64,000 bases of DNA. Origin: Heterodontus francisci. Its lineage: Eukaryota. The DNA lies in assembly GCF_036365525.1 (NCBI RefSeq), contig NW_027140825.1, forward strand, positions 1,302,001 to 1,366,000, read 5' to 3'. Positions 1 to 64,000 of this stretch are shown one piece after another. Each line of letters begins with the position of its first letter. Position 1 is the stretch's first letter. The position numbers were made by a program, and so were the translations under genes. The notes below the pieces were generated by a model, which saw nothing but the letters and a program-made list of their open reading frames with translations, did no database searches and had not been told where the DNA came from.

Positions 1-149
1 CCCCTATCACTCCTTGCCCTATCTCTCTGTCGCTGAGACTCTCTATATCTCTCCCCCTCTATCTCTCTCTGTCCCTCGTTCTCTCTGTCTTTATTTCAGT
101 TCCTTCAGGTATATGGATGTATTGGAGAGCTTGGGTTATTCTCCATCGG

Positions 150-460
150 TCCTTCCGATCCACTCAATCTGGGCCCATCATCATTTTACACACCTCCATT
201 AAATCTCCCCTCAGCCTCCTCTGTTTCAAAGAAAACAACACCAGCCTGTCCAATCTTTCCTCATAGCTAAAATTCTCCATTCCTGACAACATCCCTTGTA
301 AATCTACTCTGTACCCTCGCTAGTGTGATCACATCCTTCCTGTAATGTGCTGACCCGAACTGTACACAGTTCTCTAGCTGTGGTCTAACTAGTGTTTTAT
401 GCAGTTCCAGCATAACCTCCCTGCCCTTATATTCTATACATCAGCCAAAATAAAGGAAAT
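150..460 (-). mobile_element. Decayed CR1-type LINE 3' fragment
   Basis: Reverse complement resembles the ORF2 C-terminal region (YCVQF/GSAHYRKDV..LARVQ) seen in the other CR1 copies in this window. Confidence 0.6.
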
Positions 461-502
461 TACAATCGAAAATCCTGTGAGAAAAACAATCCATATCATT
501 AA

Positions 503-1450
503 AAAATATATATCAGCAATTGCGGACGACACAAAGGTTGGTGGAGTTGCGGATAATAATGAGGATTGTCAAAGGATACAGCAGGACATAGATCGGTTGC
601 AGACATGGGTGGAGAAATAGCAGATGGAGTTTAATCCGGACAAATGTGAGGTAATGTATTTTGGAAGGTCTAATGCAGGTGGGAGGTATACAGTAAATGG
701 CAGAACCCTTTGGAGTATTGACAGGCAGAGAGATCTGGGCGTACAGGTCCACAGGTCACTGAAAGTGGCAACGCCGGTGGATAAGGTAGTCAAGAAGGCA
801 GACGGCATGCTTGCCTTCATCAGTCAGGGCATAGAGTATAAAAATTGGCAAGTCATGTTGCAGCTGTATAGAACCTTAGTTAGGCCACACTGAGAATACT
901 AAATGAAATTCTGGTCGCCACACTACCAGAAGGACTTGGAGGCTTTGGAGAAGGTACAGAGAAGGTTTACCAGGATGTTGCCTGGTCTGGAGGGCATTAG
1001 CTAGAGGACAGGTTGGAAAAACTCGGATTATTTTCACTGGAACGATGGAGGTGGAGGGGCGACATGATAGAGGTTTACAAAGTTATGAGCGGCATGGACA
1101 GAGTGGATAGTCAGAAGCTTTTTCCCAGGGTGGAAGAGTCAGTTACTAGGGGACATAGGTTTAAGGTGCGAGGGGCAAAGTTTAGAGGGGATGTGCGAGG
1201 CAAATTTTTTGCAGAGGGTGGTGAGTGCCTGGAACTTGCTGCCAGGGGAGGTGGTGGAAGCAGATACGATAGTGACATTTAAGAGAAATCTTGACAAATA
1301 TATGAATAGGAAGGGAATAGAGGGATATGGGCCCCGGAAGTGCAGAAGATGTTAGTTTCGGCAGGCATCTAGTTCGGCGCAGGCTTGGAGGGCCGAATGG
1401 CCTGTTCCTGTGCTGTACTGTTCTTTGTTCTTTGTTCTTTATTTGTTCTT
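503..1450 (+). mobile_element. 5'-truncated CR1 LINE (RT C-terminus, 3' UTR, (TGTTCTT)n tail)
   Basis: ORFs give ADDTKVGG, FNPDKCEVM, RDLGVQVH, LYRTLVRPH, LGLFSLE, RGHRFKV; ends in tgttctt repeats; near-identical copy at 61188-61878. Confidence 0.9.
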
Positions 1451-2466
1451 TGCAACACAAGTGTGATTTATTAAACTTTAACACAACAATGTTTGTTACT
1501 CAGTCGTGTAAAGTGCATTGCACTGTTACTGACCTTTACTCCAATCCCTCAATCCCACTTCATCTCGGGGAGATTGTTATAAGATTCACCCCATCCTTAC
1601 AAACATAAATATTACCCACATCAAACCAGTGCAATTAGAAATTGTACACAGCTGCTGATAGGTAGTAACAAGACCGAAGGGAATGTTCAGTCTTCCATCT
1701 CTAACCCAGGCAAATATATGTCTTCATTTATACTGATATCTGTCTGTCTGTCTGAATGGAATCAGATAGAGGCCAGACCTCTCCAATAACAACATTGTTT
1801 GACCATTTCACTTTTTATGGCAGACAGAAAGTTTTCATCTACCTTGTCTCTATTATTCTGCAGTGATGTCCTGGAACTGAGATGATTGACCTCCAACAAC
1901 CACAACCATCTTCCTTTGTGCTCAGTATAATTCCAACCAGCAGATTCCCACTGACTTCAGTTTTACTCGGTCTCCTCGCTGTCACACTCGGTCAAACGCG
2001 GCATTGATGTTAAGGTCAGTCTCTCTTTCCCGTAGCAGACAGGAGTGAATCGTTCCCTTTGACCCGTTGAGTCCTGAACATGCTCTGCTTCTTCACAGCC
2101 AGATAAAGGACTGTACACGGCCGATTAATGTAGCCCCTCAAACACTCCGAGTGCAGGTTCAGCTTAGGAACAGAGTACAGTTCCTTCTAAATTCTCTCTC
2201 TGTCTTCCTCTCTCCGTCTCTTCCTCCTGCTCTCTCTGACACTAGGAGTGAGACAGAGGGAGAGAGGGTTAGATATGCAGACAGAGAGCGGGCAGTAGAG
2301 AGGGACAGGGTTGGAGAGAGAGAGAGAGATTGTTGGGGTGGATTGAAAGGGAGAATGTAAGATATATGAATTTGATGTAATCCTTCACTGCTGTGTGCAC
2401 AAACATATAGGAGATAGGTATGGAGATGGAAACATCAGGAGAGATCCAGAGGCAATAGCCTCTATT

Positions 2467-4437
2467 TTAAACATCCATCAAGCTATTCCTTTCTCTTTCA
2501 CTTTCTCCATCACTTTCTCCATCAGCTATCACTTTCTCCATCAGCCTGCCATGGGGAACCTTATCAAACGCCTTACTGAAGTCCATGTATATGTCATCGA
2601 CAGCCCTTCCCTCATCAATCAACTTTGTCACTTCCTCAAAGAATTCTATTAAGTTGGTAAGACATGACCTTCCCTGCACAAAACCATGTTGCCTATCACT
2701 GATGAGCCCATTTTCTTCCAAATGGGAATAGATCCTATCCCTCAGTATCTTCTCCAGCATCTTCCCTACCACTGACGTCAGGCTCACCGGTCTATAATTA
2801 CCTGGATTATCCCTGCTACCCTTCTTAAACAAGGGGACAATATTAACAATTCTCCAGTCCTCCGGGACCTCACCCGTGTTTAAGGATGCTGCAAAGATAT
2901 CTGTTAAGGCCCCAGCTATTTCCTCTCTCGCTTCCCTCAGTAACCTGGGATAGATCCCATCCGGACCTGGGGACTTGTCCACCTTAATGCCCTTTAGAAT
3001 ACCCAACACTTCCTCCCTCCTTATGCCGACTTGACCTAGAGTAATCAAACATCTGTTCCTAACCTCAACATCCGTCATGTCCCTCTCCTCGGTGAATACC
3101 GATGCAAAGTACTCGTTTAGAATCTCACCCATTTTCTCTGAGTCCAAGCATAACATTCCTCCTTTGTCCTTTAGTGGGCCAATCCTTTCTCTAGTTACCC
3201 TCTTTCTCCTTATATATGAATAAAAGGCTTTGGGATTTTCCTTAACCCTGTTTGCTAAAGATATTTCATGACCCCTTTTAGCCCTCTTAATTCCTCGTTT
3301 CAGATTGGTCCTACATTCCCGATATTCTTTCAAAGCTTCGTCTTTCATCAGCCGCCGAGACCTTATGTATGCTTCCTTTTTCCTCTTAGCTAGTCTCACA
3401 ATTTCACCTGTCATCCATGGTTCCCTAATCTTGCCATTTCTGTCCCTCATTTTCACAGGAACATGTCTCTCCTGCACGCTAATCAACCTCTCTTTAAAAG
3501 CCTCCCACATATCACATGTGGATTTACCTTCAAACAGCTGCTCCCAATCTACATTTCCCAGCTCCTGCCGAATTTTGGTATAGTTGGCCTTCCCCCAATT
3601 TAGCACTCTTCCTTTAGGACCATTCTCGTCTTTGTCCATGAGTATTTTAAAGCTTACGGAATTGTGATCACTATTCCCAAAGTAGTCCCCTACTGAAACT
3701 TCAACAACCTGGCCGGGCTCATTCCCCAACACCAGGTCCAGTATGGCCCCTTCCCGAGTTGGACTATTTACATACTGCTCTAGAAAACCCTCCTGGATGC
3801 TCCTTACAAATTCTGCTCCATCTGGACCTCTAACACTAAGTGAATCCCAGTCAATGTTGGGAAAATTAAAATCTCCTATCACCACCACCCTGTTGCTCCT
3901 ACATCTTTCCATAATCTGTTTACATATTTGTACCTCTATCTCACGCTCGCTGTTGGGAGGCCTGTAGTACAGCCCCAACATTGTTACCGCACCCTTCCTA
4001 TTTCTGAGTTCTGTCCATATTGCCTCACTGCTCGAGTCCTCCATAGTGCCCTCCTTCAGCACAGCTGTGATATCCTCTTTGACCAGTAATGCAACTCCTC
4101 CACCCCTTTTACCTCCCTCTCTATCCCGCCTGAAGCATCGATATCCTGGGATATTTAGTTGCCAATCATGCCCTTCCCTCAACCAAGTCTCAGTAATAGC
4201 AATAACTTCATACTCCCAGGTACTAATCCAAGCCCTAAGTTCATCTGCCTTACCTACTACACTTCTTGCATTAAAACAAATGCACCTCAGACCACCAGTC
4301 CCTTTATATTCATCATCTGCTCCCTGCCTGCTCTTCCCCTTAGTCACACTGACTTCATTATCTAGTTCCTTACAGGCTTTTGTTACTACCTCCTTACTGT
4401 CAACTGACCTCAATTGGTTCCCATCCCCCTGCCACAT
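2467..4437 (-). pseudogene. CR1 ORF2 (APE endonuclease plus partial reverse transcriptase), truncated
   Basis: 656 aa ORF: NARS, ITETWL, YYRPPN, GDFNFP, SDHNSV, KSPGPDG, NYRPVSLTS, QHGF, DFSKAFD; lacks the PQG and FADD motifs. Confidence 0.9.
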
Positions 4438-5384
4438 TAGTTTAAACCCTCCCCAACAGCGTTAGCAAAAGCACCTCCAAGGACATTGGTTCCAGTCCGG
4501 CCCAGGTGTAGACCGTCCAATTTGTAATAGTCCCACCTCCCCCAGAACTGGTCCCAATGTCCCAAAAATCTGAACCCCTCCTTCCTGCACCATCTCTCAA
4601 GCCATGCATTCATCCTGACTATTCTTTCATTTTTACTCTGACGATCACGTGGCACTGGTAGTAATCCTGAGATTACTACCTCTGAGGTCCTACTTTTTAA
4701 CTTGGCTCCTAACTCCCTAAACTCTGCTTGTAGGACCTCATCCCGTTTTTTACCTATATCATTAGTGCCTATGTGCACAATGACAACTGGCTGTTCACCC
4801 TCCCCCTTTAGAATGTTCTGCAGCCGATCTGAGACGTCCCTGACCCGTGCACCTGGGAGGCAACATACCATTCGGGAGCCTCGTTTTCGACCACAGAACC
4901 GCCTATCTACTCCCCTTACAATCGAATCCCCTACGACTATAGCCCTTCCACTCTTTTTCCCGCCCTTCTGAACAGCAGAGCCAGCCACGGTGCCATGGAC
5001 CTGGCTACTGCTGCCTTCCCCTGGTGAGCCATCTCCCTCAACAGTATCCAAAACGGTATACTTGTTTTGGAGGGAGATGACCGCAGGGGACTCCTGAGCT
5101 GCCTTCCTGCTCTTTCTCTGCCTTTTGGTCACCCATTCCCTTTCTCCCTCAGCAATCCTAATCTGCGGTGTGACCAATTCACTAAACGTGCTATCCACGA
5201 CCTCCTCAGCATCGCGCATGCTCCAAAGTGAGTCCATCCGCAGCTCGAGAGCCGTCATGCGGTCTAACAAGAGCTGCAGCTGGACACACTTCCTGCACGT
5301 GAAGGAGTCAGGGTCATCAGCCATGTCCCTGAGCTCCCACATTGAGCAAGAGGAGCATGATACGGGTCTGAGATCTCCTGCCAT
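4437..5384 (-). CDS. CR1 ORF1 protein (N-terminal CxxC..CxxC zinc finger, coiled coil, SGNH/GDSL esterase domain)
   Basis: 315 aa ORF with CSSC/CRKC, VVGDSIVR, HIGTNDI and DGLHL motifs typical of the CR1 ORF1 esterase. Confidence 0.9.
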   Translation of the reverse strand: MAGDLRPVSCSSCSMWELRDMADDPDSFTCRKCVQLQLLLDRMTALELRMDSLWSMRDAEEVVDSTFSELVTPQIRIAEGEREWVTKRQRKSRKAAQESPAVISLQNKYTVLDTVEGDGSPGEGSSSQVHGTVAGSAVQKGGKKSGRAIVVGDSIVRGVDRRFCGRKRGSRMVCCLPGARVRDVSDRLQNILKGEGEQPVVIVHIGTNDIGKKRDEVLQAEFRELGAKLKSRTSEVVISGLLPVPRDRQSKNERIVRMNAWLERWCRKEGFRFLGHWDQFWGRWDYYKLDGLHLGRTGTNVLGGAFANAVGEGLN

Positions 5385-5563
5385 TTTTAATCTTAAGTTT
5401 AAACTTAGTTAAATGAAAAAGGAACGAAAAGTTTTTACCAATCACAATAAAACCAGAGAAATCGAAAAAGCCTTACCTTATAAACACCCCACCGAGTCCT
5501 TTTTTTTTGGTTAGAGGAGGAGGGCGGGTGGGAGACACTACAAGTGTGGTATCTCGGGTTCAG

Positions 5564-6526
5564 AAACCGCCCAAATATATAGTGTTTTACTTACCCAGCA
5601 GCCCCCTGGCCTCCGCGGAAAAACAAAAGGAAATTAAATTTACTTTCAAACTGACTTTCCCAGCTGCTCACTCGCTCACACTCTGCTCCCGAAAAAGCTG
5701 CTGCACTGAAAGGAAAGTTATTTTAAACCGCCCAAATATATAGTGTTTTACTTACCCAGCAGCCCCCGGCCTCCGCCGAAAAACAAAAGGATTTTAAATT
5801 TACTTTCAAACTGACTTTCCCAGCTGCTCACTCGCTCACACTCTGCTCCCGAAAAAGCTGCTACACTGAAAGGAAAGTTATTTTAAACCGCCCAAATATA
5901 TAGTGTTTTACTTACCCAGCAGCCCCCTGGCCTCCGCCGAAAAACAAAAGGATTTTAAATTTACTTTCAAACTGACTTTCCCAGCTGCTCACTCGCTCAC
6001 ACTCTGCTCCCGAAAAAGCTGCTGCACTGAAAGGAAAGTTATTTTAAACCGCCCAATTATATAGTGTTTTACTTACCCAGCAGCCCCCTGGCCTCCGCCG
6101 AAAAACAAAAGGAAATTAAATTTACTTTCAAACTGACTTTCCCAGCTGCTCACTCGCTCACACTCTGCTCCCGAAAAAGCTGCTGCACTGAAAGGAAAGT
6201 TATTTTAAACCGCCCAAATATATAGTGTTTTACTTACCCAGCAGCCCCTGGCCTCCGCCGAAAAACAAAAGGATTTTAAATTTACTTTCAAACTGACTTT
6301 CCCAGCTGCTCACTCGCTCACACTCTGCTCCCGAAAAAGCTGCTGCACTGAAAGGAAAGTTATTTTAAACCGCCCAAATATATAGTGTTTTACTTACCCA
6401 GCAGCCCCCGGCCTCCGCCGAAAAACAAAAGGAAATTAAATTTACTTTCAAACTGACTTTCCCAGCTGCTCACTCGCTCACACTCTGCTCCCGAAAAAGC
6501 TGCTGCACTGAAAGGAAAGTTATTTT
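5564..6526. repeat. Tandem array of 6 near-identical ~161-bp monomers at the 5' end of the CR1
   Basis: Unit start aaaccgcccaa at 5564, 5725, 5885, 6046, 6207 and 6367. Confidence 0.95.
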
Positions 6527-7000
6527 CAGTACTGAGGGAGTGCTGCACTGTTGGAAGGTCAGTACTGAGGGAATGTTACATTGTCGGAGCGTCAGTACTG
6601 AGGGAGCGCTGCACTTTCAGAGGGGCAGTACTGAGGGAGTGCTGCACTGTCAGAGGGTCTGTACTGAGTGAGTGCTGCACTGTCAGGATGCCCTCTTTCA
6701 GATGTCACATTAAACAGAGACTCCATCCTCTTACTCCCGTGGATATAAACGATCCCATTGGACTATTTTGAAGAACAGCAGGGGAGTTCTCCTTGGTGTC
6801 CTGGCCAATAATTATCCCTCCATCAACGTCATTAAAATAGATTACCTGGTCATTCTCACATTGCTGTTTGTGGGAGCTTGCTGTGCACAAATCAGCTGCC
6901 ATGATTCTTACATTACAACAGTGACTACACTGCAGCAAAACAAGCATTTCATTGGCTGTGACGCACTTTGGCAGGTGGTCGTGAGGGACGATATAAAATA
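6527..7000 (+). mobile_element. Deu-domain type SINE (shark SacSINE-like) preceded by a cagtactgagggagtgctgcactgt repeat
   Basis: agtactgagggagtgctgcactgtc repeats followed by ...ggggagttctcc..ggtgtcctggccaat..cattgctgtttgtgggagcttgctgtgc..cattacaacagtgactacact, recognised from memory as the shark SINE central/3' domain. Confidence 0.6.
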
Positions 7001-7879
7001 GCCTGTCAATAACTCCCTCTTTCTATTTGATATTGAAAGTCCAAGTGAATCGCTGTTTCACCTGGAAGGAGAGTTTGGGGTCCTGGACGGTTGCTGACAT
7101 ATTGAAGCACTTTATCGTGAGAATGATCTGTCTGGGACACTCAGTGTCCATTTATGTTCTAATATACACAGCCTATTGCTCAAAACTGACACATTACTGA
7201 TATGGGAGGTATTTATCCTGTGAATATTTTCTGTCGGATACTCAGTGTCCATTAATCTGAGAGGATACAGAGCACATTGCCACAATATGACCCAGTACTG
7301 ATGTCGTGCCAGTCAGATGAGTCTCACAGACTGAGGACAATGGACTGTTTAGATCAGAGGCACAGATAGGATCTCCCGAAAAGGCACCGGTACATATTCA
7401 GGTACATAGGCAAACAAGAGTGAAGACAGCCAGAGAGGGAGAGAGAGAGAGAGGGAGAGAGCAGTGAGAGTCGCTGTGTAACCAGGAAATGTGACATTGT
7501 GAAGCCTCTGCCCAGCTATCAATGGACCAGAGACTGACTGCTGGTCACACCCTAACATTGGGACAATGATGGGACTGCGATGGGCTCTGTATTTAAATTT
7601 CAAGTCAAACATTGCCAAGGGTGTATTTCTCGAAGCATTAATCTGTATATCTGAGGGAGTTATTGATAGGCTATTGTCAAATACTGACCCATTACTGATA
7701 TGGCTGGGATTAATATCAGAACCATAGCTAGGGGCTGATGGATTCAAACATGGAATTCTGGGAAAGCTGGGCACAGCTTGTTCCAGGATTTCGGAGAGGA
7801 AAGGGAGGTTGGAGATGGGTCAGTATTTTGTAAGGACAGAGGAGTCAAGGGTTGCTTCTTTTGAAGGAGTCATCGAGTC

Positions 7880-9320
7880 ATTTACGGCACTGAAGAAGGC
7901 CATTCGGAACATCGGGTCCATGCTGGCTCTCCACGGTGCTGTGCAATCAGTGCACTCCCCTGGCTCGATCCCTGTAGCCCTGTAAGTCTATTTCTCTCAG
8001 GTGGCTATCCGACTATCTCTTGAAGTCATTGATCATCTTCGCTTCCACCATCCTGTGGGCAGTGAGTTCCAGGTCATTAACACCCTTAGTGCAAATAAAA
8101 TTCTTCCTTATATTCCCTGCATCTCTAACCCAAACCTTCAACCTCCTTATTGTACCATTAGTTAATGGGAACCAGTTTTCCTTGTCTGAGTTATCTGTAC
8201 CCAATGCCTTTATTTATGAAGCCCAAGATCCCACATGCTTTCCTAACCAAGCTCTCACTATGTCCTGCCATTTTCAAAGATGTGTGCACATACACCCCCA
8301 GGTCCCTCTGTCCCTGCACACTCTTTACAACTGTGCCATTAAGTATATATTGTCTCTCCCTATTCCTTCTGCTAAAATGCATCACCTCACACTTGTCAGA
8401 ATGAAATTCCATTGGTCACCTTTCTGCCCATTCTGCTCGTCTATCTATGACCTGATCCAGGCAGTTCATATCATCTTCACTGTTTGCTGCACCTCCAGGT
8501 TTGGTGTGGAGAGCAAATTTTGAGATTCTGCTCTGTATTTCAAGATCCAAGTCATTTATATGTTGCAGAAAAAGCAGTGGTCCCAGCACTGACCCATGGG
8601 GGAACACCAGTGACTACCATCCCTCAGTCAAAAAAGCAACCATTTACTACGATTCGCTGTTTCCTGTCCTGACGGCACTTTTTCACCCAAATGAACACTG
8701 ACCCTCTCATCCATGAGCCTCAGTTGTGTTAACCAGCATTTTATGGGGTACCTTGTCAAACGCTTTCTTAAAATCCACATAAACAACATCCACCACATTC
8801 ACTCCATCGACCTTCTCTGTTGCTTCATCAAAGAATTCAATTAGATTAGTCAATAATGTTCAGCCTTTTGAAAATCCATGCTGGCTACCCTTAATTAAAC
8901 TCGAACCTCTCCAACCGTCTATTGATTTTTCTCTGATTATTGTTTCTAGAACCAAACCCATCACTGATGTTAAACTAAGTGGCCTGTAGTTGCTCGGACT
9001 GTCCTTACACCCTTTCTTCAATAAGGGTTTGCCACTCTGTCGTCTCTGGCACCTCCCCCATAACCAGGGAAGATTTGAAGATGACGGCAAGCCCTTCTTC
9101 TATCTCTACCCTCCACTTCCTTTCACAACCTGTGATGCAAGTTATCTGAACCAGGTGACTTATCCACCCAAAGCATAGCCAGCCCTTTTAGTACCAGCTC
9201 TCAATTGTTATCCTATCCATTGCCTCTACTCTCTCTGCTTCTATAGATAATTTTCAGCCTCCAGTTCCTTCGGGAACACTGATACAAAGTTCTCATTAAG
9301 TATATTAGCTTTGCCCTGTG
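7880..9320 (-). mobile_element. Decayed CR1 LINE ORF2 fragment
   Basis: Fragment ORFs NYRPLSLTS, QHGF, PHGSVLGPLLF, DKCEVMHF, RDLGVYVH. Confidence 0.85.
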
Positions 9321-9579
9321 CCTCAAAGCACATATTACTCTCTCCGTCCTTACTTGACCCCTCTTTACCTCTTACTACTCACTTACTATTTACGTGCTGG
9401 TAGAAGATCTTTGAGCCCCTTTTATGAATCTCCCTCTCCCCTTTCCACATTGAGGCTGAAATGGGCTTTGTTTGCAACAATTACATCATCCAGGTCTGAT
9501 CAGATACTCGGAGCTTTTGTGAACGAATTCCCATCAACCTCAACAAGTTGTGCAATTTCCCCATTTGTCAGTGTTTTAC

Positions 9580-10010
9580 CCCCTTCTGATGTTGTTCAAT
9601 TTGTTAGTGTTTTTCCCCTGCTGAAGTTGTTGCTGTATTTGTTGTTTTTTTCACTGAAGTTGTTGTTGAACCTGTTGGTGTCTTTGCCCAGCTGAAGTTG
9701 CTGCTGCATTGCTTGATGTACTTCCCTAAAGTTGTTGGTGAAGTTGTAGGTGTTTCCCCTGCTGACGTTGTGAGAATAGTAGTTGTTTTTTTCCTCCCCG
9801 CTTCCCCTAATGTTGCTGGATTTGTTGGTGATTGCTTCCTGAAGTTGTTGTTGGATTTGTTGGTGTAATCTTCCTGTTGAAGTTGTTGTGATGTTTGTTT
9901 TTAATTCTCCTGAAGAAGTTGTTGAATTTGTTGGTGTCGTTCTGCTCCTGACGTTGTTGTATTTGTTGTTCTTTTCCCCCATCCTGAAGTAGTTGTTGAA
10001 TTCCCCTGTT
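9580..10010. repeat. GTT-rich degenerate minisatellite (ctgaagttgttgttgaatttgttggtg)
   Basis: Directly visible; the same family occurs at 13700-14030 and, in the opposite orientation, at 11210-11895 and 49400-49570. Confidence 0.85.
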
Positions 10011-11209
10011 CCTCCTGAACATGTTACACTCACCACCCCTCATGACTCAGCTTACACTGTAACTGTATCCCTGAGTGAAATCTCTCTAATGTGCAGGTAA
10101 TATCTGCTTCCAGCGTCTCCCTGGGACCCTGTTCCACAGAGCGACCTCCTGCTCATTGAAATAACCTTTCTGCAGGTTCGTTTCCAGGTCAAATAATTAA
10201 AACATTAAGTAACTATTACAACAAAGAGTATTGTCCCTTTTCCCTCAAGGGGGCTGGAATAGAAAGCGCTGGATGTTGTGTTACTGTTGTATGCAGCTCG
10301 GATTAGACCCCTTCTGGAGAAACCATGTTCAGTTCTGTGCATCAAAACTCAGGAAGGATGTCTCAGCCTTGGAGGTAATGACACCAGGTCTAAAAGGGTT
10401 AAATTAGCTTCACAGTTTGCATGGCCTAATGTTATATTCTCTTAAGTGTAGGAGATTAAAGGGTGATCTCATTGAAATATTTAGGATGATTAAAGGATTC
10501 GATGGTGTTAATGGACAGAAACAATTTCCTCTGCTGGGGGAGTCCAGGGCAAGGTGGGGTGGGGCTGTTCAGGAGTGATGTCAGGAAACGCTGGTTCACA
10601 CAGCTGGTAGTGGAAATCTGGAATTTTCTCCCTCAAAAGCTCGACAGATGGGGGTGTGAGGGGGGTTAATCAGACATTACAAAGCAGAGCTTGCTAGATT
10701 GATGTTAGGTGAGGGTATTAAATGATATGGAACCCAGATGGGCAAATGGAAATAAGTTGTAGATGATCCATGATCTCCCTGAATGGCGGAACAAGCTTGA
10801 ATGGGCCGAATGGCCCATTCCTGCTGCCAGGATTTCTCATTTTCCTCTGTCAGGATTTGAGTGAGCTGGATTATCCAGGGTGGAAGCACTGACCAGAAAA
10901 GAATGGAGCAGCACGAGGTTTGGGGAATGCTGGGCAGACCCACCATGCACAGTCACATCCCTTCTGATACCATCCCTCAGCAATCATTTAAGAGTGAGTG
11001 TTCCCTCCCAGAACAAAAACACTGGATTTCCATGATCAGATGGGAAAGTCATTCCAGCAAAATCAAAACCTTCTTGAGACGGTCATACTCAGCGTTCATA
11101 GATGTGTTGAGCAGACAGAGACTGCAATAAAACTTTAAAGACACAGTTTACAATCAGATTTACAATCACACCGGGTGGTCAGGGAGTCAAACACGTTAAA
11201 AACACGTTA

Positions 11210-11895
11210 AACACGGAAAAACACCAAAACATTCAGCAACAACCTCAACAGGAAAAACACCAACAAATTCAACAATAACTTCAGGAGAAAAACAACAACA
11301 TCGAGAAAAAACACCAATAGATTCAACATCAAATTTAGCAGGAGACAAACAGGAAAAAATACAAAAACAACTGCACCAGAAAAATAACCCACGAACAAGC
11401 TCAGCAATAACTTTAACAGGAGAAAAATAAAGTACGAATAAAATCAACAACAACTTCAACAGGAGAAAAACACCAACAAAGTCAACAACAACTTTAGCAG
11501 GAGAAAAACACCAACAAATTCAACAACAACCTCAAGAGGAAAAGCACCAACAAATTCAACAACAAGAAAAACACCAACAAATTCAACAATAACTTCAGCA
11601 GGAGAAAACAACAACAAATTCAAAACAACAACCTCAACAGGGAAAACACCATCAAATTCAACAACAACTTCAACAGGAAAAACATCAACAAATTCAACAA
11701 CAACTTCAGCAGGAGAAAAACACCAACAATTTCAATAACAACCTCAACAGGAAAAACACCAAAAAATTCAACAACAACCTCAACAGGAAAAAAAGCAACA
11801 AATGCAACAACAACTTCAACAGGAAAAACACCAACAAAGTCAACAACAACTTCAGCTGGAGAAAAAAACAACAAATTCAACAACAACCTCAGCAG
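11210..11895. repeat. AAC-rich degenerate minisatellite (aaaacaccaacaaattcaacaacaacttcagcagg)
   Basis: Directly visible tandem units of about 37-40 bp. Confidence 0.9.
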
Positions 11896-12009
11896 GCTCT
11901 GCACGTTGTCTGTTCGTGGGATCTTGCCTTGTAGAAACTGGCTGCCACACTTCCTGCATTACAGCAGTGGCTGTACTTCGAAACAGTCGCAAAGAATATG
12001 GGAATAGCA

Positions 12010-12910
12010 AAACATATGAGATTAGCAAAACTGTGAGATCTTGGGCTTCATAAATAGCGGCAGAGCCTACAAAATATGGGAAGTTATGCTGAATCTTTAT
12101 AAAGCTCTAGTTAGGCCACAACTGGACAATTGCATCCAGTTCTGGTCACCACACTTTAGGAAGGAGGTGAGTTTCCTTGAGAGGGTGCAGAGGAGATTTA
12201 CCAGAATGGTTCCAGGGATGGGGGATTTTAGTTACAAGGTTAGGTTGGAAAACCTGGAGAAAATGAGATTGAGTGGAGACCTGATAGAGGTGTGCAAGAT
12301 TGTGACAGGTTTAGATGAGGATCACAAAGAAAAGCTGCTCCTCACCCAGGAGTCAGTTCCCCAGCTCCACTGACTAGTCCCACAGTGTTGGTGTTCCTGC
12401 TCCTCGCTCCAGCTGCAGGGAATTTACAGCACAGAAACAGACCATTCGGCCAGACACGTCCATGTAGGCCTTTTTGGTCCACACGAACATCGTTCCACGC
12501 CCTCTTCATCTCGCCCCCAGCCGCATCTCCTTCTGTTCCTCTCTCCCTCATGTCCGATGCAGCTTCCCCATCCCCCCAAGCTTAAATACATCTTGCCTAT
12601 TCCTCTCAGCCTGTGGTAATGAGTTCCACATTCTCCCCACTCTCTGGGTGAAGATGTTTCTCCCGAATTCCAAATTGGATTTATTGGTGACTGTCTTATA
12701 TTGATGACCCCTCCCCCTTTTTCTGGTCTCACCTGCAAATGGAAAAAATCTTCTCCACAATAATGTGATCAAAACCCGTTTCATAATCTTAAAGAGCTCT
12801 ATCAGGTCACTCCTCAGCCTTCTCTTTTCTGGAGAAAAGAGCCCCAGTCTATTCAGTCTTTTCCTGATCATTATAACCTCTCAGTTCTGATATCATCCTT
12901 GAACATCTTT
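12010..12910. mobile_element. Two short CR1 3' fragments in opposite orientations
   Basis: + strand LYKALVRPQL/FWSPHF (12041-12340); - strand LGLFSPEKRRLRSDLIE (12548-12871). Confidence 0.75.
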
Positions 12911-13010
12911 CTGTGTCTTCTTCATGTCGAAGACATGTTCACACTGCAGTAGATAAACCCAACAGGATACAGAGCTGCAGGCTTTTATCTGAAACAGGTG
13001 TTTCTGTTGG

Positions 13011-13049
13011 TGTTTTTGTTGAACTGCTCCATCTCTCTGAGTCACTGTG
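13011..13049 (-). other. 23-spacer RSS of V1
   Basis: cacagtg (13049-13043), 23 nt, acaaaaaca (13019-13011). Confidence 0.95.
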
Positions 13050-13542
13050 CAGACTCCAGGCACAGAAATACAGCGCCGAGCGATTCTCCTGCAGGCTGGA
13101 GGACTCCAGGTTGAACTGGGAACCAGTCGGTCGTTTGGCAGTGAAACCCTCCACCGTCCCTTCTGAGTTCACACTTGGTGTAACTGCGGAGTAAAACATC
13201 AGCCGCAGCTCCTTCCCCAGGTCCTGTCTGTACCAGAACATGTAACCGCTACTCTGGCCCTCCACACGGCACTCCAGTCCCACTCCCTCCCCAGGAAATC
13301 TGGAGACGGCGGTGGGAGTCTGGCGGACCCTCGCTGAGATCGCGCCTGAAGGAAGAGACCGGGAGAGAAGAAGGTCAGTGAACAGGGACAATCTGGGATG
13401 TGAAGAATGAAGGAAGGAGAGAAAGATAGAGAGAAAGAAAATAAGAAAGAGAGCTGTTAACACAAACAATGGGGGTGTGGGGTGGAGGTGAGAAAGATCC
13501 CTTACTTTGAAATAAGACCATGAGACTCAGTAACAGATACAT
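13050..13542 (-). CDS. TRBV: V1: TCR beta-type V gene, CAWS/TRBV30-like family, inverted, open frame (leader 13542-13506, V exon 13345-13050)
   Basis: Leader MYLLLSLMVLFQ with gtaag donor; ttcag acceptor; V exon SARVRQTP..LECRVEG..MFWYRQ..LYFCAWSL in frame; followed by an RSS. Confidence 0.93.
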
Positions 13543-15390
13543 CTTCCACTGGAAGCTTATCCTGCAATTGGGAAATCAGTGGAAAGAAGAGAGTTGAGTC
13601 TTGTGAGAAGCCACATGAAGACTCAAGCAAGTGATTCAGGTTTGTCCAACACCTTCCTACCTTCCTACCACGCCCCGCTCTCTACCATTGGCTGCCAGTA
13701 GTTGCTGTTGCATTTGTTGGTATAGATCTGCTGCTGAAGTTGTTGTTGTATTTGTTGTTGTATTTGCTGGTGCTTTTCTCCGACTGAGGTTGTTGAATTT
13801 GTTAGTGCTTGAATCTTCTGCTGATCTGTTGTTGAATTTGTTGGTGTTTGAATCTCCTGCTGATATGTTGTTGAATTTGTTGGCGTTGTTTTCCTTTTGA
13901 GGTCGTTGTTGTGTTTGTTGGTGTTTTCCCTGCTGAGGTTTTTGTTGTACTTGTTTCCTTCCCTGCTTCAGTTGTTGTTCAATTTGGTTTTTCATGTTGT
14001 TGTATTTTTTGGAGTTTTTTCCCCCCTGCTGAGGTTATTTTCTCTTTTTTAATTCATTCATGAGATTTTGGTTGTGGTCAGCATTTATTGTCCATCCCTA
14101 ATCGTCTAATTGAGAAGGTGGTGCTGAGCTGCCTTCTTGAACCACTGCAGTCATGTAGGGTCGGTAAACCCACAGTGCTGTTAGGAAGGGAGTTTCAGGA
14201 TTTTGACCCAGTGACAGTGAAGAATTTTCACAATGACTGGAGTTCAGTGCGGTGAAGAACTTAACCCTATAACTCCCGTTTAGCAGAAGGGGGTGAAATA
14301 AAACTGTCTTGGCCCCGAAACAAGGCAGCAGGCTGACGGGTCTTATTGGGTCATCGTATCATGCAGGTCAAATCCAGGCCATTCAGCCCATCGATCCTGG
14401 CCTGGCAGCTCGAAAGAGCGACTTCCTCCCATCTTTCTTCATCTTACCCTATCAACAGATTCTTCTATTCCTTTCTCACTCATGTATTTATTCAGCTCCC
14501 CTTTAACTGCATCGTCTCTATTCGACCTCAACCCATTCCATTTGGTCTGTAATTCCACATTCTCTCCGCTCCCTGGGTTAAAGAACCTCCTCCTGAATTC
14601 CCAATTGGATTTATTAAGGACTACCTTACATTTATGATCCCTTATTTTCATCTTCCCTGTCCAATTGCTCCCACTCCCTGTTCTTTCTGAATAACCCTGC
14701 ACTTGATCTTGCAGCTTGTCTGCCTCCTTCCTACCATTACAACAGTGACTGCACGTCAAAATGTATTTGACTGGTTGAGGCTTGAGTGAAGCAGAGAACT
14801 GTCGGGCCGAATGGCGCGGATCTTTGCATTAACTTCCATCTAGTTCTGTGCCACAAGCGCCAACACGAGTCGAGTAGGAGAATATAACTAATGACTGAAA
14901 CAGGTTCAGTATCTGACAATGAAACGCCTGCAGAATCAGTGCTTGCAGTTGCACCTGGAGCCACTAGGTGCCAGTGTTACTCCACTGTAGCCGCTGCCCA
15001 GAACATGCTCAGACAGAGTGAGCTTTACCCACAGCAGCTCCACAGGTCAACTTGGCTGCTTCTGAAATGTTTCACTTCTCAACTATTTCACAGACACACA
15101 AAAAAAAAAACGCAGTTGGACTTCATCATGTTTGGTCTTTAATAGTGACCAGAGCACCCCGGATTCGCCTGAGGCCTCCTTAGCTCAGCCCATGAAATGA
15201 CCTGTCAACATGTCAACATGTGGGAGCCAATGAACCATCAGGAATTTGCACCCCCTCCCTCCCCCCAATGGGAACATGAAACAGTGGGGAGGAGGAGACA
15301 GTAAATGTCACTCAGAACATTGAGATTTTCTGCAATAAACCAGCTCAGTGATTTCACACAATGAACACATGGATCTGTCTCCCTCCAGAG

Positions 15391-16284
15391 ATGACTGTGT
15401 CTCACCTCTGCGTTGTGTTGCTGGTGTTAAGGGGTAAGGTGGACCTCGACTGGGAGATGTCAGTCATCTTCACTGCTCTTTCCCTGTGTGACCCCATTGG
15501 GAGTTTACCCCCTTACAAGGCACCGTCACTGTGATTATTAATTTAGCTGCTCTCTTTCTCTTTTTGTATCCCTTTCTCTATCTCTCTTTCTCTCTGTCTA
15601 ACAATAAATGTTCCTCTATGTCTGTCCCTCCCAGTCTCCCTGTCTCTCTGTCTCTCTTACTCTCTCTCCCTGTCCTCTTAGCTCCTTCATGTCTGTTGCC
15701 GATGTCTAGAATGTTGCTGTTTTTCTCTCTCTGTCTGTGCTTCCCTCTCTCTCTCTCTCTCTGTCTCTGCTTCTCTCCTTTTCTCTCACTCTTTTTCACT
15801 CTATGTCTCTCTCTCTCTTTGCAGCTCCCCGTCTCCCACCTCTCCCTTCTTACGAAGAAACACGGGACATTTAGGGCACACAGCAGGTCATTCAGCCCAT
15901 CGTGCCTCTCCCCTCTTCGTGGCCGATGTCAATTTAAACATTGTCCCTGGGTTTATCTCTCTCTCTCTCTCTCTCTGTTTTACAGATGTGGGGGCCGTGT
16001 TGATGCAACAGATTCCCGCTTCCATATCCTATTCCCCAGGCTCTCCAGTCAGTATCCAGTGTATTTACACAAAGGCAGATGCTGGCTCCGATATCCACTG
16101 GTACCCGTGGCATCCGGACCGTGAGCCCGAGAACCTTTTCTATTCCACCTCTGCCGGAACAGTCATTCCCTCCAGAGAGGTTGGCGGTTTCACCGCCAGG
16201 AGACCCAGCAACACCCATTTTTCCCTGGAGTCCACCAGCCTGTGGGTGAATCAATCAGCCGTGTATTACTGTGCCTGGAGTCTG
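15391..16284 (+). CDS. TRBV: V2: TCR beta-type V gene, divergent CAWS family, open frame (leader 15391-15433, V exon 15986-16284)
   Basis: Leader MTVSHLCVVLLVLR with gtaagg; tacag acceptor; V exon VLMQQIP..IQCIY..IHWYPW..VYYCAWSL. Confidence 0.9.
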
Positions 16285-16323
16285 CACAGTGACTCAGAAA
16301 GGTGCCAGATTTCAGCAAAAACT
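16285..16323 (+). other. 23-spacer RSS of V2
   Basis: cacagtg, 23 nt, gcaaaaact. Confidence 0.93.
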
Positions 16324-17466
16324 CTAAAGGGGGAGGAAAGCACTTGTGGGAGATGAACCCGTCTGTCTATCTCAGTGTCTTTCTGTCTCTCTGACTATCT
16401 GCAGGTTTCTGTGTCNNNNNNNNNNNNNNNNNNNNNNNNNNNNNNNNNNNNNNNNNNNNNNNNNNNNNNNNNNNNNNNNNNNNNNNNNNNNNNNNNNNNN
16501 NNNNNNNNNNNNNNNNNNNNNNNNNNNNNNNNNNNNNNNNNNNNNNNNNNNNNNNNNNNNNNNNNNNNNNNNNNNNNNNNNNNNNNNNNNNNNNNNNNNN
16601 NNNNNNNNNNNNNNNNNNNNNNNNNNNNNNNNNNGGTTATTTGCACTATTTATCTATCTATTTACCTTGATTATATATATATTTGTCATCGATTTATCTC
16701 TCCGTCTCTCACCTCTCTAAATATGCATCCACCATACATCTGACGTTTATCATCTATCTAACACCATTATTTACACCATACCAGTTTAATTATTGATGCA
16801 TCATGATTTGTATTTTACTGATAGTTTCACCTTCTTGCTCTCCTTCGACTCAGAGTACATCAATACATTATGAATTATTAAAAATGCTGCAGCAATGTGC
16901 TCAGATCCTTCTCGTTCAGGCAGCCTCTACCTGTAAAGAACAGATTCCGAGGTGGGGTAAATGGGTTTATGGTCCTGTTGAATGAGCTGTCGGTGGTATG
17001 TGACAAGAGTTACACATAGCTCCCTATTGTACATGTCCACGATGATTCATACAATGCAAAAGTGAGACACCTCCCCAGAGAGGTCTCTCACTGGAAGACC
17101 TGCCTCCTGACGGCGGTTTGAGCATCTGTTCAAAACAGTTAACCCACTTCTTCATGACACTGTCGCTTTTCAAAGTATCTAAGATTTCACCCCAATGTAA
17201 AACATAACCCTTGAATTGTCGTTTAGCACAGGGAAAAGAGCTACCCAATGCAACACCAATCAGACACAAGCAACGAGAGCCAGATACAGACGGGAAGCAT
17301 TTCCTTATTCAAGCTCCTTCCGACCAGTGGGTGTTATTATTCTGTCATACCCAGAAGTGAGGGGTCAGAAGGAAACCCTGCTTCCAGTGCTGTCATTTCC
17401 ACTCTCTGCTTTATCTTCAGCCGCCTGATATTGGTTCATGAACAGATTCAGCCCTCAGTCTGCAGG

Positions 17467-18282
17467 ATGCAGTTAGTCAAACTCTTCCTAATCGTCTGTT
17501 CTCTTCTTCCATGTAGGTATTCATCGTTCATAAAGATACCTGTGCTAAAATACATGCTGTGTTTTCATTCACTACTAACTTCTATCAAACTAGATTGATA
17601 AAACATCATTGCAGTCGATTTTCTGTCATTTCTTAAACTACTTACTTTACTTTCACTGTCAATAATATTTACTTAATGAAATTTATGACTGAATAAAAAT
17701 TACTTATATATTCGTGACGCTACTATACCTATCTTTAACCGATAAGTTTTCCCTAATTCTGGATTAATTTGTCTGTCTCATATCACTTGCTACATTATTT
17801 TACAATCTCTATATCTATCTGTGTATTATCTATATATCTACAAATATATCATTTAACGATATATTGTCTGCCTATATAGTTATCTAGTATTATCTACTTA
17901 TCTATTTGGATAGTTATAGTTGGTTATCATATGTCACAATATGTTCTAAACTTTTTAAACTATTCTCCTTATTTCTCAAGGCAAAACTCTAGCAGAGGTG
18001 ATACACCAGTGGCCAACTCTGGTGGTGGGGAAGAGAGGTGAACCAGCAGAATTAAACTGTTACCAGAATGACAGTAGTAAGAGCGTTATGCTGTGGTATC
18101 GGCAGTATGCCGGGCAGGGGCTCACCCTAATGGGTCATTTTATTAATGGAATCCCAGTCACATACGAAGGAAAATTTGAGGAGGAGGTGAAGATTTTAAG
18201 GCCCAAGGAGAGACGATGCAGCCTGAGGGTCCTCAAGGTTAAGGCTGCGGATGCGGCAGTGTATTACTGTGCAGCCAGTGAG
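17467..18282 (+). CDS. TRBV: V3: TCR beta-type V gene, open frame (leader 17467-17512, V exon 17981-18282)
   Basis: Leader MQLVKLFLIVCSLLP with gtaggt; V exon EVIHQWP..LNCYQ..MLWYRQ..DAAVYYCAASE. Confidence 0.92.
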
Positions 18283-18321
18283 CACAGCGCTGCAGACTGC
18301 CTTAGTGCCAGTGCAAAAACC
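18283..18321 (+). other. 23-spacer RSS of V3
   Basis: cacagcg, 23 nt, gcaaaaacc. Confidence 0.93.
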
Positions 18322-18669
18322 AACAGGGTGAACAACACAACTGACTGACAGACAGGAGCAGTGACAATGGTTCCCTGCCACACCAGCCATTTTCCAAGCT
18401 GGTGATTCCCGGATTCCTGAACCTTCATCAAGGGCTGAATGACAGGGAATAGCAGAAGGTACGAGGAAGAGAGAGAAGGAAAGAAAGAGATGTGCCTCAG
18501 ATCCCCTGCAAAATTTCAAAGTCCTCGTCTACACTGTTTAATTTCTGGCACTGTGTATGTTAAAACTAAATCACTGTCGCTGTCTCAGACTTGATTAAAT
18601 AATAGGTTAATTAATGATCTAAATAAGACAGAAAGTTAACATCACCATTGTGAAGTGATCGATAGAGTA

Positions 18670-19200
18670 TCAATCATCTACAAGGTACAAGTCAGGAGTG
18701 TGATGGAATACTCTCCACTTGCCTGGATGGGTGCAGCTCCAACTGCACTCAGGAAGCTCAACACCATCCAGGAAAAAGCAGCCCTCTTGATCAGCAACCC
18801 ATCTACTACCTTCAACACTCACTCCCTTTATCACATGGCAGAAGTGTGTACCATCGACAAGATGCACTGCAGCAAAGCATCGAGTGTCCTTAGACAGCAC
18901 CTTCCAAACCAACCAACTGTACCAACTAGAAGGACAAGGGCAGCAAATACATGGGGGCACCACCACCTGCAAGTTCCCCTCCAAGTCACACACCATCCTG
19001 ACTTGGAACTATATCACCGTTTCTTCACTGACACTGGGTCAAAATCCGGGAACTCCCTTCCCAACAGCACTGTGGGTGTACCTACCCCCCATGGCTCAAG
19101 AAGGCAGCTCACCACCACCTTCTCAAGGGTAATCAGTGTTGTGAAATAATTGCTGGCCTTGTGAAAGAAACTCACGTCCCATGAAGGAATAAGAAAAAAA
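18670..19200 (+). mobile_element. 3' fragment of a second LINE family (non-LTR RT C-terminus)
   Basis: IYKVQVRSVMEYSPLAW..LNTIQ.KA motif and a 3' end caccaccaccttctcaagg; related copies at about 14060-14220 (-) and 63350-63750 (-). Confidence 0.75.
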
Positions 19201-19489
19201 GTTATATCAGGTCTTTCACGACTTCAAGACGCCCCAAGACAGTTAACAGCCAATTAAGAACTGGAAAATGATAGTCAGATCCTCTGCTACTTCTTCTCTT
19301 GCTTTGATTTTTTTTTATTCATTCTGGGGACCTGGGTCCCTCTGAGAAGGCCAGTAGTTATTCAACATCGCTAATTGCCCTGGAGAAGGTGTGTGCTGCC
19401 TTGTAGATAACTGAAGAGTTTGCTAGGTCATTTCAGAGAGCAGTGTACTTAAAACACGGAAGCCAATTGGTGTACAGCACCATGCAATA

Positions 19490-19537
19490 GGCAGCAGAGA
19501 CAGGCAGATAGATAGCTAGGAAGGCAGACAGGCAGAC

Positions 19538-19587
<50 letters not shown>

Positions 19588-19900
19588 CAGACAGATAGAT
19601 AGACAGACAGACAGTCAGACAGATAGATAGAAAGACAGATGGGTAGACAGATTGATAGATAGACAGACAGATAGGCAGACAGATAGATAGACAAATAGTC
19701 AAATAGATTGTTAGATAGACAGACAGATATGCAGATAGGTAGATATGAAGACAGACAGACGGATTCATACAGATAGAGAGACAAATTGACACAGATAGAC
19801 AGACAGACACACAGCCATGCAGATATATAGATAGAGAGAAAGATAGACAGATAGCTACAGAGATAGATAGATAGCTGTATAGATAAATAGACAGAGATCT
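19490..19900. repeat. (GATA)n/(GACA)n microsatellite
   Basis: Directly visible. Confidence 0.95.
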
Positions 19901-20039
19901 TTTTCTCCCTTTCTCCATCTATCTCTATCACTGCCTCTCTTTTACTCTAACTGTTTTTCACCATATCATCCTCTCTGACTCTGTCTCGCACTATGTCTCT
20001 CTCTCATTCCTTGGCACTTTCACATACACTCTATCACTC

Positions 20040-21640
20040 CAATAGAATCGTAGAAAGTTTAAGGCACAGCAAGAGGCCAATTGGCCCATCGTGTCTGTGG
20101 CGGCTGAAAAACAATCCACCTATTCAAATCACACCTTCCAGCATTTGGTCCATAGCCCTGCAGATTACGGCACTTGAGGTGCATATCCAGACTCCTTTGA
20201 ATGAGTTGAGAGTGTCTGCCTCAACTACCCTTTCAGGCAGCGAGTACCTGACCCCCACCACTTCTAAGGTTTTCCTTTTCTCCCCTCCAATTCTTCTAAC
20301 AATCACATAAAATCTCTTCCCCCTCGTCACTGATCTCTCTGCCAAGATGAATAGACCTTTCACCTCCACTCTATCCAGGCCCCTTCAATATTTTTTACAT
20401 TTCTAACAGACCTCCCCTCAGCTTTCTCTGTTCCAAGGAGAACAACCCCAGCCTATCCAATCTTTCCGCACAGCTGCATTTTCCAGTTCTGGCAACATCC
20501 TCGTAAATCCCCTCTGTACCCTCTCCAGTGCAATTACATTCTTTCTGCATTGAGGTGACCAGTACTGCACACAGTACTCAAGTTGTGGCCTAACCAATGA
20601 TGTATACAGTTCCAGCATAACCTCCCTGTTCGTGTATTCCATACCTCAGCTAATAAAGGAACGGATTCCATATGCCTTCTTAACCAACTTATCGACCTGT
20701 CCTGCTACCTTCAGTAATCTGGAGACATTCACTCCAAGTTCCCTCACTTCCTCTACACTTCTCAGTATTTTCCCATTAATCGTATGTTCCTTTGCCTTGT
20801 TTGACCTCCCCAAATGCATCACCTCACACCTCTCCAAGTTGGATTCCATTTGCCACTCTTCTGCCCATCTGACAAGACCATCAATATCTTCCTGCAGCCT
20901 ACAGCTATCCACCTCGCGATCTACCACACGGCTAATCCTTGTGTTGTCTGCATACATCTTGAAAATGCCCCCCTACATTTACATCCAAATCGTTAATACA
21001 TACCACAAAAAGCAGGGAATCCAGTGCTGAGCCCTGTGGAACGCCACTGGGAACAGCCCTCCAGTCGCTAAAACACCCATCAACAATTACCCTTTGTTTC
21101 CTGCCACTAAGCCAATTTTGTATCCACCTTGCTGCATTTCCCTTGATCCCATGGGATTTTGTTTTTTTTGAACCAGTCTGCCATGTGCAGCCTTTTCAAA
21201 AGCCTTGCTAAAATCCATGTAGACCACGTCAACTGCACTACCCTCATCTATCTTCCTTGTTACTTCTTCAAAAAATTAGATCAAGTTGATAAAACAAGAT
21301 CGTCCCTTAACAAATCTATGCTGTCTATCCTTGATTAACCCATGCCTTTCTAAGTGACAGTTTTTCCTGTCTCCCAGAATAGATTGCAATAATTTTCTCA
21401 CTACTGAGGTCAGACTGACTGGCCTGTAATTAGTCAGTCTATCCTTCTCTCCCTTTTTAAACGGAGGCACAACATTAACAATTCTCCAATCCTCCGGCAC
21501 CACACCTGTGAGGACTGCAAAAAGATGGTCAGACCCTCTGCTATTTCTTCTCTTGCTTCTTTTTGCAGCTTCGGATTCATTTCATCCGGCCCTGGTGATT
21601 TATCAACTTTCAAGGATGCTAATCCAAATAATGTTTCCTC
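20040..21640 (-). mobile_element. Decayed CR1 LINE ORF2 3' half
   Basis: Fragment ORFs PEDWRIVNV, NYRPVSLTS, YADNT, LYTSLVRPQLEYC. Confidence 0.88.
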
Positions 21641-21703
21641 CCTCAGCTTCGCTCCCTTAAACCCAGAGCAACCAGCAGAAAGTGTCTTAATTCCGCCGCA
21701 AAC

Positions 21704-22045
21704 ATGCCATTCAATTTCATCGACGTTTGCTATTTTCCTTCTGTCGCTGAGTATGTTTAAATTCTGTCACAATCACTGTTCTACATTTGATCAACTGATT
21801 AATGATCTCAACAAGACTGTGCGGCGGTGACTTGTGAAATCAGCAATCAATTATTGAATATAAGACAGTGAACTCATTAATCTGTTCCCCCTTTTTTGGC
21901 AACAAAAGTGTGAAGAATATACTGTTAACCATATAACATCTACACCCACTTTTGCTCATGTAGATTTCACTCTTCTGCTTTACATCTGTACAGATACTGG
22001 CAGGAAATTAGGACAAAGACTGAATTTGTATCGTTAATTCTGCGG
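21704..22045 (+). pseudogene. Orphan frameshifted leader and intron, a duplicate of the V4 5' region with no V exon
   Basis: atgccattcaatttcatcgacgtttgctattttccttctgtcgctga|gtatgt and the following intron align with about 22795-23150, but no V exon or RSS follows. Confidence 0.8.
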
Positions 22046-22794
22046 GTAATAATCCTCTGCAGGAGAGGATGAAACACTGAGAAGGAGGATGAATTTCGGG
22101 AATTGACTTGAAGAAGCCCACAGCATGGGTTTCACTGGGAAAGTAACAAACACAGCTTGTTGCAGTTGCACCATGCTGCCACTGGTCGGCGCAGTGGCTC
22201 CACTATATTTCGCGCCACCACAGGCTTTGGCGCCGCTGATCAATGAGTCAATTCCTCTGCTTCCGCAATCTTTTCACTTTAAAGGCTAAATGCAGTTAGA
22301 TTTCCACTTTACAGTGATGTTATATGAGCCGCCGCCACTGCCATCGAACTATCCACCTTCTCTTCCTCCACTACTGATTTTAATTTGCAAAAGGATGTTA
22401 ATAATCCCCTGTTGTGCGCCATAAGCTCTGGAGTCACCCAAAGCAGCTATTGTTGCACCGCTCCTTGCTTTTTTCACCTACCCTCTCCAACACCTCGCTA
22501 CCTTCAAAATTTCCCTCGATTCAGCATGAAAGCAAGCTCACAAAGGGAAGAGAGTGAAGATATTGGCAGCAGAGTAGAAAGTGGGGAGGAAGGAGGGAAA
22601 TGGAGAGAAGAAACAAGTGGAAAGGGGCGGAAGGAAGCAAACAAAAGAATGGGGGACAACTTAAAGGTAGGGGCGGGGATCATTGCCTTGAGATAACTTC
22701 CTCTGATGACGATCCGCTCTGCCTACACCTCATCTCTCTCCCTCCCTTAAAACCCAGAGTAACCAGCAGAAAGTCTCTCAGATCCACAGCAAAC

Positions 22795-23529
22795 ATGTCT
22801 TTCAGTTTCATCGTCTTTGCTATTTCCCTTCTGGCGCTGAGTAGGTTAAAATTCTGTCCCAATCAATCTTCTACATTTGTTTAACTGAAAGGGATGATTA
22901 ATAATCTCTACAAAAACTGAGCGGCGGTGACTTGTGAAATCAGTAATCGATTATTTCATATCAGACAGTGAACTCATTCATCTGTCCCCTAGTTCGGGAA
23001 GACAAGTGTTATTAATATGATGTTAACTCTTTAATGTTTGCACCCACTTGCAAACTTGTGGATTCCACGATTCTATTTTACAGTTGTAAAGATCCAGGTG
23101 CTTGCAGGAAATTAGGACACAGACCGAATTTCCGTCGTTAATTTGGTGCAACACCGACGTCCATCGTCTCAATTGTAACTCCATCGATACTAGTTCATTC
23201 ACTCTAATTTCTCTTTCTAGGTGTTTGCCGGGGTGATGTGATACATCAATGGCCTCAGTCACTGGCTGTTAAACAACCAGGACCCGTGGAAATTAACTGT
23301 CTGCAGAAAGGAACAGTTCGCAACTACATGTACTGGTATCGTCAGTCCCCCGGCGGAGGATTCCTGTTAATCGGGTTTACCTATACAGCAGGTGAACCTC
23401 AGTATGAAGATGGATTTAAGAGCGGGTTTGTTATTACCAGGACTCTGAACAATAAGAAATCCACTCTGACGATCGAGAGTGTGAACGCCACGGACGAGGC
23501 GGTGTATTTCTGTGCAGCTGGTGATGGGA
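22795..23529 (+). CDS. TRBV: V4: TCR beta-type V gene, open frame (leader 22795-22840, V exon 23221-23529)
   Basis: Leader MSFSFIVFAISLLAL with gtaggt; V exon DVIHQWP..INCLQKG..YMYWYRQ..YEDGFK..DEAVYFCAAGDG. Confidence 0.93.
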
Positions 23530-23568
23530 CACAGCGGTTCAGAGTCATTGGCCGCCTTGACAAAAACC
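23530..23568 (+). other. 23-spacer RSS of V4
   Basis: cacagcg, 23 nt, acaaaaacc. Confidence 0.95.
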
Positions 23569-23779
23569 CTCACACGTCTCCCTTCAAACGGGTGCATTTA
23601 ACCCAGCATTCCGTGAAGAGCAGCCCTGGCTGATCGGATGCGGATCTGCATCTGTTCAGTGCCCGTTCGAGTGGCAGAACGCCCATGTTCTAACTCCCCA
23701 CAACCTCCAGACAGGCAACACACACTGTCTGTGCCCACACCTGAATAATGGTTCATAGAACGGCTCTTCAACACGTACC

Positions 23780-25150
23780 TCTGTCAGACCACACCTGGAG
23801 CACTGTGCACAATTCTCAGTTCTATATGCCTGTGTAGACGACATCTGAAGTGCTGGGGACAGTTCTTACATCCAAATACCTTACCTAGTGCGCATTTGGA
23901 GCCCTGTGTACAGTTCTGGTTTCCATCGACCTTGATTGGACCAAATCTGCAGTGCTGTGCAGAGTGCTGGTCTCCATATTACACAGAGAGATACGAGCAG
24001 AAGTACACAAACGATTTACAAGAATGATACCGGAGCACAAAAGGTTATAACTATGAGGAAAGATTGAAAAGTCTGGGATTCTTTTCCCCAGTCAAGAGAA
24101 GGCTGAGGGGTGACCTGATAGAGGTGCTCAAGATTATGAAAGAATATGACAGGGCAGAGAAGATGTCTGTATTTGTGAGGAAGGTAATGAATACATCATA
24201 CTCACTAATAACTCCAAGAAATGAATTTACACAGAGTGGTAAGAATGTGGAATTCGCTAGCACACAGAAAAATGATGTGTATAACCAGATATATATAAAT
24301 GGATGCTGGATAAAAACATTAGGGAGCAGGAAATAGCACGTCATACTGATAGGGCTGGTTGAAGACATTGTTCATGTTCTTTCATCGGATGTGGGAATAA
24401 AATGTGAGAATAAGCTAACCAGCAATATAAAAACAGATGGTCGGAGCTTTTACATAAAAAGCAAGAGAGTAGCTGAAGCTGACGTTGGTTCCTTCGAGGT
24501 AAAGGCAGGTGAAATCATCATGAGGAATGGGGAAATAGCAGGGGAATTGAACTAATATTTTGTGCTTGTCTTCACAGTTGAAGACACAAGTTCCATCCCA
24601 GAAATAGGCAGTTATCTGGGGCTTAAAAAGAGTGAGGAAATTAAGGATATTCATATCAATTGAGAAAAACTTTTGGAGAAACCTGAGGGATTAAAATCTG
24701 ACAAGTCCCCTGGAACAGATGGATTATATACCAGAGTTCTAAAAGAGATAGCTGCAGAGAGAGTGTGGGCGCTGGTTATGATTTGCCAGAATTCCTTAGA
24801 TTCAGGAATGGTCCCATCGGAATGAAAGTTAACAAATGTTCCACGGCTTTTCAAGAAAAGAGGCAGTGAGAAATCTCAGGATAAGGGATCAGTCATTCCG
24901 GACTGAGATGAGGAGAAATGACTTCACTCAAAGGTTTGTGAAACTTTGGATTTCTCTACCCCAGAGTGTTGTGGATGCTCCTTCACTGAATACATTTAAG
25001 GCTGGAATTTTTGATCCCTCAGGAAATGAAGGGATATGGGGAGCAGGCAGGAAAGTGGAATTGAAGCCCAAGATCAGCCATGATTGTATTGAATGACGGA
25101 GCAGGCTCGATGGGATATATTGTCTTCACCCGCTCCAATTTCTTGTGTTC
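23780..25150 (+). mobile_element. Old CR1 fragments
   Basis: LGFFSPVKRRLRGDLIEV, aagtcccctggaacagatgg (KSPG.DG) and FTQRFVKLW remnants. Confidence 0.65.
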
Positions 25151-25949
25151 TGTGGGTCTCAAGTCACATGTAGGCCAGACCAGGTAAGGACGGTGGATTT
25201 CCTTCCCTAAAAGAAATGAGTGAGCCAGCTGGGTGTCAGGGCCCCTTAACAGAGACAAGCTTTCAATTGCAGATTTTCTGATGAAATGATTGTATTTATT
25301 CATTAATTGAATTTAAATTCCACCATCTGACCTGGTAAGATTCTAACGCATGTCCCGTAGAGATTCACCCCGGCCTAATTCGATGTCACCAGCGTCAGCA
25401 GCCGAAGCAATGGATAAAAAATGGGAAGACGGAGCAATTACAAAGCATGTCTTCATAATGCCTATTTTATCAATTGCACTGTGCAAATCTCAGGTGCCTG
25501 TAGTTACACATTACAGCCACGAGATGGGGATGGAGCTCCACCGCAGTCTGAGTCCCACTTGCTTCTGAAAAGACTGAGCGAGCAAAGCAGCAGTGACTTG
25601 ACCAATCTACCAAATAGTCAATTCCACTAACTCTGAAACAGATTAAAATCATAACCATTCCACCCAAAATAGACAACTGGATTTCCCCAAGTCTGCTCGT
25701 TCATAGTGACTGGTTTGAGCAAACACTTGTGATATACTAAAACAAATGATCTGAAGGAAGTAAAGAGGGGAAGCAAAGTTAGAAAACAGTGAAAGAAAAA
25801 TGGAGAAGGAGGAATTTCATATAAAGAAACACATTCAGGGATGTGCACATCACTGACAATGTCAGTATTCATTATCTATGCCGAATTGCCCTTAACTGAA
25901 TGACTTGCTCGCCCATTTCAGAGGCAGTTAACAGTGAACTACATTGCTA

Positions 25950-26910
25950 TCAGGTGATGCATTTTGGCAGCAGGGAGACAGAGAGGAAATACAGACTTAA
26001 TGACACAGGCCTGAAGAGTGTTCAAGGGCAGAGGGACCTGGGGGTTAATGTGCATAGATCTTTGAAGGTGGCAGGACATATTGAGAGAGAGGTTCACGAA
26101 GCTTATGGGATCTTGGGATTCATGAACAGAGGTATAAAGTACAAAAGCAGGGTGGTTATGCTCAACATATATGAGGTTCTGGTTAGGCCCCAACTTGAGT
26201 ACTGAGCCCGGTTCTGGTCACCACACTTTCGGAAGGATGTAGGGTCCTTGAGAGGGTGCAGAGGAGATTTACCGGGATGGTTCCAGGGATGAGAGATTTT
26301 AGCTACATGGTTAGTTTGGTGAAGCTGGGGTTGTTCTCCTTGGAGCAAAGGAAATTGAGGGGAGATTTCACAGAAGTGTACAAAATGAAGAGAGGTTTAG
26401 ATAAAGTAGACAAAGAAAAACTGTTCCCATTAGCTGATTGTACAAAGACTAGGGGACGAAGAGGATAGGAACAAAACAGAGAATAAAAGCTGAGAAAAAC
26501 TGAAATCCGATAGGGAGTTGAGGAGAATTCTTTACCCAAAATACAGAATTCAATGCCAGCAGAAACTGCTAAGACAAAGGCAGGAACAGGAAGGGGCCAT
26601 TCAGGCCCTCAATTCTGTACCACCATTCAATGAGACCATGGCTGATCTGTGATCTAACTCCATGTTCCCACCTTTGCCCCATATCCCTTAATATTTATTT
26701 TGGATCACAAAAACCTATCCATCTCCGATTTCAAATTAACAATTGATTCAGCATCAATTTCCGTGAGCAGAAGAGAGTTCAAACCTCTCCACCCATTGTG
26801 TGTAAAAGTGTTTCCTAATTTCACTCCTGAAAAGTCTGGCTCTAATTTTTAGTCTTGGCCTCTTAGTCCTAGATTCCCAAACCAGCGGTAATAGTTTCTC
26901 TCTATCTACT
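25950..26910. mobile_element. CR1 3' fragments (+ then -) replacing the 5' part of V5
   Basis: RDLGVNVH, LVRPQLEY, LGLFSLEQ ORFs; a minus-strand CR1 3' UTR abuts the V5 remnant. Confidence 0.75.
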
Positions 26911-27038
26911 CCCAAAGACTAAATAAATACGACTTCAAACTGGAGACCTCCAGCCTGCGGGAGAATCACTCGGCCGTGTATTTCTGTGCCTGGAGTCTTC
27001 ACAGTGATTCAGAGAGATGGAGCAGTTCAACAAAAACA
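26911..27038 (+). pseudogene. TRBV: V5: 3' remnant of a CAWS-family V (FR3 only) with an intact 23-RSS
   Basis: ..RLNKYDFKLETSSLRENHSAVYFCAWSL, then cacagtg (27000-27006), 23 nt, acaaaaaca (27030-27038); no 5' half or leader found. Confidence 0.9.
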
Positions 27039-27907
27039 CCAAAGGCAGCAGGAAACATCTGTTTCAGAGAAAATTGCTCGGTACCTCGACCTACTGTTCC
27101 CTTATGCAGAGTGACAGTGTTTATTACAATAAAAAGAGTTGTGTTATGATTGTAGTGACACACTAGATTTACAGGTACTGCCGAGGGTGCAATGAAGGAT
27201 TAATAAGGATGTCACGAGATTTCAGAATGAAATTATCAGGAATCAATGACAATAATCTGGGTATTGAAACATTAACACTGTGTTTACCTTCTCCACAGGC
27301 ACAGCAGAGGGGGATCCAGGACCATGGACCGGACAATGGCTTTCAGAACGATTTAGTGAGAAAACTAAGAGAGCAGGAGATCATGTAGATCCAGCTTGAT
27401 ATACATCAACAGGACAAGGAAACCCACTACTTTAGAGAGAGAAAGAGTGTGTATGTGTGTGAAAGAGAGAGCGAGATCTAGTGAGAGAGAGGAAAAACGA
27501 CAGGCAGAGTTAAAGAGACTGAGACAGAGAGAGATACAGCGATCGAGGCAAAGACAGTGAGACAGCAAGAGACACATAATGAGGGAGAGAGAGAGACACT
27601 GAGATAAAGAGCTTGTGACAGATAGGGAGATAGATCTAGAGAGAGACAGAGACAGGGAAATAACTGAAGAGATAACAAGATTAAGAGAGAGGGAGAGTCA
27701 GAGAGAAGGAGAGAATGGGAGACATAACCTTAGATACATGAGGAGAGAGAGAGTCAGAGAGAGAAAGTGAGCCAAGATAGACTGAGATAGAGAGGGAGAG
27801 AGAGTCTGAGAAAGGAAGAGAGTGGGAGACATAAACCTAGACACATGAGGAGAGAGAGAGAGAGAGACAGAGAGAGAGTGCAAGAGAGCGGAAGGTAAAC
27901 TGAGATA

Positions 27908-27957
<50 letters not shown>

Positions 27958-27974
27958 CAAATTGGCAGCCAATT

Positions 27975-28070
27975 CAATTCTGATTTGTTGAACTGGGTGA
28001 ATGGGCGTCTCCAACATTGTATCACTTCCTAATGCTCTTCATGTTCCTCCCAATGATTTGTAAAGAGTGG
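27975..28070 (+). promoter_or_regulatory. Conserved putative V promoter block (ctgatt[t/g]g, gggcgt, cacttcct)
   Basis: The same block lies upstream of the CAWS-family leaders at about 36112-36200, 45860-45950 and 47763-47835; it contains inverted CCAAT-like, GC-box-like and ETS-like words. Confidence 0.55.
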
Positions 28071-28144
28071 ATTTGGACCCTCACAAGAGTCTAAGCTCCT
28101 GATCTCACTCCTGTGTCTATTAAGAGAACAAGTTGAAGTGAAAG

Positions 28145-28600
28145 ATGTATCTGTTACTGTGTCTGATAATCTTGTTTCATTGTAAGTGAATGTGAAATGC
28201 AAAAACTATCGGTAATAACTGTCCCCTCTTCTCCCTGTCTCCCTTTCATTCCCAGAAGTTCCCTGTTTACTGATCTCCTCCTCTCTCCATCTCTCTCCCA
28301 GATGTGAACTCACAGACTATCCTCCAGACTCCCGCTGCTGTCTCCAGATTTCCCGGGAAAGGAGTGGAACTGAGGTGCACAGTGGAGGGGAGCAGCAGTA
28401 ACATCTACATGTACTGGTACAGACAAGAGCCAGGGAAGGAGCCGCTGTTGATGTTTTACTCCAATACTGCTAACTATGTGGATCCAGAGGGGACGGTGGA
28501 CGGTTTTACCGCCAAGAAACTGAATAAGTACGAGTTCAAACTGGAGTCCTCCAACCTGCGGGAGAATCACTCAGCCATGTATTTCTGTGCCTGGAGTCTT
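28145..28600 (+). CDS. TRBV: V6: TCR beta-type V gene, CAWS/TRBV30-like, open frame (leader 28145-28181, V exon 28302-28600)
   Basis: Leader MYLLLCLIILFH with gtaagt; V exon SQTILQTP..LRCTVEG..YMYWYRQ..MYFCAWSL. Confidence 0.94.
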
Positions 28601-28639
28601 CACAGTGACTCAGAGAGATGGAGAAGTTCAACAAAAACC
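28601..28639 (+). other. Consensus 23-spacer RSS of V6
   Basis: cacagtg, 23 nt, acaaaaacc. Confidence 0.96.
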
Positions 28640-28980
28640 CCAAAGGCAGCAGGAAACACCTGTGTCAGATAAAACCAGTCGGTGCTGCTTCCTGTTGGTT
28701 TTTTTTTTATCATTGGGAACATGTTTCTCACAAGAAGACAGTGCGGATTTAAATAGAAAGTGACAGGTTAGATATAGAAGCACAGGGGAATTGTGGAATA
28801 GACTTTGCAGAAATGATATCAGAACACAGAGGTTAAAGTTATCAAGATAGTTTGAACATCGGGGGATCTTTGCTCCAGAAAGGAGAAACTGAAGGGTAAG
28901 CATTCAACGGTCTTAGAGAGATTATTACAGATTTTAATATGTGAAATGAAGATCAGATAAACACAGATAGATAGATAGAG

Positions 28981-29011
<31 letters not shown>

Positions 29012-30254
29012 TACATCCGTTGTCGTTGGATGTCACGGTGTTTTCTTTCTCCAAAGGGACAGCAGAGTGCGCTGCAGGACCATGATAAACATCAGAGTCT
29101 GGAACACACTTTAACAGCGACCTGGGAACACAAGGAGTTCATTCATCACCTCGAAAACACTCCGCCCTTCAATGAGATCATGACTGATCAGTAACGTCCT
29201 GTCGCTCCCTCTCTCCATCCCTCTCTCTCCCTCTCTCCATCCCTCTCTCTCCATCCCTCTCTCTTCCTCTCTCTCCCTCTCTCCATCCCTCTCCCTCCAA
29301 ACCTCTCCCTCTCTCTAGCCCTCACTACACGTAGGCAAACAACCCCACAATGTATAGGAACTAACTCAGCTCGGAACTCTTAACCATCTGAGCGCTGTTT
29401 CACACTGTTCAAAAGTGAGACCCCTCTCCAGATACCTTCATCTCCGGGACTGGGACATCTGCCTCCTGACGGCGAGATCAGAAGCTGCTGAAACCTGTTT
29501 ACCAACTTTCATCTCAGACTCGAGTCGCATTTGATGTGTTCTTCAAAGAAACCAGCAGTTCAGACCAGTGAACAATTTAACCCTTTAACTCCCATTCAGC
29601 AAAGAGGTACGGTAGCAGAGTGGTTATTTTACTGGACTAGTAATCCAGAGGCCTGTACTAATGATCCCCGGACATGAGTTCAATTTTCACCAGGGGCAGA
29701 AATGGAATTTAAATTCAATTAAATAAATAAATAGAAATCTGTCATGGAAAGTATGAGTAATCCTGTACATGGAGTGTCGTAAAAACCCAACGGATTCATT
29801 GATGTCCTTCAAGGAAGGAAATCTGCCGTTCTAACCCGGTCTGGCCTATAAGTGACTGCAGACCCACAGCAATGAGGTTGACTATTAACTGCCCTCTGAT
29901 ATGGCCCAGCAGGTACTCCCAAAGATGGTTCACCATCACCTTCTCAGGGTCAATAAGGGATGGGCACACTCTCTGGGTATAGAGGCTTGTTTCCCTGAAT
30001 TCTACTCTATCAAAGCCCTTTCTGAAATGTGAACACCTCTATTCAATCTCCCCCTATCCTCCTGTGTTGTATCATTCCACAACATTGTTATGCAAAGTAA
30101 TGGGGTGGAGCAGAGTGTCGCAGTAAGTGACTGCCAATAACAATGACAACTGGATGCTGGGTATTTAATTGGATACGATATAGAAAACGCCTGCAAGTGT
30201 GTTGTTGAAAACTCCACACGTTCACACATCGAGTTAGTATCGAATGAAGAAATC

Positions 30255-31087
30255 ATGTTGCATGAAGTTCTCTGTTTAATCTTGATGGCTGCATTCTTTC
30301 CACGTAAGTGAAAGTCAGAAACTGTGTAGAATAATGTATTGTAATGTCAGCGGTGATTCTGTCTGGAACACTCCTGTGTCTGAGTCTCACTCCACAACAC
30401 TTGAGCTCAAAGTCAAAAGTAACACCCCAGGTGTCAGGGCTGAGGGAGTGCTGCACTGTCGCAGAGGCAGGACTGAGGGAGTGCTGCACTATCGCAGAGG
30501 CAGTACTGAGGGAGTGCTGCACTATCGCAGAGGCAGTATTGAGGGAGTGCTGCACTGTCGCAGAGGCAGTACTGAGGGAGTGCTGCACTATCGCAGAGGC
30601 AGTACTGAGGGAGTGCTGCACTGTCGCAGAGGCAGTACTGAGGGAGTAACTACATTGGTTGCAAAGCCTTTCTGATGTCTTGAGGTCCTGAACGGCGCTA
30701 TATTAATGTCAGCCCTTTCTTTCTTGCAATGCAGCTCCTGCTCCAATCCATTATTGACTGAAATAATAATTTAATCGATGTTCCATCCCACAGGAATACT
30801 CGCCTCCTATGTGGAACAGTCGCCCTCTATCCTATCGATTGCAGCAGGAGATTCAACAACACTCAGATGCACGCTGACCAATACTGGCTGTACATTAATG
30901 TACTGGTACAGACAACAACCAGACAGGGCACTGGAATCTCTGTTCTATTCTGCGACAGAAGGGTCTGTTACAAATTACACGTCTGAGTCATTTAATGCAG
31001 TCAGATCCAGCAATGCACTGTTTACTTTGGCACTGAGAAACGCTGCTCCATCTCACACCGCTGTCTATTTCTGTGCTTGCAGTATCG
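30255..31087 (+). CDS. TRBV: V7: TCR beta-type V gene, open frame, two extra cysteines (leader 30255-30303, V exon 30794-31087)
   Basis: Leader MLHEVLCLILMAAFFP with gtaagt; cacag acceptor; V exon YVEQSP..LRCTLTNTGCTLMYWYRQ..VYFCACSI. Confidence 0.9.
30440..30647. repeat. 33-bp minisatellite (~6 copies) in the V7 leader intron
   Basis: agtactgagggagtgctgcactatcgcagaggc units; related to the repeat at 6527-6690. Confidence 0.92.
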
Positions 31088-31126
31088 CACAGTGTTTGAG
31101 AAAGCGGATTCGCAGCTGCAAGAACC
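31088..31126 (+). other. 23-spacer RSS of V7
   Basis: cacagtg, 23 nt, gcaagaacc. Confidence 0.9.
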
Positions 31127-31140
31127 TGCAGCGGATGAAC

Positions 31141-31368
31141 GGGAGTTCAGTGCTCATCATCCACCGGCAGGGGGCAGCAGTAGATTGAATGTCAGTGTTC
31201 ATCTTCCACCAGCAGGGGCAGCAGTAGATTGAATGTCTGTCCTCATTTTCCCCCGACAGGGGGCAACAGTAGATTGAATCGCTGTGCTCATCTTCCACCG
31301 GCAGGGGGCAGCAGTAGATTGAATCTCAGTGCTCATTTTCCACCAGCAGTTGGCAGCAGTGGATTTGA
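31141..31368 (+). repeat. ~45-bp tandem repeat (5 units), each with a CTCF-like core
   Basis: Cores ccggcagggggcagc, ccagcaggggcagc, ccgacagggggcaac, ccggcagggggcagc, ccagcagttggcagc. Confidence 0.8.
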
Positions 31369-31396
31369 GCCTCCCTGATGGTTATGGACCCAGTAA

Positions 31397-34300
31397 TAGA
31401 ACACAGACCTTAGAACATTACAGCGCAGTCCAGGCGCTTCGGCCCTCGATGTTGCGGCGACCTGTGAAACCATCTGACCTAAACTATACCATTTTCATCC
31501 ATATGTCTATCCAATGACCACTTAAATGCCCTTAAAGTTGGCGAGTCTACTACTGTTGCAGGCAGGGCGTTCCACGCCCCTACTACTCTCTGAGTAAAGA
31601 AACTACCTCTGACATCTGTCCTATATCTATCACCCCTCAACTTAAAGCTATGTTCCCTCGTGTTTGCCATCACCATCTGAGGAAAAAGACTCTCACTATC
31701 CAACCTATCTAATCCTCTGATTATCTTATATGTCTCTATTAAGTCACCTTTCCTCCTCCTTCTCTCCAACGAAAACAACCTCAAGTCCCTCAGCCTTTCC
31801 TCATAAGACCTTCCCTCCACACCAGACAACAACCTAGTAAATCTCCTCTGTACCCTTTCCAAAGCTTCCACATCCTTCCTATAATACGGTGACCAGAACT
31901 GCACGCAATACTCCAGGTGCGGCCGCACCAGAGTTTTGTACAGCTGCAGCATGACCTCGTGGCTCCGAAACTCGATCCCCCTACTAATAAAAACTAACAC
32001 ACCGTATGCCTTCTTAACAGCCCTATTAACCTGGGTGGCAACTTTCAGGGATTTATGTACCTGGACACCAAGATCTCTCTGCTCATCGACACTACCAAGA
32101 ATCTTCCCATTAGCCCAGTACTCTGCATTCCTGTTACTCCTTCCAAAGTGAATCACCTCACACTTTTCCGCATTTAACTCCATTTTCCATCTCTCAGCCC
32201 AGCTCTGCAGCCTATCTATGTCCATCTGTAACCAACAACATCCTTCGGCAATATCCACAACTCCACCGACATTTGTGTCATCCACAAATTTACTAACCCA
32301 CCCTTCTACACCCTCATCCAGGTCATTTATAAAAATGACAAACAGCAGTGGCCCCCAAACAGATCCTTGCGGTACACCACTAGTAACTAAACTCCAGGAT
32401 GAACATTTACCATCAACCACCACCCTCTGTCTTCTTTCAGCGAGCCAATTTCTGATCCAAATCACTAAATCACCTTCAATCCCATACTTCCGTATTTTCT
32501 GCAATAGCCTACCGTGGGGAACCTTACCAAACGCCTTACTGAAATCCATATACACCACATCCACGGCTTTACCCTCATCCACCTGTTTGGTCACCATCTC
32601 AAAAAACTCAATAAGGTTTGTGAGGCACGACCTACCCTTCACAAAACCGTGCTGACTATCGCTGATGAACTTATTCTTTTCAAGATGATTATAAATCCTA
32701 TCTCTTATAACCTTTTCCAACATTTTACCCACAACCGAAGTAAGGCTCACAGGTCTATAATTACCAGGGCTGTCTCTACTCCCCTTCCTGAACAAGGGGA
32801 CAACATTTGCTATCCTCCAGTCTTCCGGCACTTTTCCTGTCAACAATGACGACATAAAGATCAAGGACAAAGGCTCTGCAATCTCCTCCCTGGCTTCCCA
32901 GAGAATTCTAGGATAAATCTCATCTGGCCCAGGGGACTTATCTATTTTCACACTTTCCAAAATTGCTAACACCTCCTCCTTGTGAACCTCAATCCCATCT
33001 AGCCTAGTAGTCTGTATCTCAGTATTCTCCTCGACAACATTTTCTTTCTCTACTGTAAATACTGATGCTAAATATTCATTTAACGCAACCCCTATCTCCT
33101 CTGATTCCACACACAACTTCCCACTACTATTCTTGATTGGCCCTAATCTAACTCTAGTCATTCTTTTATTCCTGATATACCTATAGAAAGCCTTAGGGTT
33201 TTCCTTGATCCTATCCGCCAATGACTTCTCGTGTCCTCTCCTCGCTCTTCCAAGCTCTCCCTTTCGATCCTTCCTGGCTAGCTTGTAACTCTCAAGCGCC
33301 CAAACTGAGCCTTCACGTCTCATCCTAACATAAGCCTTCTTCTTCCTCTTGACAAGCGCTTCAACTTCTTTAGTAAACCACGGCTCCCTCGCTCGACAAC
33401 TTCCTCCCTGCCTGACAGGTACATACTTATCAAGGACACGCAGTAGCTGCTCCTTGAATAAGCTCCACATTTCGATTGTGCCCATCCCCTGCAGTTTCCT
33501 TCCCCATCCTACGCATCCTAAATCTTGCCTAATCGCATCATAATTTCCTTTCCCCCAGCTATAATTCTTGCCCTGCTGTATATGCCTGTCCCTGCCCATT
33601 GCTAAGGTAAACCTAACCGAATTGTGATCACTATCACCAAAGTGCTCACCTACATCTAAATCTAACACCTGGCCGGGTTCATTACCCAGTACCAAATCCA
33701 ATGTGGCATCGCCCCTGGTTGGCCTGTCTACATACTGTGTCAGAAAACCCTCCTGCACACACTGGACAAAAACTGACCCATCTAAAGTACTCAAACTATG
33801 GTATTTCCAGTCAATATTTGGAAAGTTTAAGTCCCCCATAACAACTATCCTGTTACTCTCGCTGCTGTCGAGAATCATCTTTGCTATCCTCTCCTCTACA
33901 TCTCTGGAACTATTCGGAGGTCTAGATTAGATTAGATTAGACATACAGCACTGAAACAGGCCCTTCGGCCCACCTAATCTGTGCCGACCATCAACCACCC
34001 ATTTATACCAATCCTACACTAATCCCATATTCCTACCAAACATCCCCACCTGTCCCTATATTTCCCTACCACCTACCTATACTAGTGACAATTTATAATG
34101 GCCAATTTACCTACCAACCTGCAAGTCTTTTGGCTTGTGGGAGGAAACCGCAGCACCCGGAGAAAACCCACGCAGACACAGGGAGAACTTGCAAACTGCA
34201 CATCGGCAGTACCCAGAATCAAACCCGGGTCCCTGGAGCTGTGAGGCTGCAGTGCTAACCACTGTGCCACTGTGGCGCCCCACAGGTCCATAGAAAACTC

Positions 34301-35361
34301 CCAACACGGTGACCTCTCCTCTCCTGTTTCTAACCTCGGCCCATACTACCTCAGTGGACGAGTCCTCAAACGTCCTTTCTGCCGCCGTAATACTCTCCTT
34401 GATTAACAATGCCACACCCCACCCCCACCCCCCTCTTTTACCATCTTCTCTGTTCTTACTGAAAGATCTAAATCCCGGAACCTGCAGCATCCATTCCTGT
34501 CCCTGCTCTACCCATGTCTCCGAAATGGCCACAACATCGAGATCCCAGGTACCAACCCATGCTGCAAGCTCACCCACCTTATTCCGGATGCTGCTGGCGT
34601 TGAAGTAGACACACTTTAAACCAAGTTCTTGCTTGCCAGTGCCCTCTTGCGTCCCTGTAACCTTATCCCCTACCTCACTACTTTCAACAGCCTGTACACT
34701 GGAACTACAATTTAGGTTCCCATCCCCCTGCTGAATAAGTTTAAACCCCCCCGAAGATCACTAGCAAATCTCCCCCCCCAGGATATTGGTACCCCTCTGG
34801 TTCAGGTGAAGACCATCCTGTTTGTAGAGGTCCCACCTACCCCAGAAAGAGCCCCAATTATCCAGGAAACCAAAACCCTCCCTCCTACACCATCCCTGCA
34901 GCCACGTGTTCAACTCCTCTCTCTCCCTATTCCTCGCTTCGCTAGCACGTGGCACGGGCAAGAACCCAGAGATAACAACTCTGTTTGTTCTCGCTCTAAG
35001 CTTCCACCCTAGCTCCCTGAATTTCTGCCTTAAATCCACATCTCTCTTCCTACCTATGTCGTTGGTGCCTATGTGGACCACGACTTGGGGCTGCTCCCCC
35101 TACCCCTTAAGGATCCCAAAAACACTATCCGAGACATCACAAACCCTGGCACCTGGGAGGCAACACATCAACCGTGAGTCTCTCTCGTTCCCACAGAACC
35201 TCCTCTCTGTTCCCCTAACTATGGAGTCCCTAATGTCTAATGCTCTGCTCCTCTTCCCCCTTCCCTTCTGAGCAACAGGGACAGACTCTGCACCAGCGAC
35301 CTGTACCCCATTGCTTACCCCTGGTAAGTCGTCCCCCCCCCAACAGTATCCAAAACGGTAT
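31397..35361 (-). mobile_element. Near-complete CR1 LINE (partial ORF1 esterase; ORF2 APE-RT interrupted by a SINE)
   Basis: 799 aa ORF 33878-31479 with a full RT (PQGS, FVDD); APE N-terminus in 34577-34290; ORF1 HIGTND/DGLHL at 35081-34761. Confidence 0.93.
33925..34283 (-). mobile_element. tRNA-derived HE1/V-SINE-like element inserted in the CR1 ORF2
   Basis: Minus strand begins gggcgccacagtggcacagtggttagcact (A box), gggtttgattc (B-box-like), gtgtctgcgtgggtt..ggtttcctcccac core, (tctaa)n tail; CR1 sequence resumes on both sides. Confidence 0.85.
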
Positions 35362-36278
35362 ATCCAAAATGAGCACAGACCAAGCTGTAGAATAGATCAG
35401 CAGCCCAGTATGACCCAAATATTGTTCCACCTACATCCCTCGGGCCAGTGTTGCAGAAAACGTTTGCCAGGAGTCCCACCTGACTATTTGAGAATCAACA
35501 TCTAGCTGTTGTTTTCTTAATTCGTTCATGTGATGTGGGCCTCGCTGGTTAGGCCAGCATTTATTGCCCATCTCTAATTGCCCTTGAACTGAGAGGCTTG
35601 CTGGGCCATTGCAGAGGGCATTTAATAGTCAAACACATTGTGTGGATCTGGAGTCACATGTAGGCCAGACCAGGTGAAGGCGGCAGATTTCCTTCCCTCA
35701 TAGTCGTCAGAGAACTGGATGGATTTTTGAAACAATGGACACGATTAGACGAGCTTTCTTTCCAAAAAAAAATCCAGATTTATTAATGGCATTGAAATTT
35801 CATGATCTGTATTGGTGGGATTCACCCCACATCGCTAAAACACTAGCAGAGACTGTGGATTAGGAGTCTCGTTAAATTACCAACACACTAATACATCCCC
35901 GACAGGAGCAGATCATTTGGAATCCAGATGTCTGTAATTGGAAATCTACATGTGGCTAATTTGGGAATGCCGATGAGGTTCATTTGGAAATCTGGATATG
36001 AACAACTGGAGAGTTCTAATCAGTAAATTAGAAACTGAACAACAGACACCCTTGTTGGGGATATTAACAACACTTAATCCAGTCACTCAACCATCAAAAG
36101 CAACCACGTCCATTCTGATTGGTTGGGTGGTGGAAAGGGGCGTGTCCAACACTGCATCACTTCCTCATGCCCTTCATGTTTTCCTCAATGATTTGTAAAG
36201 AGCGGATTGGTTAGTCACAGAACTGATCCCCTCTGTTCCACTGCCTTTGCTGTTTGAGAGGGCAGTGTCAAGTGGGCG

Positions 36279-36769
36279 ATGTATCTGTTCCTGGCTCTGA
36301 TAATCCTGGTTCAACGTGAGTGCCAAATACAAGGATTATCCTTCAGAACCTTTCTCTCCTCTCCCTGTTTTTCTTTCATTCCCAGAAGTTCCCTGTTTAC
36401 TGATCTCCTCCTCTCTCCATCTCTCTCCCAGATGTGAACTCAAAGAATATCCACCAGACTCCCGCCGCTGTCTCCAGATTTCCCGGGAAAGGAATGGAAC
36501 TGAGGTGCACTGTGGAGGGGAGCAGCAGTACCCTCTACATGTACTGGTACAGACAAGAGCCGGGGAAGGAGCCGCTGCTGATGTTTTACTCCAATACTGC
36601 TAACTATGTGGATCCAGAGGGGACGGTGGACGGTTTTACTGCCGAGAGACCGACTGACTCCCAGTTCAACCTGGAGTCCTCCAGCCTGTAGGAAAATCAC
36701 TCGGCCGTGTATTTCTGTGCCTGGAGTCTTCACAGTGACTCAGAGAGATGGAGCAGTTCAACAAAAACC
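36279..36769 (+). pseudogene. TRBV: V8: CAWS-family V pseudogene (in-frame TAG at 36689-36691) with a consensus 23-RSS
   Basis: Leader 36279-36315, V exon 36432-36730 nearly identical to V6 but with a stop before the second Cys; RSS cacagtg (36731) to acaaaaacc (36761-36769). Confidence 0.92.
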
Positions 36770-38770
36770 CCAAAGGCAGCAGGAAACACCTGTTTCAGAT
36801 AAAACCAGGTGGTGCTGCGTCTTGTTGGGTGTTGTTTTTTTTATTATTGGGAACATGTTTTTCACAAGAAGACAGGGCGAAATTTAATAGAAAGTCACTC
36901 TAGAATTTGCCTTTATAGCCACTCCAGGCGCTGCTCCACACACCACTGACCACCTCCAGGCGCTTACTCATTGTCTCTCGAGATAAGGAGGCCAAAGAAG
37001 ACGAAGATATAGAAACACAGGGGAATTGTGAAATAGACTTTACAGGAATGATATCAAAACACAGAGGTTAAAGTTATCAAGATAATTTGAGCATCGGGGG
37101 ATCTTTGCTCCACAAAGGTGAAGACTGAAGGGTCAACGTTCAGCGGTCTTTGAGAGGTTAATAAATATTTTAATATGTGAAATGAAGATCAGATAAAGNN
37201 NNNNNNNNNNNNNNNNNNNNNNNNNNNNNNNNNNNNNNNNNNNNNNNNNNNNNNNNNNNNNNNNNNNNNNNNNNNNNNNNNNNNNNNNNNNNNNNNNNNN
37301 NNNNNNNNNNNNNNNNNNNNNNNNNNNNNNNNNNNNNNNNNNNNNNNNNNNNNNNNNNNNNNNNGTGTTATGTCACTGTGTTTTCTTTCTCCAAAGGGAC
37401 AGCAGAGTGCGCTGTAGGACCATGATAAATATCAGAGTCTGGAACACACTTTGACAGTGACCTGGGAACACAACGAGAACATTCATCACCTCGGAAACAC
37501 TCCGCCCTTCAATGAGATCACGACTGATCAATACATTCCCATCGCTCCCTCTCTGCATTCCACTCTCTCCCTCTCCATCCCTCTCTCCATCCCTCTTTCT
37601 CCCTTTATTTCCATCCCTCTCTCTCACTCTATCTACCAAGCTGGTGTAAAATGAGAGAATGCCGTTATACATTCCTGTCTTTTACAGGGGCAGTGACTGT
37701 CTCTCTATCTATCTCTCGATTTCTCTCCCTCTCTCTATATCTATCTGTCTACCTGACTGTCTCTCTATCTAGCTCGATATTTCTCTACCTATCTGACTTT
37801 CCCTCCATCTCTCTATTTCTCTACCTCTCTCTATATCAATCTGTCGACCTGACTGTCTCTCTCTCTATCTATCTCTCTACCTGGTTGTCGATCTCTTTGT
37901 CTCTCTATCTATCTATCTCTCTACCTGTTTAAATATCTCTCTGTCTCTGTATCCATCTAACTCTATCTTTAGGCGATTACAGTTCGTGTGAACTAATTAA
38001 ATATACTGCAGTAATGTAACAAATGACTGTCTTTTCATAGATTTTCTATATATTAACCAGTAGAAGATGTCGTTCATCATCAATTATCTATCAAAATCCT
38101 CTATGATCTTCAATATCTGGATCACATCTACCATTAACCTTCTCTGCTCTAAGGAGAGAAACCCCCAGCTTCTCCAGTCTCTCCACAGTAACTGAAGTCC
38201 CTCATCCCTGGCACCAGTCTGGTTAACCTCCCTCTAACCTTCACTGCAAAGAGGCGAACAACTCCCAAATGTACAGGAACTCAATACATCTGGCGATTAA
38301 ACATCGAGACAGAGAGGGTGAATCAGGGAGACATAGAGAGGAAACACTCAGCATAAATGAAGGGGTCAGAGGGAGACAGAGAGAGGAAGATGCACACACA
38401 CGCGTGCGCACACACAGATACAGAGAGAAAAAGAGAGAGAAAGAATGGGAGACAAAGCTCGATACATGCAGAGAGAGAGTGAGCAACAAATAGTAAGAAA
38501 GAGAGAGGAAGATGCACACACGCGCATACACACACACAGATACAGATCCTGTTCCTCCCAATGATTTGTAAAGAGTGGGTTGGTTATTGACAGCACTCAT
38601 CATTCCTGCTCTCTCCCCTTTGCTGATTCATTGAGATTTCATTGAAACAATATTTCTACTTCACATTTCTTTTGGTTATGTTTTTATTTATTTATCTATT
38701 TCTTTCTCTCTCCCCACTGGACTGAAGTTCCCTGTTTATTGATCTCGTCCTCTCCCTGTCTCTTTCCCAG

Positions 38771-39094
38771 ATGTGAACTCACAGACTACCCGCCGCTGTC
38801 TCCAAATTTCCTGGTGAGCAGGTGAAGCTGAAATGCACCGTGGATGGTAGCAGTGACCCTTACATATACTGGTACAGACAATACCCGGGGAAGGAGCTGC
38901 AGCTGATGTTTTACTCCCTAACTGCACAAGGGGTGAACTCAAAGGGGACGGTGGAGGCTTTCACCACCGAAAGACCGACTGACTCCACGTTCGACCTGGA
39001 GTCCTCCAGCCGACGGGAGAATCATTCGGCCGTATATTCCTGTGCCTGGAGTAATCACAGTGACTCAGAGAGATGGAGCAATTCAACAAAAACC
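38771..39094 (+). pseudogene. TRBV: V9: CAWS-family V pseudogene (11-nt deletion in FR1, no recognisable leader) with a consensus 23-RSS
   Basis: cagacta|cccgccg lacks tcctccagact compared with V6; the rest reads LKCTVDG..WYRQ..VYSCAWSN; RSS 39056-39094. Confidence 0.9.
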
Positions 39095-39606
39095 CGAAAG
39101 GCAGCAGGAAACACCTGTGGAGGGTAAAACCGTTCGGTGCCTCGACCTGCTGTTCCCTTTTGCAGAGTGAAAGTGTTTATTACAATAAAAAGAGCTGAGT
39201 TAATATTGTAGTGAGATTTTAGATTTACAGGTACTGGCGAGGGTGCAATGAACGATGAATAAGGATGTCACGAGATCTCAGAATGTAACTATCTGGAATC
39301 AATGACAATAATCTGGATTTTTTATGCACTGACCCTGTGTTTACCTTCTGCACAGGGACAGCAGAGGGGGTTCCAGGACCATGGAATGGACAATGGCTTT
39401 GAAAAGGATTTAGTGAGAAAACGGAAAGAGCGGGAGGTCTGCAGATCCAGCTTGATATACATGAACAGGACAAGGACACCCACTTTGTTAGAGAAGGGAA
39501 GATAGTGTATGTGTGTGACAGAGAGAGATCTAGTGAGAGAAAGCAAAAACGACAGACAGAGTTAAAGAGACTGAGACAGAGAGGGAGACAGAGATAGAGA
39601 CAATAA

Positions 39607-40047
39607 GGGGATATTACAGGGATTGATCTGGAGAATGAAGGATTATTGTAGGGATTGATCTGGAGAATGAAGGATTATTATAGGGATTGATCTGGAGAAT
39701 GAGGGATTATTATAGGGATTGATCTGGAGAATGAAGGATTATTATAGGGATTGATCTGGAGAATGAGGGATTATTATTGGGATTGATCTGGAGAATGAAG
39801 GATTATTATATGGATTGATCTGGAGAATGAGGGATTATTATTGGGATTGATCTGGAGAATTAAGGATTATTATAGGGATTGCTCTGGAGAATGAGGGATT
39901 ATTATCGGGATTGATCTGGAGAATGAAGGATTATTATAGGGATTGATCTGGAGAATGAGGGATTATTATCGGGATTGATCTGGAGAATTAAGGATTATTA
40001 TAGGGATTGATCTAGAGAATGAAGGATTATTATAGGGATTGATCTGG
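39607..40047. repeat. 32-bp minisatellite (~14 copies)
   Basis: agggattgatctggagaatgaaggattattat units. Confidence 0.95.
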
Positions 40048-40049
40048 GA

Positions 40050-41420
40050 GATTGAGTGGGGTCAGTGAGTGGAGTCAGTGAGTGGAATCTATGAGTGGGG
40101 TCAGTGAGTGGTGTCACTCAGTTGAGTCAGTGAGTGAGGTCAGTGAGTGGGGTCAGTGAGTGGGGTCAGTGAGTGCGGTCAGTGACCGGGGTCAGTGAGC
40201 GGAGGCAGTGAGTGGAGTCTGTGAGTGGAGTCAGTGAGTGGGGTTAGTGAGCGGGGTTAGTGAGCGGGGTTAGTGGGGAGTCAGTGAGTGGGATCAGTAA
40301 GCGGGGTCAGTGAGTGGGGTTAGTGAGCAGGGTCAGTGGGGAGTCAGTGAGTGGGATCAGTAAGTGGAGTCAGTGAGTGGAGTCACTGAGTTGTGTCACT
40401 CACTGAAGTCAGTGAGTGAGGTCAGTGAGTGGGGTTAATGAGCAGGGACAGTGAGTGGAGGATGTTAGTGGAGTCCGTGAGTGGAGTCAGTGAGCAGAGG
40501 CAGTGAGTGGAGTCTAAGAGTGGGGTCAGTGAGTGGGGTCAGTGAGCGGGGACAGTGAGCGGGGACAGTCAATGGAGTCAGTGAGCGGGGTTAGTGAGTG
40601 GGGTTAGTGGGCGGGGTCAATGGGGAGTCAGTGAGTGGGATCAGTAAGTGGGGTCAGTGAGCGGGGTTAGTGAGCGGGGTCAGTGCGTGGGGTCAGTGAG
40701 TGGAGTCAGTGAGTGGAGTCACTGAGTGGTGTCACTCAGTGGAGTCAGTGAGTGAGGTCAGTGAGTGGAGTCAGTGGGCGGGGACAGTGAGTGGAGTCAG
40801 TGAGCGGGGTTAGTGAGCGGGGTTAGTGAGCGTAGTCAGTGAGTGGGGTCAGTGACAGGGGTTAGTGAGTGGGGTCAGTGCGTGTGGTCAGTGACTGGAG
40901 TCAGTGAGTGGAGTCACTCAGTGGAGTCAGTGAGTGAGGTCAGTAAGTGGGGTCAGTGAGTGTGGACAGTGAGTGGACTCAGTGAGTGGGGTCAGTGAGA
41001 GGAGTCAGTGAGTGGTGTCGGTGAGTGGAGTCAGTGAGCGGGGTCAGTCAGTGGGGTCAGTGAGTGGGGACAGTGAGTGGAGACAGTGAGTGGGGTCAGT
41101 CAGTGGTGTCAGTGACTGGGGTCAAAGAGAGGAGTCAGTGAGTGGTGTCAGTGGGTGGGGTCAGTGAGATGAGTCAGTGAGTGGGGTCACTGAGTGGGGT
41201 CACTGAGTGGGGTCACTGAGTGGGGTCCGTGAGTGGGGACAGTAAGTGGAGTCAGTGAGAGAGGACAGTGAGTGGAGTCAGTGAGTGGTGTCAGTGAGTG
41301 GGGTCAGTGTGTGGGGTCACTGAGTGGGGTCAGTGAGTGGAGTCAGTAAGTGGTGTCAGTGAGTGGGGTCAGTGAGTGGGGTCAGTGAGTGGGGTCAGTG
41401 AGGTGGGTCAATGATTGGGG
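40050..41420. repeat. 13-bp G-rich minisatellite (~1.4 kb)
   Basis: cagtgagtggggt / cagtgagtggagt units. Confidence 0.95.
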
Positions 41421-42495
41421 TCTATATCGATCGATCTATCTATCTATCTATCTCTCAATCTATCTATCTCTCAATNNNNNNNNNNNNNNNNNNNNNNNNN
41501 NNNNNNNNNNNNNNNNNNNNNNNNNNNNNNNNNNNNNNNNNNNNNNNNNNNNNNNNNNNNNNNNNNNNNNNNNNNNNNNNNNNNNNNNNNNNNNNNNNNN
41601 NNNNNNNNNNNNNNNNNNNNNNNNNNNNNNNNNTTCTATTGTTCCATTTGTCTATCCATCCATTGCTCTATCGATCCCTCCAGCTATCGATACATATCTC
41701 TATTTATCTCTATTTATCTATTTATCTATTTACTCTGTCATCTATATATATTTGTCATCGATCGATTTATCTGGCTCTTGTCTGTCTAAGTGTATATCCA
41801 TCCCTCTGTTGTTTATCATATATCTAACGTCATTGTTTACATCTCGCAGTTCCATCAGTGATATATCATGGTTTGCTATTTTGTTGATATTGTTGTATCT
41901 TCTTGTTCTCCTTCGATTCAGATTATATCAATACAATATTAATGATTAAAATGCTCCATCCACGTGATAAGGCTCTTTTCGTGAGGTAGCCTCTACATTT
42001 TAAGAACAGATTACAAGGCAGGGTAAATGGGTTCATGATACAGTTGAAAGAATGGACGGAGGATTCTGACAAGGAGTTGCACAGAGCTCCCTATTCTACA
42101 TGCCCCTGATGATTCATACAATGCAAATACGAGACAACTCCCCAGATAGGTCTCTCACTGGAACAGATTCCTAATTTGGCGGTTTTGAGCAACTGTTGAC
42201 AATTATTAACCAACTTGTCTTTCAGACACTCGGTGTCTTTTGAAGAACTTTCAAAGCATCTGGGAGTTAGGCCCAGGCAAGAATTTAACCCTTCAATTCT
42301 CGTTTAGGAGACAGGGAAAATAAATCTTTCTCAGCCTAAAACAAATAAGCCCCTTGATGCATCTTAGATAGTTATAGAATCATACAGCACTGACCAAGGT
42401 CATTCGATCAATCGAGCCTGGTCTGGCTGTTCGAAACAGTTACCCAAAATAAACAACATCATCCCTTGGCCATGGGCTGCAAGAAGTACAGAATC

Positions 42496-43196
42496 TGTTA
42501 CAAACTGCTGGATAGCACATGAACTAAAGTAACCTGAGCTCAGACACTGGCCTGTGCTGGTAAAAACCAGTTTGAACTAATTAATTTATGTGACAGACAA
42601 GGGAGAAATCACAGGAATAGAGCCTTATTTGGAAACGGTGTGATACCGGGGTCTTTGGGCCTGGGCCAATAAGGAGAAGATACGAACGAGGTGAGCAGGC
42701 CTAAACCAACAGGAAAGAGACAGCACAGTTTTGAAGAGATAAGAAAGAGAATAAGTATGGAGAATCTCAGGCATAGAACCAGCGAGAAACTCCAGAGACC
42801 AACCATTGTGGAAGTGGAAGACCCTGCGTGAGCAACGCGGTGATGACGTAAAAGAGAGAGAGATCAGAACGTCTGGCCAGCATCAGCTCTTCCCTTTCCG
42901 GGAATTATCGTTTGTTTTCTGTGACGAGGTCAGGGAAAGGTCAGAGGAACCTGGTGGGTGTGCTTATCAATTCTAGCTAGCTTTGTTATTAACTGTATAA
43001 CCCAGTTGAGTTGCATGCTTTTGTCTAACCAAGTGTATAAGCCTTATTCTTCCATTGTACAACAACGTGAATAAAGTAACTTGATAGTTAAAGAAAGGAC
43101 TGAGTTTCCTCCTCTTTGTACTAAGCCATTAACCGTAACTGGTGGATTAGGTGGAGGGTGGCTCTCCTGTAACCCCAATATCCCAAACACGTGACA
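42496..43196 (+). mobile_element. Possible solo LTR
   Basis: Begins tgttac, ends gtgaca (imperfect terminal inverted repeat), internal aataaa near 43069; no clear target-site duplication. Confidence 0.35.
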
Positions 43197-43419
43197 GCCA
43201 GAATCAAGTGGGTGAAGGGAATAAAGGGGCCAAGGGGGAGTTGACTCCGCACCACGGTTTAAAATCCTGTTCCCATCTCTCTGCATCTCAGCCCATCAGC
43301 ACCTCCTTCTATTCCTTACTCCCTCATGTCCTGATCTAATCTCCCCCTTAAATGCATCTCCACTATTGGCCTTAACTTACTCGCTGTGGTCGTGAAATTG
43401 AGCCCCCTGGTTCTAGACT

Positions 43420-45170
43420 TCTCAACCACAGAATCACAGAATTGTTACAGTGCAGAAGGAGGTCATTCGGCCCATCGTGCCCGCACTGTCTCTCTGGAAG
43501 AGAAATTCCCTCAGTCCCACTCCCCTGCCTTCTCCCCATAACCCTGCACATCCTTCCTTTCAATATAACTGTCTAATTCGCTCTTGAATGCTTCAATTGA
43601 ACCTGCCTCCACCACGTTCTCAGGCAGTGCATTCTGGACCTTCACCACTCGCTGTGTGAAAAAGTTCTCCCTCATGTCACTTTTGCTTCCCTTACCAAAT
43701 ACTTTAAATCTGTGCCCTCTCGATCCTTTCACGAGTGGGAAAAGTTTCTCTCCATCTACTCTGTCCAGATCCCTCATGATTTTGAAAACCTCCATCAAAT
43801 CACCTCTCAGCCTTCTCTTCTCCAAGTAAAACTGTCCCAACCCGTCCTTCCACTCTTAATGACTGAAACAAATATACACCTAGGCCCCTGTGCTCCTGCA
43901 CCCCCTTTCGAGTTGTGCCCTTTATTCTCTATTGTTCATCCGACCAAAATGAATCACTTCACATTTCTCTGCATTGAACCTCATCTGCCACCTGTCTGCC
44001 CATTCCACCAACATGTCTATGTCCTTTTCAAATTCGACATTATCCTCCTCATCATTCACAATGCTTCCAAGTTTCGTATCATCGGCAAACTTTGAAATTG
44101 TGCCCTGTACACCGAGGTCTAGGTCATTAATATATATCAGGAAAAGCAAAGGTCCTAATACTGATCCCTGGGGAACTCCACTGCAAACCTTCCTCCAGCC
44201 CGAAAAACCATCCATTAACCATTGCTCTTTGTTTTCTGTCACTAAACCAATTTCGTCGCCATGTTGCTACCGTCCCTTTTATTCCACGAGTTACAAGTTT
44301 TCTCACATGTTTGCTGTGTGGCATTGTATCAAACGCCTTTTGAAAGTCCATGTATACCACATCCACAGCATTGCCCTCATCAACCCTCTCTGTTGCCTTC
44401 TCAAAAAAATTCTAGCAGGTTAGTTAAACATGATTTTCCCTTATGGAATCCATGCTGTCTTTCATTAATTAACTCGTCCATGTGACTATTGATTTTGTCC
44501 CGAATTATTTTTTATAGAAGTTTCCCCACCACCAAAGTTAAACTGACTGGCCTGTAGTTGCTGGGCTTATCTTTACCCCCTTTTTGAACAAGGGTGTAAC
44601 GTTTGAAATTCTCCAGTTATCTGGCACCAGCCCTGAGTCTAAGGAAGACTGAAAAATTATGGCCAACGCGATTTCCACCCTCACTTCCCTCAGTATCCTT
44701 GAATACATCTCATCTGGTGCTGGTGCTTTATCTACTTTATGTTCAGACAGCCGATCGAACACTTTCACTTTACCCATTTTACACACTCTAGTGTCTGACT
44801 TACCTTCTCTTTCAACCAGAGGAAACTTCTTGCCTGCATCTACCCTGTCTATCCCTTTAAGGACTTTGTAGGTTTCAATGAGATCACCTTTCATTCTTTG
44901 AAACTCCAGAGCATTCAGGCCCAGTTTCCCCAATCTCTCTTCATAGGACAGTCCCGCCATCCCTGGAACAAGTCGGGTGAAACTTCTTAGCACTCGTTCC
45001 ATGGGAATAATATCCTTCCGAAGGTCAAGGGACTAAAACTGCACACAGTACTCGAGGTGTGGTCTAACCAAGGTTCTCCACGATTGAAGCAAGACTTCAT
45101 TACTCCTGTACTCAAATCCCCTTGCGATAAAGGCTAACATAACATTAACTTTCCCAATTGCTTGCTGATG
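43420..45170 (-). mobile_element. Decayed CR1 ORF2 fragments
   Basis: SGVPQGSVLGPLLF, FADDTKL, DFQKAFD, RRLRGDLMEV ORFs. Confidence 0.88.
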
Positions 45171-46024
45171 CTATATGTGAAGTCTCTACCTTCCGAAGCT
45201 CCTGCCAGGGGATATCATTTCTCCCTAACTGCTCTATCGAACGGCTGTACCTCCAGGGTTAAAGCGTCCCATTTGCTTGCTCTGATCCAGGAAAACTGTC
45301 CCAGCTTCTCCAGTCTCTCCACATAACAACCGTCTCTCAACCATGGCACCATTCTGGTAAATGTCTCTTCAACAGCCCTGGTCTAAGGATAACGATGGCA
45401 TAGTTGCAATGTCACTGCGATAATAAGCCAGAGGCCTAGGCTGATGCCCAGGTTACATGGGTTCAGGCACAGGCACACCCAGTGCAATTTAAACTTGCCA
45501 AGGACCCAGTAATGTGCATAGCCCTGCTGTAGAATAGGCAAGGAGCCCAGTGCCACACAGGTGGCATTGCACCTATTTGCCTCAGGCCACTGTTGCTTAC
45601 AACGTTTGCCAGGAGACACACGGCATCGACATCTGGCTATTCGGAGATGAAGGTGTGGATAAACTGGAATCCAGATGTCTATAAATTGGAAATCTACACG
45701 TGGCTAATGTGGGAATGCCGATGAGGTTCGTTGGGGATCTGGATATGTTCAATTGGAGATTTCTCATCAGTAAATTAGAAACTGAACAACATACATCCTT
45801 GTTGGGGATATTAACAACACTTAATCCAGTCACTCAACCATAACAAGGAACCACGTCCATTCTGATTGGTTGGGTGTTGGAAGGGGGCGTGTCCAACACT
45901 GCATCACTTCCTCATGCTCTTCATATTTTCCTCAATGATTTGTAAAGAGCAGGTTTGGACCCTCACAAGGCTTACACTCCGGTTCTCGCTGCTTTGCTTA
46001 TTTCTAAACAGCTTCAAGGGGAAG

Positions 46025-46478
46025 ATGTATCAGTCATTGGCTCTGATAATCCTTTTGCACTGTGAGTGAGTCTGAAATACCAACGTTTTCTCTAATAACC
46101 TTCCTATACTCATTCCCTCTTCCTTTCATTTCCTAGAAATCCCCTGTTTACTGACCTCTTCCTCTTCCCCACTCTCTCCCAGGTGTGAACTCGCAGACTA
46201 TCCTCCAGACTCCTGCCTCTGTCTCCAGAGTTGTGGGGGAGGAAGTGGAACTGAAGTGCACTTTGGAGGGGAGCAGTACCCTTAACATGTTCTGGTACAG
46301 ACAATACCCGAGGAAGGAGCCTCAGGTTATGTTTTACTCCACGGGTACTAATCACAAAAATCCAGAGAAGGAGGTGGATGGTTTCACTGCCGAGAGACCG
46401 ACTGGCACCCAGTTCAACCTGGAGTCCTCCAGCCTGCGGGAGAATCACTCGGCCGTGTATTTCTGTGCCTGGAGTCTT
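46025..46478 (+). CDS. TRBV: V10: TCR beta-type V gene, CAWS/TRBV30-like, open frame (leader 46025-46061, V exon 46183-46478)
   Basis: Leader MYQSLALIILLH with gtgagt; V exon SQTILQTP..LKCTLEG..MFWYRQ..VYFCAWSL. Confidence 0.93.
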
Positions 46479-46517
46479 CACAGTGACTCAGAGAGATGGA
46501 GCAGTTCAACAAAAACC
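46479..46517 (+). other. Consensus 23-spacer RSS of V10
   Basis: cacagtg, 23 nt, acaaaaacc. Confidence 0.96.
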
Positions 46518-47873
46518 CCAAAGGCAGCAGGAAACACCTGTTGGACATACAATAGCGCGGTATTTCCACTTGAATTGATGCAGGGCTATCATATTTTTGA
46601 CAATAAGAATAGACGGGTGAGAATAAAATTGAGAGCACAGGTGCAGAGGCGAAGAGTCTGGCCTCTTTCTGTGCTGATAAGCTTTCTATCTTTCTATGAA
46701 AGATTAAGAAGGGTGGCACCACACTGAGAGGTTTTCACTATCAGGAGAGAATATCAGAAAAACGATTGGGGTTTTATCCACTAACACGGTGTCTTCTTTC
46801 ACTCAGATGATCAAACACACAACTCTCTTTGTTAGGAACAAAGGAAGAGGAGTAGGCCATTCAGCCCCTTTGTCCCGTTACATAGAAACAGGAGGAGATC
46901 ATTCTGCAAATCTCGTAAATATGCTCTGCACCCTAATAAGGAGCCTCACATTCTCCCTTAAGTGTGGTGGCCAGAACTGGACGCAATACTCCAGCTGGAG
47001 CCTAACCAGAGCTTTATAAAGGTTCACTGCTTTTGGACTCAATACCTCCATTTATGAAGATCAGGATCCCATCTGCTTTACTAACCACTCTCTCAACATG
47101 CCCTGCCACCTTCAAAGATCGATGCACATGCAGCCTCAGGTCCACTGTTCCTTGCAAACTCTTTCGAAATCTGCCTTTTAGTCTATATTGCCTTTGTCTA
47201 TCCCTTCAGCCAAAATGCATCACAGCGAATTTCTCCAAGAAGAGGGCCCTATAGGACCAGTAACACACAACTGCCTGGAAAACTGTTTATGAAGAATTCA
47301 GGAGGAGGTCTCTCAGTCTTTTGGAGCCTCTTACAAAGGAACATGAGGAGGCCAATTACTCCCCTGCCTCATTGCGCACAAACAGGAGGAGGTTATTGAT
47401 CAATGTAGAGCTTGTTAGTAGGAATTGGAGAAGGGTACTTAGTCCCCCTTGAGCCGATTAATATGAACAGGAGTAAGCCATTCAGCCCCTTTGAGCCTGT
47501 TGCACAGGAGCAAGAGGAGGCCAATTCAGTTCCCCCCTCAGTCTGCACAGGTACAGGAGGAGGCCCATTCAGCCCCTCGAATCTGTTAAATAGGAAATGG
47601 GTGAGGCCATTCAGCCCCATCGAGCCTGTTACATCTGAAGAGCCATCCACATGTGACAGTTTCGCTCAGGCTCTTGTATCCAATTGGGAAATCCAGATGT
47701 GGAGATCCGCGTTTCTGATTGGCAAATACAAAAAGAGCAATTGCGAATTTAAACCATGCTAATTCCGATTGGTTGAATGAGAGAAGGGGGCGTGACCAAA
47801 CGCCCCTCACCACCTTGCTTTCCTCAATGGTTTGTCAAGATGACTTGATGAATAGGGAAAGGTCCAGTGAAAG

Positions 47874-48100
47874 ATGTATCTGTTACTGGGTCTGATGACC
47901 ATCTCCCACCATAAGGAACTTTATGAAACATAATGCTGCTTAATAATTTTCTTTACTTTATAATTTCCTTCTCTCCTTGACGCTTTCATTCCTCCCTTCC
48001 ATCCTTCTTCCTCGATAATCCAGAGTGTCCTGGCGTCATTTTCGACCCATCTCTTTCCCAGATGTGAACTCACAGATTGTCCTCCAGAGTCCCACCACTA
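47874..48100 (+). pseudogene. TRBV: V11 relic: leader with mutated donor (GT>AT) and the first ~12 codons of the V exon; remainder and RSS deleted
   Basis: atgtatctgttactgggtctg..cacc|ataagg; cccag|atgtgaactcacagattgtcctccagagtccc, then a jump to post-RSS-like cctgtgggagataaa. Confidence 0.82.
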
Positions 48101-48454
48101 CCTGTGGGAGATAAAGTTGCGCTGTACAGAGACTTGATTTTTGTGCAGGGCGATGGTGTTTGTGACAATAAGAAGGGACCCGTGTGAATAAAAGTGAGAG
48201 AATAAATATAGAGGCACTGGTAAAGATGTCACTAATAGCCTGCTTATGTTCCCTAAAACCTTCTGTCTGTCTATGAATGATTAACGGGGATGTGACCCAA
48301 ATTGAGAAGATGTAAATATCAGGAAGGAATGATCACTAAAAATATTTAGGTTTCATCTCCTGACACTATCTTCATTCTCCACAGGGACAGCAGAGAGCGC
48401 TCTAGGACCGTCAAACAGACAACAGCCTGCCCCCTGCTTATTCAGGACACAACC

Positions 48455-49115
48455 TAGGAACATAGGGAATAGGAGAAGGAGTAGGCCATTCGGCACATCG
48501 AACCGACTCATGGCTGATCACCTACCTCTGAGTCATTTCCCCCCCACTATCCCCATCTCCCTTGATGTCATTAGTATCTAGAAATCTATCGCTTTCTGTC
48601 TCGAACATGCTCAATGCAGTCAGCTTACAAAGACATCTTTGGTAGAGAATTCCAAAGATTCACAACTCTCTTAGTTAAAGAAATTCCTCCTCATCTCAGT
48701 CTTCAATGGCCTGCACCTTATTCGGAGACAGTGTATCCTGATTCCAGACTGAACACGCTATCGACATTTGTCGAGTCATGTCTTGTCAGAATTTTGTAAG
48801 TTTCAATGCGATCACCTCTTATTCTTTGGAACTCCAGAGAATACAGACCCAGTTTCTGTAATCGCTCTTCCTCAGACAAACCCACCCAGCCAGGGATTAT
48901 TTTGGTGAATCTCTGCTGCATTCTCTCTTTGGCAAGTATATCCTTCCTTCGATAAGGAGAACAAAACTGTAAACAATACTAGAGGTGCTGTCGCATCAAG
49001 GTTCTATACAATTGCAACAAGACATTTTTACCCCTGTACTGAAATCCCATTGCAATGAAGGCCAGCATACCATTCGCCTTCGGAATTGCTTGCTGCACCT
49101 GCATATTAGCTGTTA
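48455..49115 (-). mobile_element. CR1 3' fragment
   Basis: QQRFTKIIPG..LGLYSLEFQRIRGDRIETYKIL. Confidence 0.8.

Positions 49116-64000: not shown

Follow-up and report, generated by a model that had tools for sequence, protein, structure and literature searches.

The window, a stretch of 64,000 nucleotides of the shark Heterodontus francisci, carries ten V elements between positions 13011 and 46517, each with a 3' 23-spacer RSS showing 0-2 mismatches, and two further remnants just beyond:

13011..13542, minus strand: V1, CAWS family (F1), open; leader 13542-13506, V exon 13345-13050, 23-RSS 13049-13011
15391..16323, plus strand: V2, divergent CAWS family (F2), open; leader 15391, V exon 15986-16284, 23-RSS; in the CAWS clade
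17467..18321, plus strand: V3, IHQWP...CAAS family (F4), open; outside the TRBV30 lineage
22795..23568, plus strand: V4, IHQWP...CAAG family (F5), open; outside the TRBV30 lineage
26930..27038, plus strand: V5, 3' remnant of a CAWS V, 23-RSS intact
28145..28639, plus strand: V6, CAWS family, open; leader 28145, V exon 28302-28600, perfect 23-RSS
30255..31126, plus strand: V7, CACS family (F3), open; tree place unsettled, best PDB single-V matches of TRBV6 type
36279..36769, plus strand: V8, CAWS family pseudogene with an in-frame stop
38771..39094, plus strand: V9, CAWS family pseudogene with a frameshift near the exon start; leader searched, none found
46025..46517, plus strand: V10, CAWS family, open; leader 46025-46061, V exon 46183-46478, perfect 23-RSS
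47874..48100, plus strand: relic V11; leader 47874 and first V-exon residues, remainder deleted
49575..49788, plus strand: orphan promoter and leader of a V1-type gene, without V exon

Seven of the ten V elements (V1, V2, V5, V6, V8, V9 and V10) end in Y.CAWS, and four of these, V1, V2, V6 and V10, are open with leader and RSS present. A Pfam V-set domain was found above cut-off in 7/7 open V tested, and the combination by which TRBV genes are recognized, i.e., a V-set domain, a leader exon and a 3' 23-RSS, is present. A sequence-only reading of this DNA had stated that the CAWS genes share some or all of five motifs, which was borne out by exact matches to Y.CAWS in all seven, to WYRQ..G....L.FYS in four, to A.RP...QF.L.S..L in three, and to SQTI.Q.PA and CTVEG.S in two each. 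It had listed V11 among the motif-sharing elements as well; this relic does exist (DVNSQIVLQSP at about 48063-48100, without RSS and outside 13011-46517), but none of the five motifs is exact in it. V10 is the last intact V ahead of a decayed J-C unit (unit B), is present in 24 genome copies, and its leader splice (46061>46183) was found in putative RNA contigs. Unit B itself comprises the following elements:

53335..53400, plus strand: decayed J-like remnant with an RSS-like stretch, without FGxG
53618..53700, plus strand: J segment with 12-RSS, coding 53646-53694 (VNDPSTFGGRTRLAVL), GT donor
57158..57496, plus strand: pseudo-TRBC (TRBC-B), Ig-domain exon, frameshifted
59920..59937, plus strand: probable short second exon of pseudo-TRBC-B with a Cys codon, assigned from splice sites and position
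60101..60210, plus strand: transmembrane exon of pseudo-TRBC-B, open, with Lys in the TRBC position

The J segment at 53618..53700 exists in 24 copies, FGxG being retained in 2. The pseudo-TRBC-B of the window is 34% identical to the main C, its best 60 PDB rows were TCR beta chains or TCR chains of that type in 60/60 cases, and the features of a TRBC, namely a C1-set TCR-beta-like exon, a short exon 2 and a transmembrane exon with Lys, were all found. All 24 copies of TRBC-B are frameshifted and none is open; unit B would yield no protein. A scan of five intervals for a D belonging to unit B was negative in 5/5. Separately, GGGACAGCAG near 48380 was rejected as a D core, being without RSS and recurring behind V genes. 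In the C tree no position of TRBC-B was rejected (p 0.22-0.23), and because every placement stays allowed the split between units A and B is not dated by this tree.

The V genes of the window are linked to TRBD (GGGACA core, 12/23 RSS), TRBJ and TRBC, the TRBC lying 9 kb past the window, with a D at C779:1395485 and 12 J. Mapping of 1.06 Mb of this contig (C779:602001-1666000) revealed four D-J-C units and 187 V, the open V genes falling into eight nucleotide families, and mapping of C407:340001-540000 revealed two further units arranged head-to-head. A D-J cluster precedes TRBC-A in 6/6 mapped units, with D cores GGGACARCAGGGA and GGGACAGGGGGGA and about 10-14 J per unit; units differ in D number and in J sequences. 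A search with a mammal-type D pattern gave no match, and the matches listed by a C1-set family search came from other loci, TRBC not being among them. Of twenty stretches sampled and screened for receptor segments (V, D, J, C) and for long ORFs, those from the initial 590 kb of C779 and the central part of C1317 contained no V. In the assembly, 21 near-identical matches to the TRBC-A exon were counted, 19 of them with identical score, on six contigs (six on C407, four on C779 and four on C2233). TRBC-B lies 16-20 kb behind TRBC-A, tail-to-tail, in 18/21 cases, the other three TRBC-A all being within 11 kb of a contig end. The repeated block consists of two parts set tail-to-tail, [V array > J > broken C-B] and [C-A < J < D < V array]. 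A one-translocon layout, with one V array upstream of one to six tandem D-J-C units, is not what was found: the 21 TRBC stand in both orientations with V arrays between them.

From these maps, the locus block was likely duplicated about twenty times in the assembly, a count that refers to assembly copies on seven unplaced contigs and may include haplotype duplicates. Indeed, among 15 of the 21 TRBC-A loci that were compared, eight belong to near-identical groups (0-6 differences in 3.3 kb), so some may be such duplicates. The multi-unit structure could accordingly be in part an assembly artefact, with both haplotypes and false duplications kept and the true number of units at half or fewer; unplaced contigs, and pairs and triplets of TRBC-A and V10 loci with 0-7 differences per 3.3 kb, speak for it. 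However, the 15 TRBC-A loci form 10 distinct groups and the 24 V10 loci 11, whereas one diploid locus permits two; single contigs hold up to six TRBC-A (C407) or four (C779, C2233), the units are unlike in D number and J sequences, and half the count would still leave at least ten units. We regard such an artefact as improbable. When contig ends were compared, no overlap stood out clearly from the similarity of paralogous sequence.

The CAWS family had been described as dominant and expanded, and this was confirmed by its share of 114/187 V (61%) in the 1.06 Mb of C779, many of them local tandem copies. A CAWS plus heptamer tag had 325 genome matches vs. 0 for a reversed control, and the mammal-like single-copy state is hence not found here. 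What the earlier reading did not contain is that copy number stems mostly from duplication of whole V-D-J-C units. Three family tags rose from the mapped region to the genome by similar factors of 5.1-5.6 (58 to 321, 23 to 118 and 12 to 67); the block amplification would have multiplied all V families alike, starting from a CAWS family that was probably already multi-copy. The CAWS genes are so many mainly because the whole block was likely duplicated about twenty times. Selection for a CAWS specificity, independent of the block duplications, would be in line with the 61% share within one contig, the many local tandem copies and the presence of several CAWS copies in other sharks and rays, but it fits poorly with the equal scaling of three families and with the fact that CAWS has the highest broken share of any family (64/114 genes fail a strict intactness test); we consider it rather unlikely. 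Extrapolation from the 1.06 Mb gives an estimated genome total of about 1,000 V. Human gene pieces, for comparison, number about 65.

The kinship of the CAWS genes was then addressed through structure-database comparisons and trees. Multi-domain antibody constructs predominate in the PDB rankings, and the comparison was taken among single-V chains: human TRBV30 chains were the best match of the CAWS family (69.8 bits vs. 46), more than 20 bits ahead of the next V domain listed, and at a cut-off of 1e-15 a CAWS V retrieved MEL5 beta and 5xov_J but no other single-V chain, the former being TRBV30 (PMC5887915). By this measure no other human or mouse V domain comes as near to the CAWS genes as human TRBV30 does, and TRBV30 chains likewise win for a teleost CAWS gene. 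For the controls V3 and V7, MEL5 beta and 5xov_J were not among the PDB retrievals; the V3 search at 1e-12 gave five matches, none a TRBV30 chain. Single-sequence homologue searches returned three proteins only. In trees of 96 columns with no mammalian TRBV30 among the rows, a single clade (98/94) unites the CAWS genes of shark, ray, teleost and caecilian, several CAWS V being found in bamboo shark and rays as well, and monophyly of all chondrichthyan V was rejected (p=4e-5). Hence the lineage predates the split between sharks and bony vertebrates, as had been proposed, and the proposed likeness to TRBV30 was supported by the PDB matches. The same reading had taken the IHQWP start of V3 and V4 as a further sign of this lineage. 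This start is present in both, with endings CAAS and CAAG, but their grouping with the CAWS clade was rejected (AU p=0.0036) and they fall in another clade (98/97 and 95/92).

Taken from sequence comparison, the CAWS genes of the window probably form the shark branch of the TRBV30 lineage, and most TCR beta V pieces of the window are thus likely to be related to TRBV30, which humans have as one gene. The window array lies 3' of TRBC and is inverted, like TRBV30, and points into the decayed unit B; this arrangement holds for the plus-strand genes of the window and for V10-type copies. CAWS genes do not stand out by being inverted, however, since this applies to 71/109 of them (65%) vs. 41/68 (60%) for other families. 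Such inverted copies in all V families would suit the view that CAWS is an old TRBV lineage merely resembling TRBV30, as sister group or by convergence, with a coincidental position. The tree without mammalian TRBV30, the support of the wider CAWS clade (96/76 and 92/67 in two trees, SH-aLRT below 80, not starred) and the forced grouping of chondrichthyan CAWS with two rows labeled TRGV-like by ourselves (AU test p=0.27, not rejected) leave room for it as well. Yet it would leave unaccounted for the lead of the TRBV30 chains by more than 20 bits, also seen with the teleost gene, the starred shark-teleost-caecilian clade, and a CAWS V as last intact V ahead of TRBC-B in 5/5 mapped units, which makes it quite improbable. 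With regard to a TRGV or TRDV identity, the C found in the 1.26 Mb mapped are of TRBC type only, but the forced grouping with the two TRGV-like rows stays allowed. Altogether, we give roughly three chances in four to the reading that the window holds a V array of the shark TRB locus, that its CAWS genes are likely the shark TRBV30 branch, and that the block was likely duplicated some twenty times. That the TRBV30 lineage is so old is, by itself, less of a surprise than the rest.

These features may be compared with known systems. Mammalian TRBV30 equals mouse TRBV31 and opossum TRBV28 and belongs to an amniote clade of 3'-inverted TRBV (PMC11264764, PMC2275272, PMC11754216). The shark CAWS genes resemble it in best sequence match, CAWS end, and an inverted CAWS member as first intact V 3' of TRBC, but they exist in hundreds of copies in two families and both orientations instead of one gene, with a decayed J-C unit between the CAWS V and TRBC. 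Salmonid TRB has head-to-head V-D-J-C pairs at four loci, with 119 V in salmon and 188 in trout (PMC10464911); the shark units are similarly duplicated whole, some head-to-head with V between, whereas the assembly holds at least 21 units, mostly with two D each, in mixed head-to-head and tandem order, each with a tail-to-tail pseudo-unit, and about five times more V. In urodeles, six (newt) or five (axolotl) TRB D-J-C units, rearranging inverted V clusters and one divergent TRBC are described (PMC12698447, PMC12529555). The shark shares many C units, inverted V clusters and a divergent second TRBC class, but this divergent C is on the opposite strand and broken, unlike the same-strand functional units of urodeles, and the number of units is over three times higher. 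Triplicated translocons of Atlantic cod (PMC13149839) likewise point to recent whole-translocon duplication with conserved V order, but comprise three units and 34 V, all forward. The multi-cluster organization of shark Ig (PMC6795676, PMC1845163) also has many repeated self-contained rearranging units; those have one V, 1-3 D, one J and one C, unlike the TRB units with many V and about 10-14 J, which lie on seven contigs and maybe in one region. Finally, squamate TRE (TCR epsilon) is a second TRB-like unit with V kin to inverted TRBV; it is functional, unlinked and proposed to be squamate-specific, and is likened to shark unit B from its description (PMC11754216).

Reviews describe TCR loci, unlike shark Ig, as translocons in all lineages (PMC6795676, PMC2275272). 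The largest published cases compared have six units (newt) and 188 V (trout); if true, the shark figures, with 21 TRB units or more and an estimated total of about 1,000 V, would amount to over three times these units and five times these V. The conservation of inverted TRBV30 is treated as an open question in PMC11264764 and PMC11754216, and the decayed opposite-strand J-C unit offers a concrete, testable origin for this inverted gene: the broken second unit behind each copy may explain the backward TRBV30 of mammals. In a bolder and rather doubtful version, the ancestral jawed-vertebrate TRB consisted of two opposite-facing units, the TRBV30 lineage being the forward V array of the second. 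The shark would keep this second unit as a fossil, with a V array, J segments and a C gene no nearer to the main C than teleost C genes are. Of the same unit, mammals would retain only the last V as their backward TRBV30, and its survivors elsewhere could include squamate TCR epsilon or the divergent TRBC of urodeles. About twenty rounds of copying of the double unit would then have given the shark the largest TRB locus on record. If true, locus exclusion of the shark-Ig-cluster kind would be needed.

As to rearrangement, RAG would first join D with J within a unit A, and a V would then be added to this DJ. The second step would proceed by deletion where the V lies upstream of its unit A, and presumably by inversion, as for TRBV30, or via the next same-strand unit in window-like arrays. 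In-frame joining of a CAWS V to TRBJ is illustrated by the junction CAWS-QRS-VGEAYFG at one contig end, in contigs of one sample whose RNA status is a guess, none of the listed runs being on record as RNA; the junction is not assignable to an inverted V. If the unit count is true, some 40 units would be able to rearrange per cell, which makes allelic and locus exclusion of TCR beta testable. Horn-shark papers of 1994-96 may have foreshadowed a multi-unit TRB locus.

Ten V elements were found in the window (C779:1302001-1366000 by contig handle, in a genome of 6.0 Gb) between positions 13011 and 46517, all with a 23-spacer RSS at the 3' end; V1 is on the minus strand and V2-V10 are on the plus strand. 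Seven of the ten end in Y.CAWS, and of these V1, V2, V6 and V10 have both an open frame and a leader. V7 ends in CACS, while V3 and V4 share an IHQWP start and end in CAAS and CAAG, respectively. Among the seven CAWS elements, exact motif counts were 7 for Y.CAWS, 4 for WYRQ..G....L.FYS, 3 for A.RP...QF.L.S..L and 2 each for SQTI.Q.PA and CTVEG.S. The damaged elements are:

V5: 3' remnant
V8: stop
V9: frameshift
47874-48100: relic V11, leader and about a dozen residues

Besides, V3 matches a Heterodontus francisci V at 67 of 77 residues (alignment judged by eye), which makes a horn shark the likely source. A common motif, CAGCAGAG.GCG/GGG..., occurs at 27289, 29047, 37387 and 48375, some 300-700 bases downstream of several CAWS V and of relic V11.

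For a CAWS gene, the only single-V PDB chains passing 1e-15 were MEL5 beta, two MEL5 variants and 5xov_J (69.8 to 66.2 bits), the next-best V domain among the printed alignments reaching 46.0 bits with a CAWS query. The same chains headed the single-V rows for V10, for a 12-row profile and for a teleost CAWS gene. MEL5 is TRAV12/TRBV30 (PMC5887915), and 5xov_J is taken to be TRBV30 because its score equals that of MEL5. Among the controls, V3 retrieved five chains at 1e-12, MEL5 and 5xov_J not among them; chains of this type were absent from the top 60 PDB rows for V4, and TRBV6-type chains were the best single-V matches of V7. Trees were built on 96 columns; they combined 82 of the 529 stored V domains with 15 V of this genome, 7 of them from the window and 8 picked at <72% identity. 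The TRAV, TRDV, TRGV and Ig row labels were assigned from motifs. The LG+G4 tree recovered a 27-row CAWS clade (96/76) of sharks, rays, sturgeon, teleosts, caecilian and turtle. With a mixture model, after removal of 15 rows (Ig, unlabelled rows and turtle), shark, ray, two teleost and caecilian CAWS genes formed a 21-row clade (98/94) within a wider CAWS clade (92/67). Forced monophyly of all 27 chondrichthyan V was rejected (p=4e-5), and grouping 18 chondrichthyan CAWS genes with two rows labelled TRGV-like by motif was not (p=0.27). Since the stored proteins include no mammalian TRBV30, membership in this lineage stands on the PDB ranking and the CAWS clade. The TRBV30-like, expanded CAWS family proposed by the sequence-only reading holds, with the exception of V3 and V4: their IHQWP start had been read as a sign of the same lineage, and their placement in the CAWS clade was rejected (p=0.0036), the PDB matches of V3 likewise lacking MEL5 and 5xov_J.

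The CAWS genes belong to TRBV. At 9 kb past the window end, the minus strand carries a shark TRBC exon, ahead of which come 12 J and one D with 12/23 RSS. In contigs from four runs of one sample, whose RNA status is guessed, the leader-to-V splice 46061>46183 was seen, and one contig end reads in frame as CAWS-QRS-VGEAYFG, VGEAYFG matching a TRBJ found in two mapped units. This junction contig differs from V10 at 8 positions and hence represents the CAWS family rather than V10 itself. Other contigs of the same guessed status run, at 46476-46800, through the RSS of an unrearranged CAWS V into paralogue-specific 3' sequence and are likely germline V transcripts.

The family is also expanded and dominant, as had been proposed: of 187 V segments mapped in C779:602001-1666000, 94 are core CAWS and 20 belong to the divergent V2 family, next to 30 V7-type segments and 43 in six other groups. 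Open V numbered 113 by a loose test, which wrongly passes V9, or 94 by a strict test, which probably fails two families wrongly; CAWS genes account for 58 of the former or 50 of the latter. At 75% nucleotide identity, the 113 V that pass the loose test resolve into 8 families; they comprise 106 distinct sequences. From this region to the whole genome, exact family tags rise from 58 to 321 (325 minus 4 off-locus among the 100 matches listed), from 23 to 118 and from 12 to 67, the three tags by themselves marking 510 sites. Because tag counts scale 5.1-5.6-fold, the genome is estimated by extrapolation to hold about 960-1,045 V, some 500-600 of them open. The seven locus contigs sum to 8.5 Mb, part of which is simple repeat without V. 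Several CAWS copies also occur in bamboo shark and rays, so the family would have been multi-copy before its amplification. Another family, F8 (APTVIQTP...; C779:664791, 928180, 1199439 and 1426081), groups with eel and tarpon V (94/63), apart from other TRBV, and the related F9 comprises seven broken copies. Long simple-repeat or satellite tracts adjoin the TRB arrays at C779:1-590000 and C1317:600001-910000, where the sampled stretches contained no V.

A TRBC search at 1e-12 (150 of 349 candidates scored) returned at least 21 exons, 19 of equal score, in both orientations (contigs C407, 6; C779, 4; C2233, 4; C761, 3; C1675, 2; C1317, 2). Each of the six mapped units carries either one D or two, together with about 10-14 J. 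Exact copies of one D number 14, including one on a contig end that lacks its C. Comparison of 15 of the 21 C loci over 3.3 kb each separated 10 groups by 27 or more differences; 8 of the 15 loci belong to three near-identical groups. As one diploid locus could give two groups, many TRB units appear to be real even if the assembly kept both haplotypes.

The window also contains, outside 13011-46517, a decayed J-C unit (unit B) that runs on the same strand as the V array, opposite to the main TRBC:

53646-53694, plus: J with 12-RSS and donor
within the window, plus: J-like remnant
57158-60210, plus: C gene (C-B), three exons

TCR beta chains are the best PDB matches of C-B. It has 24 copies, with the Ig exon frameshifted in all 24 and one lesion common to copies. 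Of the 21 main C genes, 18 have a C-B tail-to-tail with them, 16-20 kb behind; the remaining three lie <11 kb from a contig end. Upstream of 23 of the 24 C-B copies, at a distance of 10.6-19.2 kb, there is a V10-type gene (a copy of the last intact V of the window). The unit B J likewise has 24 copies, FGxG being kept in 2; a further J with FGNG was found in two of five intervals, and no D in any of the five scanned. In three of the four runs (one sample, RNA status guessed), contigs span exactly the C-B exon, frameshifts included. One contig shows a GT..AG joint at 57073-57159, where a cryptic donor located 85 bases before the pseudo-C exon is joined to it. C-B and the main C share 34% identity, against 32-36% between the main C and five teleost TRBC and 61% between the main C and sawshark TRBC; the split between the two C genes is therefore old. 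A nine-row C tree placed the C-B split neither before nor after the shark/bony split. At C779:583878, a unit B J copy with a V10-type gene upstream sits at the locus edge, and no pseudo-C was found behind it. Minisatellites occur in the window at 5564-6505 (about 160 bases), 39503-40690 (32/13 bases) and 55588-56984 (37 bases), the last between the unit B J and C and differing in length among copies.

Locus anatomy and one productive junction (contigs of guessed RNA status) are the observations bearing on rearrangement. By the established rules of V(D)J recombination, D would first be joined to J within a D-J-C unit with the main TRBC, and V then to DJ. The 65 of 187 V facing a same-strand unit would join by deletion, and the 112 facing the back of a C by inversion or via a farther unit; the remaining 10 face outwards from the mapped region. 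In newt, inverted V clusters do rearrange (PMC12698447). Inverted position concerns 71 of 109 CAWS versus 41 of 68 other V and is not peculiar to the CAWS genes.

Rast and Litman in 1994 and Hawke et al. in 1996 reportedly suggested that the horn shark has seven V families and multiple TCR-beta loci; trout and axolotl papers of the 1990s are said to describe V genes like human V-beta 20 (TRBV30). If so, the age of the lineage and the multiplicity of the loci were both foreshadowed, and what is new would be the locus map, its scale and unit B. The weight of the finding lies in how many units there are and in the decayed unit facing the other way, tempered by possible precedent, a tree without mammalian TRBV30 and assembly-based copy number. 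Newt TRB has six units, said to exceed other vertebrates (PMC12698447), axolotl five (PMC12529555) and cod three translocons (PMC13149839), while trout has 188 TRBV and salmon four loci (PMC10464911). In PMC11754216, the inverted TRBV of amniotes, together with axolotl members, make up a clade of weak support whose sister group is squamate TREV; the tree supplement of that paper, with nurse shark V, may bear on the lineage claim. Passages of PMC5931798, PMC1845163 and PMC2193156 contain nothing further on TRB structure, and no shark TRB genomic map or shark TRBV30 lineage was found in a search of main articles, mostly open-access ones. Elsewhere in the assembly, other large C1-set arrays, probably Ig clusters, lie on contigs C46 (16.27-16.87 Mb, with about 37 copies at a spacing of about 16.5 kb), C8 (115-125 Mb), C34 and C23.
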